From Planctomycetaceae bacterium (GTDB taxonomy: Bacteria > Planctomycetota > Planctomycetia > Pirellulales > UBA1268), in NCBI GenBank assembly GCA_005791575.1, contig SXWA01000142.1, positions 1-63,413 of the forward strand: a DNA stretch of 63,413 bases. The letters are read 5' to 3'. Every line of letters begins with the position of its first letter. Position 1 is the stretch's first letter. This document shows, piece after piece, positions 1-63,413 of this stretch. The position numbers were made by a program, and so were the translations under genes. The notes beneath the pieces are model-generated. The model saw only the letters and a program-made list of their open reading frames with translations, searched no databases and was not told the DNA's origin.

Positions 1-50
1 AGCGTCAGCCCGCCCTCACAGCAAGGAGCGTCAGCCCGTAGCAGGCGGCG

Positions 51-962
51 TCACTTCGCGCCGAACTTGTAGGCGGTGTTCCGCGGGTCGAAGTCGGCGT
101 CGGTGAAGCCGTTGTTCACCTTCACGTTCATGTAGGTGTATTCCTCCATGAGCACCGGCTGGCCCCCCGGCTCGAGCGGCCAGTCGTACGACTCATAGCG
201 GATCGGGATCGTCAACTCGTCGTCGATGAACACCCGCGCCAGATGGAAGCGGAAGTTCTTCCGCGGTACCGGGTGGGCGACCTGGATGCAGGTGCAGACC
301 CGGCCGTTGACCTTCGCGCCGGGGAAGAAATTGACCTCGCACTCGTCGTACTGCTTGTCGTGGTCGGCAACCTCGAGAAGGCGCCTGGTGAGGTTCTCCA
401 CGCCGAGTTCGGTGATCGGGTAGCGCTGGCCCGCCATCGCCAGCATGCTCTGCGGCTTGAGCGACACGGTGCCGACCATCGCCCGGACGCCGCTGCCGGC
501 ATGCGCGAGCATGTTGCCGTCGTTGTGGCCATCGACGTAGATCACCTCCTGCCCCTTCACCGCATCGGGGCCGAGGAAGAAGAGGTAGACGCTGAAGGGC
601 TGGTGCCGGATCTTCGCGAACATGTACTCGTGTTCGCCGAGCTTGCCGTCGATCCGTTCCCGTTTGACGACGGTGGCCGAATAGTCCTGGATGTTGGCCT
701 GGATGCTGGTGAGCCCCTTCTGGGCGACCTCGAGGGCCGCCTGCAGCGGGTGGACACCGGGCCCGGCCGGCACTGCATCAGGGGCACCGATGTTGCCCTG
801 CGGCATGCCCCCCTGGGGAAGCAGGCTGGGACCCGCAGACTGTTGCCCGAAGACGACGGCAGGCTGCCCGGCGATCGCCAGGATCAGGGCCCAGCTTCCG
901 GCGATGACCGGCACCCGTCCCATGGTCCAGCTCCGCCCGCTCCGCACACGCTGCCCAGCCAT
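51..962 (-). CDS. DUF1571-like secreted protein
   Basis: ORF 51..1307 trimmed to the ATG at 962, which has GGAGG 8 nt upstream (alternative ATG at 923). Signal-like N-terminus MAGQRVRSGRSWTMGRVPVIAGSWALILAIAG. The body resembles the planctomycete DUF1571 family from memory, not from a search. Confidence 0.6.
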   Translation of the reverse strand: MAGQRVRSGRSWTMGRVPVIAGSWALILAIAGQPAVVFGQQSAGPSLLPQGGMPQGNIGAPDAVPAGPGVHPLQAALEVAQKGLTSIQANIQDYSATVVKRERIDGKLGEHEYMFAKIRHQPFSVYLFFLGPDAVKGQEVIYVDGHNDGNMLAHAGSGVRAMVGTVSLKPQSMLAMAGQRYPITELGVENLTRRLLEVADHDKQYDECEVNFFPGAKVNGRVCTCIQVAHPVPRKNFRFHLARVFIDDELTIPIRYESYDWPLEPGGQPVLMEEYTYMNVKVNNGFTDADFDPRNTAYKFGAK

Positions 963-1339
963 CGCGAGACCCTCCGTGGAGATCGACCCCGTGCCGCCCG
1001 ACAGACCGTCCGGCTCATTCCGCTCCGTTTTTCGCCCCGCCGGCGCCGACCGTCCCTGGCCGGACACCGCCGTCATCCAACGCGATCCGATCCACTGTTC
1101 ATCGCCGCTGCCGCCCCGGGGCATGAATCGACGCGGGCGGGCCGGCAGGGTCGCCACGCCGCGGCACAACTCGACCCGGACGGAGGGACGAGTGTAACGG
1201 CCGCCGGAGGGTGAAACCATGCCGCTTTGGGCCGCCGAAGACGGCCTCGACGGGGTTTTTTCCACCCCCGCCCCTTGCCCCTGCCCGACGCCATGGCCAT
1301 GCTCCATGCACCCCCTCCGCGTCCCCCTCCCGCCGCACC

Positions 1340-2017
1340 ATGGCCACGGTCAGTTCACTCCCCCCTGCCGCCGGCCTCGCCATCGGCTGCATCGAGTCGG
1401 CGCCGTTCGCGGAGAACTCCTACGTTCTCCACCGCGCCGACCGGCACGATTGTCTCGTGATCGATCCGGGCTTCGAGCCGGAGGCGATCGTCACCTGGAT
1501 CGACGACCACGGACTGATCCCCGCCGCCATCCTCCTCACCCACGGTCACTCCGACCACATCGCCGGCAACCACCATCTCCGGCACCGCTGGCCGGGGCTC
1601 GCGATCATGATCGGCCGCGACGATGCCGGGAAGCTCACCGACGCCGTCGCCAACCTGTCGGCCGCCTTCGGCGTGGCGATCACCAGTCCCCCCGCCGATC
1701 GGCTCCTCGACGACGGCGATCGGATCGAGGTCGCCGGCTGCACACTCGAGGTGATCGCGCTGCCAGGCCACTCCCGGGGCCACGTGGTGTTCCGCGTGCC
1801 GGGCCCACCCGACCTCATCGTCGGCGGCGACGTCCTCTTCCGGGAGAGCATCGGCCGGACCGATTTCCCCGACGGCGATTTCGCCGCCCTCGCCGCTGGC
1901 ATCCGCGGCCGGCTCTACCCGCTCGGCACCGACACCATCGTCCTCGCGGGCCACGGGCCGACCACCACCATCGGGCACGAGCGCCGCCACAATCCCTTCG
2001 TGGCCGCCGCCGATTGA
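1340..2017 (+). CDS. MBL-fold metallo-hydrolase (hydroxyacylglutathione hydrolase-like)
   Basis: In frame with ORF 1211..2017, starting at the ATG at 1340. Contains the THGHSDH metal motif, then LPGHSRGH and a late GHG. Confidence 0.85.
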   Translation: MATVSSLPPAAGLAIGCIESAPFAENSYVLHRADRHDCLVIDPGFEPEAIVTWIDDHGLIPAAILLTHGHSDHIAGNHHLRHRWPGLAIMIGRDDAGKLTDAVANLSAAFGVAITSPPADRLLDDGDRIEVAGCTLEVIALPGHSRGHVVFRVPGPPDLIVGGDVLFRESIGRTDFPDGDFAALAAGIRGRLYPLGTDTIVLAGHGPTTTIGHERRHNPFVAAAD

Positions 2018-2049
2018 CCCCCGCCCCGACTCGTCCCGAGAATCGCTGC

Positions 2050-2736
2050 ATGCTCTCGCCCGCCGACATCACCGCCCAGAGCAGACCCGCTCCCGAGGGA
2101 GTTGCGACCCGGTCCGTGCGCTCCCCCGTCTGCCGGGCGGCCGGCCTCACCCTGGCGGCGATGGCCCGACTCCTTTCCGGAGCGAGCGCGCGGTGGATCG
2201 CCAGCCAACCCGACACCTGCCAGCGTGTCTACTTCGCCAATCACACCAGCCACCTCGACGCGCTGGTCGTCTGGGCGTCGCTGCCGCAGCCGGTGCGCGA
2301 ACTGACGCGGCCAGTCGCCGCCAAGGATTACTGGTCGCGCGGCATGCTCCGCCGCTGGCTCGCGGAGGAGGTCTTCGACGCGCTCCTCATCGACCGCACC
2401 GACATCAAGGTCCACCAGAGCCCGGTCGATCTCATGCTCCGTGAGATCGGCACCACGAAGTCGCTGATTGTCTTCCCCGAGGGGAGCCGCAGCGTCACCG
2501 GCGAGGTGGGGGAGTTCAAGAGCGGGCTCTACTACCTGGCGAAGAAGCGCCCCGACATCGAGCTCGTGCCGGTCCACATCGACAATCTCAACCGCGTCCT
2601 CCCCCGCGGCGAGTTCCTTCCGGTGCCGCTCCTCTCCTGCATCAGCTTCGGGCCGCCGATGTGGCTGGAGCGCGACGAGATGAAGGCCGATTTCCTCTCC
2701 CGCGCCCGGCGGGCCGTGCTGGCGCTCAAGGAGTAG
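2050..2736 (+). CDS. plsC: 1-acyl-sn-glycerol-3-phosphate acyltransferase
   Basis: C-terminal part of ORF 1219..2736, starting at the ATG at 2050. Carries the HX4D motif (NHTSHLDA) and the FPEGSRS block. Confidence 0.85.
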   Translation: MLSPADITAQSRPAPEGVATRSVRSPVCRAAGLTLAAMARLLSGASARWIASQPDTCQRVYFANHTSHLDALVVWASLPQPVRELTRPVAAKDYWSRGMLRRWLAEEVFDALLIDRTDIKVHQSPVDLMLREIGTTKSLIVFPEGSRSVTGEVGEFKSGLYYLAKKRPDIELVPVHIDNLNRVLPRGEFLPVPLLSCISFGPPMWLERDEMKADFLSRARRAVLALKE

Positions 2737-2739
2737 CGG

Positions 2740-3714
2740 GTGAACGACCTGCACACGGTGGTCCTCGTGACCGGGGTGCTCGGCCTGCTGCTGGTGGCGA
2801 CCGCGGTGGGGCAATTCCTCGCCCGCCGGTCGGACCGCGGCGTTGATCAGGGGGCCGTCCGTGCGTTCAACCAGCGGCTCCGCGGCTGGTGGATCATGGG
2901 TGGGCTGCTGGCGGTGGCCTTCTGGCTGGGGGTGACCGCGACGGTCACGCTCTTTGGCCTGGTGTCGTTCTGGGCCCTGCGTGAATTCATCACCCTCACC
3001 CCGACGCGCCGCGGCGACCACCGGGCGCTGTTCTGGGTGTTCGTGCTGTTCACGCCGGTGCACTACGTGCTCGTGGCCTACAACCGCTACGACGTGTTCA
3101 GCGTCTTCCTCCCGGTCTATGCCACGCTGTTCGTCCTCGCCCGGGTGGCCTTCACCGGCGACTACACCCGGTTCCTCGAACGCACGGCGAAGATCCAGGC
3201 GGGACTGGTGGTGTGCGTGTACTGTGTGTCGTTCGCCCCCGCCCTGCTCCAGCTGCCGACCGGCACCACGGCGCCCGGGAGCGGCAACTTCCGCCTCCTC
3301 TTCTTCCTCATCCTCCTGGTGCAGTTCTCCGACGCCATGCAACACGTCTGGAGCCGGCTCATCGGCCGTCGGCTCGTGGCGGAGGAGGTGAGTTCGAATC
3401 GCACCTGGGAGGGCCTGCTCGGCAGCGCCACCTCGACGGCGCTCCTCGCCGCGGCGCTGTGGTGGGCCGCGCCCCCCTACGAGCCGTGGCAGGCGGCCCT
3501 CGCCGGTTTCGTCATCGCCCTCCTCGGCTTCGCCGGGGGAATGACGATGGCGGCCATCAAGCGCGACCGGGGGGTCAAGGACCACGGCACGCTCGTGGTC
3601 GGACACGGCGGCGTGCTCGACCGGATCGACTCACTGTGCTTCGCCGCGCCGGTGTTCTATCACCTCACGCTGGCCGTCTCGCGAGCCGCTGCGACACCGC
3701 TCACCGGCGGCTGA
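2740..3714 (+). CDS. cdsA: phosphatidate cytidylyltransferase
   Basis: GTG start 3 nt after the plsC stop, with AAGGAG upstream. Multi-TM protein with the C-terminal signature KRDRGVKDHGTLVVGHGGVLDRIDS. Confidence 0.9.
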   Translation: MNDLHTVVLVTGVLGLLLVATAVGQFLARRSDRGVDQGAVRAFNQRLRGWWIMGGLLAVAFWLGVTATVTLFGLVSFWALREFITLTPTRRGDHRALFWVFVLFTPVHYVLVAYNRYDVFSVFLPVYATLFVLARVAFTGDYTRFLERTAKIQAGLVVCVYCVSFAPALLQLPTGTTAPGSGNFRLLFFLILLVQFSDAMQHVWSRLIGRRLVAEEVSSNRTWEGLLGSATSTALLAAALWWAAPPYEPWQAALAGFVIALLGFAGGMTMAAIKRDRGVKDHGTLVVGHGGVLDRIDSLCFAAPVFYHLTLAVSRAAATPLTGG

Positions 3715-4655
3715 GCATCTGCCCCGTCGGCATCGACCACGCCGGGACGGCGGGCCTGGAGGGCGTAGATCGACCGCCGCCCGGGAAGGCTGGCCACGGC
3801 GGCGGCTGGCGGCACGGGATCGGGACTCTGGCCACGCCCGCGGGCCGACCAGTCTCCTGCCGGGCCGGTCATCGGCGGGGCGGCGGCGACCAGCGCGGCG
3901 GGTGGCGCCGGGCAGCCCTGCCTGACCCAGTCCAACCACAGTCCCTGGAGCCGCGGCACGTCGGGCAGGCCATAGTGGCGGCCGAGCGCACCCGACCAGT
4001 CGTTGCTTGCCAGACCGTCGCCAACGAAGGCCACATAGCGGCGACGGCCTCCGCGCTCGATGAGGAACCGGGCGAGGGAGTAGCCCTGCGCGTAGAGCGG
4101 GAGCACGTCGGCCGGATACTCGCGCATCGCGAACATCTCCGGGAAGGCGATGCCGCGCTGCGTGGTCAGGAACTCGATCAGAAGCCGGTGCTGCCGGGCC
4201 CGCTCCACCGGATGCTCGACGGTGGTGCACGCCCCCTCGTCGGCCCAGCGCGGCAGTGGACGGCGGAAATGGCTCGCGAAGATCGTGTGGGTGATCTCGT
4301 GGGGCAGGACCGAGTCGAGGATCCGCTCCTCACTGCCCTGGATCGACATCGTCCAGCCGAACACCTCTCCGGCATCGAAGACGAAACTCGTCGCCCCGCC
4401 GGCTCCGAGCTGCGGTGCGACCTGGGCGCGGATCGGGCAGGGGCGGCTCCAGCGGGGCAACGGCCCGCCGAGCCATTCGATCGCCAGATCATGCCGGTAC
4501 TGCTCCGCGGCATCACCGATCCGCCGCGCCTGCTCCGGCGTGGGGGCGTCGACGATGAAGTTCGCGGTGCGGTACCCGGCCGCCAGCACCGGACCGCCTC
4601 CCAGCAGGGCTGCCAGCCAGGCCAGGCACAGACCCTTGATCGAACGACGCAGCAT
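3660..4655 (-). CDS. secreted gluzincin-like HExxH protein (putative metallopeptidase)
   Basis: GGAGA lies 9 nt upstream of the ATG. Signal peptide MLRRSIKGLCLAWLAALLGGGPVLAAG. HEITH motif followed by WADEG (candidate third ligand Glu). Pro/Ala-rich tail. Confidence 0.6.
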   Translation of the reverse strand: MLRRSIKGLCLAWLAALLGGGPVLAAGYRTANFIVDAPTPEQARRIGDAAEQYRHDLAIEWLGGPLPRWSRPCPIRAQVAPQLGAGGATSFVFDAGEVFGWTMSIQGSEERILDSVLPHEITHTIFASHFRRPLPRWADEGACTTVEHPVERARQHRLLIEFLTTQRGIAFPEMFAMREYPADVLPLYAQGYSLARFLIERGGRRRYVAFVGDGLASNDWSGALGRHYGLPDVPRLQGLWLDWVRQGCPAPPAALVAAAPPMTGPAGDWSARGRGQSPDPVPPAAAVASLPGRRSIYALQARRPGVVDADGADAQPPVSGVAAARETASVR

Positions 4656-4812
4656 GACCTGCCGTCTCCGTGTGAGTCGGTCCGCCGCGGACGTGGCCTC
4701 CGGCCACGATGCCGCCGCGGCGAACCGCGAACCGCGCCGTCACACGGGGTGCCGCGGTCCACGAGCGGGGCGGACACTAGCGGAGGCCCGCAAACCGGGG
4801 CCAGACCGCTTT

Positions 4813-7800
4813 TCAGCGGGCTTTCGCCCTTGCACGGACGCGGCGCACCGCACTGGCGATCGCCGCCACGAGGAGGAGCGCCAGCGAGGCCAGCGCCCGT
4901 CCGGTCACGCTCCGGTCGGGCCCGCGGGCAAGACGGAACTCGACCCGTTGACCGTCCGGTGGGGCGATCACCGTCGCCCCGGTCTCGAAGACGTCGGTGG
5001 TGCCGATGGCGGCCTGCCCGGTGGGGTCGTTCGCCGGCAGCGACGGGGGACGACGGCGCGCGGCGAGCATGTCGCCGAGGCGCGCTGCCTCCCCCGGGGC
5101 GGCCGCGGCGATCGCCCGGGCGAAATCGTTCCCCAGGCGGTCGAGCGCGGCGGTCCGCTGGAGCTGGGCGGCCGCAGGATCCACTACCGTCGCCGGCGGG
5201 GCAACCCGGACGCTCAACCCCCGTGGCACCGCGATCGTCCACAGGCTCGCGACCGCGGTCAGGCCGTCGATGCCAGGCGCCTCCAACCGCGTGAGCCGCC
5301 CCCCCTCGACGGCCGTCCCCAGGTCACCCGCGAAGACCACCTCAAGCGAGCGCGGCCAGCGCACGTCGAGCAACCGCACTTCCCACAACGGAGCGGCCGC
5401 GGTGCCGGCGGGGCGTGGATCGGTCACCGCCCGGCCATCGACGAACACCTTGAACGGGCGCATCCCCGGGGGGAGCGACACACGCACGACCGGATCGCTG
5501 ACCACGAGGTCGAGCCGCGCGGTGCCCCAGCCGCGCCCCCGGGCATCGATCGCCAGATGGGTATCGACCAGTTCGAGCCGGGGCCCCGCCGGTGCGCTTT
5601 CGGCATCGGCCTCCGCGGTGGCCCCAGCCTGGGCCCCAGCCTGGGCCCCAGCCTGGGCCGCGGGCTCGGGAACCGGCTCGAGCGGCACGAACGGCACTCC
5701 CACCAAGCGGTAGTCGGGGGCGGGCGACTCGGCCGTCAGTTCGACCACGCCCGCTGCAGCCGCCTCGGATCCCCCGACCTCGGCCGCCATGCCATCGGCA
5801 GCCGCCCACGAGATCACCGCGGCGCTGGCGCCGTCGAGCGCCAGACGCATCACCGGCAGCACCCCCTCGGCGGGAGGCGGCCCCGGCACGACCGCCTCGG
5901 CATCGAGACGCAAGCGCCCTGCCTGCGGCTGCTGGAGCACGACGGTGAGCCGGACCGGCGACGGTGGCCCCCCGGGCACCACCGCCGCGCGCACGATCCG
6001 CACGTCGAGCGGCCGCCGGGGCCCGTCGGTGGAGGTCTCGTCGGTGAGGATCACCTTTCCCAGTTGCACATCGGCGGGCAGGGAGAGCGGAATGGTCACC
6101 ACCGCGGACTCGGCCTCGATGCGGGCCTGGAGCGCGAGATCCACCCGCCGCGGCCCGAGCGCCAGGCGCACCTGCTGGCTGGCACGGACGACGGCCGGAC
6201 CGCGCGTGACGATCACCCGCGTGCTTCCCGCGACCGGCACGCGCGCCGGCAGCGGCTCCGCGGGGGCGGCGGCATCCGCCGTGGTGGTGTCCACGCGCCA
6301 TGACAGTTCGCCCCCGGGCGCCGTCGTCCGACCGCCGTTGCCGAGGCCCGCCTGCGGCAGCACCCCGGCGCGCAGTCCGGGCGCCGCCATCAGCCGGACC
6401 GACCGGTCGTCGGCGAGGGGTGTCTCGAGCCAGACCTCCGGCACGGTGAACACGCCGGTGGGCTCGTCGAGCGGCATCGTCCAGGCGATATCGAGACGGA
6501 CGATCCCCGCCTCCGGCTCGCGGCGGACGATGCGGAAGCGGCCGGGACCGATCCGGTCGATCTCGGCATCGGCATCGTCCGGCACCACCGGCACCAGTCG
6601 GGGATCGGCCCGCACCACCACCGCCGGCAGCACCGCCTCGCCGGCATCGATCTCGAACCGCGCGGTCACGCGACAGCTGGTCGGCCCCCACTCGATCTCG
6701 TTGCGGCTGCGGGCCGAACGCGGCACGGTGGCCAGGCGGACACCCGGCTTGAGCGCGGCGAGCACGGCGATCCGGTCGGCGCCCGAGATGTCGAACTGCG
6801 GCGGCTCACCGGCACTCCAGGCCGACTCCGGCAGCACCGGCACGAACGCCGTCCCCGGCCTTCCCGCCTCGACGACAGGCTCAACCGGCAGCCCGCCGGG
6901 CCCCGACGTGAGCACCGCCTGGGGAGCGGGGGGGAGTGCGATCATCGCCACGACGATCTCGCCACGCCGGATCCGGATCGGCTCGGCGACCCACTCCACC
7001 CGGTGCCTTCCCGACTCCACGATCGGCAGCCGGGCGCTCCCCGGCCCCGCCGGCAGCATGGTGGCGGGGCGGCCGTCGAGCAGCACCCCTGCCGCCGGCG
7101 CGGCGGCCTGGCCCGGAAACGGCAGGCTCAGGCTGGTGCCCGCGTCGGCGTCGATGTCGAGCGTCACGTGCCATCCCGCGCCGCCGCCGGGCCCCGGCAA
7201 TTCGACGTGCGCCGCCACCACCCGCGGGGCGTTCTCGTCGGCGACGGCGCCGAGGCGGTCAAAGAGCCGCTGCGGAACGAGTGCGGTGGGCGTGCCGCCG
7301 ACGGGCGTGATGAACACCCGGGGAACCTCGGCCTGCTCCTCTCCGCACGCCGGACCACCCACGAACGACGCCAGTGCCACACCCACGATCCCGAGACCAC
7401 GATGCCTCCCGGCAAGGAGGCGCGACAGTGCCACGGCAAGCGTTGCCCACCACACTGCCCGCGCCGGCACATGCCAGGGCGCGGGAACCCAGAGGGCGAT
7501 CAGCCCGGCCGCCAGCGGCACGACCACCATGAACCCCGGTCGCCACACGGCAGCGAGGAGGAGGCAGCCGGCGAGGAAGGTCGCGAGCAGGAGTGCGGCG
7601 CGGTCGATGTCGTTGCGGCCCACGAGCCGGACCCGGTCGGCGGCCGGGCGGCCCGGCAACGGCACGAACACCCGCTCGCGGCAGCCGGCCATCAGGCCAC
7701 CGAGTCGATCGACCGTCGCGTCGTCATCCATGGGAGCGGAAGAGTGATTCAGCGGCACACCGACGAGGCGCTCGCTCCAGGTGACCGCGGCCGGGGCCAC

Positions 7801-10686
7801 CTCCCGGTGATGCGCCGGTCCGACGGCGATCTCCACGCCGGGAGGAAGCCACACGCGCCACGAGCGCTCGAGCACTGGCAGATCGATCGCCCCGCCGGCG
7901 GAATCGACCGTCCACGTGCCGACGGTGGTGTCATCGGCCACGGTCCGCACCGTGAGCGCCACCCGGCGACGGTCGCCGGGCAGGTCGATCGTCACCTCGC
8001 CGCCGACCGTCTCCGCATCGAGCACCACGCGCCGCCCGTCGAGGAGGATTCCCAGGAGCCGCTTCCCCGGGGGCAGCATCAGCGCGAGGGAACTGCGCCC
8101 GTGGTTCTCGATGTCGAAGTGCGATTCCACCTCGGTCCTGCCCGACCGATGGCACCAGCAATCGACGGCCTCCGACCAGACCCAGGCGCGGGCGTCGCGG
8201 TCGCTGCCACCGCCGTCGGGCACGATCTCCAGCGCCGCGCCGTCGATCGAGGCAGATTCTGCCGCAGCGGCGTCGAAGCCGAACTCCGCGATCACGTCGT
8301 CAGTGGAGCCCGGCGCCGCCGGACCGGGGGGCAATTCGGTGAGACGCCGGTTGACCACCGCCGGCCGCCGCCGGCCGGAGGTGCGGACGACGATGTCGCC
8401 GACAAGATCGACGGCGCCATCGACCCGCACCAGCGGCACGGCCGTCGCCCCGTCGAGCGACACGCTGCGCGTGGCACGGATCGAGACCGGCTCCCGCACC
8501 GGGGGCACGAACTCCACCAGCCACGACGTTTCCCCTCCCCGTCGCCCCGCCATCTCGAGCGGCCGGGCGACGACGCTGCCCCCGGCCGGAGGCAGGAGCG
8601 ACCATTCGAGCGTGTCCTCGATCGGCTCGGAGAAATGAACCACCGCGGCGTCGAGCGGGGATTCCCCGGGCCGGCACTCGAGCGTGAACGACTCGGCGAC
8701 CCGGTCGTCGCGGACCGACAGGCCGATGTGCGCGTGGACGGCGATCGGCGGTCGGCGCTGCACCAGCCGTGCCTCGGCAGCGGGAAGGCCGACTCCCGCA
8801 GGCAGCCACGAGCGGACGGTCTCCTGGCCGGCGAGCCGCTGCAGCCGGGCGGCCACCGGCGGCAGGGCCGCGGGAGCGGGATCGATCTCGAGCGTCGTGT
8901 CGGGTGCGGCGCGGAGGGCGAGCGCTGTCTGCCCATCGGCTTCGCCATCGAGCGCCACCATCTCCAATTCGCGGATCGGGAACGCCACCCCGACGTCGAC
9001 TCCGGCGCGGTGCCCGGTGATCCGCAGTCCGAGCGGCCGCTGCCGCGTGGCTGCGGCCGCCAGACCGATGCGGAGCAGGCTGCCGCCACCATCGGCGGTC
9101 ACCCGCCAGTCGAGCCCCTCCTCGACGAGACCGGTGGTCTCGCCGGCGGAAATCGCCGCCGACCCGGCGGACTGATCGACCGGCTCGACCCACTCGACCG
9201 CGTCGATGATCCACCCCGAGCCGACCCGGCCGCTGAGGGCGAAGGCCTCGCCGCGCTCGACACGCACGTCGCAGGTGGCCACGCCCGAAAGACGGGCCGC
9301 GGCGACGTCCACGGTCGTGACGCGGGCCATGTCGAGGAGTGGACCGCGCGGTTCGAGGGCCACGCGGCACCCCGCAGCCGGCCCCTGGGCAGCCAGATAC
9401 ACCGCCGCCACCCCGTCGCCGTCGTCATCCACACGGGGCAAGGGCCACGCCGCAGCGACCCCCGGGGAGACCACCACGGCATCCTCGGTGACGAGTCCGA
9501 CGAGGGCCAGCGCCGCATCGAGCCGCAGGCTCGTACCCCCGCCGCTCCACGCATCCGCTGCCACCGTGACCCGTGGCAGTCCGACGGTCTGCGGGACTGC
9601 CGCCGGCGCGATGCCGACCACTTCCACCGGCGCGGTGCTCCCGAGCAAGGCCGCCGGAAGGATCACCTCCACCCCGCCCGTGGTCCGCCGCCAGGCGAGG
9701 TCACGGTGGCGAACGGGTCCATCGGCGACGCGCGCCGACAACAGTGTCAGCGCGGGATCGACGACCAGCGCGAGGCGCGGCTCGGTCCACCGGCCCGTGG
9801 GTTGGATCACCGTCGTGACCCGGGTCTCCTCGAGGCCGATCCGGCAGGCCGCCCAGACCCGCGCGTCGCGGGGCTGCGGATCGTCCGGAAGGAGGCCGAA
9901 GACCAACTCATCCTGCGGCCCGATCACCGCCCGCCAGGTGCGAACGGCCGGGGTCGTCGCCGGCTCGGCAACGGCGGTGCCGAGCGGACCCGGCACGACC
10001 AGCGACCATTCCACCCCTCCCCCGCAGGGCCGTTGGCCGGAGGGCACGTCGAGTTCGACTTCCGTCCGCACGGCCGGCACCAGCGGCAGACGCTGGAACG
10101 GCATGCCCCACCGGGCCCGGCCGGCGCCACCGGGTGTGGCCAGCGCGAATTCGCAGCGGTAGGTGCCGGGTCCCGCCAGCACCAGCGCCGTCAGCCCGCT
10201 GCGCAGCGCGTGCACCACCGTCGGCCCGGTACCGGCCGCGGTCTCCCGGCTGGCACGACGGACGAGGAGGTGACCGACGGTCACCTGGGCGGGGAGATGA
10301 ACGGCGTCCTCGGGCACCACGAACGACATCTGTCCCGTCAGCCTGCCGGCGGTGTCGAAGCGGCCCACGACACGGGCACCGCTCGCCACCGGCCGCAGCG
10401 GGCCACCGGCCGCGGCCGCAGCATCGGGGCGCACACCCGCCAACGACTCGACCGCCCGCTCGAACTCGGTCAGCGGCATCGGCACGTAGCGTTCGCCACC
10501 CATCCCGACCTCGGCAAGGCGGCCCGCGGGCACATGGACCCGCGTGAAGGTCCGCGGCCCCGCGGGGTCGGGCAGCGGCGGGTCGTCCACCGGTTCGGCG
10601 GCGGCGACCGCGACGAGGAGTGCCGGGACCGACACCAGGGCAGCGACGCACCACCAGAAAGACCGTCTGCAGAACGGGCGACTCAT
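4813..10686 (-). CDS. giant envelope protein P2 (1957 aa), unknown family, two modules separated by an internal TM cluster
   Basis: ORF 4813..11808 trimmed to the ATG at 10686, which overlaps the upstream stop as ATGA. N-terminal signal MSRPFCRRSFWWCVAALVSVPALLVAVAAA. Internal hydrophobic cluster encoded at about 7330-7610. C-terminal anchor ALASLALLLVAAIASAV followed by RRVRARAKAR. Confidence 0.7.
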   Translation of the reverse strand: MSRPFCRRSFWWCVAALVSVPALLVAVAAAEPVDDPPLPDPAGPRTFTRVHVPAGRLAEVGMGGERYVPMPLTEFERAVESLAGVRPDAAAAAGGPLRPVASGARVVGRFDTAGRLTGQMSFVVPEDAVHLPAQVTVGHLLVRRASRETAAGTGPTVVHALRSGLTALVLAGPGTYRCEFALATPGGAGRARWGMPFQRLPLVPAVRTEVELDVPSGQRPCGGGVEWSLVVPGPLGTAVAEPATTPAVRTWRAVIGPQDELVFGLLPDDPQPRDARVWAACRIGLEETRVTTVIQPTGRWTEPRLALVVDPALTLLSARVADGPVRHRDLAWRRTTGGVEVILPAALLGSTAPVEVVGIAPAAVPQTVGLPRVTVAADAWSGGGTSLRLDAALALVGLVTEDAVVVSPGVAAAWPLPRVDDDGDGVAAVYLAAQGPAAGCRVALEPRGPLLDMARVTTVDVAAARLSGVATCDVRVERGEAFALSGRVGSGWIIDAVEWVEPVDQSAGSAAISAGETTGLVEEGLDWRVTADGGGSLLRIGLAAAATRQRPLGLRITGHRAGVDVGVAFPIRELEMVALDGEADGQTALALRAAPDTTLEIDPAPAALPPVAARLQRLAGQETVRSWLPAGVGLPAAEARLVQRRPPIAVHAHIGLSVRDDRVAESFTLECRPGESPLDAAVVHFSEPIEDTLEWSLLPPAGGSVVARPLEMAGRRGGETSWLVEFVPPVREPVSIRATRSVSLDGATAVPLVRVDGAVDLVGDIVVRTSGRRRPAVVNRRLTELPPGPAAPGSTDDVIAEFGFDAAAAESASIDGAALEIVPDGGGSDRDARAWVWSEAVDCWCHRSGRTEVESHFDIENHGRSSLALMLPPGKRLLGILLDGRRVVLDAETVGGEVTIDLPGDRRRVALTVRTVADDTTVGTWTVDSAGGAIDLPVLERSWRVWLPPGVEIAVGPAHHREVAPAAVTWSERLVGVPLNHSSAPMDDDATVDRLGGLMAGCRERVFVPLPGRPAADRVRLVGRNDIDRAALLLATFLAGCLLLAAVWRPGFMVVVPLAAGLIALWVPAPWHVPARAVWWATLAVALSRLLAGRHRGLGIVGVALASFVGGPACGEEQAEVPRVFITPVGGTPTALVPQRLFDRLGAVADENAPRVVAAHVELPGPGGGAGWHVTLDIDADAGTSLSLPFPGQAAAPAAGVLLDGRPATMLPAGPGSARLPIVESGRHRVEWVAEPIRIRRGEIVVAMIALPPAPQAVLTSGPGGLPVEPVVEAGRPGTAFVPVLPESAWSAGEPPQFDISGADRIAVLAALKPGVRLATVPRSARSRNEIEWGPTSCRVTARFEIDAGEAVLPAVVVRADPRLVPVVPDDADAEIDRIGPGRFRIVRREPEAGIVRLDIAWTMPLDEPTGVFTVPEVWLETPLADDRSVRLMAAPGLRAGVLPQAGLGNGGRTTAPGGELSWRVDTTTADAAAPAEPLPARVPVAGSTRVIVTRGPAVVRASQQVRLALGPRRVDLALQARIEAESAVVTIPLSLPADVQLGKVILTDETSTDGPRRPLDVRIVRAAVVPGGPPSPVRLTVVLQQPQAGRLRLDAEAVVPGPPPAEGVLPVMRLALDGASAAVISWAAADGMAAEVGGSEAAAAGVVELTAESPAPDYRLVGVPFVPLEPVPEPAAQAGAQAGAQAGATAEADAESAPAGPRLELVDTHLAIDARGRGWGTARLDLVVSDPVVRVSLPPGMRPFKVFVDGRAVTDPRPAGTAAAPLWEVRLLDVRWPRSLEVVFAGDLGTAVEGGRLTRLEAPGIDGLTAVASLWTIAVPRGLSVRVAPPATVVDPAAAQLQRTAALDRLGNDFARAIAAAAPGEAARLGDMLAARRRPPSLPANDPTGQAAIGTTDVFETGATVIAPPDGQRVEFRLARGPDRSVTGRALASLALLLVAAIASAVRRVRARAKAR
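5621..5656. repeat. 12-bp in-frame tandem repeat x3 (gccccagcctgg) inside P2
   Basis: Three perfect contiguous units, read on the coding strand as (AQAG)n. Confidence 0.9.
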
Positions 10687-13600
10687 GGCGTGGCCCGCCC
10701 GGCTGCCGTGGGAGGATCGCCGACCGCGGGCGAGCGCCCGGAGTCGGCGCTCACGACCAGCCGCGTCGACGACTGCGGCGACACCACCAATGACGGCCGC
10801 GCCGGAGCGGTGATCCGCGCCGGCCGTTCGACGATCCAGCGGAGCAGCGCCGCCAGCGCCGCGAGGATCGCGCCGGGCAGGGCAGCCTGGACCACCAGCG
10901 GGGCGAGTTCGGGATTCACAGCGGCGGCTGTCACCACGAGGGTGGCGGCCCCGACGATCACGGCGGGTTGCCGCGCCGCCGCGCGGTACACCGCCACGAG
11001 GCCGAGGGCGAGCGTCGGCCCCGAGGCGGCGAGCACGAGCAGCCAACTCGGCACGATCCAGGCGCGTCCGGGTTCGACGCTGCCGATGCCCGACCAGACG
11101 GCGCGCCGTTCCGCCAGCGGTGGATCGAGCGCGGTCACGGCGATCGGCCCGGGCGCCGGGGTGGTCTCGCCGGGGTGGTCGGTGGCGGCTCGCCGGTTGG
11201 CCTCCAACCACCTTGCCAGCGCCGCCCGGGAGACGACCGGCCGGCGCTCGAATCCCAGCCCTCCCCAGGCCCAGCGCTGCTGGCTCGTCCAGGGGCGCGG
11301 GGGCAGGATCACGTGCTCGTCGGCGAGCAGGCGCAGTTCCCAGTAGAAACGGCGCTGCACAACGCCTGTGGGCATCAGCGGGGGATCGAGCAGCAACGGC
11401 CCGACCCATCCCGCCGCCCGTGGCCAGCCCGGCACGACCGATGGCTCCCGACCCCGGCGGCACTCCACGGCGACGATCCAGCTCCCCCGGCCGGCCGCGT
11501 CCGCCGGTGTGCCGGGCAGCTCGACGGTCATCCGCCCATCGGTGCGGACCGCGGTCGCGACGGGCCGGCCATCGACGCGCACCTCGATCGTCGCGGGGCG
11601 GTCGGCTGCCGGCCGCCATCCGGCCGGAACGGTCAGATCGAAGCGCCGCGACGAGCTGCTCACCGTGTAGGTGCAGACATCCTCGCGACCATCGGGGAGG
11701 AGTCGTGTCTCGAACCACGCCGCCTCGATCACGGTATCGCCGCGCGACGTGCCCTGCCGCGCCGAAACCGCCAGCGGCACCACACCCTGCGGCCGGCCGC
11801 TGGTCCACACGCGGGCCGTCGCGGCCTGGAGCGTGTCACGTTCCCAGGCCTCGCCGCGGACATCGACCACCAGCGGCCCCTCGACAAGCAGCGACAGCGA
11901 CTGCCTCACCACCCGCCCCTCGGCCGGCAACACCAAGGGGAGATCCATCGATGCGGTGGCCTCGGCCGGCACGGCGACCATCGGCAGTTCGTAGCGGATC
12001 GTCAGATCGCCGGAGCCGAGCAGGGGCTGGGGAAGCAGGGCACGAAGATTGACGGGGCCGGCGCCCTCCGCCGGCGCCGAGGATTCGCCACGGCGCCCCG
12101 CCAGCGGGGTGGGGAACGGGTTGAGCGGCTGCCCGCCCTGCCGCAATTCGAGCGCGCCCCCCTCGGCCACGGCGGCCGGAACGACGATGTCGATCGATTC
12201 CAACGGCACGTGTGCCACGTCGTAGCGGATCGTCTCCTCGACCACGGCGGTGTCGGCGTTGATCGTCACGGCGGCGGCGACGACCGCCTCGACGCGCTGG
12301 GCGAGATAGCGGCGGTCGGCGGCGAACTCCCCGTCCGTCCCGTCGAGACGGTACGTCAGCACCGCACGCTCCCCTTCCTCGCGCCGCGCCGAGGGGGTCG
12401 TCTGCCGCACCAGACCGCGGATCGCCGTGGCATCGGGAACGATCTCGATGTCGTTGGCCGCCGACACGCTCACGCTCGCCGGCGCCACCAGATCGGCCTC
12501 CGGCACCGGGAGCGTCCATGTCAGCCGCCGGGCATCGCGCTCGAGGGTCCTCCCGCAGCGGATTTCGATCGTCGCATCGCCGGTGAGTGGCTGGAGAAAC
12601 GGGATCACGAGCAGTCCGTCTTCGGCGCGGATCGCCGCGCTGTCGACGAGGCCGGCGGGCGAGACGTCGTCGATGCCCCACCCCTCGAGCCGCACCCCGA
12701 TGCGGTTCACGGGAGCCCCACGCACCGAGAGCCTGAGGCGCGCGTCGAGTCCGAGGCGACTGGGATCGACCGTGTAGCGGTACTCCGGTTCCACGACGAC
12801 GCGGCTGCCGCGCGGCCGCACATGGATCGGCAACGTGGCGGGTTGGGTGTCGTAGGCGAAGGCGGCGGAGAGCCCGGGACGCCGCGCGGCCGGCGGCGGA
12901 TCGACCCGCCGGTTGCGTCCGGCATCGTCCCATTCGAGTTGCCAGTCCCCCTCGACCAGCAGGCTGACCCGGCCATGCTGCCGCCAGGGCAGGATCTGTT
13001 CCACCATGAATCCGAGCGGTTCCAGCGCCCTTCCCTCGGGATCGATCGACCGCTCGGCATCGATCTCCAGCGCTACCCTGCCGTCGGCCGACCGCGCCAC
13101 GTCGATCGCGAGGCGCTCGACCGACTGCGATCCAGCGCCGTCGGGATCGACCGTCTCCCGGCTCACGAGTGTCGCACCGCGGACGGCACGCAGCGCCGCG
13201 CCGGGAGGCATGGTGACGGAGATGCGCGAGAGATCGGCGGGGAGTTCCCGGAGCGCGATCAGCGTCTGCCACGCCGCCATCCGACCGTCGATCCGCACCA
13301 CGCTCTCGACGGTGGCCTCGGGCGCCGCGCCCGCCGACGCCTGCGCGGTCCCCCGCGGGCCGATCCGGATCCGTGTCGACCCGATCAGCCCCACGCAGGT
13401 CACGCGACTGCCGCCCGCCCCGTCGGATTCGACCCGTGGCTCCACGCTGCCGGGAGTGACCGTCACCACGGGATCCGGACGCGACGACCGGATCACCACG
13501 GCCGACGCGGTCGCGGGGGGCAGACGGAGCCACACCGACTGCTCGTCGCCGGCCGCCTCCACCGGCAACTGCCCCTCGAGGCCGACGCGATGGCGCCCGT

Positions 13601-14261
13601 CAGCCGGACCTTGAAACCAGCAGCGGTATCCAGGTTGGGGGGCCGGCACGGGGTCGCCGTCCGCGATCGAATCGACCGCTTTCGGGGCCACCGCCTCGGC
13701 ATCGACCACCGCCGTCCCCTCCCCTTCGTGCCGCGGGGGGGCGTCGAGCACCAGTCCCGCGAGTTCGAGTGGCAGGGTGGACCACCCCGCGCGCGTCTGC
13801 CGGACCGTGGCATCGACCACCGTCCGGCAGCTGGGCGCGCCACCGTCGGGAGGCGGCAGGTCGATGGTGACCGTGAGCGACTCGAGGATGGCCGGCGGTG
13901 GCTGGACGACAGCCGGCAGGCCCTGCCGCAGCCGAACCATCTCCACGAAGTCGGCGTAGCCGAACCCCGGCACGGGAACGAGGCGGCCGGCTTCATCCTC
14001 CACGTAGAAAATGTCGGGGACAGTGGCCTCGACGCGTGACGGAGAGCGGGGCGGCGTCACCGCGGTCCCCTGGGGGCCGGCAGCGCCCCCGGCCGCCGGC
14101 TGTTGGTCACCGATCGGCAGCGCTTCGGCCGCCGGAGCGTCCGCTGCCCCGACCGGGTCGTCGGCGCGTCCCGCCGGCGCCCACGCGACGAGCAGGCAGC
14201 TCACCAGCACCCAGCGCAACGCCGGACCGGCAGCGCGGTGGTGGTCCAGTGGGGCTCGCAT
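10683..14261 (-). CDS. giant envelope protein P1 (1192 aa), unknown family
   Basis: ORF 10683..15329 trimmed to the ATG at 14261, with GGAGGA 9 nt upstream. Signal peptide MRAPLDHHRAAGPALRWVLVSCLLVAWAPAGRA. C-terminal multi-TM region WLLVLAASGPTLALGLVAVY ... AILAALAALLRWIV. Confidence 0.7.
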   Translation of the reverse strand: MRAPLDHHRAAGPALRWVLVSCLLVAWAPAGRADDPVGAADAPAAEALPIGDQQPAAGGAAGPQGTAVTPPRSPSRVEATVPDIFYVEDEAGRLVPVPGFGYADFVEMVRLRQGLPAVVQPPPAILESLTVTIDLPPPDGGAPSCRTVVDATVRQTRAGWSTLPLELAGLVLDAPPRHEGEGTAVVDAEAVAPKAVDSIADGDPVPAPQPGYRCWFQGPADGRHRVGLEGQLPVEAAGDEQSVWLRLPPATASAVVIRSSRPDPVVTVTPGSVEPRVESDGAGGSRVTCVGLIGSTRIRIGPRGTAQASAGAAPEATVESVVRIDGRMAAWQTLIALRELPADLSRISVTMPPGAALRAVRGATLVSRETVDPDGAGSQSVERLAIDVARSADGRVALEIDAERSIDPEGRALEPLGFMVEQILPWRQHGRVSLLVEGDWQLEWDDAGRNRRVDPPPAARRPGLSAAFAYDTQPATLPIHVRPRGSRVVVEPEYRYTVDPSRLGLDARLRLSVRGAPVNRIGVRLEGWGIDDVSPAGLVDSAAIRAEDGLLVIPFLQPLTGDATIEIRCGRTLERDARRLTWTLPVPEADLVAPASVSVSAANDIEIVPDATAIRGLVRQTTPSARREEGERAVLTYRLDGTDGEFAADRRYLAQRVEAVVAAAVTINADTAVVEETIRYDVAHVPLESIDIVVPAAVAEGGALELRQGGQPLNPFPTPLAGRRGESSAPAEGAGPVNLRALLPQPLLGSGDLTIRYELPMVAVPAEATASMDLPLVLPAEGRVVRQSLSLLVEGPLVVDVRGEAWERDTLQAATARVWTSGRPQGVVPLAVSARQGTSRGDTVIEAAWFETRLLPDGREDVCTYTVSSSSRRFDLTVPAGWRPAADRPATIEVRVDGRPVATAVRTDGRMTVELPGTPADAAGRGSWIVAVECRRGREPSVVPGWPRAAGWVGPLLLDPPLMPTGVVQRRFYWELRLLADEHVILPPRPWTSQQRWAWGGLGFERRPVVSRAALARWLEANRRAATDHPGETTPAPGPIAVTALDPPLAERRAVWSGIGSVEPGRAWIVPSWLLVLAASGPTLALGLVAVYRAAARQPAVIVGAATLVVTAAAVNPELAPLVVQAALPGAILAALAALLRWIVERPARITAPARPSLVVSPQSSTRLVVSADSGRSPAVGDPPTAAGRATP

Positions 14262-14282
14262 CGATGACCGTCCTCCCTCGCC

Positions 14283-14362
14283 GCCGTCTGTCGTGTCGCC
14301 GTCTGTCGTGTCGCCGTCTGTCGTGTCGCCGGATGTCTGTGTCGCCGTCTGTCTGTGTCGCC
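14283..14362. repeat. 15-bp tandem array (gccgtctgtcgtgtc x3 perfect plus 2 degenerate 16-bp units)
   Basis: Read directly from the sequence. It begins 22 bp upstream of the P1 start codon, in the 250-bp gap to the suhB-like gene. Confidence 0.9.
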
Positions 14363-14512
14363 ACCCCTCCCGACACACAGGCAGCCATCTAGACAGTAGC
14401 CTGCCCACGGTGGTGACGCACGTTCCGGCGCCCCCTCTCCATGGCCGGATCACCGCCACAACCGTCGTCCGTGGCACGACCCAGCCGATCGCTCCCCGGG
14501 GCCTGCGGCGGC

Positions 14513-15298
14513 TCAGGGCGCCGCCGGCAGCAGCGCCAGGAGCGCAGCGGCGAGCGGGCGGCTGGCGGCCGCCATGAAAGCCGGCTGCTCGAGGGACACC
14601 CGTGGCCCGCTGCCGGGGGGCATGGCGACGACCGTTCCCCCCGCCTCGGCAACGAGCAGCAACCCCGCCGCCACGTCCCACGGCGCGATCGCGCGGATCC
14701 AGAAGGCATCGAACCTGCCGCAGGCGACATAGGCGAGATTGATCGCCGTCGAGCCGGTCCGACGGATCGCCTGCACGGCGGGAAGCACCGCCAGGAAATC
14801 GACCACGCTGGGCGCGTCGGGGCCGACGTGTGGGGGAAACCCGACCGCGACCAGCGATTCGGGCACCGACTCCACGGATGACACTCGGATCGGACTGCCG
14901 TTGAGATGGGCACCGCCGCCGGCACGGGCCGTGAAACACTCGTCGCGCACGGGGTCGTAGATCGTGCCGACGAGGATCTCGTCGCCTCGCGCCAGCGCCA
15001 CCGACACGCAGTAGGCGGGGACGCCGTGCACGTAGTTCGTGGTGCCGTCGAGCGGATCGACGAACCAGCGCAGCTGCCCGGGCGCGGCGGTCACGTGCCC
15101 CCCTTCCTCGCCGATGAAGCCGTGGTCGGGAAAGGCGCCGAGGACGATCCGCCGGATCTCCGCCTGCGCCGCGTGATCGGCCTCGGTCACCAGATCGCGC
15201 GGTCCCTTCGCCGACACCGCGAAGCGGCCGACCCATTCCCCGAGGACCCGGCCCCCGGCCCGGGCGGCGGCCTCGCACACCTCCAAGTGATCGGCCAT
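14513..15298 (-). CDS. suhB: inositol monophosphatase family protein
   Basis: ORF 14513..15484 trimmed to the ATG at 15298, with GGAGGA 6 nt upstream. Motifs FVDPLDGTTNY and WDVAAG. Confidence 0.85.
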   Translation of the reverse strand: MADHLEVCEAAARAGGRVLGEWVGRFAVSAKGPRDLVTEADHAAQAEIRRIVLGAFPDHGFIGEEGGHVTAAPGQLRWFVDPLDGTTNYVHGVPAYCVSVALARGDEILVGTIYDPVRDECFTARAGGGAHLNGSPIRVSSVESVPESLVAVGFPPHVGPDAPSVVDFLAVLPAVQAIRRTGSTAINLAYVACGRFDAFWIRAIAPWDVAAGLLLVAEAGGTVVAMPPGSGPRVSLEQPAFMAAASRPLAAALLALLPAAP

Positions 15299-15482
15299 CC
15301 CTCGTCCTCCACGCACGCGTCCACAACACCGGACCGGCAGTCTACCCCGCGGGCTGCTGCTCACGACGGCGGCCGCTCCGGGCGGCCGCCGCGCCACCCC
15401 CGGCGAGTCGCCATCGCTACACTGTCGGGTTGTTTGCCCGTCCGACATCCACACGTCGCGATTTCGCCCCGGAGGCGCCGTC

Positions 15483-16232
15483 ATGCCCCGTTCCGCTCCA
15501 GCGGCGCCGCCACAGGGCTGGCATGCCGGTGATCAGGGCTTCACCAGTCGCGGCAGCGGCGGTGGTGGCGGCAGCGTGACGGTCGTCGTCGATCCCGATC
15601 ATCCACGGGGGGGATTGAGGCTCAGTGGGCCGGCCTCCGCGGATGCGATCCTCGGCCTCGACATCGACGGCGCCGCGATCGATCACTGGGTGCGCGGCGA
15701 CGACCTGAGCGCGGTCTACGAACCGGTCGACGCGCGCCGGCTGCGGGCGAGCGCGATGTGGCGCCGCCTCCCCCCACCCGACGCCACCGTCGGCGGCACC
15801 GACCAGGTGAGCGCGTGGCTGCTGGTGGCATCGGCGCAGACCGGCCTCCTCGACAGCGACCCGCGCCTCGATGTCGTCAGCCGGCTGTCTGGAGGGGTGA
15901 TCCGCTGGGGACACCGCGGAGACCATCCGGGAGATCGCGAGGTGGTCTGGAGGGACGGGCCAGCCGCCGGCACACATGCGGTACTCGTCCGGGAATCGGC
16001 CGACCGGTCGATCCTGATCGCCGTCCACCCGGGCGACTACCGGGGGCTCGACACGGTCACGACGGCGGGGCGGACCGTCGTCCGCTGCGGTTTGTTCGGC
16101 GACAGCCTGGAAAAAGGGGTTCTCCTCCGCGGCCGGGTGCTCGGCGCCATCGGTCCGCGAGCCGGCGACGAGGTCTGGGCTGGGCGGCTGATCGACCGGT
16201 TCGTGGCGACCCCCCCCCCGCTGACGACGTGA
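15483..16232 (+). CDS. hypothetical protein
   Basis: GGAGG 7 nt upstream of the ATG. GC3-rich codons and balanced composition. No motif recognised. Confidence 0.5.
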   Translation: MPRSAPAAPPQGWHAGDQGFTSRGSGGGGGSVTVVVDPDHPRGGLRLSGPASADAILGLDIDGAAIDHWVRGDDLSAVYEPVDARRLRASAMWRRLPPPDATVGGTDQVSAWLLVASAQTGLLDSDPRLDVVSRLSGGVIRWGHRGDHPGDREVVWRDGPAAGTHAVLVRESADRSILIAVHPGDYRGLDTVTTAGRTVVRCGLFGDSLEKGVLLRGRVLGAIGPRAGDEVWAGRLIDRFVATPPPLTT

Positions 16233-16453
16233 GGCGGCGCGGCCCTCTGCCGGTTGGCCCGGATTTCGCCGCGTCGGGCGGCTTGGTTTTGCGCTGGAGT
16301 CCGGGACCGGCCGACGGGTACATTGCCCACGGATCTTTCCCCGTTTGCCACGGATCGGCAGCGGTCCGGCCCGAAGCCGGTCCAGTGCCAGTGACGGTCC
16401 GTGGCGGGATCCCGGCGGCCACCCGGCCGTCGGGCCAGCATGGAGGCTTGGCC

Positions 16454-17713
16454 GTGGCCGATCTGGTGTTCGCCTACGACGCGGCGCTCGACCGCCCGAT
16501 TCCGGTCCCCGACGTGGCGCCGGCTGCCGTGCGCGCGATCCTCCACACCGCCCCGCAAGAGGCCTTCGCCGCCGCCGTGGCCACGGCCCGCGAAACCCGC
16601 GCGGCGGCATTGGTCCTCTTCGGGAGCACGCTCGATCCGCTCCGCGCCAGTCCCGCACAGGCCGCCGTGGTCCGTCGCGCGATCGTCGAACTCGCCGCCG
16701 ACGGTTGCCGCACGATCTGGATGGTGGACGAGGCAGCCGCCTGCACGTCGATCGCCCGGGCCCTCGGTGAACCGGCCGGCCTCGCGCTCGTCTCGCCGGT
16801 CTCCCCCCTGCGCCTCGACATCCGCGGCGTCGCGGTGGAAATCGCCTGCCTGCCCCCCGATGCCCGCGGCCTCCCCGCGGGAGGCCGGCTTCCCCCCTCG
16901 TTCGCGTCCGAGCATGCCTCACTGCTGCCTCCGCAGCACCGGATCGTCATCGGCTGGGACGATTCCTGGGGCGGCACGCCGTCGGCCCACGCCCTCCCGG
17001 CACCGCTGCCGGCGGGCGGCGCGCTGGCCGTCACCACGAGCTTCGTCTGGGGATCGCGGCGCCCCCAACCGGTTCCGCCCGGGGTCCATCAGCTGCCGGC
17101 GCTACAGGCCCGGGGCGCGCGGGAAGCTGCGGCGGGGAGCTGCGGCTTGCTCACACTCACCGGTCTGGCGGCCACCGGCAACGCCGTCGGCATCCCGACC
17201 GGCACGGGACCGCTGCCGCGCGGCGATCTCCTCGGCGGCTGGCGCGAGGTGGCGACCCACCGGGTGGCGTGGCGCGGCCTGTCGATCACGTCACTTGCCG
17301 GGGGCGACGAGGAACTGGCCGCGGCGGTCCAGACCGCGCTCGACGCGCTGGTGGTCGATCCCCGCGGCCCGCTGCAGGTGGTGCGGGTGAATGTCGACTG
17401 CGGCGCGAGTGTCTCACGCCGCGTGCGGGTCGCGGAACTGGTCGCCGAGACCAACGCCCGCCTCCGCCCCCCGGCCGATGCCACCGCGCAACGGCTGTGG
17501 TGCCACGACCTCGGCCCCGATCCGCTCGAGCCGATGACGGTGCTCGCCCGCGGGGCGGCCGCCCATGGCGCGGGTTCGGAGTCACTCGCCAACTCGCTCG
17601 GTGCGTTTGCCACCGCACTCGGCTCGATCGTCACCGTCCGCGAGGCGGCCGATCACTCGACCGACCACCGTGAGGCGGGCTGGCTGGCGCTGGAATTGAT
17701 GGGTTCGACCTGA
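16454..17713 (+). CDS. SbcD/Mre11 (YhaO)-like protein with degenerate metallophosphoesterase motifs
   Basis: In frame with ORF 15758..17713. GTG at 16454 has GGAGG 7 nt upstream (alternative TTG at 16448). The N-terminus ADLVFAYDAAL ... LVLFGSTLD ... IWMVDEAA is collinear with the DxH / GD / GNHD motifs, but the ligand residues are replaced. Confidence 0.55.
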   Translation: MADLVFAYDAALDRPIPVPDVAPAAVRAILHTAPQEAFAAAVATARETRAAALVLFGSTLDPLRASPAQAAVVRRAIVELAADGCRTIWMVDEAAACTSIARALGEPAGLALVSPVSPLRLDIRGVAVEIACLPPDARGLPAGGRLPPSFASEHASLLPPQHRIVIGWDDSWGGTPSAHALPAPLPAGGALAVTTSFVWGSRRPQPVPPGVHQLPALQARGAREAAAGSCGLLTLTGLAATGNAVGIPTGTGPLPRGDLLGGWREVATHRVAWRGLSITSLAGGDEELAAAVQTALDALVVDPRGPLQVVRVNVDCGASVSRRVRVAELVAETNARLRPPADATAQRLWCHDLGPDPLEPMTVLARGAAAHGAGSESLANSLGAFATALGSIVTVREAADHSTDHREAGWLALELMGST

Positions 17714-17736
17714 AGCGAGGCGGAGGGGAGCGGGCG

Positions 17737-20700
17737 ATGATCATCGAACGCATCGACATCGAACGGTTTGGCGGCGTCGCCGACGTGACGATCGATCGTC
17801 TCGGCGCCGGCGTCGAGGTTCTGCACGGCACCAACGAGACCGGGAAGACATCGCTGCTCGAGTTCGTCCGCGGCGTGCTCTTCGGATTCGGCAGCCTGTT
17901 CCGCCGCGGGGTGCTCGATCCGGAGCGCCCCTGCGGGGGGCGATTGCTGGTCCACGGTGGGATCGACGACCGCCGTTTCACCATCGATCGCCATCACCTC
18001 CCGGGCCGGAGCGGCCAGGCTGACGACGAGCTCGCGGTCCGTGCCGCCGACGGCCCCGCCACGCCGCTGTTCCTCCGCGATTACGTCGGTGACATCGACG
18101 AGGGCACCTTCACCGCGGTGCTGGCCTTCGGCCTCGACGAACTCCACGAACTGCGCACCCTCGATGCCGACGGCTGCGGCAGCCGCCTCTACGAACTGGC
18201 CAGCGGCCTCGATCGGGCGACGGTGAACCTGGCGCTGGGCAACCTCCGCGACGCACTGGCCCGGCTCGATTCAACCGATCCCGACGTCTCTCCGCTGGAG
18301 GCCCTGCGGCAGCGGCGCGCGGGGGCCGTGGCCCGGCTCAATGCCATGAACGCCCCGGCGGTCACGGCCGGCGGTCTGGCGACGGAACTGTTCCGGCTCG
18401 ATGCCTCGATCGCCGCACTCGTCGAAGCGCGGCAGGCGGCCGAGGCCCACGAGGCCGAGCTCCGCGCCGCCGTCCCCCTCGAGCCACTGGCCCGGCAGCG
18501 GCGCGACAGCGCCCAGCGCCTGGCGACGATCGAGTCCGACTGGCTCGTGCACGCCGACCTCGACGCATGGCAGCTCGCCCGGCAGCGGCGCGATGGGGTC
18601 GAGCGCACCGCCCGGGCCCGGAAGCGGACCCGGAGCCGCCTCGCCCGGATGCTGAAGGCGCTCGAGGCCGATGCCGCGATCTGGAAACGGCGCAGTGCTG
18701 TCACCGCGCTGTGCGAAGAGGAGCCGCGGCTGGAACGGGCCATTGCCGAGGCGGCCCGCGCCGAGACGGCGGCCCGGCAGGCTGCCCGCCGGTTCGGCGA
18801 ACAGCTCGGTGCCTCCGGCCTGGCGCGGCTGGCGACCGGGACCGCGCCGGCCGATTCCGCGCTCCCCGCCGGCCTGGTCCGCTCGCTGGCGCCTCTCAAG
18901 TCGCGGGCGGCCGCCATGATGGCCGCCTCCCGTGACGTGCGCGCCGCCCGCCGCACCCTCGCCGCGGCCACACGCGAGGCGGAGGGGACACGGGCGTCGT
19001 TCCGCGGTGCCGCCAAGGGGATGGAGGGTGGGACGATCGCCGGGGCGATCGAGGAGGCCGCCGGCCGCGCCACACTCCTCCGCAACCGGATCGCCAGCGG
19101 CGATCAGCTCGCCGACCTCGACAAGTCGCTGGTGCGGCTCGAGGGGGAACTGGGCACCCAGGTCGATTCCCAGCTCATTCCCGTGCCCTGGCTGGTGGGC
19201 TTGGGTGCGGTGTTCGTCATCGGGGCGACGATGCTCTTGTCGGGGCTGTTCCTCCCCACGAGCGTCACCGGTTCGATGGCCTATGCCCTCGCCGCTCTCG
19301 GCCTCGCCGGCACGGGAGTGGCCTCGATCGCGACCTGGTCACTCGACCGCGCGGCAGCCGGTCGGCTCGATGCCGTGCGGCAGCAGCGCGAGATGGTGCG
19401 GCGGCAGCGTGAGGAGGCCGCCACCCAGTGCGGGCTCCTCGACAAGCGCATCGACGCGGTCCGGCTCGATCCCCCACGATCCGCCCTCGATCCGGGCGAC
19501 TGGTTGAAGCGTCAGGCCGCCGCGGCCCAGGCGGAACTCGAGCGCCTCGAGGGGATCGCCGCCCGCGAAGGGGCGCTCCACGTGCTGGCGGACCGCGTCA
19601 CCTTGGCCGAGCAGGAGGTGGCTGCCGCGCGCCGGAAGCGATCGATGGCCCGATCGCGGTGGCAGCGCAGCCTGCAGCAGCGCGGCCTGCCCGAAGACCT
19701 TTCGCCCACCGACGTCCGTCAACTCTCAAGCCATCGCCGCGCGCTGCTCGAACTCGATGACCACCGACGGCAGACGAGCGAGGAGGCCCGGCTGCGGGCC
19801 GAGGAGGTGGCGGCCGTCGGGCACCGCGTCGAGCAGTTCCTCGTCGAATGTGACATGCTGCCGGAGGGGAATCCGCTCGAGCAACTCCGCTCGCTCCGCG
19901 AGCGTCTCGACCGTGAAGCCTCCGGGCAGCGACAGCGCGGGGTGCTGGTGCGCCGGCTGGAGCGGGCCCGGCGCCGGCACCGCGATGCCCTCCGGCAGGT
20001 GAAACTGGCCGATCGGCGGGTGCGCGAGGTGGTGGCGCGGTGGAACGTGGATGCCGAGGATGCGTTCCTCGCCCTCGTCGACCGGAGGCCGCTTGCCGAA
20101 GCGGCACGGCGTGAGGCGCTGGCCGCGGATGCGGCCTGGAGCGAGGCCCGGCGCCGGTTCCATGGGGTGTTTGACGTCGATGTTCTCCTCACCGAGTCCC
20201 ACCGGGTGTCGCTCGAGGAACGGCTCGCCGACGCCCTGGCGGCAACCGCCCGGGCCGCTGCCGCGGTGGCCCGGGCCCGTGACGAGCGCGCCGCCGCCGC
20301 CACCCGCGTCGAAGCGGCCGAACGCGATCACTGCACCGAGGCGCTCCAGCAGGAGATCGCCACGATCGAACGCGACATCGACGCCCACGTGCGGCGGCGC
20401 ACCCTGCTGGAAATCGCCCGCGGCCTCCTCGAGGAGACCCGCGACGGCTTCGCCCGCGACCACCAGCCGGCCGTGCTCCGCGAGGCCTCGCGCTGGCTCG
20501 AGCGCCTCACCGAAGGCCGCTACGGCGCGGTCACGACCTCGATCCACGAGGCCCGGCTCGAGGTCCACGACCATGCCGGCGCCGTCTTGAACCCCGACCG
20601 CCTCAGCCGTGGCACGCGCGAGCAGGTGTTTCTCTCCCTGCGGCTGGCGCTGGTGAAGGATCTCGAACGCCGCGGGGTGCATCTGCCCGTGGTGATCGAC

Positions 20701-21264
20701 GATGCCCTGGTGAATTTCGACGACCAACGGGCGCTCGCCGCCGCCCGCGTGCTCATGGAGTTTGCCACCGAGCAGCCGGGCCGGCAGTTGCTCGTGCTCA
20801 CCTGCCATGCCCACGTGGCGGCGATCTTCGCCGAGGTCGGGGCCCATGTCCGGTCGCTTTCGGAGCCGCGGGCGGTGTGGACGCTCCCCTCAATCCCGGT
20901 CCCGGCCCCGCTGCCCCAACCGGTCGTCGAGATGCCCGCCGTTCCCCTGACCGCCGCATCCCAGGCCGCCGTGGTCCTTCCGCAGGCCGGCCGGAGGCTC
21001 GTGGTGCGTCCGCTTGCGCCGATGATCGCCACGCGCCCGCTCGCCACGACCGGCAATCCGTGGGTCCCCCGTGGCATCCCGCTCCCGCGGCCGGCCACTG
21101 CCACGCTCGTCGCCGCCACCGGAGGCTGGCCGGTTCACCTCCAGATCCACTCTCCGCAGCCGAAGCCCACGGCGACGACGACGCTCGGCGAGGGGGGGCC
21201 TGGAGACGTGGCCGCCGATGGCAAACCGGTTCGGCGGCGCACGCGGGCGACGAAACCTGCCTGA
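17737..21264 (+). CDS. YhaN/SbcC-like AAA ATPase with coiled coils and two central TM helices
   Basis: Walker A GTNETGKTS. Long Ala/Arg/Glu-rich coiled-coil stretches. TM pair LVGLGAVFVIGATMLLSGLF and AYALAALGLAGTGVASIATW. C-terminal LPVVIDDALVNFDD (Walker B/D-loop). Pro-rich tail. Confidence 0.8.
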   Translation: MIIERIDIERFGGVADVTIDRLGAGVEVLHGTNETGKTSLLEFVRGVLFGFGSLFRRGVLDPERPCGGRLLVHGGIDDRRFTIDRHHLPGRSGQADDELAVRAADGPATPLFLRDYVGDIDEGTFTAVLAFGLDELHELRTLDADGCGSRLYELASGLDRATVNLALGNLRDALARLDSTDPDVSPLEALRQRRAGAVARLNAMNAPAVTAGGLATELFRLDASIAALVEARQAAEAHEAELRAAVPLEPLARQRRDSAQRLATIESDWLVHADLDAWQLARQRRDGVERTARARKRTRSRLARMLKALEADAAIWKRRSAVTALCEEEPRLERAIAEAARAETAARQAARRFGEQLGASGLARLATGTAPADSALPAGLVRSLAPLKSRAAAMMAASRDVRAARRTLAAATREAEGTRASFRGAAKGMEGGTIAGAIEEAAGRATLLRNRIASGDQLADLDKSLVRLEGELGTQVDSQLIPVPWLVGLGAVFVIGATMLLSGLFLPTSVTGSMAYALAALGLAGTGVASIATWSLDRAAAGRLDAVRQQREMVRRQREEAATQCGLLDKRIDAVRLDPPRSALDPGDWLKRQAAAAQAELERLEGIAAREGALHVLADRVTLAEQEVAAARRKRSMARSRWQRSLQQRGLPEDLSPTDVRQLSSHRRALLELDDHRRQTSEEARLRAEEVAAVGHRVEQFLVECDMLPEGNPLEQLRSLRERLDREASGQRQRGVLVRRLERARRRHRDALRQVKLADRRVREVVARWNVDAEDAFLALVDRRPLAEAARREALAADAAWSEARRRFHGVFDVDVLLTESHRVSLEERLADALAATARAAAAVARARDERAAAATRVEAAERDHCTEALQQEIATIERDIDAHVRRRTLLEIARGLLEETRDGFARDHQPAVLREASRWLERLTEGRYGAVTTSIHEARLEVHDHAGAVLNPDRLSRGTREQVFLSLRLALVKDLERRGVHLPVVIDDALVNFDDQRALAAARVLMEFATEQPGRQLLVLTCHAHVAAIFAEVGAHVRSLSEPRAVWTLPSIPVPAPLPQPVVEMPAVPLTAASQAAVVLPQAGRRLVVRPLAPMIATRPLATTGNPWVPRGIPLPRPATATLVAATGGWPVHLQIHSPQPKPTATTTLGEGGPGDVAADGKPVRRRTRATKPA

Positions 21265-21312
21265 CGCGACAGACCGGAGCCTGCTCAGCGGGTGGGTGAC
21301 TGCGACCGGGGT

Positions 21313-21831
21313 TCAGCCGGCCTCGATCAGCCCCTCGCGGAGGTCACGCTGATACCGCTGCCGCATCCCTGCCAGCAACAGCCCGAGATAAGCGTTTGCC
21401 CCCAGCGACATGAACAGCGCCAGGAGGCTGCCGATGAGAAGCGGCCACGACTGGGCGACCGCCGCCTTCGCGGTCGCGGGCTCGATCGCCGGCGGGTCCA
21501 GTGCCGGCAGCGTGGCCGCGGCGAGGGTGGTGGCGGGGCGCGGTCGTCGGGCCGCTTCGCTCACGGCCCGTTCCACGGTCGGCGGCCAGGCATCGGCGAC
21601 GTAGATCCGCACGCGGCGCACGTCGCGGGCGTCGGCGGGCAGATCGCTGGTGAGGGGATGCGGCAGACCGTTCCGCACGAGGTCGGGCTCGACCCGCATG
21701 ACATACTCGCCCCCACCACCGTCGGCCGGCAAATAGGCGGCTTCGATCGCCAGGGCCCGCCGCGGCGCGGCCGCCACGAGCATCGTCGCCACCGCCACCA
21801 TCAGCAGCGGCCGTTGCATCCGCTCCACCAT
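21313..21831 (-). CDS. hypothetical signal-peptide protein with C-terminal TM helix
   Basis: GGGAGG 6 nt upstream of the ATG. N-terminal MVERMQRPLLMVAVATMLVAAAP and C-terminal WPLLIGSLLALFMSLGANAYLGLLLAG. Confidence 0.45.
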   Translation of the reverse strand: MVERMQRPLLMVAVATMLVAAAPRRALAIEAAYLPADGGGGEYVMRVEPDLVRNGLPHPLTSDLPADARDVRRVRIYVADAWPPTVERAVSEAARRPRPATTLAAATLPALDPPAIEPATAKAAVAQSWPLLIGSLLALFMSLGANAYLGLLLAGMRQRYQRDLREGLIEAG

Positions 21832-21889
21832 CGCGCGCCTCCCGTGCCTCGACCGCGGGCCACCCAGCCGGCCCGCACGGCCCGACCGG

Positions 21890-23101
21890 TCAGGAGGATT
21901 TCACCCTCTGGACCGCCGTTTGTGCAACCGCGATCGGGTCCGCGGTGCCCCGGGCGGGATCGGCCGGCGGAACGACACGGGCGGTTTCCCCCCCCTCGCC
22001 GACCCGACCGGCGGCTGTCGGCACCACTGCCGTCCCATCCGTCACCGGCGCCCGGGAGCCATCCGCACCCGGTGACCGGGATATCGTGTCCAGTTCGGTC
22101 TGGAGCATGGTCAGGGCGGCCTGGAGGAACGCCACGGCGATCGGCCCCACGAAGATCCCGATCGGCCCCAGCGCCCCCACCCCCCCGAGCACGCTGAGGA
22201 GCGCGAGCAGCGGATGCAGCTTCGACTGGCCGTGGAGGACGATCGGCTTGATGACGTTGTCGATGGTCGACACCACCAGGAGCCCCCATGCCGCCAGCCC
22301 GAGGGCCGACCAGGTGTCCTTGACGAAGAACAGCAGGTAGAGGCTGGCGGTTCCCCAGACGGCTGCCGCACCGACGAACGGCACCAAAGCCCCGAAAAAG
22401 GTGAGCAGCGTGAGGAGGAACACCCCCTTCAGTCCCGCCACGTAAAACCCGATACCTGCCAGCAGCGCCTGGACGATCGCGGCCAGGAGCGTGGAACTGA
22501 CCACCGCCCGGCTCACCTCCTCGAACTCCTGGAGCAGTTGCCACTGATAGTGGGCGTCGAGGGGGATGAGCCGCGTCACCGCAGCCAGCATCCGCCGGCC
22601 GTCGGCGAGGAAGTAGAAGAAGCTGAGAATGGTCACGATCAGGCCGATGACCACCTTGACCAGCACGATCGGGGTGCCGGCGGCGATCGGCCCGAGCCAC
22701 TCTTCCGCGAGCTTCCGCAACTCGGCGTTGACGGCATCCGACGTGAAATGAAACCCGGTGGCGTCGTTGACCGAGGCGATGAGGCCGTCGAGGACCGCCG
22801 GATCGAGCTTCAACCCGTTCGGGCTGCGGAGCATCACTACGGCATCGCCGCCGGCGCGGATCACCAGCAGCACCAACGGCACCAACACGAGCAGAAGCAC
22901 GAACAAGGTCGTCGCGACCGCCGCGACCCAGTCGGGCCAGGCGAAGCGGTCGCGGAGCCAGCGGTGGAGCGGCCCGAAGATCACCACGAGCATCGCCGCG
23001 AGCAGCAAGGGCAGCAGAAAGCTCGACATCACCCGCAGCGACAGCAGACCGAACACCGCCACCAAGCCGAGGATCACCGCCAGTGAGATGATGCGTGCCA
23101 T
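21890..23101 (-). CDS. AI-2E family transporter (PerM-like)
   Basis: ORF 21890..23221 trimmed to the ATG at 23101 (alternative 23221). Multi-TM protein with FGALVPFVG and IDNVIKPIV blocks. Confidence 0.85.
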   Translation of the reverse strand: MARIISLAVILGLVAVFGLLSLRVMSSFLLPLLLAAMLVVIFGPLHRWLRDRFAWPDWVAAVATTLFVLLLVLVPLVLLVIRAGGDAVVMLRSPNGLKLDPAVLDGLIASVNDATGFHFTSDAVNAELRKLAEEWLGPIAAGTPIVLVKVVIGLIVTILSFFYFLADGRRMLAAVTRLIPLDAHYQWQLLQEFEEVSRAVVSSTLLAAIVQALLAGIGFYVAGLKGVFLLTLLTFFGALVPFVGAAAVWGTASLYLLFFVKDTWSALGLAAWGLLVVSTIDNVIKPIVLHGQSKLHPLLALLSVLGGVGALGPIGIFVGPIAVAFLQAALTMLQTELDTISRSPGADGSRAPVTDGTAVVPTAAGRVGEGGETARVVPPADPARGTADPIAVAQTAVQRVKSS

Positions 23102-23276
23102 GGTGTCGAAAACCCTGCCGACCGTGGGCCCGGGAACGCGCCCCCGCAGGGAGTGTACGCGGGCAGCCGTTTCGGCGCCGACAATCAACCACCGCGCCGC
23201 CGCGCCATGAACACGAAACAAGACAAGCCCCCCGCGCAGCCAGCGTCAGCATGGCGGCCCCGGGGGACCGCAGCCA

Positions 23277-23399
23277 TCAGCCCGTGGCCACAATCCATCC
23301 CTGGCGTTTTGCCACTCGAAACGCCGCGCTTTTCACGGGAGCCGCGCTCCCGGCACCTCCTCCTCGAGGTGCCGCAGGCTGTTTGTCCACAGCCTGCTA
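23277..23399. repeat. five-hairpin interspersed repeat, copy A (reverse orientation)
   Basis: Alignable by eye to copies B-H. Lies between the divergent AI-2E and GT2 genes. Confidence 0.85.
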
Positions 23400-23483
23400 T
23401 CCTGACGACTCACGTCCGCGGAACACCGCCGCCTGTGTGTCGGCCGGTGCCGCTGGACAGGTCCGCTCCCCCATGGTCGCCGC

Positions 23484-25706
23484 ATGAATCCGCCGGACGT
23501 CTCGCTGGTGGTGCCGGTCAGGAACGAGGCGGGCAACATCGGCCCCCTCGTGGCGGAGATCCGCACCGCCCTCGACGCTGCTGGCCTCCGTTGGGAGGTG
23601 TGGATCGTCGATGACGGCTCGAGCGACGGTTCGTGGGACGAGATCGCCGCGGTCGTCGCCGCCGAGCCCCGGGTCGAGGGGATCCGGCAGGGCCGTGGCC
23701 TGGGAAAATCGGCGGCGCTGGCAGCCGGCTTCGCCCGCTGCCGGGGCGACAGGATCGTGATGCTCGACGGCGACGGCCAGGACGATCCCGCGGAGATCCC
23801 CCGGCTCCTCGCCGGGATCGACGCCGGCCACGATCTGGTGAACGGCTGGAAGCACCCGCGCCTCGATCCCTGGGACAAGACGCTGCCCTCGCGCGTGTTC
23901 AATCTGCTGGTCGGGGAGGTCACCGGCCTCCGGCTCCACGACCACAATTGCGGCCTCAAGGCGATGCGTGCAGCGGTGGCCCGTGGCCTTCCGCTCCACG
24001 AACCGGACATGCACCGCTTCATCCCGGTCCTGGCGGCGGCCGCCGGCCACCGGGTCACCGAGGCGGCGGTCCATCATCGCCCCCGGGTCCGTGGCCAGTC
24101 GAAGTATGGGGCGCGCCGGTTCTTCACCGGGCTGGTCGACCTGATGCGCGTCAGCGGCCGGGTGCGCGGGCGCGGGCGCCTCGCGGCGCCGCTGCCCGCC
24201 GGCATGTCGCGCGCCCGGGCCAGACGGAGCGTGGCCTGGATCCTCGCCGCCGTGGCGATCGGCGGGGCGCTGGGCCGGATCGGCGCCGTGTCGAGCGTCG
24301 ACCGCTGGGCCCTGGAGAAACGTCTGGTGACCGACGCCGTCGCCAAAGCGAAGGCCGATGGCGCGCCAGCCGACCCGACCGCGATCCGCAGGCGGATCGA
24401 ACAGGAAAAACGAGTCGTCCGTCCCTTTCTCTCGGCCAACGACCGGAGCCGCTGGCTCACGGTGCGGGCGCTGGTCGAACAGGGCACGTTCGCCATCGAC
24501 GGGCTCGTGGGCGAGCCGGGCTGGGACACGATCGATGCAGTCGCCCACCACGATGCCGCCGGCCGCCTGCGTCTCTATTCGAGCAAACCACCGTTGCTCG
24601 CGGTGCTGGCGGCCGGCCCCTACTGGGTGTTGCATCGCCTGACCGGCTGGACCCTCGGCGACCACCCGTTCGAGATGGGGCGGATGCTGCTGGTGCCGGC
24701 GGCCCTGCTCCCGTTGATCGTCAGCATGCTGTTCACCTTCCGGCTCGTCGATCGGATCGGGGCCAGCGACTGGGGGCGGTTCTGGACGTTCGCCCTCGTC
24801 GCCTGCGGCACCCTCCTCTCGACGTTCGTCGTCGCCTTCACGAACCATCTGCCGGCGGCGGCCTGCACCGCGGTCAGTGGATGGCTGGTGCAGCGGATCC
24901 GCGGCGACGGTCTGCGCAGTGCCGGCGGCTTCTTCACCGCCGGACTGGCGGCGGCGTTGGCCGCCGCGTTCGAACTCCCCGCCCTCGCCTGGGCCGCCGC
25001 GGTGCTGGGCATCCTGGCGATCACCGACCTGCGACGGACGATCACCTGGGCTGCCCCCGCAGCGCTCCTCGTGGCCGTGGCCGCGCTCGGCGCCAATCAT
25101 GCCGCCCACGGCACCCCCTGGCCCGCCTACTCCCATCGTGGCACCGCCCCCGCGGAGGCAGGCGGGCCGGATGCCAACTGGTACGACTACTCCCTCACGT
25201 TGCCGACGGGCAAGGTGCTGACCAGCTACTGGCGCAACCCCCAGGGGGTCGATCGGGGGGAACCATCGGCGGCTGCCTATGCCGTGCACATGCTCGTCGG
25301 CCACCATGGCATTTTCTCACTCACCCCGGCCTGGCTCCTTGTCGTACCGGGACTCGTGCTCCTGGCCTCGCCCCACCGGCATCCGCGGCCCGCCACGCTC
25401 CTGGCGCTGGCGATCCTCGGAGTGTCGGTGGTCGTGATCGGCTTCTATCTCGCCCGTCCACGGCTCGACCGTAACTACGGCGGCGTGGTCTGCTGCTTCC
25501 GGTGGGCGCTGTGGCTGGTGCCCTTGTGGGCCGCCGCGGTGACGCCGGCGGCCGATCGGCTCTCGGCCAGCCGCACCGGCCGCGGGATCGCCCTCCTGCT
25601 GCTCGCCCTGTCGGTGATCTCGGTCAGCCATCCGACATGGAACCCGTGGGCCCCACCCTGGCTGCAGCAGTGGCTCATTCACGGGGGCTGGCTGCCGGAG
25701 TCATGA
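23484..25706 (+). CDS. GT2 polyprenol-phosphate glycosyltransferase fused to a GT-C-like multi-TM domain
   Basis: N-terminal 230 aa are DPM1/ArnC-like (VVPVRNEAGNI, DDGSSDGS, MLDGDGQDDP). The C-terminal roughly 500 aa are polytopic, with a YSSKPPLL loop motif like ArnT/PMT-type GT-C enzymes. Confidence 0.8.
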   Translation: MNPPDVSLVVPVRNEAGNIGPLVAEIRTALDAAGLRWEVWIVDDGSSDGSWDEIAAVVAAEPRVEGIRQGRGLGKSAALAAGFARCRGDRIVMLDGDGQDDPAEIPRLLAGIDAGHDLVNGWKHPRLDPWDKTLPSRVFNLLVGEVTGLRLHDHNCGLKAMRAAVARGLPLHEPDMHRFIPVLAAAAGHRVTEAAVHHRPRVRGQSKYGARRFFTGLVDLMRVSGRVRGRGRLAAPLPAGMSRARARRSVAWILAAVAIGGALGRIGAVSSVDRWALEKRLVTDAVAKAKADGAPADPTAIRRRIEQEKRVVRPFLSANDRSRWLTVRALVEQGTFAIDGLVGEPGWDTIDAVAHHDAAGRLRLYSSKPPLLAVLAAGPYWVLHRLTGWTLGDHPFEMGRMLLVPAALLPLIVSMLFTFRLVDRIGASDWGRFWTFALVACGTLLSTFVVAFTNHLPAAACTAVSGWLVQRIRGDGLRSAGGFFTAGLAAALAAAFELPALAWAAAVLGILAITDLRRTITWAAPAALLVAVAALGANHAAHGTPWPAYSHRGTAPAEAGGPDANWYDYSLTLPTGKVLTSYWRNPQGVDRGEPSAAAYAVHMLVGHHGIFSLTPAWLLVVPGLVLLASPHRHPRPATLLALAILGVSVVVIGFYLARPRLDRNYGGVVCCFRWALWLVPLWAAAVTPAADRLSASRTGRGIALLLLALSVISVSHPTWNPWAPPWLQQWLIHGGWLPES

Positions 25707-26442
25707 CCCGGGCAAGGGCCGCCGCGACCGGCAGCGGCCAGATGGCAGGGGGCTCGGCGCGGGCGGAGCGGGGTGCGGCGGTGTCGGGGTCGCGCCAGGC
25801 AATGTCCCATGCGTGGAGGAGAATCGGCTGCCTGCCCTGGTCCCCGCCCCCGGCGGCACCGTCGAACGCGGGGCCACCGTAGAGTTCGTCACCCACCACC
25901 GGGTGGCCCCGGCTCGCGCACTGCACCCGGAGCTGATGCATCCGCCCGGTGCTCGGCTCGAGCATCACCACCACCTGCCCGGGCCCGACCGGCTCCCCGA
26001 CCGGGGCAACGACCCGCTGAACGGCGCCCACCCGTGTGGTCGCCTGCCGCGCCCCCGCTTCACCGGGCGCGGCCAGGCGTGCGCGGGGCTCGTCCGGCAC
26101 CTTGAGCAGATGATCCTCCCAGGTGGCGCCGGCGACCGGCAGCGTGCCACCGTCGGTGGCGAGGACCGCGAGGTACCGCTTGGCGATCTGCCGGCGCTCG
26201 AACTGCCGGGAGAGGTGCCGCGCGGCACGGGGTGTTTCCGCGAGCAGAAGGATGCCCGAGACGGCCCGATCGAGCCGATGGGGCACACCGAGATACCCCC
26301 CCCTCGCGAGCGGAATGTTCGCCCGCACCCACGACTCCACCGATGCGATCCCAGGCGGGGCCTGCGTGGGAAGTCCGGAAGGCTTCGCGATCGCCACCAC
26401 ACCCGACCAGCGGCCCACCACCAGCGGTTCGTTGTCGGCCAT
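25675..26442 (-). CDS. RluA-family pseudouridine synthase
   Basis: ORF 25675..26769 trimmed to the ATG at 26442 (alternative 26466). Catalytic block HRLDRAVSG and MHQLRVQ. Confidence 0.85.
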   Translation of the reverse strand: MADNEPLVVGRWSGVVAIAKPSGLPTQAPPGIASVESWVRANIPLARGGYLGVPHRLDRAVSGILLLAETPRAARHLSRQFERRQIAKRYLAVLATDGGTLPVAGATWEDHLLKVPDEPRARLAAPGEAGARQATTRVGAVQRVVAPVGEPVGPGQVVVMLEPSTGRMHQLRVQCASRGHPVVGDELYGGPAFDGAAGGGDQGRQPILLHAWDIAWRDPDTAAPRSARAEPPAIWPLPVAAALARVMTPAASPRE

Positions 26443-26596
26443 CACACCACCATCGTGGCCCGGCATGATGGCCCGGCAAACACGGCCGCGGCTTGCGAAC
26501 CACCCGTGAGAACGATTATACCTCTGCCGGGGCGGTGGAACGTTGTTTTTCGTGACGCGGGTGTCTGCGCGCGACCGTAGGACGGCCGGCGCGCGG

Positions 26597-27247
26597 ATGA
26601 CGCTTGATTGGGGTGCGCGCGTGGCGATCCGGGTCCTCGTCGTCGACGACCATGAACTGATCCATCTTGGCTGCCGGAACATGCTCTCGTCGGTCGGCTT
26701 CGACGTGGTGGGCGCCGCCACCGACGGCGAAACCGCCGTGCGCACCGCTGGTGAACTCGGCCCCGACATCGTGCTCCTCGACGCGCGGCTCGGGCAGGCC
26801 GACGGCTTGGCACTGATCCCCCGGCTCCGCAGCGCCGCGCCGAAGACACGGATCGTCGTGTTCTCCGCGTTCGGAAACCGCTCCTACGTTGCCCGGGCAC
26901 TCGCCGTGGGTGCCGAGGACTATCTGCTCAAGTCGGCGCCGCTCGAGGACATCGTGACCGCGCTCAAGCGAGTTGCCGCCGGCGAGCCGATCCCACGCTT
27001 GGCAAGCCAGCGTCGGGCGAAGTCCCCGCCCGGTGATCTGCCCCCGGGAAGCGAACCTGGGCTCACCGACAGGGAAACCGCGGTCCTGCGCCAGATCGCC
27101 GCCGGACGCAGCAATCAGGAGATCGCGTCGGAACTCGCAATCAGCGTGGAGACCGTCAAGGAACACGTCCAAGCCGTACTGCGCAAGACGGTCCTCGTCG
27201 ACCGCACCCAAGCCGCGCTGTGGGCCATCCGGCACGGGATCAGCTGA
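26597..27247 (+). CDS. NarL/LuxR-family response regulator (no adjacent kinase)
   Basis: Receiver domain (RVLVVDDHELI, IVLLDARL) plus a LuxR HTH (LTDRETAVLRQIAAGRSNQEIASELAISVETVKEHV). Start at ATG 26597 or GTG 26621. Confidence 0.85.
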   Translation: MTLDWGARVAIRVLVVDDHELIHLGCRNMLSSVGFDVVGAATDGETAVRTAGELGPDIVLLDARLGQADGLALIPRLRSAAPKTRIVVFSAFGNRSYVARALAVGAEDYLLKSAPLEDIVTALKRVAAGEPIPRLASQRRAKSPPGDLPPGSEPGLTDRETAVLRQIAAGRSNQEIASELAISVETVKEHVQAVLRKTVLVDRTQAALWAIRHGIS

Positions 27248-27309
27248 GTGAACCACCGACCCGGTGGCTAACCTGCGCTGGGGGCCATCCGGCACGGGAT
27301 CAGCTGAGT
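27215..27309. repeat. 35-bp direct duplication of the regulator gene 3' end (27215-27249 and 27275-27309, 1 mismatch)
   Basis: Read directly. The 25-bp spacer contains the hairpin CCACCG-ACC-CGGTGG. Confidence 0.9.
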
Positions 27310-27329
27310 CAATTCCAGAGTCGGGATCC

Positions 27330-27734
27330 TCAGGGCTTCGCCTTTGTCAGCCCCCCGAACTCGGCGGCCGAGACCTGCTTCACCGTGCCGTCCTGAAGGA
27401 GGACGAATCCGCCCTCCTTCGCCGCCTTCGCCTCGAACCCGACGACCGTCTTCGCGGCATCGGGACCGTCGGAGAGTTTCGCCCCCCAGACGTACTCGAT
27501 CGAGCCGTTCTGGATGAACGCTCCCGCGGCGGGGAAGAGCGGTTCGATCGCCGCCATCTCGGCCGCGGATTTCGGTGCCTTCTGCTGGCCGGCTTTCACG
27601 GCATCGAGGAGGGTCTTCAGATCGACGAGGCCGTCGTTGGGGGCCGGCCCCTGCTGAGCACCCTCCTTCTTGCCGCCGCCGCCACACCCGGAGGCCAGCG
27701 GCAACGCGACCGCAACGGCGATCACCAGTGCCAC
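27330..27734 (-). CDS. small lipoprotein downstream of DUF1559 gene
   Basis: Lipobox-like ALPLASGC, then Lys/Ala-rich soluble part. The start is uncertain: GTG at 27734, or CTG at 27746 inside repeat copy B. The longer ORF 27330..27917 runs through the repeat. Confidence 0.5.
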   Translation of the reverse strand: MALVIAVAVALPLASGCGGGGKKEGAQQGPAPNDGLVDLKTLLDAVKAGQQKAPKSAAEMAAIEPLFPAAGAFIQNGSIEYVWGAKLSDGPDAAKTVVGFEAKAAKEGGFVLLQDGTVKQVSAAEFGGLTKAKP

Positions 27735-27740
27735 CGTCCT

Positions 27741-27867
27741 GAGCAGGCTGTGGACAAACAGCCTGCTGCACCGGGGGGATCCGGTGCCGGGAGCGCAGCT
27801 CCCGTGAAAACCACAGGTTTTCGAGTGGACAAAGGCCAGGGATGGACTTTGGACACGGGATGACAGC
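27741..27867. repeat. five-hairpin interspersed repeat, copy B (forward orientation)
   Basis: Intercistronic between the DUF1559 gene and the lipoprotein gene. Stems H2 and H4 carry paired substitutions. Confidence 0.9.
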
Positions 27868-27960
27868 ACCGCCCAGCAGTCAGACCACTTCATCTCCCCT
27901 CCTCCGGTCACCATCACCGACCCGGGACCCAGTCCACCACCGCCGGAAGCCGATCCAACG

Positions 27961-29073
27961 TCACTCGATACTGACGTTCTCGCCGCCCTGCCGACTGCCG
28001 GTCGCCTGCCAGGCGACGAAGTCGATGTCGTCGGAGACGAAACGGGTCGATCCGTCGGCGAATCCGATCATCACCCCGCCGGGATGGTAACTCGACGCGG
28101 CGATGTGGGCGACGGTGAACGACGTCGTGCCGCAGTTGTAACGCTGCTGGGCCAGGTCGCTCGTCTTGCGGTTCCAGTTGGGAGGCAGCGTCGTGCTGAA
28201 CGAGAACGTATACGGCAGGTCGCGGTAGTACTGGTGGCCGGTGTAGCGGATCCAGCTCGACGTGGTGGTGTTGCCGTTGGGCATGCAGGGGGCGACGGTC
28301 CGCCCGTCGATCGCCTGGGCCGCGGTGAAAGCCGACGTGGAATTGAAGGCGGTCGTGTTGTCCCACTGATTGGTGTCGTTCCAAGTCTTCGTGCCGCGGA
28401 TCACCTCGCCGAACATCGCCGTCTTCGAGAGACCGTCGGGAATCTGTGCCGTGCGGAAACCCTTGAGTACGGTGCCTGCGGGAGGGCCTTCGGCCGACGA
28501 ACTGCTGGCGAGAGCACCGGGAAAGGCCATCGCGAAGATGCCGTCGATCGTCGTCCCGCCACGTTGGTTGGCCCCACCCGTGCAGGCCATCAGGTTGTTG
28601 CGTCCGGCACCGAAGTAGTTGTTCGGCGACTGGTCGGACGGGCATATGTACGACGAAACGTCCTGGAGCCGCGCCCTGGAATTGGCACCGGTCTTGGCAG
28701 GGATTCCCGGCGCGATGGCCACGTCGCTGTTGACGTTGTAGTTGAGATCGAACAGCGAATAGCGGTTGGCCTCCTCGAGGTACTGGAGGATCATCACCTG
28801 GGGCACGGCACCGGATGGATACGTGGTCTGCACCCCGAGGGCGTTGGGCAACACCTTCGAATGCCGGTTGGGGGGCAGCGTCTTGTTGGCCGACTCGTAA
28901 TTGAGTGCCGCGAGGCAGGACTGCCGCATGTTGTTCGCGCAGCTTGACCGCCGCGCTGCCTCACGGGCGGCCTGCACCGCCGGCAGGAGGAGCCCCACGA
29001 GGGTGCCGATGATGGCGATCACCACCAGCAGCTCGACGAGCGTGAAACCGCCACGACGCACGGTGGGGTTCAT
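27961..29073 (-). CDS. DUF1559 protein (prepilin-type N-terminal cleavage/methylation domain, H-X9-DG)
   Basis: ORF 27961..29508 trimmed to the ATG at 29073, with GGAGA upstream. N-terminal [35 protein letters not shown]-terminal [18 protein letters not shown]. Confidence 0.9.
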
Positions 29074-29437
29074 GGGAATCTCCAGGAATGAGGGATCGGA
29101 AACGATGATCAAGAAAATAATGAATCGACTCATCGCGAAGCGATGGGCTCCCGACAGCTCGGGACGCCGGCAAACCATCCAACGGTCAGTACCAAACCAC
29201 CGAAGGGTTGGAGCACTCAAGGCGGGCAGCCCGCGTTCGGAACTGACCCGGTCTTCCGCGGAAATCGTCGTTATCCTAGAGTTTTTCCACGCAAACGGCA
29301 ACTTTTTGCCTTCCGGGCAATCCCCTCGACCGGGGAGAATGCCCTCGGGCCCCAACGGCCTGGAAGCCTTCGTGCGGCGCTGCTCCTGAAAACCAGGTGC
29401 CCGCCGGGGCCCCAGCGGACGGCGGTATGCTGATCGC

Positions 29438-30592
29438 ATGATCGATTCTGCTGCGGGGTTCTTCGCCGCCGTGCTGGCGCTGGCAGGACTGTTTCCGGTG
29501 CTCGCCACCCGCTGGCCGCAGCCGTTTTCCGTCGTGCCGCCGATCGTCTGGTCGTACGTGGCGACGACCCTGCTCGCCCTCTGCGGGGCCTGGTCTCAGA
29601 GCCCGGCGATCCATGGGGTCCAGCAGGCGGCGTCGGCCCGCCTCATGCCGGCGCTGGTCTTTCTCCTCATGGTGGGCTGCGATCTGCGGGCAATCGTCGG
29701 CCTCGGTCCCCGGGCGCTGGGGGCGTTCGCCTGCGCCAGCGGGTCGATCCTCGTCGGGCTGGCCGTGGCCTGGGTCGCCTGGCGCGGCTGGCTCCCCGCC
29801 GAAGGCTGGCAAGCCCTCGGCTGCCTGGGGGGAAGTTGGGTCGGTGGCACGGCAAACCTGGTCGCCACCGGTCAGGGCATCAGTGCGGCCCCGGCGATGG
29901 TGGCAGCGGCCCTGCTTGTCGATACGATCTGCTACGCCGCCTGGGTGACATTGCTCTTCGCCACCGTCCCGCTGGCGGGACGATTCGACCATTGGGTGCG
30001 CGCCCGCCCCTGGGATGCCCCCACCACCGGCGCGCGGGCCCCGGAGGCGGCCGCCACCCCGGGGCATGTCCTCTGCTGGCTCGCGGCGGCGCTGGCGGTG
30101 GGCCTCACTGCCGGGCGGCTCGCCGACTCACTGCCGTCCGACGGACCGCTCACCCCGGGAACCTGGACCCTGCTTTTCGCCTCCCTCGCCGGCTTGGTCG
30201 TCGCGGTCACCCCCCTGGCACGACTGCCGGGTGCGGCGGGGGTCGGTTCGGGCCTGCTCGCGGTGGCGGTGGTGACGCTCGCGGCCCAGGGGGATGTGCG
30301 CGGACTCGATCGCGTGGTGTGGCTGGTCGCCGCGGGATTCACCGCGCTGGTCGTCCATGCCCTGCTCATGCTGGCAGCCGCGCGCCTCTGGGGCTTCGAT
30401 CTCGCGCTCTGCGGCATCGCCTCGCTGGCGAGCATCGGTGGCATCGCCTCGGCGCCGCTGCTGGCTGCAGCCCATCGCCATCAGTTGGTTCCGGTCGCCG
30501 TCCTCCTGGCGCTGGTCGGGTACCTTTTCGGCACCTGGGCCGGGATCGGTCTGGCGACGGCACTGTCCCGCTTCCCTGGAGTCACTCCATGA
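29438..30592 (+). CDS. DUF819-like polytopic membrane protein
   Basis: About 10 hydrophobic segments and duplicated WVGGTAN / SIGGIAS blocks. Family assignment is from memory. Confidence 0.6.
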
Positions 30593-32028
30593 TCCCGACG
30601 TGCGGCCCGCGCCAGCGTGCGTCATGTCGCCTGCCGGCGCTGCTCGCCCTCGCCGCGGTGCTCGCCCTCGCCACGCTCCTCGTCGCTCCCGCATCCGGAT
30701 GCGGCGCCGACCCGGCGCACGGCCGGCCCTTCCCGCTCGAGATCCCCACCGAACGGCTCACCGCGGACTTCTGGATCGGCCGCGCCGCCGGCTGCGAGCA
30801 GGTTCTGCTCACACCGCCGGCGGTTGCCGGCCAAAACGGCCGCGTGATCGCTGCCGGTCCGGGTCTCCACGACCCGGCCGCACTCCCCGCCCGTCTGCCC
30901 CGGGCCATGGTGACGCACCTCGTCGAAGGTCTCGCGGCGGGCAACCGGGCCCGCCCCGTGATCGACGGTGCGGAGGCGGCCGACCTCACGGCGACCCTCG
31001 CCCTCGACCGCATTCCCGCCGAAGTGACACCGCGCTATGCCCTCGCCGTGAGGCGTGCCGACCTGCGGACCTTTCCGAGCGCTGCCCGGGGGCGCTTGAA
31101 GCCGGGCGACACCGATATCGACCGCTATCAGGAGTCGGCCCTCTTTCCCGGCACTGCGGTGGCTGTGCTCCACGAAAGTCGCGACGGGCTCTGGGCCTTC
31201 GTGATGGCACCGCTCTACGCCGCCTGGGTCGCCACCGACGCGCTGGCCGTGGGGGAACGAAAGACGGTGTTCGATTATGCGGCAACCGCCAGCCGCGTCG
31301 TGACCGGGCCCGCCGTCCGCACGGTCCATGCCCCGCTCGCGCCACCGCTCTCCGAGATCGTGCTCGACATGGGAGTGGCCGTGCCGGAGGTGACCGATTG
31401 GCCGCTGACCACGCCGGTTAACGGCCAGGGCGCTCTCGGCGCTCTCGTCGTGCGGCTTCCCACCCGCGCTGCCGACGGCACGCTGGCGGTGCAGCCGGCG
31501 CTCCTGCCGCGCGGCGCCGACACCCACGACGGCCCGCTCCCCGTCAGCCGTGCCAACCTCCTCCGACAGGCCTTCAAGTTCGTCGGCGAACGCTACTGCT
31601 GGGGCCACGGCGGGAGCGGCCGCGACTGCAGCGGCTTCGTGGCGGAATGCCACCGCAGCCTCGGCCTGGTGCTCCCGCGCAACAGCAAGGATCAGGCCGC
31701 CTGCACGGCGTCGTTCCGCCGCACGGTGATTCCCGGGACGGCCGATCGTGATCAGCGGCTCGCGGCCCTCGCCGATCTGGCCCCCGGTGATCTGATCCAT
31801 GTGCCCGGGCACGTGATGATGGTCGTCGGCGCGGATGAGCTCGGGCCCTGGATCATCCACGACTCCCACGCCGCCACGGTCCGGGGACCGGATGGCAAGG
31901 CTCTCCGCCTGCCGACCAATTCGGTGGTCGTCTGCCCGCTCGAGCCCCTCCTCCGCGACGACGGCGCGAGCCTGATCGACTCGATCACGGTGCTCCAGCG
32001 CTATCTGCCCGGCGCGCCGCTCCCCTGA
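30589..32028 (+). CDS. secreted NlpC/P60 (C40) peptidase with SH3b-like region, YkfC-like
   Basis: The ATG at 30589 overlaps the upstream stop (ATGA). Lipoprotein-like signal ...LLVAPASGC. Catalytic RYCWGHGGSGRDCSGFV and downstream GHVMMVVG. Confidence 0.8.
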   Translation: MIPTCGPRQRASCRLPALLALAAVLALATLLVAPASGCGADPAHGRPFPLEIPTERLTADFWIGRAAGCEQVLLTPPAVAGQNGRVIAAGPGLHDPAALPARLPRAMVTHLVEGLAAGNRARPVIDGAEAADLTATLALDRIPAEVTPRYALAVRRADLRTFPSAARGRLKPGDTDIDRYQESALFPGTAVAVLHESRDGLWAFVMAPLYAAWVATDALAVGERKTVFDYAATASRVVTGPAVRTVHAPLAPPLSEIVLDMGVAVPEVTDWPLTTPVNGQGALGALVVRLPTRAADGTLAVQPALLPRGADTHDGPLPVSRANLLRQAFKFVGERYCWGHGGSGRDCSGFVAECHRSLGLVLPRNSKDQAACTASFRRTVIPGTADRDQRLAALADLAPGDLIHVPGHVMMVVGADELGPWIIHDSHAATVRGPDGKALRLPTNSVVVCPLEPLLRDDGASLIDSITVLQRYLPGAPLP

Positions 32029-32126
32029 CGGTGCTCCCCTGCCGGTGCGATACTGCCGGCGCCGCCGCGCGGCCGACGAGCGTCCGCTCCGCTTGCCGAT
32101 CCGCTCGGCTGCACTCTCGGCCCGCG

Positions 32127-34226
32127 TCAGGGAGCCGCGGCGGGCGGCAGCGTCCAGCCGTGCATGAAGAGGTTCCGCGCGTCGACGTAGCGGGCGTCGG
32201 TGGTGGTCGATCCGAGCACCACCACCACCAGCGCGCGACCGTCGCGCTCCCCCCAGGCCGCCAGGCAGCACCCGGCGACGGCGGTCGTGCCGGTCTTCAC
32301 GCCGGAATAGCCTTCGATCGGCAGGAGGCGATTGGTGTTCTTCCAGACCACCGGCCGCCGCGAGCCATCGACCGACTCGATCGTCGCCCCGCGCTGCCGG
32401 GTGGCGACGATCGCGCGGAACAGCGGCAGCTCCATCGCCACGCGCACCAGCGCCGCGATCTCGGCGGCAGTCGTCTCGTGGCCCGGGGCGGTCTTGCCGT
32501 GGGTGTTGCGGTAGCTGGTGCGGGCGAGCCCCAGTTCGGCGGCGGTGGCGTTCATCCGGGCGACGAACCGGTCGAGCGGATCGACGGCCACCCCGTCCGC
32601 TGCGGCAGCCCCTGTGAGCCGGGCCCCGACATGCTCCCCCAGCGCCACCGAGGCGTCGTTGCCGGAGGGCAGCATGAGGCCGTAAAGCATCTCGCGGACG
32701 GAGACCCGGTCGCCGGGCCGGAGCATCGCCGACGATCCGGTTTCCTGCCCGGCCCGGGTCGAGACCGTGATCATCTCGTCGAGCAGGCCGGGCGCCGCCG
32801 CGGCTTCACGGAGCACCACCAGCGCGGTCATCACTTTCGTGATGCTGGCGGGCGACCGGCACGTGTCGGCATCGCGGCCGGCCAGGCGCCGTCCCGTGGC
32901 CGCCTCGACGATCACCCACGACGGCGCCGTGGTCTGCGGCGGCCCGCCGCCCGCGTCGGCCGCCGCCACCGGGAGCCGCTCGGCGTTCACCGTCTCTGCA
33001 TCGGGCAGGGGCGGATCGGCGGTGATCAGCGTGCCCAGGGCGCGCCACGTGGCGGCATCGACAATCCCGCTGCCGGGCAGCCCGCTCTCATCCTGCAAGC
33101 GGCGCACCGCAGCGGCAGTGGCGGGACCGAAGTCACCATCCACACCGAGCCGGGCCGCAGCCGGCAGGCGGGCGTTGAGCGAGCGCTGCAGTTCCTCGAC
33201 CACCACACCCGATGCTCCCTGAGCGAGCGGCTGCGGGCTGGCAGGACGGTCCTCCGCGTGCCGGGCGGCGAAGTAGGCGGCGATCTCCCGACCACAGGCG
33301 GCGATCAGGTCCTCCGCCGCCCCGCCGTCGATGCGCCGATCCTTGTTGTCGGTGGTGAGGAGGCAGTAGGCCACCGGCCCCCCGGGGCCGAGGAGGATGC
33401 CGGCGTCGGTGCGCGAGCCGGAGACACCGCCCGTCTTGTGGGCACAGCGCCATCCGGCCGGCAGCTCGCGCGGCACCATCCGGGTGTCGTCGCAGGCGAG
33501 GAGATGGGAGAGGATCGCGGGCGTGCTGCCGGCGGGGATGATCCCCCGCGCCTCCAGCTCACCGCCGTGGAGCAGGGAGAGGAGGCGGACGAATTCCGCC
33601 GCGGTCCCGCTCCCCAGTCCGTAGAGGCGGCTGCGCTCGGGATCGAGTGAGGTGTCGCGCCGGTAGACGAGTGAATTGAGCCGGATCTCCCTGAGCCCGA
33701 GGTCGGCCATCAGCGCCGTCGTCGCCGGTCGGCCGATCCGCTCGACCACGAGATTCGTGGCGGTGTTGTCGCTGGCGGCGATCATCATCCTGATCCAATC
33801 GACCAGCGGCAGTTCGGCCCCGTCCGACAGGAGATCGACCACGCGTGAGCCCGGCACGCGGTCGCCGGCAGCGAGCGGCACCCGGTCGGTGAGCGCCACC
33901 CGCCCCTCCTTCACCGCCCGGTAGGCGGCGAGCATCACCGGGAGCTTCACCAGGCTCGCCGTCGGCATCGCCTCGTCGGCGCGCAGCGCGTAGCGCTCAC
34001 CGGTGGGCAGATGCTCGACCGCCACCGCCACCCGTCCCTCGTGGGCGTTGATCAGCGGCAGGAGCGCGTCCTCGAGCGAATCGGCCGACTCGGTCGCCAC
34101 GGCGCTGCCGGCCGCGGCAGGACCGAGAAGGAGCAGCAGCAAAAGCGCCGACGACTGGATCGCGCGGGCCACCCGGTCGCACCCCATCCGGCATCCGCAG
34201 CGCATGCGCATCGCTCGTCTCCTCAT
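32127..34226 (-). CDS. tri-domain PG hydrolase: class A beta-lactamase-fold + PG_binding_1 + S11 D-Ala-D-Ala carboxypeptidase
   Basis: Signal peptide present. Domain 1 has SLVK / SDN / KTGG. The middle has GVDGDFGPATAAAVRRLQ. Domain 3 has SITK / SGND / KTGTT. The ATG overlaps the epimerase stop (ATGA). Confidence 0.8.
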   Translation of the reverse strand: MRRRAMRMRCGCRMGCDRVARAIQSSALLLLLLLGPAAAGSAVATESADSLEDALLPLINAHEGRVAVAVEHLPTGERYALRADEAMPTASLVKLPVMLAAYRAVKEGRVALTDRVPLAAGDRVPGSRVVDLLSDGAELPLVDWIRMMIAASDNTATNLVVERIGRPATTALMADLGLREIRLNSLVYRRDTSLDPERSRLYGLGSGTAAEFVRLLSLLHGGELEARGIIPAGSTPAILSHLLACDDTRMVPRELPAGWRCAHKTGGVSGSRTDAGILLGPGGPVAYCLLTTDNKDRRIDGGAAEDLIAACGREIAAYFAARHAEDRPASPQPLAQGASGVVVEELQRSLNARLPAAARLGVDGDFGPATAAAVRRLQDESGLPGSGIVDAATWRALGTLITADPPLPDAETVNAERLPVAAADAGGGPPQTTAPSWVIVEAATGRRLAGRDADTCRSPASITKVMTALVVLREAAAAPGLLDEMITVSTRAGQETGSSAMLRPGDRVSVREMLYGLMLPSGNDASVALGEHVGARLTGAAAADGVAVDPLDRFVARMNATAAELGLARTSYRNTHGKTAPGHETTAAEIAALVRVAMELPLFRAIVATRQRGATIESVDGSRRPVVWKNTNRLLPIEGYSGVKTGTTAVAGCCLAAWGERDGRALVVVVLGSTTTDARYVDARNLFMHGWTLPPAAAP

Positions 34227-35278
34227 CCTGCCGCTGCCCGGCTCGACGCGGGAAGTGGCCCGTCAAACAACTCCACACCGGTGCCGCTCCCTTGGGGAAA
34301 CACTGCCTTCCCCTCCACCACCCGCACGCCGGTGGCGATGTCGGCGGCGAGCAGTGCGGCACCATCCATGTCGACGTGGTCGAGCAGCGGCAGCAACTGG
34401 GCCAGTGCCGAGATGCCGACCGTCGATTCGGTCATGCAGCCGACCATCACCCCGAGCCCGAGTGACCGGGCCGTGGCGATCATCCGCCGCGCCGGCGCCA
34501 GTCCACCGCACTTGACCAACTTGATGTTGATGCCGTGGAACAGCCCGGCGCAGCGGGCGACATCCCCCTCGGCCGCGCAGCTCTCGTCGGCAAAAACCGG
34601 CAGAGCCGAGTGGCGATGGACGTCCGCCATCCCCGGGTCGCCCGGCGGGAGGGGTTGCTCGATGAACTCGACCCCCAATTCCGCCAGCGGACCGGAGAGG
34701 GCGATCGTCTGATCCACCGTCCAGCCGCAGTTGGCATCGACGCGGAACGGCCGGTCGGTGTGCCGGCGCAGCTCGCGCACGATCGCCAGATCGTCGGCGG
34801 TGCCGAGCTTGATCTTGAAGATCGGCCAGTCGGCTGCGGCCGCGAGCTTCTCGCGCATCACCGCGATCGTGTCGATGCCGATGGTGAAGTTGGACACCGG
34901 TCCCACCGCCCGGTCGAGCCCCCACCAGGTCGCCAGCGGCAGGCCGGCACGGCGGGCGGCGAGATCGTGGAGCGCCATGTCGAGCGCGCAGCGTGCGAAC
35001 GGCTCGTCAGCCAGCTCCGCTTCGAGCCGGGAGAGGGTCTCCGGCAGCCGGGCCGTCGTCGATTCCGCCAACAGTGGCCTGGCCCGCTCGGCGGCGGCAG
35101 CGAGCCGGGGGATCGTCTGCCCGTAGAACGGGTTGGTGGTGGCCTCGCCGTAGCCGTGGAGCCCCCCTTCCGAGAGCTGGACCACGAAGGTGTCCTGCAC
35201 GGCGACGCTGCCCCGCGCGATCGTGAACACGTGGCGCAGCGGCAGCGCGAACGTGGCGTGTGCCATCCCGATGCTCAT
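34223..35278 (-). CDS. enolase-superfamily dipeptide (L-Ala-D/L-Glu) epimerase-like
   Basis: FKIKLG (KxK), VDANCGW, IEQPL, ADES and NIKLVKCGG blocks. ATGA overlap with the DUF1611 stop. Confidence 0.85.
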   Translation of the reverse strand: MSIGMAHATFALPLRHVFTIARGSVAVQDTFVVQLSEGGLHGYGEATTNPFYGQTIPRLAAAAERARPLLAESTTARLPETLSRLEAELADEPFARCALDMALHDLAARRAGLPLATWWGLDRAVGPVSNFTIGIDTIAVMREKLAAAADWPIFKIKLGTADDLAIVRELRRHTDRPFRVDANCGWTVDQTIALSGPLAELGVEFIEQPLPPGDPGMADVHRHSALPVFADESCAAEGDVARCAGLFHGINIKLVKCGGLAPARRMIATARSLGLGVMVGCMTESTVGISALAQLLPLLDHVDMDGAALLAADIATGVRVVEGKAVFPQGSGTGVELFDGPLPASSRAAAG

Positions 35279-36363
35279 GACGTCTCTCCGCTACCGACTG
35301 CCGCGTCCCGTGCCACGCGCAGCCGCTCCACCGCCCCGACCAATTCATCGCAGCCGTCACGGACCGGATCGGCCACGGGAAGGCCGAACTCGGCCCTCAA
35401 CCGCTCGCTCTCGCGCGCCGCCCCATCCGCATCGAGCATCCGGCCGTTGAGCGCGATCCCGATCACCGTCCCGCCACCGCCGAACGCCGCCATCTGCTCG
35501 TAGGCGGCGATCGTCCGCGCGATCGAGGGGAGCGCCACGTGCGGCAGCCCGCCGTGGTGGAGCCGCCCCGGCTCGTGGACGAGGATCATCCCGTGGGGCA
35601 GCGCCCCGTGGAGCAGGCCGAGCGACACCGCCGAATAGCGCGGATGGGTGATCGTCGCCTGCCCCTCCACCACCAGGACCTCGTGATGCTGGTTGGCGAG
35701 CACGAGCTTCTCGACCGCGCCGTTGACGAAATCGGAGATCACCCGGTCGATCGGGCAGCCGTCTCCCTCGACCATGATCCCGGTCTGCCCCGTGGCGACA
35801 AACTTGGCATCGACCCCGCGCCGGGAGAGCGCCCGGGTGAGCTCCACGGCGGCGACCATCTTGCCGATCGAACAGTCGGTGCCGATGGTGAGGATCCGGG
35901 TGCAGTCCGCGCGGATGCCGAGCCGGCTGGCGACGTCGCGCTCGTCGTTGCGGCGGACATCGACGATCCGGCCCCCGTGTCGCGCTGCCGCGGCGGCGAG
36001 TTCGGGGTCGTCGGCAAGGAAGTCGTGGAGCCCGGAGACGATCGTCATGCCGCGGGCAAGGGCCTCGAAGAGCACCGGCCGCCAGGCCTCCGGCACGCGG
36101 CCGCCAGGGGGAGCGATGCCGATCACCAGCTCCGTGGCGGAGGGGGCCGCAGCGAGCCGCCCGATCACCGGGATCGCACCCCCGACGCCGAGCACGTCGT
36201 GCGCCGTCTGCCCGGCGGCGGTGCCGTCGAGGATCGCCACGACCTCGTCGGGGCAGTAGCGCAGGAGGCAGGAGGCGGTCTTTGCGGTCACCGGGTCGCA
36301 GTGGCCCTCGGTGAGCAGCACCATCCGTCGGCGCGCTGGCCGGGCGGGACCGGATTCGGGCAT
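35275..36363 (-). CDS. DUF1611 domain protein
   Basis: GAGGA 7 nt upstream of the ATG. GTDCSIGKM P-loop-like block and overall DUF1611-like layout (recalled). Confidence 0.75.
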   Translation of the reverse strand: MPESGPARPARRRMVLLTEGHCDPVTAKTASCLLRYCPDEVVAILDGTAAGQTAHDVLGVGGAIPVIGRLAAAPSATELVIGIAPPGGRVPEAWRPVLFEALARGMTIVSGLHDFLADDPELAAAAARHGGRIVDVRRNDERDVASRLGIRADCTRILTIGTDCSIGKMVAAVELTRALSRRGVDAKFVATGQTGIMVEGDGCPIDRVISDFVNGAVEKLVLANQHHEVLVVEGQATITHPRYSAVSLGLLHGALPHGMILVHEPGRLHHGGLPHVALPSIARTIAAYEQMAAFGGGGTVIGIALNGRMLDADGAARESERLRAEFGLPVADPVRDGCDELVGAVERLRVARDAAVGSGETS

Positions 36364-36516
36364 CGCACCATCCTCGGAAAGCCGTCTGGGCAGAGGGGGA
36401 GTCCGCAGGCCGCGAGTATCGCCCCGGGCCCGGGGGCGTCAACCTGGTGACCGCGCCGGTAAGCTCTTTCCCGCAACGCAGGCCCACTTCCCCGGCGAAG
36501 CGAGTGAGACGAGCCG

Positions 36517-37353
36517 ATGCGAAACGACGGTGCTTCCGGTGAGCGGCGACCGCGCCGCGCCGCGGTCAGTCTTGCCGCGGTCCATCTTGCCGCGGCGGGC
36601 GTCATCGCCGGCATCGCGCCCGCGACCGCCGCGGAAGTGGCACCGATCGTGGATGGCACCGTCCGGCAGGTCGTGCTCGTCGTGACACCCTCGTGGGAGG
36701 CGACGACAGGGAGGCTCGCCTGGTGCGATCGCGGCGTCGATGGTGGCTGGCGTCGGGTCGCTGACCCGGTGGCGATCACCGTCGGCCGGGCCGGATGCGG
36801 CTGGGGCATCGGCCTGCATCCAGCCGCCATTCCCGGGCCCGGCAAAAGCGAGGGGGATGGGCGCTCGCCGGCAGGGGTGTTCGCGATCGGCACCGCGTTC
36901 GGCGCCGCCCCGTCGCTCGACACGGGCCTCCCCTACCGGCCGCTCGATGCCGACGACTGGTGCATCGACGTGGCCCGGTCACCGCTCTACAACCGGATCG
37001 TGAGCAGCCGCGACGTGGGCAACGCGGCGGTCACGGGCAGCATGGAGCCGATGCGGCGCGACCTGCCCCCGACCGCCGATGGCCAATACGCCGTGGGCTT
37101 CGCCATCGGCCACAATCCGCGCGGTCTGGCGGGCATGGGGAGTTGCATCTTCGCCCACATCGTCGCCGGCCCCGGTGTGCCGACCTCGGGATGCACCGGC
37201 TTGGCCGATGACGACCTGCGCCGGCTGCTGCGCTGGCTGCGCGGGGAGGCCCGCCCCCTGTTCGTGCTGCTGCCGGAATCGGAGCTCGGCCGACTCACCG
37301 GCTGGGGGCTGCCGATGGCGGACGATCTGATCACGGAGCCCGCATCGCGATGA
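36517..37353 (+). CDS. secreted L,D-transpeptidase-fold (YkuD-like) protein
   Basis: Signal-like N-terminus. The block SCIFAHIVAGPGVPTSGCTGL gives the His ... Gly-Cys catalytic arrangement. Confidence 0.6.
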   Translation: MRNDGASGERRPRRAAVSLAAVHLAAAGVIAGIAPATAAEVAPIVDGTVRQVVLVVTPSWEATTGRLAWCDRGVDGGWRRVADPVAITVGRAGCGWGIGLHPAAIPGPGKSEGDGRSPAGVFAIGTAFGAAPSLDTGLPYRPLDADDWCIDVARSPLYNRIVSSRDVGNAAVTGSMEPMRRDLPPTADGQYAVGFAIGHNPRGLAGMGSCIFAHIVAGPGVPTSGCTGLADDDLRRLLRWLRGEARPLFVLLPESELGRLTGWGLPMADDLITEPASR

Positions 37354-38600
37354 AGGCCGCCGCGCTCGTCCTACTCGGGCTGCTGGCCGGCGCCACCGCC
37401 GGGCTGCTGCTTCCCAGCCTGCCCCCCGCGTGGGCCGATGCGGCCGTGGCCGCCGCCCGACCGCTCGGCCGGGCTTGGCTCTCGGGCCTGCAGATGACCG
37501 TGCTGCCGCTGGTGGCCGCGATGCTCGTCGTCGGAGTCAACGAGGCCAGCGCCGCCGCCAGTGGACGCATCGCCCGCCGGGCGCTGGCGTGGATGGTGGG
37601 GTTGGCACTCCTCGCGGCGGCGATCGGCGCGGTGCTGGCGCCGGCGCTGCTGCAGCTCGTGCCGCCCGATCCCCGGCTCGTCGAATCGCTCCGCAGCCAG
37701 GCCCCGCCCGACCCGGTGGCCGGCGATCCGCTCGACGGGGTCGCGGGCCTCGTGCCGAGCAATCCGTTCGCCGCCCTGGCGTCGGGCCGCGTGGTGCCGG
37801 TCGTGGTCTTCATGCTCTGCTTCGCGGCGGCGCTCACGCAGCTGCCCGCGGCGCGGCGGGAGCCGATCCTGGCGGTGGCGCGCGGCGTGGCCGAGGCGAT
37901 GCTCGTGATCGTGCGCTGGCTGCTGCGCCTCGCCCCACTCGGAGTTGCCGCCGTCATCCTCCCGGTGACCGTCGCGGCCGGCGCGGCGGCGCTCGGGGCG
38001 CTGGGGATGTACCTCGTGGTGCTCCTCGCGGTGTACGGCGTGATCGGCGTGGTGGTCTACCTCGTGGCCTGGGGTGGCGGTCTGTCGCCGGGCCGCTTCG
38101 CCGCGGCGATCCTCCCCGCGCAGGCGGTCGCCGCCGGCACGCAGAGCTCGCTGGCGACGCTGCCGGCGATGATCGACTGCGCGGAGAAGCGGCTCGGGGT
38201 CACGCCGGCGGTGACCGGGCTCGTCCTCCCGCTGGCGGTGTCGTTGTTCCGGATCACGAGCCCCGCGCAGTATCTCACCATGGCGAGTTTCATCGCCTGG
38301 GCCGAGGGGATCGTGCTCCCCCCCGGGGCGGTCGCGGTGGCGGTCGTCCTCGCGGTGATCATCAGCCTCGGCGCGGTCGGTCTGCCCGGCCAGGCGAGCC
38401 TGCTGAGCACGTCGCTGCCGCTGGTGCAGTCGCTCGGGCTGCCGCTCGAGCCGCTCGGGTTGCTCCTCGCGGTGGACTTCGTTCCCGACATCGCCGCCAC
38501 GGCCTGCAATGTCACGGCCGATCTGGCGGTGACCGGGCGGGTCGCGGCGGCCGAGGCTCGGGTCCGACCGCCGGCGGGGCCTCAGGGCACGTCGGGATAG
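37350..38600 (+). CDS. dicarboxylate/amino acid:cation symporter (DAACS family)
   Basis: ATGA overlap with the upstream stop. Polytopic protein with SSLATLP and GLPGQASLL hairpin-loop-like blocks. Confidence 0.8.
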   Translation: MKAAALVLLGLLAGATAGLLLPSLPPAWADAAVAAARPLGRAWLSGLQMTVLPLVAAMLVVGVNEASAAASGRIARRALAWMVGLALLAAAIGAVLAPALLQLVPPDPRLVESLRSQAPPDPVAGDPLDGVAGLVPSNPFAALASGRVVPVVVFMLCFAAALTQLPAARREPILAVARGVAEAMLVIVRWLLRLAPLGVAAVILPVTVAAGAAALGALGMYLVVLLAVYGVIGVVVYLVAWGGGLSPGRFAAAILPAQAVAAGTQSSLATLPAMIDCAEKRLGVTPAVTGLVLPLAVSLFRITSPAQYLTMASFIAWAEGIVLPPGAVAVAVVLAVIISLGAVGLPGQASLLSTSLPLVQSLGLPLEPLGLLLAVDFVPDIAATACNVTADLAVTGRVAAAEARVRPPAGPQGTSG

Positions 38601-39823
38601 AGGAGCCACGGGCGCCGTTCCTCGCGCCACGCCTCCTCCTCCGCCAGCGTGACGGCATCGAGATCGGCAGCCGTCGCTTCGGGGTCGTCCACCCATTGGC
38701 GCAGGCGCGGTCCACCGCAGATCACGTCGATCGCCTTTCGCTCGAACTCATATTCGTAGGCGAAGTCGCGCCACAACGGTTCGTCGGGGCGGAGCCGGCG
38801 GAATGCCTTGAGCGCCGCGGCCAACAGGCGCCAGGGGCGGAAGCGGGCCGGATCGTGCCCGACATCGTCGACGTGGATCTGCACCCCCCCGCAAAGCAGT
38901 CCGGCGTGCTTGTGGAAGGTGGGCTCGAACCAGCACGGCCGCAGCCGGCACCCCGGTAGCCACTGCGGCGCCAGCGATTCGATCGTGGCCAGCCAGTCGG
39001 CACCGTCGATGCCGGGAAACCCCCACTGCTCCAGCGGCCGTGTCGTGCCGCGCCCCTCCGAGAGCCAGGTGCCCTCGAGGAGCACCGTGCCGGGATAAAC
39101 TCGCGGCATCCACGGGCTGGCGGCATTGGGGCTCGGGTTCACCCAGGTGCGCTCTCCGAGCGGCCACCCCCACCCCGGCGCCGAGCCGGGCTGCCAGCCG
39201 ACGAGCGGCACGACCGACCACGCCACGTCGAGGCCCAACCGCGCCACGAACCAGCCGGCCATCTCGCCGAGCGTCAGGCCGTGGCGCATCGGCAGCGGTC
39301 CGGCGCCGACGAAACTCTCCTCCCCCGGCTCCAGGCGCAGCCCTTCGACGGGGCGCCCGGCGGGATTGGGGCGGTCGAGCACCCACACCTCACGGTCGGT
39401 CGCGGCCGCGGCCTCGAGAACGAAGCGCAGCGTGGTGAGGAACGTGTAGACACGGCAGCCGACGTCCTGGAGATCGACGAGCAGCAGATCGCAGTCGGCG
39501 AGCATCGCCGCCGTCGGGCGCCGCACCCGGCCGTAGAGGCTGTGCACCGGGATCCCCAGCCGCGGATCGCGGAAGTCGTCCGACTCCTGCATGTTGTCCT
39601 GCTTCTCGCCGCGCAGGCCGTGCTGCGGGCCGAGCGCCGCGACCACGTCGACGCCCGCGGCCGCCAGCGCGTCGAGCGTGTGGGCACAGCACGCCGTGAC
39701 GCTCGCCGGATGCGCGACCACCGCCACGCGCCGACCGGTGAGCCGGCCGAGAAGGTCACAGTCGGAAAGGAGTCGATCGATGCCGAAATCCATCAACTCC
39801 CCCCGTGCGGCAGGCATCGTCAC
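38582..39823 (-). CDS. namZ: DUF1343 protein (NamZ-like exo-beta-N-acetylmuramidase), cytoplasmic paralog
   Basis: GIDRLL, PQHGLRGE, VDLQDVGCRVYTF, LDRPNP and WVNPSPN blocks. No signal peptide. Alternative start at 39793. Confidence 0.8.
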   Translation of the reverse strand: MTMPAARGELMDFGIDRLLSDCDLLGRLTGRRVAVVAHPASVTACCAHTLDALAAAGVDVVAALGPQHGLRGEKQDNMQESDDFRDPRLGIPVHSLYGRVRRPTAAMLADCDLLLVDLQDVGCRVYTFLTTLRFVLEAAAATDREVWVLDRPNPAGRPVEGLRLEPGEESFVGAGPLPMRHGLTLGEMAGWFVARLGLDVAWSVVPLVGWQPGSAPGWGWPLGERTWVNPSPNAASPWMPRVYPGTVLLEGTWLSEGRGTTRPLEQWGFPGIDGADWLATIESLAPQWLPGCRLRPCWFEPTFHKHAGLLCGGVQIHVDDVGHDPARFRPWRLLAAALKAFRRLRPDEPLWRDFAYEYEFERKAIDVICGGPRLRQWVDDPEATAADLDAVTLAEEEAWREERRPWLLYPDVP

Positions 39824-39844
39824 TTCGGCCGTTCAGCGGGCCGT

Positions 39845-41683
39845 TCAGCGGGCGGCGCGGCGGGCGGCGGCGATCCGCGCTCCCTCCGCCGCCGGATCGG
39901 TGACCATCATCATCGCCACGGGCGCCTCGCCGTCACGCGCCAGTCGTGTGGTCACCGCTTCGGCAAGTCCTGTCGTGCCCGTGAGCAGCCCCCCTGCCAC
40001 CCGCAGCGTCCACCCACCCGCCCCGGCCGGGCGCCGCCGCACCACGGCCAGCACCATCCGCGCCAGGTCGTCGGCAGCCGCATCGATCAGTGCCGTCGCC
40101 ACGCCATCGCCCTCGTCGGCCGCGGCGATGACGTCCGCGGCGAACGCCGCGATCCGCTCGCGGCCCATCTCGGGCCGTTGGATGACGGTCACCAGATCCT
40201 CCGGACGGGCCACGCCGAACCGGACCAGGGCGCGGGAGGCGAGGGTGGTCGCCGGCCCGCGCCCATCGGCCGCCGCCGCCACCGCCGCCAGCGCCGCGCG
40301 GGCGATCGACCAGCCGCTCCCCTCGTCGCCGATCACCGCCCCCCAGCCACCGGCCCGGTCGAGTCGGCCAGCGGCCGCGTGGGCCAGCGCGAGCGAACCG
40401 GTTCCGGCGATCAGGGCGACCGCGGCCCCGGGCGGGCCGTCGCCCAGCACGAGTTCGCCATCGGTGACGACGACAAGGTCGGCGGCGATGTCGGCGAGCA
40501 AGGCGGCGACCGCTGCGGCATCGACCTGCCGTCCCGCCCCCGCCAGCCCCAGGCAGGCCGTCGCCACCGGCTGCGGACTGCGTCCGGCGGCGGTGAAGGC
40601 AGCGGCGACGGCATCCCTGATCCCGGCGGCAGCCGCCGGTGCGCCGACCGCACGCGGATTGGCCGGACCGCCCGTGCCGCGCCCGAGGATCGTCACGCCC
40701 CCCGCCTCCAGCCGGGCGAGCACCGCACGGCAGCCGCTGCCGCCACCATCCACCCCGATCACGAGGTCGCCGGCGGTGGGCGCCGGTCCGACGGCAGGCT
40801 CGGCGATCGCGCCGCGCAACTGGCCGTCGGCCACGGTGAGGAGCTGCCGCGCCTCGTCCGTCGAGACACCGCGCCGTGCGGCCACAATCGCCGTCTTCAG
40901 TTCGCCACCGTGACGGAGCAGCAGATCGGTGGCGGCGGCCTCGTCGAGCCCGGTGAGCCGGGCCGCAATGCGCCGGCTGCGGTCGAGGAGCTTGGAGTTG
41001 GTGGCCCGCAGGTCGACCATCAGATTACCGTACGTCTTGCCGAGACGGATCATCGCTCCGGTGGAGAGCATGTTGAGCACGAGCTTGGTGGCGGTGCCGG
41101 CCTTGAGGCGTGTCGATCCGGCGATCACCTCCGGCCCGACCAGCGGCACGATCGCCAGGTCGACCGCCGCGGCGAGCGGCGATTCGGGGCTGCACGCCAG
41201 TCCGACCGTGAACCCACCGCGCCCCCGGGCATGGGCCACCCCGCCGAGCACGTAGGGGGTGCGTCCGCTGGTGGCGATCCCGACGAGCACGTCGGCGGCA
41301 CCGAAACCGATCCCCTCGAGGTCGGCGACGGCGAGCTCGGGCCGGTCCTCGGCCCCTTCGATGGCGCGTGTCAGGGCCGACGGTCCACCGGCGATCAGGC
41401 CGATCACCATCCCGGGCGGCGTGCTGAAGGTCGGCGGGCACTCGCTCGCATCGAGCACGCCGAGGCGTCCCGACGTGCCGGCCCCGAGGTAGACCAGCCG
41501 GCCACCGCGACGGAGCCGTTCGGCGATGACGTCGATCGCCTGCGCGATCGCCTCCCCTTCGCTGGCGACGGCGGCGGCGATCAGCGCGTCCTCGGCGGCC
41601 ATCGCGCGGACGATGCCCCGGGAGTCGAGCGAGTCGATCGCGGCGGTGGCGGGGTTGACCGCCTCGGTGGCGAGTGGGCGCAT
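39845..41683 (-). CDS. murQ: MurNAc-6-P etherase (MurQ) fused to BadF/BcrA-type sugar kinase domain
   Basis: ORF 39845..41872 trimmed to the ATG at 41683. The N-terminal half has [34 protein letters not shown] and [12 protein letters not shown]. The C-terminal half has [12 protein letters not shown] ... AGTGS ... GDEGSG. Confidence 0.85.
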
Positions 41684-41817
41684 GCGGTCTCGCGGGCTGG
41701 CGTGCCGCCGGGGGATGATCACGGCGGAGAGCGGCACACTATACTCCTGCCGCCGGCGGGGGTCGCCCGCGGTCATGCCCGACGCTGGGGCCCGCGGCGA
41801 ACGCCGTGGAGAAACGC

Positions 41818-43305
41818 ATGAACGCGGTGCTCGGTCCGGTCGACATCGTCGTGCTCGTCGCCTTCCTGGCATCGGCGGTGGCGATCGGCCTGTTCGCCGG
41901 CGGCCGGACCAGGACCCTCGACGCCTACCTCCTCGGCGACCGCGACCTCCCCTGGTGGGCGATCCTCGGCTCGATCGTCGCCACCGAGACCAGTGCCGCG
42001 ACGGTGCTGAGCGTGCCCGGCGAGAGCTTTGGAGCGGCCGGGATGCGCTTCCTGCAGCTCCCGCTGGGCTACATGGTCGGCCGGCTGGCGATCGTGCGCT
42101 TTCTCCTGCCGCTCTATTTCCGCGGCGACCTCAACACCGCCCACGAGGTGCTCCGCGACCGCTTCGGCCCGCTGATCCAGCGCGCCGCCGCCACCCTGTT
42201 CCTCGTGGCACGCAATCTCGGCGACGGCCTCCGGCTGTTTCTCGCGGCCCTGGTCTTCCAGAAGCTCAGTGGCCTGCCCCTGGCCTGGAGCGTGGGGGTG
42301 ATGGGCGCCGTCACGATCCTCTACACGGTCCTCGGAGGCCTGCGGAGCGTGGTCTGGAACGACTGCCTCCAGTTGGTGATCTACCTGATCGGCGGGATCG
42401 TGGCGGTGTTCGTCATCGTCGCGCGGATCCCCGGCGGATGGCCCGCCGCGTGGGAGTTCGCCGCCGCCGGTGAGAAACTCCGCGTCTTCGACTTCTCCTT
42501 CGACCTCGCCAATCCCTACACGTTCTGGGCCGGCCTCGTCGGCGGTGCCGTGCTCAGCCTCGGCACCCACGGCACCGACCACATGATGGTGCAGCGCTAC
42601 CTGAGCGCCCGCGGCGAGCGCGAGGCGGCGCGGGCGCTGCTCACCAGCGGCGTGGTCGTGTTTCTCCAGTTCGCCTTGTTCCTCGGCATCGGGGTGCTCC
42701 TCGCCGCCTTCCACTCACTCGGCGGTGAGGCGGCCCCGAGCAGGCCCGACGAGGTGTTCGCCACGTTCATCATCCGCCACTTCCCGGCGAACACAGGGCT
42801 CATCGGCCTGCTCCTCGCGGCGATCCTCGCGGCGGCGATGTCGACGATCGCCAGCTCGCTCAACGCCTCGGCGTCGTCGATGATCCACGACCTCTGGTTG
42901 CCGCTCCGCGCGGCGTCGGGCCGCCGCGCCCCGCTGGCGCCCGGCGCGGCGCTGACGCTCACCCGCTGGCTGACCCTGGGCTTCGGTGTGGTGCAGATCG
43001 CCGTGGGCATCGCCGCCGCCGGTTTCGCTGCCACCGTGGTCAGCCGTGCCCTGACGATCGCCGGCTATTCCGCCGGACTCCTCCTCGGGGTCTTCGTGCT
43101 CGGTGCGGCGACGCGCCGGGTCGGCCAGGAGGCGGCCCTCGTCGGCGGCACCGCCGGCCTCGCGGCGCTGCTGACGGTGCAGTTCGTGCTGCCCGGGGCC
43201 GGCGTCAGGATCGCCTGGCCATGGTACGCGCTCATTGGCGCGGGTGTGACGATCGCGGTCGGCTGGTTGGCGGCGACGGTAGTCCCCCGGAGGACGACGG
43301 CATGA
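41818..43305 (+). CDS. sodium:solute symporter family transporter
   Basis: GGAGA 6 nt upstream of the ATG at 41818 (the ORF opens at GTG 41806). About 13 TM segments and an SSF-like [10 protein letters not shown] block. Confidence 0.8.
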
Positions 43306-45689
43306 CACGACGGCAGGTGATGGCGACGACCGGCGCGGTGCTCATGGCGGCGGTCCTCTGGGGCGTTGCCGGGATGACCGGCGCCTGCGCACAGGCTCTG
43401 CCGGTCGTGCCTCCCGGCGACATCGGGCTGATGGCGGAACGGTTGGCGACGATCAAGCCGCTCGTCGAGGCCGAGATCGCCGCCGGGAATCTGCCCGGCT
43501 GCGTGGTCTGCGTCGGCCGCGGCAGCCGGATCGGCTGGCTCGAGGCGATCGGCGACCGGCAGGTGGGCCCCGACGCAGAGCCGATGACGGTCGACACGAT
43601 CTTCGACCTCGCCTCGCTCACCAAACCGGTCGCCACCGCCACCGCCATCATGCAATTGGTCGAGGAGGGCAAACTGCGCCTCTCCGACACCGTGGCCAGC
43701 CTCTTCCCGGCGTTCGCCGCCAAGGGCAAGGAGAAGATCACCGTCCGCGATCTGCTCGTCCACACCAGCGGCCTGATCGCCGACAACGCCCTGGCCGACT
43801 ACGCCGACGGCCCGGAGAAGGCGATCGAGCGGATCATGGATCTCGAGCCGCTCGCGCCTCCCGGCGAACGGTTCATCTATTCCGACGTCAATTTCATCCT
43901 CCTCGGCGAACTGGTGGCGAAGCTCTCCGGCCGGCCACTCGCGGAGCAGGTGCGCGAGCGGATCTGCCGGCCGCTGGGGATGGCCGACACCGGCTTCCTT
44001 CCCGCCGCTGAACTCCGCCCGCGGATCGCGCCCACCGAGCCGCGCGACGGCGCGCCGCTCAGGGGGGCCGTCCACGATCCCCGCGCCTGGAAGCTCGGCG
44101 GCGCCGCCGGCCATGCCGGCCTCTTCGGCACTGCCCCCGATCTGGCTGTCTATGCCTCCGCGCTCCTCGCCGCCGGCCACGGCAGTGCGGTCGCCGGCAG
44201 TGCGGTCGCCGGCAGTGCGGTCGCCGGCAGTGCGGCTCCGATCCTCGGTCCACGGGCGGTCGCCGAGATGACCCGCCCGTGGCGCGTGCCGGGTGGAGGA
44301 ATGCGCGGTCTCGGCTGGGACAAGCGGAGCGGCTTCTCCTCCAACCGCAGCGACCTCTACACCGACACCGCCTTCGGCCATGGCGGATTCACCGGCACGA
44401 GCCTCTGGATCGACCCCCGCCTCGATCTGTTCGTGATCTTCCTCTCGAGCCGGCTCCACCCCGATGGCAAGGGGCTGGTGAATCCGCTCGCCGCGCGGAT
44501 CGGTTCGGTGGCGGTGGCCGCGATCGGCACGCCCACCACGGTGGCCGAGCCGGCACGGCAGGTGCTCACGGGGATCGATGTCCTGGTGCGTGACGGATTC
44601 CGCCAGCTCGCCGGCCGGCGCGTCGGCCTGATCACCAACCACACCGGCCGGACACACGACGGCCGGACCACGCCGGCGGCGCTCGGCGAGGCGAAGGGGC
44701 TCGAGTTGGTGGCGCTGTTCAGCCCCGAGCACGGTTTCGCCGGCGCCCTCGACCAGTCGGACGTGCCCGACGCGAAGGATCCGGCGACCGGGCTGCCGGT
44801 GCGGAGCCTCTACGGCAAGACGCGCCGCCCCACGGCGGAGATGCTCGCCGACCTCGACACGCTCGTCTACGACATCCAGGACATCGGCTGCCGCTTCTAC
44901 ACCTATGTCTCGACGAGGGGGGAGGCAATGAAGGCGGCCGCCGAGCAGGGGAAGCGGTTCGTCGTCCTCGACCGGCCCAACCCGATCAACGGCATCGACG
45001 TGGCGGGCCCGATGCTCGATCCGGGCAGCGAGTCGTTCGTCGGTTGGCACACGCTCCCGCTGCGCCACGGCATGACCGTCGGCGAACTGGCGCGGCTGTT
45101 CAACGAGGAACTGAAGCTCGGCCTCGATCTGGTGGTCGTGCCGTGCGAGGGCTGGAGGCGCGCCGATGCCTGGGAGGCGACGGGGCTCGAATGGGTCAAC
45201 CCCTCGCCCAACATGCGCAGCCTCACCGAGGCCTTCCTCTATCCGGGCATCGGCCTGCTCGAGACGACCAACGTGTCGGTGGGGCGTGGCACCGACACCC
45301 CCTTCGAGGTGATCGGCAGCCCGTGGATCGACGGTCCGGTCCTTGCCGCGGCGCTCGCCGCCCGCGGTCTGCCGGGGGTGGCCTTCGTGCCGCTCACCTT
45401 CACCCCCGACGCGAGTACGTTCAAGAACGAGCGCTGCGGCGGGGTGAACGTCCTCATCACCGACCGCGCCGCCTTCGATCCGGTGCGCACCGGCCTCGAG
45501 ATCGCGGCTGCCCTGCGCCGCCTCCACCCCGAGGCGTGGAAGGTGGACGGCTACGGCCGTCTGCTGGCGAGCAAAGCCGTGCTCGACGCGATCCGCACCG
45601 GTGGCGATCCCCAGGGCGTGATCGACCTCTCGGCCGCCGGCCTGCGCGAGTTCCACGCCCGGCGCACCCCGCACCTGCTCTACGACTGA
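43302..45689 (+). CDS. exported beta-lactamase-fold (AmiE/AmpH-like) domain fused to DUF1343/NamZ domain
   Basis: The ATG at 43302 overlaps the symporter stop (ATGA). Tat-like [25 protein letters not shown] and YSDVN motifs in the N-terminal half. The C-terminal half parallels the 38582..39823 protein (GIDVL, PEHGF, YDIQDIGCRFYTY, LDRPNP, WVNPSPN). Confidence 0.8.
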   Translation: MTRRQVMATTGAVLMAAVLWGVAGMTGACAQALPVVPPGDIGLMAERLATIKPLVEAEIAAGNLPGCVVCVGRGSRIGWLEAIGDRQVGPDAEPMTVDTIFDLASLTKPVATATAIMQLVEEGKLRLSDTVASLFPAFAAKGKEKITVRDLLVHTSGLIADNALADYADGPEKAIERIMDLEPLAPPGERFIYSDVNFILLGELVAKLSGRPLAEQVRERICRPLGMADTGFLPAAELRPRIAPTEPRDGAPLRGAVHDPRAWKLGGAAGHAGLFGTAPDLAVYASALLAAGHGSAVAGSAVAGSAVAGSAAPILGPRAVAEMTRPWRVPGGGMRGLGWDKRSGFSSNRSDLYTDTAFGHGGFTGTSLWIDPRLDLFVIFLSSRLHPDGKGLVNPLAARIGSVAVAAIGTPTTVAEPARQVLTGIDVLVRDGFRQLAGRRVGLITNHTGRTHDGRTTPAALGEAKGLELVALFSPEHGFAGALDQSDVPDAKDPATGLPVRSLYGKTRRPTAEMLADLDTLVYDIQDIGCRFYTYVSTRGEAMKAAAEQGKRFVVLDRPNPINGIDVAGPMLDPGSESFVGWHTLPLRHGMTVGELARLFNEELKLGLDLVVVPCEGWRRADAWEATGLEWVNPSPNMRSLTEAFLYPGIGLLETTNVSVGRGTDTPFEVIGSPWIDGPVLAAALAARGLPGVAFVPLTFTPDASTFKNERCGGVNVLITDRAAFDPVRTGLEIAAALRRLHPEAWKVDGYGRLLASKAVLDAIRTGGDPQGVIDLSAAGLREFHARRTPHLLYD
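44181..44236. repeat. 15-bp in-frame tandem repeat x3.7 (ggcagtgcggtcgcc; GSAVA)n
   Basis: Read directly. Lies inside the beta-lactamase-fold domain. Confidence 0.9.
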
Positions 45690-45709
45690 GCCGACCGGAG
45701 CGTGCGCCG

Positions 45710-53169: not shown

Positions 53170-54732
53170 TCACGGCGCGTACTGCTCGCGCCAGGCCGCG
53201 ATCCCTTCCTCGCTCACGACCCCCTGCTCCACGACCTTCCCCTCGCGGACGAGGTAGTACTTCGGCACCGCGTCGACCACGAAGTCCTCCTCGAAGGCAT
53301 CGGTGCAGATCCCGGAGGGATAGGCCGCGAGGGCGGCATCGAACGAGTCGGGATCGTCGTCGATCGAGAGACGATGGACGAGCGGCGCGTCGTCGCGGCC
53401 GGCGAGCGCCTCGACCAACGCCTTCACCGACGGGGCACGCTCGTGACAGGGGCCGCACCAGGTCGCCCCGAAGAGGAGGATGTGGGTGCGGTCGGCGCGC
53501 AGGGCAAGTTCCCCGGGCATTCCGTCGGCACCTCGCAGGAGCGGCACGGAAGCGAGGTCGCGGCCGAGGAGCGAAGCGACTTTTCTGTCCCTGGCCACAC
53601 GCTCCCGGAAGCGCTGCCGCATGATCGACTTTCCGCCGAGCACGAAGGTGAGGAGGTTCGCCTGCAGGCGATAGTCCTGCAGGATCTCCGGACAGGGCAG
53701 CTCCTTGCCGTCGGGACCGAGCGGAAAGACCTCGAGCCGTTCGACCGCGGCAACAGGATCGCCGGTGGTGGCATTCGCCGACAGTCTGGGCACGACGCGG
53801 TAGAGCACCCTGCCGGCGATGGCCGCGCGCTTGTCCGGGGGAACTCCCGGGGCGTGATGGACCACGTCGTAGTGCACCGCGAGGAGGAGCCGGGCATCCT
53901 CCGGGAGGGGAAAGGCCGACCTGGGCACATGGATCTGGCATGAAGGAATGTCCGTCATCAAGCCTGGACCGACCGCCTCGGTGTACGTGAGGCGCTCCGT
54001 GGTCAACGTCCGCCGCTCCTCCCCCGCCCGCTCGACGAACAGTTCCATCGTGCCGGTGACGCGGAGCGTGTCGTGCTCCCCCGTGACACCGGGGGATTCA
54101 AGGAGGAAGAAGTGGGCTTCGACATTGCACTCGATGGGGACTTCGAAGGCACTGCCCGGCAGCCAGGCGGGATCCTTCCTCTGGCGGCGCGCGAGAAAGA
54201 GAATGTCCGGATCGAGGACGTCGTAGCAGTTCACCATGACTCCGCCCGGTGGCGCCGTGGCCTCGGGGCGGGCCTCGGAAGGAACGAGGCTGTCTGGCAT
54301 GGGCCAGTCCGGGTATGTCGCCGCGAGCGTCGCGGTGATCCTGCGGCGATCGACGAAGGAAAAACAGTTTCCCAAATTCACGAAGGCCGCCACGGTGCGG
54401 ACGGCATCCTCCTCCGAGAGCCCACCCTGTTCGAGGGCTTCGATGAAGCCGGAAGCGAACTGCTCCGGATACGGTCCCCGTTCGAGGGCGAACTCGGTGG
54501 CGATGAAGGCCTCGATCGCCTCACGTATGGGGCTCGGCGTGCCGGCGAGTCCGTTCCCGTCGAACAAATAGTCTTTCCGCTCCAAGGGCCGGCCGGTGTC
54601 GGTCAGGGCAGAAGTGTCATCCTGCGCATGACCCGACCGGGGAATTGCGGGCGATGCCGCGACGAGACAGGCGGCCGAAAGGACCGCGGCTCTCCAAGCG
54701 CACCGCCGCTCACCCAGATGGAAGCTTCGCAT
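53170..54732 (-). CDS. secreted protein with unknown N-terminal domain and C-terminal TlpA/ResA-like thioredoxin domain
   Basis: ORF 53170..55041 trimmed to the ATG at 54732, with GGGAGA 5 nt upstream. Signal MRSFHLGERRCAWRAAVLSAACLVAASPAIP. C-terminal LLFGATWCGPCHERAP. Confidence 0.75.
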   Translation of the reverse strand: MRSFHLGERRCAWRAAVLSAACLVAASPAIPRSGHAQDDTSALTDTGRPLERKDYLFDGNGLAGTPSPIREAIEAFIATEFALERGPYPEQFASGFIEALEQGGLSEEDAVRTVAAFVNLGNCFSFVDRRRITATLAATYPDWPMPDSLVPSEARPEATAPPGGVMVNCYDVLDPDILFLARRQRKDPAWLPGSAFEVPIECNVEAHFFLLESPGVTGEHDTLRVTGTMELFVERAGEERRTLTTERLTYTEAVGPGLMTDIPSCQIHVPRSAFPLPEDARLLLAVHYDVVHHAPGVPPDKRAAIAGRVLYRVVPRLSANATTGDPVAAVERLEVFPLGPDGKELPCPEILQDYRLQANLLTFVLGGKSIMRQRFRERVARDRKVASLLGRDLASVPLLRGADGMPGELALRADRTHILLFGATWCGPCHERAPSVKALVEALAGRDDAPLVHRLSIDDDPDSFDAALAAYPSGICTDAFEEDFVVDAVPKYYLVREGKVVEQGVVSEEGIAAWREQYAP

Positions 54733-55040
54733 TGGTTTCTCCCAATCCGAGTCCGCACCGCCCGCCCCCGTCGAAAGCGTACTCGCCCGCCAGCGCCCCA
54801 GAAACGGTAGGAAGCGATCGGAGCTTCCCATTCGTTGGCAGACTTCCGCCATCCAGCCGCCCCCCGTCTGCGCGGCGGGTCCTTTCCATCCACGTCTCCA
54901 AGGAGATCCCACGTACCCATGTCCACCGCCACCACCACCGCCACCACCACCGACACCGGCCAGACCACCTCTCGCCGGACCACTACCTCCACGTCCACCA
55001 CCCCCGCCACCCAGACCGAACGCTCCGACATGGACCCTCA

Positions 55041-55225
55041 CCGTGGCCCGGTCATCGAAAAAGTGGTGCCAAAATGGTGCCGCAGGGCACCGAGAGGCCC
55101 CGCAGGAGCCCGCACGGCCAGATGGGCCGCGGGGCGGAAACCGGAGAGTTGCGGCCGAAAACCGCAGATCGCGACCCGATACGAGCGGGTGCGGAAAAAG
55201 CGAAGTGCCCCGTCTAGGACTCGAA
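55041..55225. repeat. proximal direct repeat (tRNA-Lys 3' end plus downstream flank), partner of 50061-50184
   Basis: See the partner feature at 50061-50184. This copy contains an extra segment of about 60 bp relative to the distal copy. Confidence 0.8.
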
Positions 55226-55279
55226 CCTAGAACCCTCTGATTAAGAGTCAGATGCTCTGACCAATTGAGCTAACGGGGC
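55206..55279 (-). tRNA. tRNA-Lys (anticodon CUU)
   Basis: 74-nt manual cloverleaf. Acceptor GCCCCGT/ACGGGGC, D arm GCTC-AATTGGTCA-GAGC, anticodon arm TCTGA-CTCTTAA-TCAGA, T arm CTAGG-TTCGAGT-CCTAG, discriminator A. No encoded CCA. Confidence 0.95.
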
Positions 55280-55440
55280 GATGCAGGTTTTCTACCGCTC
55301 CGGCGCGGGGGCGGCAAGTGGCCGGCCGGCCGTGCCGTTGAGGCTTCCGGCAAGAGCGGCTACATTTCCGCTCCCCTCCCATCGGCCAACGACCGGCCGG
55401 GCATGAGCCGATGGGCCTCCCCCCCGCGGAGTCCTCATTC

Positions 55441-56268
55441 ATGGGTCGTTTCTCCGGAGCCACGGGGCTCGTTCTCGGCGTCGCCAACGACCATTCCATC
55501 GCCTGGGCGATCGCCAAGGAGATCCTCGGGGAGGGGGGTCGGATCGGCTTTTCCCACCTGCCCGACCGCCCCGACGACGAACGGCAGCGCAACCGGCGCC
55601 GCGTCGCTCTCCTCACCGATCCCGAGCCCAATGCCGCCTTCCTGGTGCCGATGGACGTGTCGAGCGACGACCAGATCGCCTCCGTCATCGACCGCGGCCG
55701 TCAGGAGTTCGGCACGATCGACTTCGTGATCCACTCGATCGCCTACGCGCCGATGGAGGACCTCAAGGGGGAGACCACCAACTGCAGCCGCGAGGGCTTC
55801 CGCACCGCCATGGAGACGAGTGCCTACAGCCTCCTGGCTGTAGGGCGGATGGCGCGGACGATCCTCTCCAAGGACTCCGCGATCCTCACCCTCACCTACT
55901 TCGGCGGGGAGAAGGTGGTCCCCGGCTACAACATCATGGGGGTCTGCAAGGCGACACTCGATGCGTGCGTGAAGTACATGGCGTATGACCTTGGCCCTGC
56001 CGGGGTCCGGGTGAATGCCGTCAGTGCCGGCCCGCTGCGCACGTTGGCGGGCCGCGGCGCCGGTGTCGAAGACATGCTCGGCCTCTACGAGCACATGTCG
56101 CCGATGGGCCGCAACATCACCCACGAAGAGGTGGGCAAGGCCGGTGCGTGGCTCGTTTCGAAGGAATCGCTCGGCATCACTGGAGAGATCCTCCACGTGG
56201 ATGCCGGCTACAACATCATGGGTTCGCCCGGTCGGTTGCTGAATCTCGTCCGCAAGCCCGGCGAGTGA
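55441..56268 (+). CDS. fabI: enoyl-ACP reductase (NADH)
   Basis: ORF 55411..56268 trimmed to the ATG at 55441. GVANDHSIAW and the Y-x6-K block (YNIMGVCKA). Confidence 0.9.
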   Translation: MGRFSGATGLVLGVANDHSIAWAIAKEILGEGGRIGFSHLPDRPDDERQRNRRRVALLTDPEPNAAFLVPMDVSSDDQIASVIDRGRQEFGTIDFVIHSIAYAPMEDLKGETTNCSREGFRTAMETSAYSLLAVGRMARTILSKDSAILTLTYFGGEKVVPGYNIMGVCKATLDACVKYMAYDLGPAGVRVNAVSAGPLRTLAGRGAGVEDMLGLYEHMSPMGRNITHEEVGKAGAWLVSKESLGITGEILHVDAGYNIMGSPGRLLNLVRKPGE

Positions 56269-56339
56269 GCGATCATGGCGGGGTTGGATGGCGACCGACC
56301 GCCCGCGCTGACCCCCTGACCGTCGCTGGGCCACCGCCA

Positions 56340-56783
56340 ATGACCGAGCACGAAGACGCCGGGACCGAAGTGATCGCAGTGGCGGTGGCGGTCGTGTGCC
56401 GCGGCGACCATGTGCTGGTCGGCTGGCGGGCGGCCGATGCCGCCGACGCGGCGGGCCTGGCGGAGTTTCCCGGAGGAAAGCATCTCCCCGGCGAGGATGC
56501 GGCCACCACAGCGGCGCGGGAATGCCTCGAGGAAACCGGACTGACGATCCGGGTGGAAGGGGTCATCGGCCGGGCCCGGACGGCCGCCCGTCGCGGTGCC
56601 GTCGCGATCGCCTTCGTCACCGCCACGGCTGTCGAACCGGCGCCGTCGCCCAAGCCGCCATTCCGTTGGGTCCGGCGCGGCGACCTCGCCGAACTCCACT
56701 TCCCGGAAGCCAACGCCGCCGTGCTCGCCTGGCTCAGAGAGGCTGCGGCAAATCGCGCCTCGGTGGATGGCACCGCAGGGTAG
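56340..56783 (+). CDS. NUDIX hydrolase (MutT-like)
   Basis: ORF 56148..56783 trimmed to the ATG at 56340. Nudix box GGKHLPGEDAATTAARECLEETGL. Confidence 0.8.
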   Translation: MTEHEDAGTEVIAVAVAVVCRGDHVLVGWRAADAADAAGLAEFPGGKHLPGEDAATTAARECLEETGLTIRVEGVIGRARTAARRGAVAIAFVTATAVEPAPSPKPPFRWVRRGDLAELHFPEANAAVLAWLREAAANRASVDGTAG

Positions 56784-56885
56784 CGGTCGTCCATCCCCGG
56801 CCACCCGAAAAGCTACGGTTCTCACCCGTGCTGCGCTCCCGGCCCCTCATCCCCGAGGGGCGGCAGGCCGAGCACCCGCAGCGCC
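56781..56885. repeat. five-hairpin interspersed repeat, copy E (reverse, degenerate)
   Basis: Recognisable H5 remnant, H4 and H3 remnants, and an alternative H2 stem GCCCCTC/GAGGGGC. Lies between convergent genes. Confidence 0.55.
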
Positions 56886-56920
56886 ATGGCCGTCCCTCAG
56901 ATCCACGAGCCGCCAGCGAG

Positions 56921-58579
56921 TCAGCGTGTACCCGTGTCGGGAGAGCTTTTTCCCGGGCGCCGCGCGGGGGCGGTATTCGCGGCGCCGAACGGGTCATCGG
57001 TCGTTTTCGGTGGCTTGCTCCCGGGCGACTGGTTCGGCTGGAGAAGAAGGTTCATCCCCTCGTTGCCCGGCATGTTCGTCCAGAACGTCCCCGGGCCACT
57101 CTGGAAGAGGCGCAGCCGCAGCTCGGGGCTGAGGTTCTCCGAGAGCGCGTGGCGGAGGAACGACTGGCCGTCACCCTGGAAGGCGTCCATCTTCAGTTTC
57201 GCCAGGCTGCTCCGCGCCGTCTCCTTGAGTTTCTCCCCCTCGGCCTCGGCCTCACCGGTGAGCCGGTCACGCTGCCCCTCCAGCATCGCCACCTCGGCCT
57301 GCGTCACGGCCCGCATCCGCTCGAGCTCCCCCTCGGTCGTCGCCTGGAGGTTCTCGACCTGGCTGTCGATCACGGCCACGAGGCGCTTCGTCTCCGCCTC
57401 GACCTTCTTGACCTCCAGCTCGACCATCTGCTTCGCCTCCTCCACCTCGGCGTCGGTCTTGGCGGTCGCCTCCTTGGCCTTGTTGGTGAGCGTCCGCTGG
57501 GTGGCGATCTGCTTGTCGCGGACCTGCTTGAGGTACTCCTCGGGGATGTCGATGCTGCGGATGAACGCCGAGTGGACGGTGACGTTCTTCTCCGCACAGG
57601 CGCGGACGAGCTCCTTGGTGAAGTCCTCCTGGAACTTCGTTCGTTTCACCCCCTCGAGGAGGTCGAGCACGCCGTACTCCGACCCCTTGTCGCGGCCGAT
57701 GGCATGGGTCTGGAGGTCGATGACGTTCTCCTCGATCCGCGTCCGCGAACCGTATTCGGCCACGAGGCGCGGCATGTCCTCGGGGAGAATCTCCCACTCC
57801 ACCGTGCAGTCGACGCTGATCGGAAACCCGCCGCGCGACGTGAACGTGATCGGCGTGCGGAGCTGGTTGTCGGCGACCTGGAGGCGGTTCGACATGTCAT
57901 CCCTGGCGAACGTCGTCTGGAAGATGCCGACCTCCGACTGGATGACGTCGTATTCGTAGGGATTGATGTAGTACAACCCCGGCTGGAGGACCGTCGCGAG
58001 GAACCCCTTGCGGTCCTCGGCGACAGGCCCGCTCGGATCGACCTCGATCACGGCCTCGTCGGTCTCGCGGCCGACGAGGCGCCGCTGGACGCCGACGAAC
58101 CCGACCGGGATCTCGGTGGCCGGCTTTTCCTCGACCTTGTAGCCCTGGAGGTTGATCCGGTAGCTCCCCGGCGGGAGGACGCGGCGTTGGATCCCCTGCT
58201 CCCCCTCGTCGGCGAGCACCCTCCCCGCCGGCAGCGGTTCGCCGCCGAGCGCCGTCACCACCCCGACCTTCCCCGCCGCGATCGTCGTGTTGGGCTCGAG
58301 CGAGCGCTCGTAGGCGATCGGCATCACGAAATGCCACCCCTCCCCCATCACCTCCTCGAGCGGTCCTTTCTCGCCTGGCTTCGCGAGCACGTGACCCGGC
58401 GGGAGCGGGGCGCCGTCCTTGGCGATGATGACCAGGTGCTGCCCCGGGGGCACGTATTCGAAGAACGTGTTCCACGTGGTCAGGAGTGCCACCAGCGTCG
58501 CCAGCGCCACCGCCCCCCAGAAGCCGAGCAGCCATTGCCAGCGGGCGATCCGCCGCGGCGGGGTGAAGGTGATGGCCAT
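56921..58579 (-). CDS. SPFH/Band 7 (flotillin-like) membrane protein, paralog 2
   Basis: GGAG 8 nt upstream of the ATG. N-terminal TM WQWLLGFWGAVALATLVALL. SPFH-like core with repeated L-x-PG-x-Y-x-IN-P motifs. Long Glu/Ala/Lys coiled coil. Confidence 0.8.
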   Translation of the reverse strand: MAITFTPPRRIARWQWLLGFWGAVALATLVALLTTWNTFFEYVPPGQHLVIIAKDGAPLPPGHVLAKPGEKGPLEEVMGEGWHFVMPIAYERSLEPNTTIAAGKVGVVTALGGEPLPAGRVLADEGEQGIQRRVLPPGSYRINLQGYKVEEKPATEIPVGFVGVQRRLVGRETDEAVIEVDPSGPVAEDRKGFLATVLQPGLYYINPYEYDVIQSEVGIFQTTFARDDMSNRLQVADNQLRTPITFTSRGGFPISVDCTVEWEILPEDMPRLVAEYGSRTRIEENVIDLQTHAIGRDKGSEYGVLDLLEGVKRTKFQEDFTKELVRACAEKNVTVHSAFIRSIDIPEEYLKQVRDKQIATQRTLTNKAKEATAKTDAEVEEAKQMVELEVKKVEAETKRLVAVIDSQVENLQATTEGELERMRAVTQAEVAMLEGQRDRLTGEAEAEGEKLKETARSSLAKLKMDAFQGDGQSFLRHALSENLSPELRLRLFQSGPGTFWTNMPGNEGMNLLLQPNQSPGSKPPKTTDDPFGAANTAPARRPGKSSPDTGTR

Positions 58580-58637
58580 CGGCGTTGCTCCGTGATCCGC
58601 AGGTCGTGTCAGCCGTCGTTCAAGCGCCCAGGGTCGT

Positions 58638-60278
58638 TCAAGGTGCCGGCGCCGGCGGGGGTGTCTCGACCACCGTCGCCGGAACGACCCGCGGCGGCGT
58701 CGAGGTGAGCGGCTCCGGCGGCTGCTCCAGCGGTGCCGCCGGGGGCAGGAGCAGCGACGTGAACAGCCGCCCGAAATCGCTGTCGTCGGCGGCGAAGATC
58801 TCGCCGAGCGACGGGGCCACCCGGGCGAGGACGGCGTTGCGGGCGAACAGCTCCGGGCTGCCGAACCCCTCGACGCTCGTCCTCAGGGCCGCAACCTCCG
58901 CCTCGTTCTGCGCGGTGATCACCGCCGCCTCCGCCTCGGCCTTGGAGCGCACCGCCTTGGCCTGCTCCTTCGCCGCCTCGAGCTGGCTCTCGGCGACCGT
59001 CACCAGGGCCGTCAGCTTCTGCTTCTCCACCTCGAGTTGCTGCTGGGCCTGTGTCTCGGCCTGGACGAGGCGCGTCTCGGCCTGGACGCGCTCGCGCTTC
59101 TGCATGGCCTGCGCCTCCTGGGCCTTGAGCGCCTGCTCGTTGGTGTACTGCTTCACCATCTCCTTGTTGCGGAGCTGCTCGGCCAGCGCCGTCTCGCGGT
59201 CGGAGATCTCGCGGGCCAGCTCCGGCGGGGGCTCCATCTGGCCGACCGAGATCGCCCGGATGTCGACCCCGAGTTCCTCGCAGCGTGGCTTGACCGCCTC
59301 GAGGAGCGCCTGCCGGAAGCGTTCGCGGGCGTTGATCACCACGTCGCTGGTCTCGCCCGGCACGAGAATGAAGTCGGTGGCGTTGAAGGTGCTCCCCTCG
59401 AGCCTGGCAAAACCTCGGATGTGGGGAAGGACGACCTTCTGGAGGATCTCGTTGCGGGAGATGTCCTCGCGCGACTGGTCGGCCTGGTAGATCTTCCCCT
59501 CGTCGGTGATCCGCACGAGAAGTTCCGCGGCGTCGTCCTTGATGACCGCATACTCGACCTGGATGTGCGGCCGGAGCGTGAACCCGTCGCGCGATGGAAA
59601 CGAGATGTCGTCGAAGTCGACCTTGTGGCTGCGGACTTCGATCGGAGTGATCGCCTCGACGAATGGATTGACGTAGTAGGTGCCGGGGGGCAGGTATGCC
59701 TGCTGGACGCCCCGGTATCCCTCCTCGGCGACGACATAGCTTCCTTGCCGTCTCTCGGGCGGGAGCGTGCCGGGATCCTTCCCGACCTTCCGTGTCCTCA
59801 CGCCGACGTACTGCGCCTTGACCTCGATCGCGTCGATGACCTGGAGGTCGTAGGCGTGGGGATTGATCGAGTAGGTGCCCGGCGTGAGCGGCTCCGCGAC
59901 GATTCCCGTCTCCCCGTCCCCGGCGAGCAACTCACCGGCATCGATCCGCTCCTGCGGAATCGGCCTGCCGAACTTCCGCGTCAGCACGCCGCACCTGCCG
60001 GTGGGGATGTTGGTCATCTCGTGGACTTCGTGCCCGTAGAACAGCGGGTTGAGGAAGTGCCGGCCGGGCCCACGGGTCTGCTCGAGGACCCCCTTGTAGG
60101 ATTCGTCCGGGGCGAGGATCTCGGCCGGGGGCAGGTTCTTCCCCCAGCGGTGGATGACGACGAGGAACTTCCCTGGAGGGACCTCGATCCGCTCGATCTC
60201 CCACTTCCAGGCCAGCAGGCCCAGCGCCACGCCGGCAGCCGCGACCAGGGCCCAGACGATCACCTTTCCGCCATTCAT
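58638..60278 (-). CDS. SPFH/Band 7 (flotillin-like) membrane protein, paralog 1
   Basis: GGGAGGA 7 nt upstream of the ATG. N-terminal TM VIVWALVAAAGVALGLLAW. Same architecture as 56921..58579. Confidence 0.8.
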   Translation of the reverse strand: MNGGKVIVWALVAAAGVALGLLAWKWEIERIEVPPGKFLVVIHRWGKNLPPAEILAPDESYKGVLEQTRGPGRHFLNPLFYGHEVHEMTNIPTGRCGVLTRKFGRPIPQERIDAGELLAGDGETGIVAEPLTPGTYSINPHAYDLQVIDAIEVKAQYVGVRTRKVGKDPGTLPPERRQGSYVVAEEGYRGVQQAYLPPGTYYVNPFVEAITPIEVRSHKVDFDDISFPSRDGFTLRPHIQVEYAVIKDDAAELLVRITDEGKIYQADQSREDISRNEILQKVVLPHIRGFARLEGSTFNATDFILVPGETSDVVINARERFRQALLEAVKPRCEELGVDIRAISVGQMEPPPELAREISDRETALAEQLRNKEMVKQYTNEQALKAQEAQAMQKRERVQAETRLVQAETQAQQQLEVEKQKLTALVTVAESQLEAAKEQAKAVRSKAEAEAAVITAQNEAEVAALRTSVEGFGSPELFARNAVLARVAPSLGEIFAADDSDFGRLFTSLLLPPAAPLEQPPEPLTSTPPRVVPATVVETPPPAPAP

Positions 60279-60314
60279 CGTCGGTTCCTCCCGCTGCCCG
60301 GCCTTCGCCGCAGG

Positions 60315-61100
60315 TCAGCCCCCCTCGTGGATCCGCTTCTTGAGCCCTTCGAGCTCGGCGTCGACGGCGGCGCTCGTCGCCGCGTCGGCGGCCGCGTCGC
60401 GCAGCTCGGCGTCGGTGCCGGTGACGCCGTCGGCTTCCAGCGCCTTGCGCAGGTCGGCCTCGACCCGGCCGATGACACGGGCGGAGATCTGCTTCTCCTC
60501 GACCATGTTCTCCGCCTTCCGCCAGTTGGCGACCGCGCTGAACGGGTCGAACTCGCTGGCGATCCGGTACTGCTGCTCGACCGACTTCGCCTCGGCGAGC
60601 TGCGCGAGGAGCAGTTCACGCCCGACCTCGTACTGCCGCAGTTGCAGCTCCGCGGCATAGAGATTGCGGCGGATCTCGTCGATCTGCCGGGCATGGCGGG
60701 CACGCTGTTCGCGAAACGACTCCAGCGCCTGCCGCTCGAGCGTGCTTTTGAACAGCACCCCCTTGGCCGTGAGGTCATCGCCGTGCCGCGCGGCCTCGCG
60801 CGCCTCGCCGTCGAGCGTGGCGAGGTTGTTCTCGCTCTGGACGATGTTGCGGTCGAGCGTCTCGTCGGCGGCATGGGCCCGGGCGAGCGTCTGGTTGAGC
60901 GCCGCGACCATCTCGCGATATTGCTTCACGACCTGCTCGATGACCTCCTCCGGCTCCTGCTTCCGCGTCCAGAACTGCGACCACAACCGGCCGGCGACCG
61001 CCCGGAACTTCGCGGGGCCGACGGCCAGCACGGCCAGCGCCACCGGGAGGCCGATGAACAGCAGCCCACGGAGGATCAGGTATTCGAAGAGCCGTGGCAT
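60315..61100 (-). CDS. PspA/IM30-like coiled-coil protein with N-terminal hydrophobic anchor
   Basis: ATG at 61100 (the ORF opens at GTG 61106). LFEYLILRGLLFIGLPVALAVLAV is followed by a PspA-like helical hairpin (EEVIEQVVKQYREMVAALNQTLARAHAADETLDRN ... GDDLTAKGVLFKSTLERQ ...). Confidence 0.6.
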   Translation of the reverse strand: MPRLFEYLILRGLLFIGLPVALAVLAVGPAKFRAVAGRLWSQFWTRKQEPEEVIEQVVKQYREMVAALNQTLARAHAADETLDRNIVQSENNLATLDGEAREAARHGDDLTAKGVLFKSTLERQALESFREQRARHARQIDEIRRNLYAAELQLRQYEVGRELLLAQLAEAKSVEQQYRIASEFDPFSAVANWRKAENMVEEKQISARVIGRVEADLRKALEADGVTGTDAELRDAAADAATSAAVDAELEGLKKRIHEGG

Positions 61101-61287
61101 CGACACCGCTCGATCAGTGGTCTGTCACGCTGCCGCGACGGGCTTTTTCTCGGCCTCTGGTCAGGATCCTACCCTCCCCACGGGGCGGTCGCGACGACGG
61201 TCCACGATCACGGTGGCCGTCGCCATGCCGGTCGGGCCGACCCCGTCGCCCGGGCCGCCGTTCCGCCGCCGGCGGCGTCATGGGCTA

Positions 61288-61415
61288 CCGGCAGCCCGTG
61301 GCCAAAGTCCATCGATGGCCTTTGGGCATTCGAAAAGCGGTGCTTTTCGCCGCAACCGTGCTCCCGGCACCCGGGGTCTGTCGGGTGCCGCAGGCTGTTT
61401 GGACATCGGCTGCTA
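61288..61415. repeat. five-hairpin interspersed repeat, copy F (reverse orientation)
   Basis: H5, H4, H2 (alternative stem GCACCCG/CGGGTGC) and H1 are recognisable. Its H1 end abuts or overlaps the yidD stop codon (61413-61415). Confidence 0.8.
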
Positions 61416-61670
61416 CGGCGGATCATGCCCCCCGGGATGCCAGGGATGGCACCGACAGATCCGGGCCAGGCCCTTGATCGTGCCCGCCACCGCTCCGTCG
61501 CGCTGCACCACGAGGCGGAAGTATTCGCTGCAGGTCGGTTGGAAGCGGCAGGTTCGCCCGAGGAGCGGGCTCAGGCACCACTGGTAGGCACGCACGAGCG
61601 CGACGAGCACACCGACGGCGGCCCGATCGCACCCGCGCATCACGGTCCGCAGCACGTCCATTGCGGTCAC
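61413..61670 (-). CDS. yidD: membrane protein insertion efficiency factor YidD
   Basis: YQWCLSPLLGRTCRFQPTCSEY ... GLARICRCHPW signature. The GTG at 61670 overlaps the rnpA stop (alternative ATG at 61661). Confidence 0.9.
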   Translation of the reverse strand: MTAMDVLRTVMRGCDRAAVGVLVALVRAYQWCLSPLLGRTCRFQPTCSEYFRLVVQRDGAVAGTIKGLARICRCHPWHPGGHDPP

Positions 61671-62083
61671 CGGCGGCGCGGCCTGGGTGGCGGCGATTCG
61701 TCGGTGCGGCGCTCCCGCCGACCGACGGCGCGCCTGCCGAGCGTGATCAGCAGAGCCTCCACCGCCTGCTGGCCGGAGGCCCCCGCGGGCACGACGCTGG
61801 TCCGCACCACGACGCAGTAATCATGGTCGGGTGCCAGGTCCGCGGCCACGCTGCGGAAGGCCTCGCGCAGCCGGCGCTTCCACCGGTTGCGCACGACCGC
61901 GTTGCCGACCCGCCGCGACACCGACAGGCCGAGCCGCGGGCCGCGGCTGTCGTCGCGCCGGCAGACATGGAGCACCACTCCCTCGGCCGCAGCGGTCCGC
62001 CGGGCGGCGAACACACGGGCGAAGTCGGCCGGCGTGCGCATCCGGGCCGCCGCGGGAAAGCGGGCCCCGCCTTCGGTCACCAC
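61667..62083 (-). CDS. rnpA: ribonuclease P protein component
   Basis: RMRTPADFARVF ... LGLSVSRRVGNAVVRNRWKRRLREAFR signature. GTG start at 62083 or 62080, overlapping the cbpA-like stop. Confidence 0.8.
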   Translation of the reverse strand: MVTEGGARFPAAARMRTPADFARVFAARRTAAAEGVVLHVCRRDDSRGPRLGLSVSRRVGNAVVRNRWKRRLREAFRSVAADLAPDHDYCVVVRTSVVPAGASGQQAVEALLITLGRRAVGRRERRTDESPPPRPRRR

Positions 62084-63054
62084 TGCAGCCGCGCTCGCGG
62101 ACCGGCGCCGGCGGCATCGGCCGCACGCGCGGCGTCGAGGAGCCGCTCCACGGTCTCGGCATCAGCCCCCTCGGGCAGCATCACCTGGACCACCGCGATC
62201 AGGTCGCCACGCGAGCCGTTGGCATGCCGCACCCCCATGCCCGCCGCCCGGAGACGGCGGCCCGAGCTCGTCAGCGGCGGCACCCGCAGGCTGATCGTGC
62301 CCCAGGGGGTGGGGAGATCGACCTTCGCGCCGGCGAGCGCCTCCGACAGCGACACGGGGAGCGGCACCTCGAGGGTGTCGCCATCACGTCGGTAGAGCTG
62401 ATGCGGCTCGACATGCACCTCGAGCATCAGGTCACCCGCGGGTCCGCCACCGGTGCCGGGCATTCCCTGCCCACGGAGCCGCATCCGCGCCCCGTCGGGG
62501 AGCCCCTGGGGAATCGTCACGCTGATCGTCTCGACGGCACCGTCGCGATCGACGCGGAGGTCAGTCTTCCCCCCTTCGATCGCCAGCCGGAAGGGGATCA
62601 TGAGCGATGTCTTCAGGTCTTCGCCGGGAGGCTGTGCAGCGCGGCGCTTCCCCCGGCCTTTGCCGCCGCCAGAGCCCGCCGTCGGGCGGCCACCGCCGCC
62701 GAACAGGTCGGCGAAGCCACCGCCGCCGAACAGGCTCTCGATGTCGATTTCGTCGCCGTTGAAACCGCCGCCCGCGCCACCGGGAAATCCCCCACCGAAC
62801 GGCCCCCGTCCCGGGCCCCCGCCGGTACCGACTCCCTCGAACGCGCTCCCATAGCGGTCGTACATCTCCCGCTTGCTCTGGTCATTGAGCACGTCGAACG
62901 CGGTCTGGACGCGTTTGAATTTCTCCTTGGCGGCGTCGTCGTCGGGGTGCAGATCGGGGTGGTACTTCCGCGCCAAGTCACGGTAGGCCTTGCGGATGTC
63001 CTCCGCCGACGCCGTTCGCGGCACACCGAGTGTCTGGTAGTGGTCGTCCGCCAT
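62077..63054 (-). CDS. cbpA: DnaJ-class co-chaperone without zinc-finger domain (CbpA-like)
   Basis: J domain DHYQTLGVPRTASAEDIRKAYRDLARKYHPD, a Gly/Phe-rich linker, C-terminal substrate-binding repeats, no CxxCxGxG motifs. ATG at 63054 (the ORF opens at GTG 63057). Confidence 0.85.
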   Translation of the reverse strand: MADDHYQTLGVPRTASAEDIRKAYRDLARKYHPDLHPDDDAAKEKFKRVQTAFDVLNDQSKREMYDRYGSAFEGVGTGGGPGRGPFGGGFPGGAGGGFNGDEIDIESLFGGGGFADLFGGGGRPTAGSGGGKGRGKRRAAQPPGEDLKTSLMIPFRLAIEGGKTDLRVDRDGAVETISVTIPQGLPDGARMRLRGQGMPGTGGGPAGDLMLEVHVEPHQLYRRDGDTLEVPLPVSLSEALAGAKVDLPTPWGTISLRVPPLTSSGRRLRAAGMGVRHANGSRGDLIAVVQVMLPEGADAETVERLLDAARAADAAGAGPRARLQW

Positions 63055-63171
63055 CACGAACCGCCTGGGGGGTCACGCGGAGAATCATTCCACGCGAAAA
63101 ACCTGCCAAAACGCCTGAAAACCAGTGTAGGAGCAAGCGTTGACCGCCGGCAAGCGTCGATCGGTAGAACC

Positions 63172-63295
63172 GGCTGCTGACAGGCTGTGGACAGACAGCC
63201 AGCTGCACCTCAGGGATGAGGTGCCGGGAGCGCAGCTCCCGTGAAAAGCGCAGCTTTTCGGATGGCCAAAGGCTATGGATGGACTTTGGCCACGG
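63172..63295. repeat. five-hairpin interspersed repeat, copy G (forward)
   Basis: First unit of a head-to-tail dimer upstream of the cbpA-like gene. Confidence 0.9.
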
Positions 63296-63413
63296 GCTGT
63301 CAGCAGGCTGTGGCCACACAGCCTGCTGCACCTCAGGGATGAGGTGCCGGGAGCGCAGCTCCCGTGAAAAGCGCAGCTTTTCGGAGGGCCAAAGGCCATG
63401 GATGGACTTTGGC
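63296..63413. repeat. five-hairpin interspersed repeat, copy H (forward, cut by window end)
   Basis: Second unit of the dimer. Near-perfect hairpins H1-H5. Confidence 0.9.

Follow-up and report, generated by a model that had tools for sequence, protein, structure and literature searches.

The minus strand of the analysed window, a stretch of 63,413 nucleotides from a freshwater Planctomycetaceae bacterium (SXWA01000142.1), encodes two long membrane-anchored proteins, P1 and P2, that represent a new family whose folds are already known; the family is large, conserved and without a name. By comparison of family alignments, P1, the N-terminal half of P2 and the C-terminal half of P2 are three homologous modules, and topology logic predicts that both proteins are anchored in the cytoplasmic membrane and face the periplasm. 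The function of the P1/P2 family is probably structural.

Genes of the locus

An earlier reading of this DNA, made from the sequence alone, had described an operon of two paralogous envelope proteins followed by a secreted HExxH protein. Translation of the open reading frames (ORFs) of the window confirmed the three genes with the lengths given for P1 and P2, and corrected their strand to minus.

10683..14261, minus strand: P1 gene, 1192 aa, with signal peptide, all-beta ectodomain, three transmembrane (TM) helices and cytoplasmic tail (ORF, GC3 0.87)
4813..10686, minus strand: P2 gene, 1957 aa, its start overlapping the P1 stop (ORF, GC3 0.87, 90 homologues)
3660..4655, minus strand: P3 gene, secreted HExxH protein, 331 aa, with HEITH at aa 119-123 and E140 (ORF, motif)

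The P1 stop is overlapped by the P2 start codon as ATGA (10683-10686), which argues for translational coupling of P1 and P2; the P2 stop and P3 are separated by 157 nt, with no overlap, as had been read. A hydrophobic, signal-like segment is found at the N-terminus of each of the three proteins.

Spurious long ORFs are common at 74% GC, and both strands of the region contain many overlapping ORFs that exceed 300 aa, but the interpretation of the genes as such artefacts, or as decayed genes, is refuted by codon-position GC content (GC1/2/3 of 0.78/0.58/0.87 for P1, 0.80/0.57/0.87 for P2 and 0.74/0.57/0.85 for P3, all coding-like, compared with 0.81/0.75/0.60, unlike coding DNA, for the in-frame stretch upstream of P1), with coding-type GC3 confined to the three frames, by hundreds of full-length homologues of conserved length at 26-78% identity, and by a confidently predicted fold for P1.

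Features and conservation of P1

14163..14261, minus strand: signal peptide, aa 1-33, predicted cleavage site PAGRA|DD (sequence; helix 12-26 in the AlphaFold model)
13926..14018, minus strand: N-terminal 'tip' motif, aa 82-112, PDIFYVEDEAGRLVPVPGFGYADFVEMV (conservation peak)
11052..13904, minus strand: periplasmic ectodomain, aa 120-1070, predicted all-beta (DSSP and pLDDT of the model, Foldseek)
11298..11354, minus strand: juxtamembrane motif, aa 970-988, RRFYWELRLLADEHVILPP (conserved residues, hhalign)
10830..11045, minus strand: three-helix membrane anchor, aa 1073-1144 (hydropathy; helices 1072-1144 in the model)
10686..10829, minus strand: cytoplasmic tail, aa 1145-1192, disordered, with SSxTR motif (pLDDT below 50)

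At least 300 full-length homologues of P1 were found, and the median length is 1119 aa (sd 43) among 128 representatives of at most 50% mutual identity. The signal peptide is presumably cleaved after PAGRA. Conservation peaks at the tip motif, one mid-domain, the juxtamembrane segment and the TM helices, and the remainder of the protein is fast-evolving. The tip motif is the best-conserved segment of the ectodomain (invariant P82, Y86, G92, L94-F100, Y102, D104 and F105); its equivalents begin both P2 modules, and the P1 tip aligns with ERYVPMPL..EF of P2. Conserved residues are R970, R971, F972, Y973, W974, E975, D981 and H983 in the juxtamembrane motif, and S1080, G1087, Y1092, R1097, P1117 and G1130 in the membrane anchor. 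In the tail the SSxTR motif is conserved, with S1164 nearly invariant.

Three homologous modules

7606..10596, minus strand: P2 N-module ectodomain, aa 31-1027, full-length homologue of P1 (hhalign with controls)
7816..7866, minus strand: P2 N-module juxtamembrane motif, aa 941-957, RSWRVWLPPGVEIAVGP (aligns with its counterparts in P1 and the P2 C-module)
7342..7605, minus strand: P2 internal four-TM junction, aa 1028-1115 (hydropathy, charge flanks)
4897..7341, minus strand: P2 C-module ectodomain, aa 1116-1930 (hhalign, collinearity map)
5197..5247, minus strand: P2 C-module motif, aa 1814-1830, SLWTIAVPRGLSVRVAP (aligned to P2 941-957)
4816..4896, minus strand: P2 C-terminal TM helix and basic cytoplasmic tail RRVRARAKAR (hydropathy, charge)

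No similarity between P1 and P2 was detected by BLASTP (best E 2.9). Profile-profile comparison of the family alignments with hhalign aligned P1 with the P2 N-half over 966 collinear columns (probability 95.9%, E 5.5e-9), the P2 N-half with the P2 C-half (probability 97.3%, E 1.7e-11), and P1 with the P2 C-half (probability 79%, E 1.6e-5). In six controls with reversed profiles, E never fell below 0.1 and no score exceeded 27. These comparisons support the three homologous modules proposed earlier from a loose motif common to the regions before the anchors, and the three copies of that motif (P1 970-988, P2 941-957 and P2 1814-1830) align in register. The C-module of P2 is a shortened third copy, lacking about 190 aa that match P2 607-800. 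The internal junction of P2 comprises three P1-like TM helices and a fourth helix that looks like a vestigial signal peptide. The C-terminal anchors of the sequence-only reading were found in both proteins (three TM helices in P1, one C-terminal TM helix in P2), though that description understates P2 with its mid-protein four-TM junction.

Predicted fold and topology

The AlphaFold model of P1 has a mean pLDDT of 79, with 905 of the 1192 residues at 70 or above; its pTM is 0.39, for which reason the shape and length of a rod are a reading of the model and not a result. The ectodomain is all-beta in the model, with some strands of 23 residues, as had been expected from the sequence, followed by the three TM helices; the strand pattern suggests roughly eight beta-sandwich domains. 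The closest folds by Foldseek are Ost1/ribophorin I, integrin-alpha legs, ITIH1 and the N-domain of M1 peptidases, all generic beta-sandwiches with TM-scores of at most 0.33 that specify no function.

Membrane anchoring of both proteins was borne out by hydropathy, which gives TM segments in P1 and P2. The flanks of the P1 anchor (RAAARQ and RWIVERPAR) fit the positive-inside rule, which consistently puts all three ectodomains on the periplasmic side. The surface location envisaged earlier is unlikely because alpha-helical anchors and this topology point to the cytoplasmic membrane, with the ectodomains facing the periplasm.

Family and distribution

The P1 family comprises 2310 clusters at 50% identity; all informative record titles are Planctomycetota and none is from a cultured organism, and all genomes so far found to carry the P1-P2 pair are from uncultured planctomycetes (Pirellulales-type). 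P2 follows P1 in all close-clade loci with room for it and at 43 of the 44 distant loci. In some lineages the two are fused into single genes (3007, 3077 and 3410 aa, several assemblies); these natural fusions, which are independent of one another, recreate the 3+1 TM junction found inside P2, and the SSxTR tail motif persists in them. The coupling, paralogy and conserved synteny claimed for the pair are thereby upheld. Among relatives, P1 is 45% and P2 35% identical, compared with 75-79% for neighbouring genes.

P1 and P2 had no family match in Pfam, NCBIfam, PADLOC, PHROGs or PDB sequences, in agreement with the view that they stand outside characterised families; no match to Bat, alpha-2-macroglobulin or a DUF was obtained. 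A motif search of P1 and P2 found no enzymatic, thioester or sorting motifs.

P3, the adjacent HExxH protein

P3 is a putative MA-clan peptidase-like protein, as judged from its sequence. HEITH and E140, i.e. HExxH and the downstream Glu ligand, are invariant in 30 orthologues. Its match to PF13485 (Peptidase_MA_2) reaches 17.2 bits (E 0.0046) against a curated cut-off of 32.4 bits, and all 30 orthologues likewise match below the threshold (best E 8e-6; the one at locus L001 scores 24.6 bits); for a few relatives PF13485 is among the precomputed domain calls. The AlphaFold model of P3, from a shallow alignment, has a pLDDT of 45.6.

The sequence-only reading had taken the HExxH gene as an integral part of the system, and a three-gene envelope assembly, in which secreted P3 would process or mature the other two proteins, would accord with its signal peptide and HExxH...E arrangement, with its consistent sub-threshold peptidase matches, and with P1 domains that resemble the N-domain packing against the M1 catalytic domain. 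P3 also adjoins P2 in essentially all close-clade loci with room for it, where the housekeeping neighbourhood is syntenic throughout. Among the 19 distant loci where P2 is complete and 2.5 kb or more of sequence follows it, however, only one has P3 next to P2; a P3-like gene follows P2 in the distant locus L147. P3 is absent near fused P1-P2 genes and from L005 and L087, lies apart from P2 and stays with cdsA in L006, and is inverted in L010, L048 and L078. It evolves at the housekeeping rate (about 75% identity, versus 45% for P1 and 35% for P2), belongs to a far larger family than P1/P2 (at least 5991 matches, from a search limited to 8000 candidates), and is separated from P2 by the 157-nt gap. 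A joint assembly is therefore unlikely: P3 is a neighbour in certain lineages and does not define the system.

Comparison with known systems

The best structural matches of P1 are Ost1/ribophorin I (Foldseek E 3e-9 to 3e-8, probability 1.00, about 440-480 columns), although the top matches have TMt of 0.23-0.33 and rmsd of 17-22 A, with the aligned query range unreported; PIG-T of the GPI transamidase follows with E 1e-3. Like Ost1 and PIG-T, which act as non-catalytic scaffold within a membrane complex, P1 has tandem non-cytoplasmic beta-sandwiches, then an alpha-helical TM anchor, and no catalytic site. Unlike Ost1, P1 is about three times longer, has three TM helices and belongs to a paralogous pair. 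The Ribophorin_I Pfam gave no match at E of 1 or below, and a profile search of PDB sequences returned nothing. No oligosaccharyltransferase or transamidase gene was found near P1-P2, nor any STT3/PglB-like family in the genes called at the listed loci or in the window ORFs scanned.

Integrin-alpha legs (thigh, calf-1, calf-2 and TM) matched P1 with E 4e-7 to 1e-4 over 730-900 columns, and share with it a long beta-sandwich leg, a TM anchor, single-pass in integrin alpha, and a short cytoplasmic tail; like P1 in the proposed complex, integrin alpha works as a heterodimer. The partner of P1 is a paralogue, unlike the integrin beta-subunit; neither FG-GAP repeats nor a beta-propeller were found in P1, and there was no Pfam match.

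One P1 domain matches the N-domain of M1 aminopeptidases (APN, ERAP, LTA4H; probability 1.00, about 230 columns), and P3 resembles MA-clan gluzincins (HExxH, and a Glu located 17 residues beyond the second His). The M1 features are split over P1 and P3, which are not consistently linked, and P3 lacks GxMEN and stays below the cut-off (17-25 versus 32.4 bits).

Alpha-2-macroglobulin and Bat proteins, named in the sequence-only reading as characterised families that P1/P2 might match, are likewise large envelope beta-sandwich proteins. For the former, no A2M/MG-domain profile matched P1 or P2 (Pfam, NCBIfam), a regular-expression search found no CxEQ thioester in either, a motif that is not universal in the family, and the A2M/C3/CD109 fold gave Foldseek probabilities of 0.14 (CD109) and 0.33 (C5) with TM-scores of at most 0.09. 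For Bat/aerotolerance (BatA-D), Pfam predicted no vWA, TPR or BatD domain in P1, P2 or P3, and no vWA, MoxR or DUF58 genes lie nearby. Adhesins and autotransporters (cadherin, Big, VCBS, RHS, barrel) gave no Pfam match, and the anchors are alpha-helical TM segments; LPXTG or PEP-CTERM-type sorting signals are absent from P1 and P2. Anti-phage defence and phage families were rejected, with no PADLOC or PHROG match for any of the three proteins.

The favoured functional analogy is with NOMO (nodal modulator) and further Ig-like rods that determine membrane spacing. NOMO is a type-I membrane protein, strung like flexible beads from at least eight Ig-like beta-sandwich folds and ending in a C-terminal TM helix, and the length of this rod determines how wide the ER lumen is (PMC8327139). 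The analogy concerns architecture only, and no homology was seen: NOMO has one TM helix, is not encoded as a paralogous pair, and is not among the best 50 Foldseek matches of P1.

Proposed role in the periplasm

A structural role is suggested for P1 and P2 because no catalytic motif is present. It is possible, and proposed here tentatively, that they form a non-enzymatic heteromeric scaffold (tether, spacer or docking platform) in the planctomycetal periplasm; the structural function, a physical P1-P2 complex and the rod length are all what we infer. The ancestral gene would have encoded a signal peptide, a beta-sandwich rod of about 1000 aa, three TM helices and a short cytoplasmic tail. Its duplication and fusion would have yielded P1, which keeps the ancestral form, and P2, in which two units are fused and the signal peptide of the second may survive as the fourth TM helix. 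Three long, flexible, all-beta ectodomains would project from an eight-helix membrane base, every one of them with conserved tip and juxtamembrane motifs; if about eight domains contribute about 4 nm each, the ectodomains would reach tens of nanometres. Such a scaffold might span from the cytoplasmic membrane to the wall or outer membrane in the large, variable planctomycetal periplasm. Planctomycetes have an enlarged periplasm, and contact sites between inner and outer membrane occur at crateriform structures (PMC5394234); a literature search found no paper naming proteins of these sites.

Conserved Trp/Arg-rich patches and the conserved TM bundle fit ligand binding or transport equally well. 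The ectodomains might thus serve as a periplasmic platform whose beta-sandwich arrays bind or capture polysaccharide, imported macromolecules or peptidoglycan; they carry invariant Trp, Arg and Tyr clusters (e.g. W426-R452 and R970-W999), and planctomycetes import dextran into the periplasm (PMC5394234). Such a platform is improbable, as Pfam, including its carbohydrate-binding modules, gave no match in 11 sequences scanned, no Pfam domains were precomputed in the 210 homologues listed, no recurrent CAZyme, transporter or TonB-type genes lie nearby, and the genes belong to a syntenic block of housekeeping genes, not to a substrate-utilisation locus.

Transmembrane signalling or transport, with the eight-helix base and SSxTR tail relaying information or substrate and the ectodomains acting as sensors or conduit (outside-in coupling as in integrins), would fit the strong conservation of the TM helices, which rank with the best-conserved parts and have invariant Gly, Pro, Ser and Arg residues, and that of the tail motif, which is conserved also in the fusions, and integrin-alpha legs with their TM are among the fold neighbours. 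This is nevertheless very improbable: no kinase, ATPase, response-regulator or energiser gene is consistently near (a LuxR-type gene in L005 only), similarity to transporter families is absent apart from one sub-significant PepSY_TM match (E 0.058), and the P1 tail is short and disordered.

Other neighbours and the P1 leader

14513..15484, minus strand: inositol-monophosphatase-family (IMPase) gene (PF00459, E 2e-59)
14282..14362, minus strand: 15-bp tandem repeat ACACGACAGACGGCG, 5.3 copies, in the P1 leader (sequence)

No wall or outer membrane partner for P1-P2 is apparent. The most persistent neighbour of P1-P2 is the IMPase gene, which lies upstream in the same orientation at nearly every close locus and at 26 of the 51 distant ones; others encode CdsA, an acyltransferase and an SbcC-like protein. 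These neighbours say little on function because the synteny largely reflects a vertically inherited core-genome block. Position 14362, at which the sequence-only reading had ended the system, is non-coding and marks the edge of the tandem repeat. The repeat is absent in the relatives L007 and L009; here it is followed by GGAGGA (14271-14276), 9 nt before the P1 start codon.

Locus organization

The G+C content of the P1-P3 region is 74%, and long overlapping ORFs abound on both strands; three minus-strand frames stand out by codon-position composition, and the genes proposed from the sequence alone, i.e. the two coupled giant envelope genes (P1 and P2) and the neighboring gene for a secreted HExxH protein (P3), were confirmed by their ORFs and this coding-type composition.

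Genes at the locus (coordinates, strand, description)
2740-3714, +, cdsA, downstream, convergent, overlapping the 3' end of P3
3660-4655, -, P3, 331 aa, GC1/2/3 0.74/0.57/0.85
4813-10686, -, P2, 1957 aa, GC1/2/3 0.80/0.57/0.87
10683-14261, -, P1, 1192 aa, GC1/2/3 0.78/0.58/0.87
14513-15484, -, inositol-monophosphatase-family gene (IMPase), upstream of P1, same strand

The P1 stop and the P2 start codon overlap as ATGA, 157 nt separate the end of P2 from the start of P3, and a GGAGGA is located 9 nt 5' of the P1 ATG; the in-frame stretch upstream of P1 is not coding-like in its codon-position GC. The convergent 3' ends of P3 (-) and cdsA (+) share 55 nt (3660-3714). The P1 leader contains a 15-bp tandem repeat (ACACGACAGACGGCG; 14282-14362, minus strand; 5.3 copies, 92% matches). 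The repeat is some 20 nt away from the ATG on its 5' side and accounts for the end coordinate of 14362 assigned to the three-gene system in the sequence-only reading; it was not found at the same place in the relatives L007 and L009, and is therefore probably a strain-level microsatellite. An exact in-frame 12-bp repeat (3.3 copies; 5620-5659, minus strand) encodes (AQAG)n in a linker of low conservation in the P2 C-module, the second of two P1-like units in P2. Promoter and terminator scans of this GC-rich DNA gave nothing informative.

Family distribution and gene fusion

A word-indexed search recovered more than 300 full-length homologues of P1 and 90 of P2, all of them annotated as hypothetical and without Pfam domain; the named ones all belong to Planctomycetia, Pirellulales or Planctomycetaceae MAGs. 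A P1 profile search of 1.84 billion representatives yielded 2310 clusters (50% identity) at E <= 1e-3 and 921 at E <= 1e-30, with family members mostly of about 1100 aa (median 1119, sd 43). Six lake MAGs with clear orthologues of the locus (L015, L016, L031, L040, L047 and L077) have the record titles 'Candidatus Kuenenia stuttgartiensis', 'Chitinophaga sp.' or 'Chitinophagaceae', which look like automatic taxonomic mislabels and were set aside as a sign of spread outside Planctomycetota.

Single-ORF fusions of P1 and P2 (3007, 3077 and 3410 aa) form three separate clusters, each found in several independent assemblies. In these, the three TM helices of P1 are followed by the P1 tail with its conserved SSTR motif and by the P2 signal peptide as a fourth TM helix. 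By Rosetta-stone logic, the fusions argue for a physical cooperation of P1 and P2. This 3+1 junction is exactly the junction inside P2, which would explain P2 as the product of two P1-like genes that fused earlier and suggests a clear history of duplication followed by fusion.

Three homologous modules

BLASTP detected no similarity between P1 and P2 or within either protein, and their paralogy is visible solely by profile-profile comparison (hhalign on the family alignments A1 for P1, 44 sequences, and A2 for P2, 42 sequences).

Profile-profile comparison of the modules (pair, probability, E-value, aligned columns)
P1 and P2 N-half, 95.9%, 5.5e-9, 966 (end to end)
P2 N-half and P2 C-half, 97.3%, 1.7e-11, 707
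P1 and P2 C-half, 79%, 1.6e-5, 378

In six reversed-profile controls, which retain the extreme Ala/Arg/Pro/Val/Gly composition, E was 0.1 or higher and the score at most 27. The three loose motifs preceding the anchors, from which three homologous modules had been proposed (P1 970-988, P2 941-957 and P2 1814-1830), are in register in the hhalign alignments, and the proposal holds on this evidence together with the comparisons and controls. The N-terminal motifs GRLVPVPG..DF and ERYVPMPL..EF and the TM helices align as well; the P2 C-module is without the approximately 190 residues equivalent to P2 607-800. Repeats inside one module are weak (sandwich units of about 100 aa, E 4e-4 to 2e-3), and its architecture is not that of a simple array of tandem units.

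Topology and structure prediction

P1 starts with a signal peptide, which is followed by an ectodomain of some 1000 aa, by three hydrophobic helices (1073-1144; flanked by RAAARQ, inside, NPELAP, outside, and RWIVERPAR, inside) and by a 48-aa tail. In P2, a signal peptide and a first ectodomain are followed by four TM segments (1028-1115; the fourth with basic RHRG before and acidic GEEQAE after); the second ectodomain leads to one more TM helix, and the protein ends in a strongly basic stretch. On the positive-inside rule, the P1 ectodomain and both P2 ectodomains are predicted to be periplasmic, with their anchors in the cytoplasmic membrane, and a surface location, raised as one option in the sequence-only reading, is not borne out. 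RRSFWW, a Tat-like stretch of the P2 signal region, lacks conservation across the family and was dropped.

The AlphaFold2 model of P1 (44-sequence alignment) has a mean pLDDT of 79, with pLDDT >= 70 at 905 of the 1192 residues, and represents the ectodomain as entirely beta, with several strands of 23-24 residues, followed by three helices. From our own reading of the strand pattern, the ectodomain may comprise roughly eight sandwich domains, whose relative positions are not defined, given a pTM of 0.39. Fold neighbors of P1 in the PDB (Foldseek) are Ost1/ribophorin I (E 3e-9), integrin-alpha legs (E about 1e-6), ITIH1, the N-domain of M1 aminopeptidases, PIG-T and mu-homology domains, all of them non-catalytic beta-sandwich modules, several with a TM helix after, at low TM-scores; relatives of alpha-2-macroglobulin match poorly (probability 0.14-0.33).

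Searches with P1-P3 of the window against Pfam, NCBIfam, PADLOC and PHROGs gave nothing above noise, nor did Pfam searches with eight diverse P1 homologues, and the P1 and P2 family profiles had no real match among PDB sequences. No thioester, LPXTG or PEP-CTERM-type sorting motifs are present in P1 or P2, and the family is not described in the planctomycete literature searched (ribophorin, crateriform structures, envelope proteome). P1/P2 is a new family made from known folds, and what is solid is a conserved pair of paralogous proteins, unnamed and restricted to planctomycetes, with many beta-sandwich domains and predicted to be anchored in the cytoplasmic membrane and to face the periplasm.

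Gene neighborhood

The order IMPase-P1-P2-P3 with convergent cdsA is found wherever the contig allows in a close set of 80 species-representative genomes, which are uncultured freshwater MAGs throughout (approximate mean identities: IMPase 63%, P1 45%, P2 35%, P3 75%, CdsA 79%). The whole housekeeping block is syntenic, so that adjacency in this close set alone says little on function; therefore, 74 more distant loci were examined (P1 26-72% identical to a divergent member, about 27% to P1 of the window). P2 follows P1 in 43 of the 44 distant loci with room for it, which together with the gene fusions bears out the proposed pair, and 26 of 51 have an IMPase gene ahead of P1 in the same orientation.

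IMPase (window 14513-15484, minus strand; also L087, L092, L095 and others) is the most persistent neighbor of P1-P2 and precedes the pair in the same orientation in nearly all close loci; other recurrent genes nearby are cdsA and a PlsC-type acyltransferase (L089 included). The pair is thus set among phospholipid- and inositol-related genes, a company that may reflect either function or inherited gene order. Divergent from IMPase, a protein of about 235-250 aa without Pfam domain is encoded in the window (about 15483-16232, +), in L001 (4923-5630, -) and in L136 (7445-8848, -; a stop-to-stop ORF that probably contains the gene), and is found again in 20 or more of the distant loci.

The HExxH protein P3

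P3 carries HEITH and E140, and its orthologues all match Peptidase_MA_2, each below the cut-off. The best 120 homologues are all at least 70% identical, and the P3 family is much larger than that of P1/P2 (at least 5991 matches among up to 8000 candidates). The AlphaFold model, from a shallow alignment of 30 close orthologues, has a pLDDT of 45.6; a profile match to CroV588 (6nyr) was rejected as a repeat artefact that adds up 15 weak stretches. The C-terminal third is a Pro/Ala-rich tail behind the peptidase-like domain, and its motifs RGQSPD and R-x-S-I-Y-A, invariant in 30 orthologues, look like putative docking motifs.

The sequence-only reading had taken P3 as a protease component of the P1/P2 system. 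Of 19 distant loci, only 1 has P3 nearby; P3 has been displaced from P2 together with cdsA in one locus (L006) and is inverted in three close loci, and this part of the reading is not supported. P3 orthologues stay paired with cdsA even when apart from P2.

Possible function of P1 and P2

The best-conserved parts are the TM helices, the segment next to the membrane, one domain in the middle and the tip motif at the distal end, and the sequence between diverges fast. This patchy conservation with fast divergence between, the tight length, the scaffold-like fold neighbors and the fact that no catalytic motif is present in P1/P2 lead us to propose, tentatively, that P1/P2 may be a structural scaffold in the planctomycete periplasm rather than an enzyme. 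An architectural precedent is NOMO, a rod of Ig-like folds that determines how wide the ER lumen is (PMC8327139). Rival explanations are a signalling or transport device, a ligand-capture platform and a protease-coupled assembly. Of the initial interpretation, the P1-P2 pair and its three modules are retained, without the protease and the surface location.

Inner-outer membrane contact sites at crateriform structures have been described for planctomycetes (PMC5394234); the proteins of the enlarged periplasm, the membrane invaginations and the crateriform contacts are not named there, and no later identification was found in the literature searched. A P1/P2 scaffold might fill this gap at the periplasm and the inter-membrane contact sites. 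It is an improbable extension that P1/P2 is the missing scaffold shaping the planctomycete envelope, acting across the periplasm as a molecular ruler or tether: at defined sites, e.g. the contacts under crateriform structures, it would link the cytoplasmic membrane with wall and outer membrane; it would also determine where the membrane may invaginate, and would couple to the cell interior through the conserved cytoplasmic tail. In a variant of this extension, P3 would dock on the M1-N-domain-like sandwiches to give a split, membrane-tethered peptidase.

P1/P2 is a concrete candidate for envelope architecture: a large unnamed family is now defined, with a duplication-then-fusion history, a firm topology prediction and a fusion-supported partner relationship, and the new family can be described in the family databases. 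No function is assigned to about half of the planctomycete genes; should that of P1/P2 prove mundane, two 'hypothetical' giant genes would still be better annotated, with the caution that the adjacent protease-like gene is outside the P1-P2 unit.

Other features of the window

Further features (coordinates, strand, description)
32127-34262, -, one 711-aa ORF with class-A beta-lactamase-like, PG_binding_1 and D-Ala-D-Ala carboxypeptidase (S11) domains
48-56 kb, lower-GC stretch (0.66)
55205-55279, -, tRNA-Lys(CTT)
56921-58882, -, large SPFH/Band-7 protein, about 650 aa
58638-60314, -, large SPFH/Band-7 protein, about 560 aa

The 711-aa ORF is an unusual fusion of peptidoglycan-related modules. 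The two SPFH/Band-7 genes are adjacent, their coordinates being those of overlapping stop-to-stop ORFs, and both the tRNA gene and the lower-GC stretch are located just upstream of this pair.

Follow-up and report, generated by a model that had tools for sequence, protein, structure and literature searches.

A hairpin-rich repeat of freshwater planctomycetes, very probably a MITE derived from an IS1182/IS5-like insertion sequence

The interspersed repeat described here, for which an earlier sequence-only reading had offered a MITE, a REP/BIME-like element or a structured RNA module as possible identities, is very probably a 119-bp non-coding, non-autonomous MITE derived, to judge from its ends and from composite intermediates, from an IS1182/IS5-like insertion sequence (IS) of related freshwater planctomycetes. 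It is small (<~300 bp), has neither a gene of its own nor coding capacity, and combines terminal inverted repeats and a target duplication of fixed length (4 bp) with ends common to an autonomous, transposase-coding IS, all of which favor the first of the three identities. By comparison with Rfam, PLSDB and the literature, the family is a new one of a familiar type.

Results

Copies of the repeat in the window

In the window, by which we mean the whole 63,413-nt stretch of DNA analyzed, a repeat search and an nhmmer profile search recovered exactly eight copies, the same eight that the sequence-only reading had located [Table 1], and none in bases 1-23000. A 21-base core pattern matched seven times in the window and not once in 100 shuffles. 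All window copies lie between Pfam-supported genes, in agreement with their earlier description as essentially intergenic, and copy F does reach the end of yidD as had been claimed, the TAG stop codon of this gene coming from the left 4-mer (GTAG) of the copy. Copies G and H are arranged head-to-tail with a period of 123, their junction consisting of a single 4-mer.

Table 1. Copies of the repeat in the window (4-mers, the four bases flanking the core on either side; H1-H5, the five hairpins in order)
Copy	Strand	nhmmer match	Extent	Core	4-mers (left / right)	Site	Features
A	-	23272-23401 (E = 1e-34)	23274..23400 (with 4-mers)	23278-23396 (119 bp)	ATAG / ATGG	between divergent AI-2E transporter (-) and GT2 glycosyltransferase (+) genes	
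B	+	27740-27868	27740..27866 (with 4-mers)	27744-27862	TGAG / ACAG	between convergent LuxR-type response regulator (+) and DUF1559 (-) genes	subfamily with H2 CCGG/CCGG and H4 AACC/GGTT
C	+	48234-48326 (model positions 5-90)	48234..48345		ATAG /	between DUF1559 gene fragment (-) and PEP-CTERM protein gene (-)	H1-H4 discernible, H2 enlarged; 3' end (H5 and right terminus) lost or diverged
D	-	50325-50453	50326..50452 (with 4-mers)	50330-50448	CTAG / CTAG (perfect duplication)	starts 153 nt downstream of SIR2 gene	near family consensus
E	-	model positions 11-105	56789..56883			between convergent NUDIX (+) and Band7 (-) genes	old, degenerate; ends eroded, H3 broken
F	-	61286-61415	61288..61416	121 nt		between yidD and pspA	2 additional bases in H2
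G	+	63176-63303	63177..63303 (with 4-mers)	63181-63299	CTGA / TCAG (common to G and H)	upstream of dnaJ (-)	
H	+	63298-63413 (also repeat search)	63300..63413				ends at window edge after 110/119 core bases

Core and ends of the element

About 200 further copies were gathered from related planctomycete MAGs and lake metagenomes. The collected loci gave 198 nhmmer matches, 123 of them full length, and the core measures exactly 119 nt in 98 of the 110 unique full copies. The ends form imperfect terminal inverted repeats (CAGGCTGTGGACAAAC ... CTTTGGCCACGGGCTG), the left end being identical at ~12 of 16 positions to the reverse complement of the right end, CAGCCCGTGGCCAAAG, a likeness conserved across copies. 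The inverted ends that had been claimed for copy D are real, but the outer CTAG is the target duplication and lies outside the element. Many of the collected contigs end within a copy.

The core plus one 4-mer makes 123 nt, or 41 codons, open in three of the six frames, and one copy sits in frame inside a TauE/SafE gene, to which it adds 41 residues. For most other copies that a crude GC3 gene caller had placed within genes, the ORF had been over-extended into a 5' leader; the TauE case alone stands. Rough gene calls place 17 copies in sense and 24 in antisense relative to genes, which is no bias. A terminator and promoter consensus scan found nothing within the copies, nor any terminator-like U-tract. 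No match to the element was returned by blastn from the PLSDB plasmids, and the only paper on planctomycete MITEs or REPs found in our search of the literature covers different elements (PMC3733652).

Target duplication and target choice

A direct duplication of 4 bp, of the CTAG type, borders the element. Left and right 4-mers agree fully in 44 of the 110 copies compared with 8.4 expected by shuffling, so that a perfect duplication is kept in only 40% of copies; direct matches occur at each of the four positions (82, 70, 80 and 85 of 110 copies), and the next four bases outward match at chance level (1.3 of 4). Where the flanking 4-mers are non-palindromic (n = 89), 34 are direct repeats as against four inverted ones. 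Identical pairs include TTAG/TTAG, GTAG/GTAG, CCAG/CCAG and CTGG/CTGG, the 4-mer being variable (CCAG 37, CTAG 35, TTAG 24 and GTAG 7 among 220 flanks), most commonly centered on TA, and not linked to the internal haplotype of the copy. CTAG itself is depleted ~18-fold in the window (9 sites vs 167 expected); two of the nine sites are the flanks of copy D, and over all loci 55 of 128 CTAG sites flank copies. The duplication overlaps the stop codon of the neighboring gene in 13 of 122 copies, and 15 of 110 copies belong to head-to-tail arrays with one common duplicated 4-mer.

Presence and absence among relatives

In the syntenic relatives L106 and L107, the yidD-pspA spacer is without the element and the site of copies G and H is empty; neither relative provided a base-precise empty site at these positions because their spacers are too diverged for base-precise junctions. 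Both carry independent copies, in opposite orientation, in the same NUDIX-Band7 intergenic region as copy E, and near-identical strains have one or two tandem copies. A BLAST search with joined flanks for empty alleles in ~820 kb of collected loci returned only redundant filled alleles, and the relatives L108-L114 (78-90% protein identity) were without synteny or without copies at these sites. A further locus, L036, has a copy within an IS3 transposase gene, which it interrupts; on one side the homology to the intact IS3 of the window stops exactly after the 4-mer ATAG.

The partner insertion sequence

The MITE termini and the 4-bp duplication also bound a ~1.48-kb IS that codes for a 445-448-aa DDE transposase and whose termini (CAGGCTGTGGACAAAC... 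and ...GACTTTGGCCACGGGCTG) are those of the MITE. The search for a transposase with matching ends, of RAYT/IS200 or another type, which the sequence-only reading had suggested, led to a DDE IS (L115-L118, L069). The full-length copy in L115 is 1479 bp long with one 445-aa ORF, has the ends CAGGCTGTGGACAAAGTC ... GACTTGGGCCACGGGCTG and lies between CTAG and ATAG; that in L116 is flanked by CTAG on both sides, and further full-length copies are present in L117 and L118. The MITE-bearing contig L069 has two IS copies. It contains a truncated DDE transposase, behind which comes a solo right end that matches the last 18 nt of the MITE exactly. An IS variant with the terminus ...GGACTTTTTCCACAGTCTG matches the TTTTTCC subfamily of the MITE. 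There is no gene for the transposase in the window; the contigs on which the IS was found come from related populations (L069 and L002). L002 is part of the RFRL01 MAG, and the Band7 orthologue of this MAG (P0002) has 92% protein identity.

The best model for the transposase is NF033551 (transpos_IS1182; E = 8e-52 and 1e-55, 177 and 189 bits), followed by IS5_4 (98-105 bits), and its Pfam domains are PF05598, PF01609 and PF13751 (DUF772, DDE_Tnp_1 and DDE_Tnp_1_6). Since the IS1182 scores are below the NCBIfam cut-off of 270, the family assignment is approximate, and we describe the partner as IS1182/IS5-like, seemingly an outlying relative of the IS1182 family. Its layout is that of ISPse1 of Paracoccus, an IS1182 member of 1653 bp with 16-bp inverted repeats and a 4-bp duplication (PMC3281130): a single DDE ORF, ~16-19-bp inverted repeats and a 4-bp duplication within 1.48 kb. 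It differs from IS1182 in its transposase, which stays under the curated cut-off and is matched by IS5 models too, and in the existence of a variant (L069:5131-6693) with an additional ~86-nt hairpin module and a new outer terminus.

This variant and a second composite in L002 join MITE bases 1-~86 (H1-H4) to a right IS inverted repeat that lacks its tip, and in the composite IS the H2-H4 cassette lies directly 3' of the transposase ORF. Each has its own matching 4-bp duplication (CTAG/CTAG in L069, CTCG/CTCG in L002), with an intact 448-aa ORF in the former and a decayed transposase gene in the latter. As both carry H1-H4 fused to the IS end, the MITE is very probably the composite IS minus its interior, and its origin can be followed from a canonical IS to an IS with the hairpin module, then to a decayed derivative and finally to the 119-bp MITE.

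Hairpins and covariation

The predicted RNA fold of copy D has the five adjacent stem-loops that had been listed for the unit (-66.8 kcal/mol, z = -5.7), and its opposite strand folded as DNA gives -36.4 (z = -6.4). The stem variants quoted earlier for H2 (copies B, C, E and F) and H4 (copy B) are all present in the alignment. With the larger collection, compensatory change is statistically supported: both sides have changed in 25 pairs compared with 8.2 +/- 1.8 in shuffles, the covariation is above shuffled and slid controls, and 13 of the 23 pairs of H2-H4 are changed on both sides. A handful of sites that define subfamilies (30/31-38/39, 68-74 and the H5 variants) account for most double changes, and the compensatory changes separate subfamilies and do not arise once a copy has inserted. 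The rate of common variants is 3.6-fold lower in stems (3.0%) than in loops (10.8%); the depletion of rare, post-insertion variants from stems is not significant (1.09% vs 1.48%). Mismatches divide evenly between G:T (35) and A:C (35), giving no RNA-level wobble signal. Five hairpins persist in distant members such as L065:1108-1235, with H2 and H3 stems wholly different in sequence and nevertheless paired. The proposed selection on secondary structure thus stands in that stems are kept among propagating lineages, but not as host-level or strand-specific RNA selection on individual copies, given the insignificant stem depletion of rare variants and the equality of G:T and A:C.

The hairpins are not all of one kind. 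H5 is made up of the two inverted repeats of the IS with a linker of ~12 nt between them, and H1 of the terminal tip with an inverted copy of it, so that the apparent covariation of H1 and H5 follows the symmetry of transposase sites; H2-H4 form a separate hairpin cassette unrelated to IS sequence. Rfam contains no structured-RNA family matching the element: at gathering thresholds the window yielded only tRNA-Lys, and at E <= 10 copy D gave chance-level matches only (fiv_FSE, 18.8 bits vs 53).

Discussion

The finding of a stable fold, of covariation exceeding its controls and of five hairpins conserved with other stem sequences in L065:1108-1235, together with the location of copies in leaders, between cistrons and at 3' ends, could suggest a host-selected structured RNA (cis-regulatory, small RNA or RNA-stability element) that spread since each copy serves its neighboring genes. 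We consider this improbable, as Rfam offers no match even at E <= 10, copies point either way relative to genes and one lies in frame within the TauE gene, copies carry target duplications and IS ends, the symmetry of inverted repeats accounts for H1 and H5, and neither rare variants nor G:T and A:C mismatches bear a mark of selection on RNA; the structured RNA module of the sequence-only reading is accordingly unsupported. The H2-H4 cassette likewise appears not to be a host RNA gene. A further question concerns what has maintained this cassette. It is possible, and we propose it tentatively, that H2-H4 is a functional portable module gained at the transposase-distal end of the IS and kept by selection for hairpin formation. 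Alternatively, the hairpins of the MITE may be functionless. Palindrome self-correction is a known mutational process, and intrastrand template switching or gene conversion could have maintained the palindromes, the "compensatory" changes being a mutational by-product or subfamily inheritance. The equal G:T and A:C counts, the unconstrained stems of rare variants and the concentration of double changes at few subfamily-defining sites are all suggestive of this explanation, which we nonetheless regard as rather unlikely in view of the scarcity of common variants in stems, the two-sided changes in over half of the H2-H4 pairs and the wholly different H2 and H3 stems that still pair in distant members.

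Two other modes of mobility have less to recommend them. Palindromic units, an NTAG beside the first hairpin, clusters and tandems recall REP/BIME or REPIN elements moved by a RAYT, an HUH tyrosine transposase recognizing single-stranded DNA hairpins, and compensatory stem changes are a further likeness; there are precedents in GTAG-tagged REPs of the PVC superphylum, which includes the Planctomycetes, and in the tyrosine-transposase genes with flanking repeats of R. baltica (PMC3733652). REPs, however, are 20-40 bp long, have a conserved unpaired GTAG/CGTC head, go with HUH tyrosine transposases and insert without duplicating their target (PMC3733652), and IS200/IS605-type insertion leaves no duplication either. 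The planctomycete element is not such a palindrome and has no conserved GTAG/CGTC head; it has inverted-repeat ends that match a DDE IS, its 4-mer is variable, rarely begins with G (4-9 of 110 copies) and recurs on the other side as a direct repeat, and a non-exhaustive look at the genes adjoining copies noticed no Y1/HUH gene. A REP/RAYT origin is therefore highly improbable. As to a Tc1/IS630-type MITE duplicating only the TA within CTAG, the common TA center of the 4-mer and CAG... termini loosely reminiscent of Tc1/IS630 ends speak for it, but all four flank positions match directly and the IS with identical ends encodes DUF772, DDE_Tnp_1 and DDE_Tnp_1_6 rather than an IS630-type DDE_3; we dropped this candidate as having almost no likelihood.

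The preferred reading, a MITE derived from a composite IS, is in line with what is known of bacterial MITEs, which are 70-300-bp non-coding sequences with 15-30-bp terminal inverted repeats, dispersed in many copies, mostly intergenic and resembling degenerate IS (PMC3733652). In size, ends, dispersal and intergenic sites the planctomycete element is like Correia/NEMIS of Neisseria, RUP of S. pneumoniae and ERIC/YPAL of Yersinia, to which it adds a target duplication and a cognate IS. Correia elements target TA, whereas the target here is a 4-bp CTAG-like site. In contrast to bacterial MITEs, it has only ~16-19 nt per end in common with the IS, its core is a chain of five short hairpins and not one long fold-back, and head-to-tail arrays sharing one 4-mer are frequent. 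The in-frame copy in the TauE/SafE gene is reminiscent of Rickettsia palindromic elements, found in frame within ORFs likely encoding functional proteins (PMC3733652), but the planctomycete copies are mostly intergenic, with an evident transposase partner and a target duplication.

The MITE may be mobilized in trans by the transposase of the IS, which would bind the 16-19-bp ends, cut YTAG/CYRG targets with a 4-bp stagger and insert the element there. Given the depletion of CTAG in this genome and its duplication at every insertion, new copies would preferentially target the flanks of resident ones, which would in turn give rise to head-to-tail arrays with one common 4-mer such as G-H, and the intergenic distribution would follow from the remaining targets sitting at stop codons and in spacers. 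The weakest step is the retention of H2-H4, presumably by selection on propagating lineages; the cassette probably acts as a 3'-end or insulating hairpin block or aids in folding the ends together, and may for example be a terminator/insulator, an RNA 3'-end block or a fold juxtaposing the ends.

The MITE accounts for a prominent repeat at which assemblies of these freshwater planctomycetes break and whose copies mislead gene callers into extending ORFs and placing start codons within them. Its origin can be traced from IS to MITE with unusual completeness. The findings further suggest a rule whereby an element that targets and duplicates the rarest tetranucleotide of its genome, CTAG, makes its own new targets, which would explain why copies form head-to-tail arrays and why some lie precisely at stop codons. 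Should the hairpin cassette turn out to be functional, a transposon would here be distributing a structured module, the MITE spreading it ready-made to gene ends across the genome.

Distribution and structure of the repeat

The eight copies (A-H) that the sequence-only reading had placed in the window were exactly those returned by a profile search with a copy-built profile, which found none in the first 23 kb. A repeat search linked the same positions as direct or inverted repeats of 110-132 nt with 76-93% identity, and a 21-base core pattern matched seven times in the window and not at all in shuffled sequence. The window has a G+C content of 71% and its nearest named relatives are Planctomycetia MAGs. 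Species-representative genomes carry the core pattern at 11 loci. The Planctomycetia MAG RFRL01 accounts for nine of these; the other two come from a Planctomycetaceae MAG and from a MAG with the label Lentisphaerales, the contig of which is almost a duplicate of a metagenome contig. Metagenomes contributed 91 loci, many of which terminate inside a copy. nhmmer returned 198 matches, 123 of them full length. The core, spanning CAGGCTGTGG to CCACGGGCTG, is exactly 119 nt long in 98 of 110 unique full copies.

Outside either end lies a 4-mer with the consensus C/T-T/C-A/G-G. Left and right 4-mers are identical in 44 of 110 copies, compared with 8.4 expected when partners are shuffled, and the next four bases outward agree at chance level. 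Non-palindromic 4-mers form 34 direct repeats against four inverted ones, and the 4-mer is independent of the internal haplotype of the copy. The 4-mer is a 4-bp target-site duplication and neither belongs to the element nor extends its inverted repeats. Full copies are often abutted by partial ends, and solo termini and solo H1 hairpins of the element or the IS described below (H1-H5 being the five consecutive hairpins of the unit) occur without the rest, consistent with deletions or with repeated insertion beside resident ends.

Some observations concern the surroundings of copies B, C and D. Two ORFs, called or callable, begin in or extend into copies D and B, and neither matches a Pfam family; the repeat tends to be swallowed by spurious or over-extended ORFs in this high-GC genome. 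The end of the LuxR-type response-regulator gene, comprising its last codons and its stop, is duplicated in a 43-nt direct repeat (91% identity, spacing 60) some 430 nt upstream of copy B. A 99-aa ORF beside copy C matches nothing but the C-terminus of the DUF1559 domain. As it has a 65-nt stretch (82% identity) in common with the complete DUF1559 gene close to copy B, it is probably a gene fragment from rearrangement. Elsewhere, a 138-nt inverted repeat with 74% complementarity, its arms 5.2 kb apart, is probably paralogous coding sequence on opposite strands.

Positions and context of the features discussed (window coordinates unless a locus is named; L numbers are loci from related planctomycete MAGs and metagenomes)
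Feature	Position (strand)	Neighbours, flanks or content
Copy A	23274-23400 (-)	AI-2E transporter, GT2 glycosyltransferase
Copy B	27740-27866 (+)	LuxR-type response regulator, DUF1559
Copy C	48234-48345 (+)	DUF1559 fragment, PEP-CTERM protein
Copy D	50326-50452 (-)	downstream of SIR2
Copy E	56789-56883 (-)	NUDIX, Band7
Copy F	61288-61416 (-)	yidD, pspA
Copies G, H	63177-63303 (+), 63300-63413 (+)	upstream of dnaJ
CTAG sites	4777, 14389, 29276, 49816, 50173, 50326, 50449, 55214, 55227	
ORFs in copies D, B	49785-50354 (-), 27264-27863 (+)	
43-nt direct repeat	27210-27252, 27270-27312	
99-aa ORF	47747-48046 (-)	beside copy C
Full DUF1559 gene	27961-29508 (-)	near copy B
138-nt inverted repeat	39431-39568, 44778-44915	
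IS3-family element	51423-52715	orfA/orfB (HTH_Tnp_1; HTH_21 + rve)
tRNA-Lys(CTT)	55205-55279 (-)	
113-nt direct repeat	50072-50184, 55113-55225	
TauE/SafE gene	L081 3813-4817 (-)	in-frame copy at 4258-4386, flanks CCAG/CCAG
Tandem or single copy	L106 8433-8679, L107 8256-8382	Band7/NUDIX spacer
IS	L115	CTAG/CAGGCTGTGGACAAAGTC ... GACTTGGGCCACGGGCTG/ATAG
IS	L116	CTAG/CAGCCCGTGGCCCAAGTCGG ... CTAG
IS	L117, L118	similar to L115 and L116
Composite	L069 5131-6693	intact 448-aa ORF (5252-6598); CTAG both sides
Composite	L002 ~4352-5037	decayed ORF; CTCG both sides
Solo termini or H1 of element or IS	L011 3739-3754, L069 2913-2928, L088 10810-10835	
Solo ends or H1 of element or IS	L115 2850-2875, 4385-4405	

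Target choice and mobility

CTAG occurs nine times in the window against 167 sites expected from base composition (about 18-fold under-represented), and two of the nine flank copy D. Of the 128 CTAG sites present across all loci, 55 flank copies; relative to how often each 4-mer occurs in the genome, CTAG and TTAG serve as targets about 40-fold more frequently than CCAG. In 15 of 110 copies another copy follows after a single 4-mer (period 123, as in G-H), and some arrays carry an identical 4-mer at every junction (TTAG three times in L004). Each insertion would duplicate the rare target, resident copies thus presenting new targets, which would account for both the tandem copies separated by one 4-mer and the same-4-mer arrays. 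A flanking ORF has its stop codon within the duplicated 4-mer in 13 of 122 copies, and copy F, noticed earlier as just reaching the yidD stop, is arranged likewise. Core plus one 4-mer amounts to 123 nt (41 codons), with three of six frames open. A TauE/SafE gene carries such an in-frame copy as a 41-residue insert, SPWPKSILGLWPLETLRFSRELRSRHRIPPVQQAVCPQPA, spanned by its Pfam TauE match.

L106 and L107 are syntenic contigs of a relative; its Band7 orthologue shows 92% protein identity. Neither contig has the element between yidD and pspA or upstream of dnaJ, and in their Band7/NUDIX spacer copies are oriented opposite to copy E and therefore represent independent insertions. L106 has two tandem copies there, with a shortened junction (period about 120), and L107 only one, despite identical Band7 proteins: a copy-number polymorphism between near-identical strains. 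In L036 a copy splits an IS3-type transposase gene, whose homology to the intact IS3 of the window ends exactly past the 4-mer ATAG. No base-precise empty site was recovered among the fetched loci (about 820 kb) and these syntenic relatives.

The IS3-family insertion sequence of the window, 84% identical to the one broken in L036, is complete, with perfect 33-bp inverted ends (TGAGACGGCCTACTACTTCCGGACTGCGGGGAG) not related to those of the repeat. A 113-nt direct repeat (89% identity), comprising the tRNA-Lys 3' end and about 93 nt downstream, brackets a segment of about 5 kb with a thioredoxin-like gene, the IS3, SIR2 and copy D; the CTAG sites at 50173, 55214 and 55227 lie in or beside this repeat. 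In L106/L107 the adh_short-to-FG-GAP spacer is about 400 nt long, and nothing in it corresponds to the some 7.5 kb that the window has there, this segment included. The arrangement resembles what is left of a tRNA-integrated island, but no integrase was seen.

A partner insertion sequence and the origin of the unit

A search for solo termini found on L069 a truncated DDE transposase gene followed by GACTTTGGCCACGGGCTG, the final 18 nt of the repeat, and TTAA. Full-length homologues of this transposase (445-448 aa; Pfam DUF772, DDE_Tnp_1 and DDE_Tnp_1_6) were found, and the DNA around four homologues is an IS of about 1.48 kb with the ends and flanks of the repeat. Among family models IS1182 ranks first (E = 1e-52 to 1e-55, yet under the NCBIfam cut-off), followed by IS5; in ISPse1, of the IS1182 family, the inverted repeats are 16 bp long and the duplication 4 bp (PMC3281130).

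In two composites, repeat bases 1 to about 86 (H1-H4) continue directly into an IS right inverted repeat lacking only its CAGCCC tip, the opposite terminus being an ordinary IS left end. These composites are intermediates between the IS and the 119-bp unit. Deletion of the interior of a composite yields the unit, so that H5, with arms GTGGCCAAAG-loop-CTTTGGCCAC, consists of the inner portions of both IS inverted repeats with about 12 nt between them. H1 is made up of the terminal tip CAGGCTG and an inverted one, CAGCCTG. Another IS variant on L069 ends in ...GGACTTTTTCCACAGTCTG, and a subfamily of the repeat (L014, L084, L010) carries the same change in both H5 arms.

Conservation and role of the hairpins

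Folding of copy D recovers the five hairpins described from the sequence (RNA, -66.8 kcal/mol, z = -5.7; complementary strand as DNA, z = -6.4), and all stem variants listed earlier were found in the copy alignment. Among 57 diverse copies, pairing cells reach 91.3% compared with 86.7% when shuffled, the covariation score is 0.120 (0.053 shuffled, 0.02-0.03 with slid partners), and 25 of 44 pairs show both-side changes against 8.2 +/- 1.8 in shuffles, none of 500 of which reached the observed value. Within H2-H4, both-side changes occur in 13 of 23 pairs, and in the distant member L065 the H2 and H3 stems differ in sequence and still pair. The claim of compensatory stem changes therefore stands, its meaning being limited by three points. 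The pairing of H1 and H5 follows from inverted-repeat symmetry. In the set of 98 copies close to the consensus, the frequency of common variants is 3.6-fold lower in stems (3.0%) than in loops (10.8%), whereas rare variants, which presumably arose after insertion, show no significant depletion (1.09% vs 1.48%, chi-square about 2.9). Mismatches are equally G:T and A:C (35 each), so that neither strand carries an RNA wobble signature. The copies show no orientation bias with respect to co-directional genes (17 sense, 24 antisense, from rough gene calls), and a scan of the copies revealed no terminator-like tail.

The scarcity of common variants in stems, the lack of a significant depletion of rare ones there and that of a wobble, orientation or terminator signal suggest that hairpin potential is selected among still-propagating lineages and not in every inserted copy. 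In the composite IS the H2-H4 cassette lies directly 3' of the transposase ORF. Our tentative preference is that it may be a block of hairpins creating the 3' end of the mRNA or shielding against read-through, or else may help the ends meet. That the hairpins have no function and persist as self-maintaining palindromes seems to us somewhat unlikely.

Identity of the element

Of the identities proposed from the sequence, a MITE is borne out: size, inverted repeats, target duplication, copy number and a cognate IS fit the bacterial definition, all but a precise empty site having been found. A REP/BIME element is contradicted by comparison with the REP definition (PMC3733652), since the head of the repeat is variable and duplicated and it has a target duplication and a DDE partner enzyme. 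The repeat fits no Rfam family, and a literature search found no description of it, its sole return (PMC3733652) dealing with different elements. What makes this MITE distinctive is its traceable origin, its targeting of CTAG with targets that it would itself make, and its conserved hairpin cassette.

Follow-up and report, generated by a model that had tools for sequence, protein, structure and literature searches.

The 11-gene locus at positions 29438-45689 of the window (the whole 63,413-nucleotide stretch of planctomycete DNA analyzed) probably encodes a peptidoglycan-utilization system working on the wall debris of other bacteria. Judged from their sequences, all 11 products belong to families, and have motifs and folds, that are compatible with peptidoglycan chemistry; enzyme families were assigned directly, whereas the order of the steps and the substrates are what we infer. 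Nearly all family names proposed in the initial annotation were confirmed by profile, motif and fold tests, and profile searches moved no key gene to an unrelated family. The twelve consecutive genes counted there are a miscount of the 11 which it names, found by codon-position GC and ORF listing to be arranged in five short operons. ATGA overlaps, noticed earlier at several junctions, were read at all five checked (g01/g02, g05/g04, g04/g03, g06/g07, g10/g11), each joining either an exported enzyme and a transporter or two consecutive cytoplasmic enzymes. The many signal peptides claimed correspond, by inspection, to signal-like N-terminal segments in g02, g03, g06 and g11, lipobox-like in g02 (...ASGC) and Tat-like in g11 (TRRQV); g04, g05, g08 and g09 have none. 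The regions between the divergent pairs g05/g06 (36364-36516) and g09/g10 (41684-41805) are, from coordinates, presumed promoter regions. No regulator gene resides within the locus.

Enzymes likely to act on stem peptides are encoded next to putative carriers. The g01 product (29438-30592, plus strand; DUF819, PF05684, 203 bits) is a polytopic membrane protein with about 11 hydrophobic segments in a hydrophobicity scan; DUF819 has been placed in the CPA/AT transporter superfamily (PMC8396727), and g01 is a putative importer, of inferred substrate, coupled to g02. The g02 product (30589-32028, plus strand) is made up of an N-terminal domain, SH3b1 (SH3_6, 57 bits) and NlpC/P60 (NLPC_P60, 36 bits), and its closest solved structure is 3M1U, DvLysin. 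Its YCWG, RDCSG, PRNS and PGH motifs are those given for DvLysin orthologues (PMC4600125), and DvLysin Ala211 is matched by a Tyr, which the A211Y mutant and enzymes specific for stem peptides also have; the residue partnering this Tyr is Asn, as in DvLysin. It is predicted to be an exported lipoprotein-like gamma-D-Glu-diamino-acid endopeptidase on a DvLysin/YkfC scaffold. The protein labelled YkfC-like earlier thus combines a scaffold of the DvLysin type with a tyrosine gate typical of stem-peptide-specific recycling enzymes.

The g03 product (32127-34226, minus strand), predicted to be exported, features three domains in Pfam and NCBIfam: class-A-beta-lactamase-like (Beta-lactamase2, 194 bits; motifs SLVK91, SDN152, E180xxLN, KTG264), PG_binding_1 (44 bits) and S11 DD-carboxypeptidase (Peptidase_S11, 174 bits; SITK461, SGN521, KTG644). 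The same architecture occurs beside sugar genes in genomes G034 and G035. The g06 product (36517-37353, plus strand) matches YkuD weakly (19 bits). Its family, which counts more than 3200 representatives and has invariant GSCIF-H214 and T-x-G-C226, gave hits to Pfam YkuD for 53 of 55 members. An AlphaFold2 model (pLDDT 89.9) gave VIA-align Z scores of 12.7 with Pgp2, 12.2 with Csd6 and 10.8 with YkuD, unrelated chains scoring at most 2.5. The model indicates a true YkuD fold, with Pgp2 and Csd6, both LD-carboxypeptidases, as its nearest relatives. The L,D-transpeptidase fold assigned earlier is therefore sustained, the function being probably closer to these LD-carboxypeptidases than to a transpeptidase; g06 is best read as an exported cysteine peptidase, either LD-carboxypeptidase or LD-endopeptidase. 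The coupled g07 (37350-38600, plus strand; SDF, 249 bits) is predicted to be a DAACS/SDF sodium- or proton-coupled amino-acid/dicarboxylate symporter, possibly for Glu, D-Ala or another amino acid; its top NCBIfam matches, GltP (100 bits) and DctA (86 bits), are both far under the cut-offs.

Two consecutive genes may handle D-glutamate. The g05 product (35275-36363, minus strand) has both DUF1611 domains (Pfam), matches NCBIfam DgcN at 278 bits (cut-off 480), has 2OBN and 7XRJ as solved relatives, and is a putative DgcN-like D-glutamate N-acetyltransferase translationally coupled to g04. The g04 product (34223-35278, minus strand) has the N- and C-terminal MR_MLE domains of the enolase superfamily, with NCBIfam matches to DgcA (217 bits, cut-off 400) and YcjG-type epimerase (141 bits, cut-off 343). 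It is 33% identical to E. coli YcjG, and nearer to the Bacteroides thetaiotaomicron dipeptide epimerase 3IJI, its closest solved structure (224 bits), than to DgcA. It would be an N-acyl-D-Glu epimerase/racemase, either DgcA-like or L-Ala-D/L-Glu epimerase-like. The order and overlap of the two genes are those of DgcN-DgcA in D-glutamate catabolism. In the dgcR-dgcN-dgcA cluster of Pseudoalteromonas sp. CF6-2 a DUF1611 gene similarly lies directly upstream of, and overlaps, an enolase-superfamily gene, next to peptidase and transporter genes, with a link to peptidoglycan-derived D-Glu; its enzymes are EC 2.3.1.312 and 5.1.1.25, as cited in PMC11747546. Yet g05 is 38.5% identical to the annotated dgcN of this strain and g04 only 28% to its DgcA, both being under the NCBIfam equivalog cut-offs, and DgcR has no counterpart here. 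The dipeptide epimerase and DUF1611 of the initial annotation hold as families, but g04 may be an N-acetyl-D-Glu racemase partnering g05 instead of an L-Ala-D/L-Glu epimerase. Murein-peptide routes such as E. coli ycjG-mpaA-mppA and Bacillus ykfABCD, with the DvLysin/YkfC enzymes (PMC4600125), likewise combine a gamma-D-Glu-diamino-acid endopeptidase, an L-Ala-D/L-Glu-epimerase-like enzyme and dedicated uptake; the SH3b1-NlpC/P60 core and the Tyr gate are shared by g02. Unlike YkfC-type enzymes, g02 has the larger DvLysin lipoprotein architecture, and Asn rather than Asp opposite Tyr; the carriers here are DUF819 or DAACS proteins instead of ABC systems, and a DUF1611 partner is present.

The amino-sugar module spans g08-g11. 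The g11 product (43302-45689, plus strand) joins PF00144 (Beta-lactamase, 229 bits) to NamZ_N (276 bits) and NamZ_C (147 bits). The motifs S-L-T-K, Y-S-D-V-N and G-H-G-G-F-T-G are conserved, the top NCBIfam match is PBP4B (127 bits, cut-off 385), the NamZ part resembles 4K05 (268 bits), and SPEHG is found in all 120 homologues. The protein is predicted to be an exported AmiE/PBP4B-like serine hydrolase fused to a Glu-type NamZ exo-muramidase, the amidase activity being suggested by the B. subtilis operon and the sub-threshold PBP4B match. The g08 product (38582-39823, minus strand; NamZ_N 224 bits, NamZ_C 142 bits) is a signal-less GH171/NamZ paralogue aligning GPQHG with SPEHG of the exported type. 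Where the proposed catalytic Glu is expected, the protein has Gln67; in the model this residue lies where strand 2 ends, the place given for Glu92 (PMC8054146). The Gln is shared by 119 of the 120 closest homologues, which are about 400 aa long, 67-72% identical, without signal peptide and, where named, mostly from Proteobacteria. There is no room for a hidden signal peptide, since no more than 3 codons of open frame precede the start. The cytoplasmic NamZ reported earlier is thus a signal-less family member belonging to a distinct 'GPQHG' subfamily; because Gln replaces the proposed catalytic Glu, a muramidase role cannot simply be assumed. In g09 (39845-41683, minus strand) a MurQ half (TIGR00274 350 bits, cut-off 302; NF003915 388 bits, cut-off 168; 4S12 MurQ, 285 bits) is fused to a BadF/BcrAD-type kinase domain (BcrAD_BadFG 100 bits, DGGGS motif; MurNAc/GlcNAc kinase 8ZO3, 100 bits). 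Alignments with homologues cover the long form only from residue 54-67 onwards; the likely start is the ATG at 41683 (612 aa), and the upstream ATG at 41872 is unlikely. Divergent from g09 and coupled to g11, g10 (41806-43305, plus strand; SSF, TIGR00813 192 bits, cut-off 184) encodes a sodium:solute symporter, the proposed MurNAc importer. Genes of this type adjoin AmiE-NamZ and MurQ/MurK in G034, G035 and G038, and SSF and AmiE-NamZ form one polypeptide in P0015 (74% identity) and P0021 (68%), natural fusions which tie the symporter to the exo-enzymes. The fusions had been singled out as an outstanding feature; AmiE-NamZ is very common in Planctomycetota, however, and MurQ-kinase fusions also recur there.

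Taken together, these enzymes would dismantle murein from outside to inside. In the exported arm, the PF00144 domain of g11 would remove stem peptides from non-reducing-end MurNAc in an AmiE-like manner, and its NamZ domain would then free MurNAc; g03 would trim D-Ala-D-Ala ends and cross-links, g06 shorten tetrapeptides in the manner of LD-carboxypeptidases, and Tyr-gated g02 cleave the bond from gamma-D-Glu to the diamino acid in free stem peptides. MurNAc would enter through g10, peptide or amino-acid products through g01 and g07. In the cytoplasm the kinase half of g09 would phosphorylate MurNAc, and the MurQ half convert MurNAc-6-P to GlcNAc-6-P and D-lactate. A NagA-like deacetylase encoded elsewhere (five of five genomes of the genus, 193-215 bits, cut-off 226) may continue the sugar route. 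The D-Glu moiety may be turned to the L form by g05 and g04, by N-acetylation and racemization (DgcN/DgcA type) or by L-Ala-D-Glu epimerization, and g08 may add a cytoplasmic Gln-type NamZ paralogue. In B. subtilis, exported NagZ, AmiE and NamZ digest intact peptidoglycan from chain ends (PMC8054146). The murQ-murR-murP-amiE-nagZ-namZ operon shares with the locus the exported PF00144-type domain, exported Glu-type NamZ (GH171), cytoplasmic MurQ and exo-lytic mode, here predicted. In contrast, AmiE and NamZ are fused here, an SSF symporter and a kinase fused to MurQ stand in place of the MurP PTS, the locus has no MurR, and peptide and D-Glu modules and the Gln-type NamZ paralogue are additional. 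The locus encodes no exo-N-acetylglucosaminidase, an activity required for MurNAc ends to become exposed; GH20 genes were detected in three of the five genomes of the genus, not in the 74.5%-complete MAG carrying the window.

The 11 genes might instead be chance neighbours: unrelated routes for amino sugars and for D-amino acids, beside penicillin-binding-type hydrolases serving beta-lactam defence or other peptide/ester substrates. Such modules do occur apart in other genomes (in G035 the DUF1611 gene is 2.7 Mb from MurQ), PF00144 and class-A-like domains are functionally promiscuous, and no convincing shared operator was detected. Yet each module corresponds to its own bond or building block of one polymer, and the comparative genomics called for earlier found all 11 genes in the same order and orientation in G001 and G003, of the same genus. 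Since amino-acid identity is only 65-86%, the arrangement is not due to chance. G034 belongs to a second family of this order, and there seven gene types (g03-like, AmiE-NamZ, SSF, MurQ, MurK, DgcN-like, DgcA-like) recur, rearranged, within 12 kb; the sugar module is retained in G035 and G038. A fortuitous assemblage is accordingly improbable.

Whose wall is degraded is best judged from five genomes of the genus, 69-97% complete (three at 92-97%, the MAG of the window at 74.5%). MurA (only AroA is present), MurG, SEDS polymerases, PBP transpeptidases, canonical MraY, AnmK, GH3 NagZ and, one fragment excepted, SLT lytic transglycosylases were not found in these MAGs, which is no proof of absence. 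This result agrees with data indicating that mraY, ftsI, ftsW and the majority of mur genes are missing from most Planctomycetia other than Planctomycetales (PMC12673574). Divergent MurB-like (230 bits, cut-off 259) and MurE-like ligase genes, adjacent on contig C22, leave room for some wall-related anabolism. The locus could recover turnover products of the cell's own, possibly non-canonical, wall, as do the B. subtilis ybb operon or E. coli ampG/nagZ/anmK/murQ: recycling in model bacteria employs the same families (PMC8054146; PMC5061867), the MurB-like and MurE-like genes persist, and chemical detection of peptidoglycan in planctomycetes devoid of many mur genes is cited in PMC5147048 and PMC12673574. 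Self-recycling is nonetheless unlikely, as neither the standard synthesis genes nor, one SLT fragment apart, the AnmK and SLT enzymes that are hallmarks of Gram-negative turnover were detected in the five genomes, and eleven other genera of the family lack the locus, which is odd for a housekeeping system.

Tannerella offers a further model, as it scavenges foreign peptidoglycan via NamZ, MurT, MurK and MurQ (PMC7670621; bioRxiv 10.1101/2021.12.02.470905). The T. forsythia cluster (AmpG, NamZ1, MurT, MurK, MurQ; also PMC10465942) resembles the locus in PTS-independent MurNAc import, MurK-type kinase followed by MurQ, periplasmic NamZ, and dependence, here predicted, on foreign peptidoglycan in a host without MurA. 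MurT has been described as a transporter family specific to Bacteroidetes; the putative importer here is an SSF symporter. The sugar is used anabolically in Tannerella (AmgK/MurU), a normal wall is built, and the amidase is unidentified; its cluster lacks the DgcN/DgcA-like pair, the DvLysin-type enzyme and the LD-carboxypeptidase found here. Imported MurNAc and peptides could similarly build a wall here, MurQ only draining the excess: MurA is missing while the adjacent MurB-like and MurE-like genes remain, and T. forsythia, without MurA and MurB, relies on NamZ, a transporter, MurK and MurQ of the same types (PMC7670621; PMC10465942). Such anabolic salvage has little probability, because the steps following UDP-MurNAc-peptide (MraY, MurG, flippase/SEDS, PBPs) were not found in the five genomes, the kinase-etherase fusion would channel MurNAc straight to catabolism, and the D-Glu-converting pair also points to catabolism.

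The use of exogenous debris, already preferred to self-recycling in the initial annotation, is strengthened by these missing genes: with no standard peptidoglycan-synthesis genes detected, the cell most likely draws on wall material of foreign origin as a source of carbon and nitrogen. This freshwater (lake) planctomycete thus most likely feeds on the wall debris of other bacteria.

The central observation of the initial annotation, on the region from 29438 to 45689, is confirmed, and the locus resembles known peptidoglycan salvage and utilisation systems. Because the DNA has a G+C content of ~72%, genes were called from codon-position GC and open frames. This gave 11 genes (g01 to g11), identical to the 11 named in the initial annotation, where they had been miscounted as twelve. 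They form five units of alternating orientation, g01-g02, g06-g07 and g10-g11 on the plus strand, g05-g04-g03 and g09-g08 on the minus strand, and the ATGA overlaps reported at several junctions are present at g01/g02, g05/g04, g04/g03, g06/g07 and g10/g11. The convergent g07 and g08 share 19 bases at their 3' ends (38582-38600), which leaves no terminator space between them. The limits of the locus were drawn correctly, as the flanking genes, encoding an FG-GAP repeat protein and a DUF1559/N-methyl-motif protein (45700-47695 and 27961-29508), have no link to peptidoglycan. A search for shared operators in three promoter regions of the locus returned as sole match a GC-rich word of 11-12 bases (GGGCCCCAGCG and its complement), which occurs both 5' of g01 and in the spacer between g09 and g10 (29346-29357, 29407-29418 and 41783-41794); in DNA of 72% GC the match is probably fortuitous, and the word was discounted as an operator. 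The host genome is a MAG of 74.5% completeness (3.84 Mb, 274 contigs); the neighbouring DUF1559/N-methyl protein and the names of close homologues assign it to Planctomycetota. Among cultured organisms, Pirellulimonas nuda and Pseudobythopirellula maris, both Pirellulales, are closest to it, with g04 homologues of 62-63% identity.

The sugar arm comprises g11, g10 and g09. The g11 product (43302-45689, plus strand; 795 aa) combines a Tat-like signal, recognised by inspection, with a PF00144 serine-hydrolase domain and a full NamZ/GH171 module. AmiE, the B. subtilis YbbE protein, is defined by the PF00144 fold, a Ser-x-x-Lys nucleophile and orthology to YbbE or E. coli PBP4B. The g11 domain scores 229 bits and conserves the SLTK, YSDVN and GHGGFTG motifs; its best NCBIfam match is PBP4B at 126.6 bits, below the cut-off of 385, and the domain is thus a putative AmiE-like amidase by analogy with the B. 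subtilis operon. NamZ/GH171 exo-beta-N-acetylmuramidases feature NamZ_N and NamZ_C domains, a signal peptide and a glutamate ending strand 2 (Glu92 in BsNamZ). All are found in the C-terminal half of g11 and its Tat-like signal (Pfam 276 and 147 bits), the glutamate of the SPEHG motif, proposed as the catalytic residue (PMC8054146), being kept in g11 and in 120/120 homologues. The variable loop of the PF00144 domain hosts an in-frame tandem repeat, GSAVA x3.7 (44181-44236), missing from eight close homologues and hence expanded recently, in this genome alone.

The adjacent g10 (41806-43305, plus strand) is a sodium:solute symporter (SSF) scoring above the superfamily cut-off. In two metagenomic relatives, SSF, PF00144 and NamZ make up single polypeptides of 1261-1266 aa, a Rosetta-stone link of the importer to the exo-enzymes; the former signal segment is retained in both as a linker helix. 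MurQ etherases are recognised by scores above curated equivalog or subfamily cut-offs across the full SIS domain, and the etherase predicted in g09 (39845-41683, minus strand) is borne out by TIGR00274 (349.7 bits, cut-off 302) and NF003915 (388.1 bits, cut-off 168), the match covering residues 64-358 of the long form, with 4S12 at 285 bits. Kinases of the MurK type are told by an ASKHA domain, a phosphate-1 motif and proximity to characterised MurNAc kinases. The g09 ASKHA domain (PF01869, 100.5 bits; DGGGS at residue 375) has as best solved relative 8ZO3, a 'MurNAc/GlcNAc kinase', at 100 bits, and is a candidate MurNAc kinase. As it couples an SSF importer to a kinase-MurQ protein, the sugar route is closer to that of Tannerella, where MurT, MurK and MurQ act independently of a PTS (PMC10465942, PMC7670621), than to the MurP route of B. 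subtilis.

A second NamZ-like protein, g08 (38582-39823, minus strand), had been described as a cytoplasmic NamZ. Both NamZ_N and NamZ_C are present, and a signal peptide is missing, the frame opening just three codons 5' of the start; the conserved glutamate and export are not features of g08, which reads GPQHG (Gln67) at the SPEHG position, as do the genus orthologues. In a structural model Gln67 comes right after strand 2 (residues 60-65), at the end of which Glu92 is found in BsNamZ (PMC8054146). GPQHG was found in 119/120 of the closest database homologues, signal-less proteins of ~400 aa, 67-72% identical to g08, those with taxon names being mostly from Gamma-, Beta- or Alphaproteobacteria. 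An invariant GPQHGLRG(D/E)KQDNM motif marks this distinct signal-less NamZ/DUF1343 subfamily, g08 included. Since the NamZ enzymes characterised to date are all secreted (bioRxiv 10.1101/2021.12.02.470905), g08 falls, by its sequence, into a cytoplasmic subfamily that is strongly conserved and uncharacterised, and Gln67 together with the lack of a signal peptide makes it a relative of NamZ rather than a demonstrated muramidase. Such identity between the planctomycete protein and those of many Proteobacteria points to strong constraint and perhaps to lateral transfer. A tblastn search of plasmids with g08 gave only distant matches, below 45% identity, and g08-type genes were not seen in the loci examined in three relatives (G034, of another family of the same order, G035 and G038).

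The peptide arm includes g02 (30589-32028, plus strand), a lipoprotein-like protein carrying SH3b1 (SH3_6) and NlpC/P60 domains with RDC347SG and PGH motifs. Its nearest solved relative is DvLysin (3M1U), and motifs of DvLysin orthologues are retained. Recycling NlpC/P60 endopeptidases of the YkfC type join SH3b1 to a catalytic domain with a Cys-His-His triad, and a tyrosine in SH3b1 and an aspartate in the catalytic domain recognise the free N-terminal L-Ala (PMC4600125). In g02 both domains are present and a tyrosine aligns to DvLysin Ala211, asparagine (PRNS) standing at the place of the aspartate. This combination is that of the DvLysin A211Y mutant, and A211Y alone made DvLysin selective for stem peptides in free form (PMC4600125); g02 is accordingly predicted, from the tyrosine, to act downstream of the amidase step. 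The g03 product (32127-34226, minus strand) exhibits every class-A motif (SxxK, SDN, ExxLN, KTG), the omega-loop glutamate included, as well as PG_binding_1 and a complete S11 DD-carboxypeptidase; the class A beta-lactamase profile NF033103 scores 109.5 bits, below its equivalog cut-off of 200.

The L,D-transpeptidase fold assigned to g06 (36517-37353, plus strand) is correct, and the nearest structures are LD-carboxypeptidases rather than transpeptidases. The YkuD match is weak. The family of g06 is large, and His214 and Cys226 are invariant in it. YkuD-fold LD-carboxypeptidases (Csd6, Pgp2, Bd1075) are hydrolases with a catalytic His/Cys pair. The g06 model (pLDDT 89.9) aligns best to Pgp2 (Z 12.7) and Csd6 (Z 12.2), to transpeptidases at Z 10.8 or less, and to unrelated chains at Z 2.5 or less. 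As modelled, g06 has a YkuD fold and, being structurally nearest to LD-carboxypeptidases, is a candidate hydrolase. Two transporters, g01 (DUF819; 29438-30592) and g07 (DAACS; 37350-38600), both on the plus strand, complete the set, with wall-derived peptide or amino-acid products as putative substrates.

On the minus strand, g05 (DUF1611; 35275-36363) and g04 (enolase superfamily; 34223-35278) overlap at ATGA. Pseudoalteromonas sp. CF6-2, in whose type locus dgcN lies upstream of dgcA and overlaps it, has the genes in this order and with this 4-base overlap. The best NCBIfam match of g05 is DgcN (NF041892, 278.3 bits, below the equivalog cut-off of 480), that of g04 is DgcA (NF042940, 217.2 bits, the cut-off of 400 not being reached), the L-Ala-D/L-Glu epimerase profile (YcjG, NF011708) scoring 140.8 bits, below a cut-off of 343. 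The pair is concluded to be a putative system converting N-acyl-D-Glu to the L form. L-Ala-D/L-Glu epimerases are defined by a DxD motif binding the ammonium group of the dipeptide. This motif, DMD in g04, fails to separate the two functions, as it is kept in bona fide DgcA and YcjG alike; identity fails too, since g04 shares 28-31% with three annotated DgcA proteins and 33% with E. coli YcjG, and is thus about as far from one as from the other, against 43% between YcjG and DgcA. The ranking of DgcA over YcjG by NCBIfam is, for these reasons, weak evidence. Alternatively, g04 may epimerise L-Ala-D-Glu, and DUF1611 would then serve another purpose. The solved protein closest to g04 (224 bits) is Bacteroides thetaiotaomicron 3IJI, which we take to be a dipeptide epimerase crystallised with L-Ala-D-Glu, and a control search found no DUF1611 in that B. 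thetaiotaomicron genome. A route of the DgcN/DgcA type seems slightly the better bet, and g04 may have a DgcA-kind function in spite of its score.

All 11 genes are syntenic in two other genomes of the genus (G001 and G003), at 65-86% identity, and the 9 kb from 36517 to 45689 are found again, with hardly a change, across 16 studies in 20 metagenome runs of freshwater or lakes. Within the family, MurQ-kinase and DUF1611 genes are confined to this genus, and were missing from the 11 other genera sampled. In G034, g03-like, AmiE-NamZ, SSF, MurQ, MurK, DgcN-like and DgcA-like genes lie within 12 kb in a different arrangement; G038 has fused MurQ-kinase, SSF and NamZ. The complete 6.06-Mb genome G035, of the same order, packs into 10 kb AmiE-NamZ, SSF, MurQ, MurK, a GH3 gene and one like g03, the NagZ-like GH3 (contig C1, 3924771-3925754) residing between MurQ/MurK and the g03-like gene. 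GH3 (PF00933), the NagZ partner of NamZ, was not found in the five genus genomes, and the G035 locus thus has a hexosaminidase which this genus lacks. The number of fusions, which the initial annotation had singled out, is not distinctive. AmiE-NamZ is very common, at least 8000 scored candidates passing E <= 1e-20; the best 120 matches all have the three domains, and all taxon-named ones are from Planctomycetota. Across the phylum, 118/301 sampled genomes have a MurQ above cut-off, and its frame is often long. Fusions being common in Planctomycetota, it is the concatenation of modules that is distinctive.

Whether the substrate is the cell's own wall or a foreign one was approached in the five genus genomes (69, 74.5, 92, 94 and 97% complete). 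MurA, for which AroA was the only match, MurG, SEDS, PBP transpeptidase and AnmK were not found in them; MraY gave weak matches only (43-61 bits), SLT one fragment. MurA was not found either in 25/25 family genomes, nor in 33/41 relatives. This mur-gene pattern matches that reviewed in PMC12673574. With no recognisable machinery for building or polymerising lipid II, the simplest reading of the locus is nutrition on foreign peptidoglycan. The exogenous-wall interpretation advanced earlier is in this way supported and sharpened, absence from MAGs not being proof. Self-recycling of an unusual wall and an anabolic salvage as in Tannerella are kept as rivals. A mutual exclusion of MurA and MurQ was considered and is not claimed: MurQ-kinase occurs in 0/8 MurA-positive and 8/33 MurA-negative genomes among the 41 relatives, a sample of few, related genomes, with MurQ above cut-off in 118/301 of the phylum.

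Further wall-related genes were observed. A MurB-like gene (230 bits, cut-off 259) adjoins a divergent MurE-like Mur ligase in the window genome (contig C22, ~21500-23730). A NagA-like gene resides in all five genus genomes. GH20 was detected in 3/5 (G001-G003), and not in the window MAG or G004, and no other candidate exo-N-acetylglucosaminidase turned up in the genus; the domain lies inside an open frame of ~1700 aa (G003, C4:59692-60954; G001, C10:39346-40608).

In lakes and oceans, a large share of bacterial necromass, and one that is degraded slowly, consists of peptidoglycan with its D-amino acids, the consumers of which are, to our knowledge, poorly known. The locus points to abundant lake planctomycetes as such consumers. 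Its families are all known, and the novelty is therefore ecological and comparative, not a new principle. Planctomycetota were not among the NamZ carriers listed in the founding paper (PMC8054146), and the locus bears on the meaning of missing mur genes in most Planctomycetia (PMC12673574). It also offers tractable enzymes, namely the AmiE-NamZ and MurQ-kinase fusions, a naturally Tyr-gated DvLysin and a Gln-type NamZ. A bolder reading, tentative and rather doubtful as a whole, is that a recurrent freshwater Pirellulales-like lineage makes no canonical peptidoglycan of its own and is specialised in consuming it, and that g08 is not a dead copy but a cytoplasmic enzyme, novel in activity or mechanism, whose substrate is a MurNAc-containing fragment taken up by the cell. 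If this were true, muramic acid or DAP detected in such cells would not necessarily show that they build a wall de novo.
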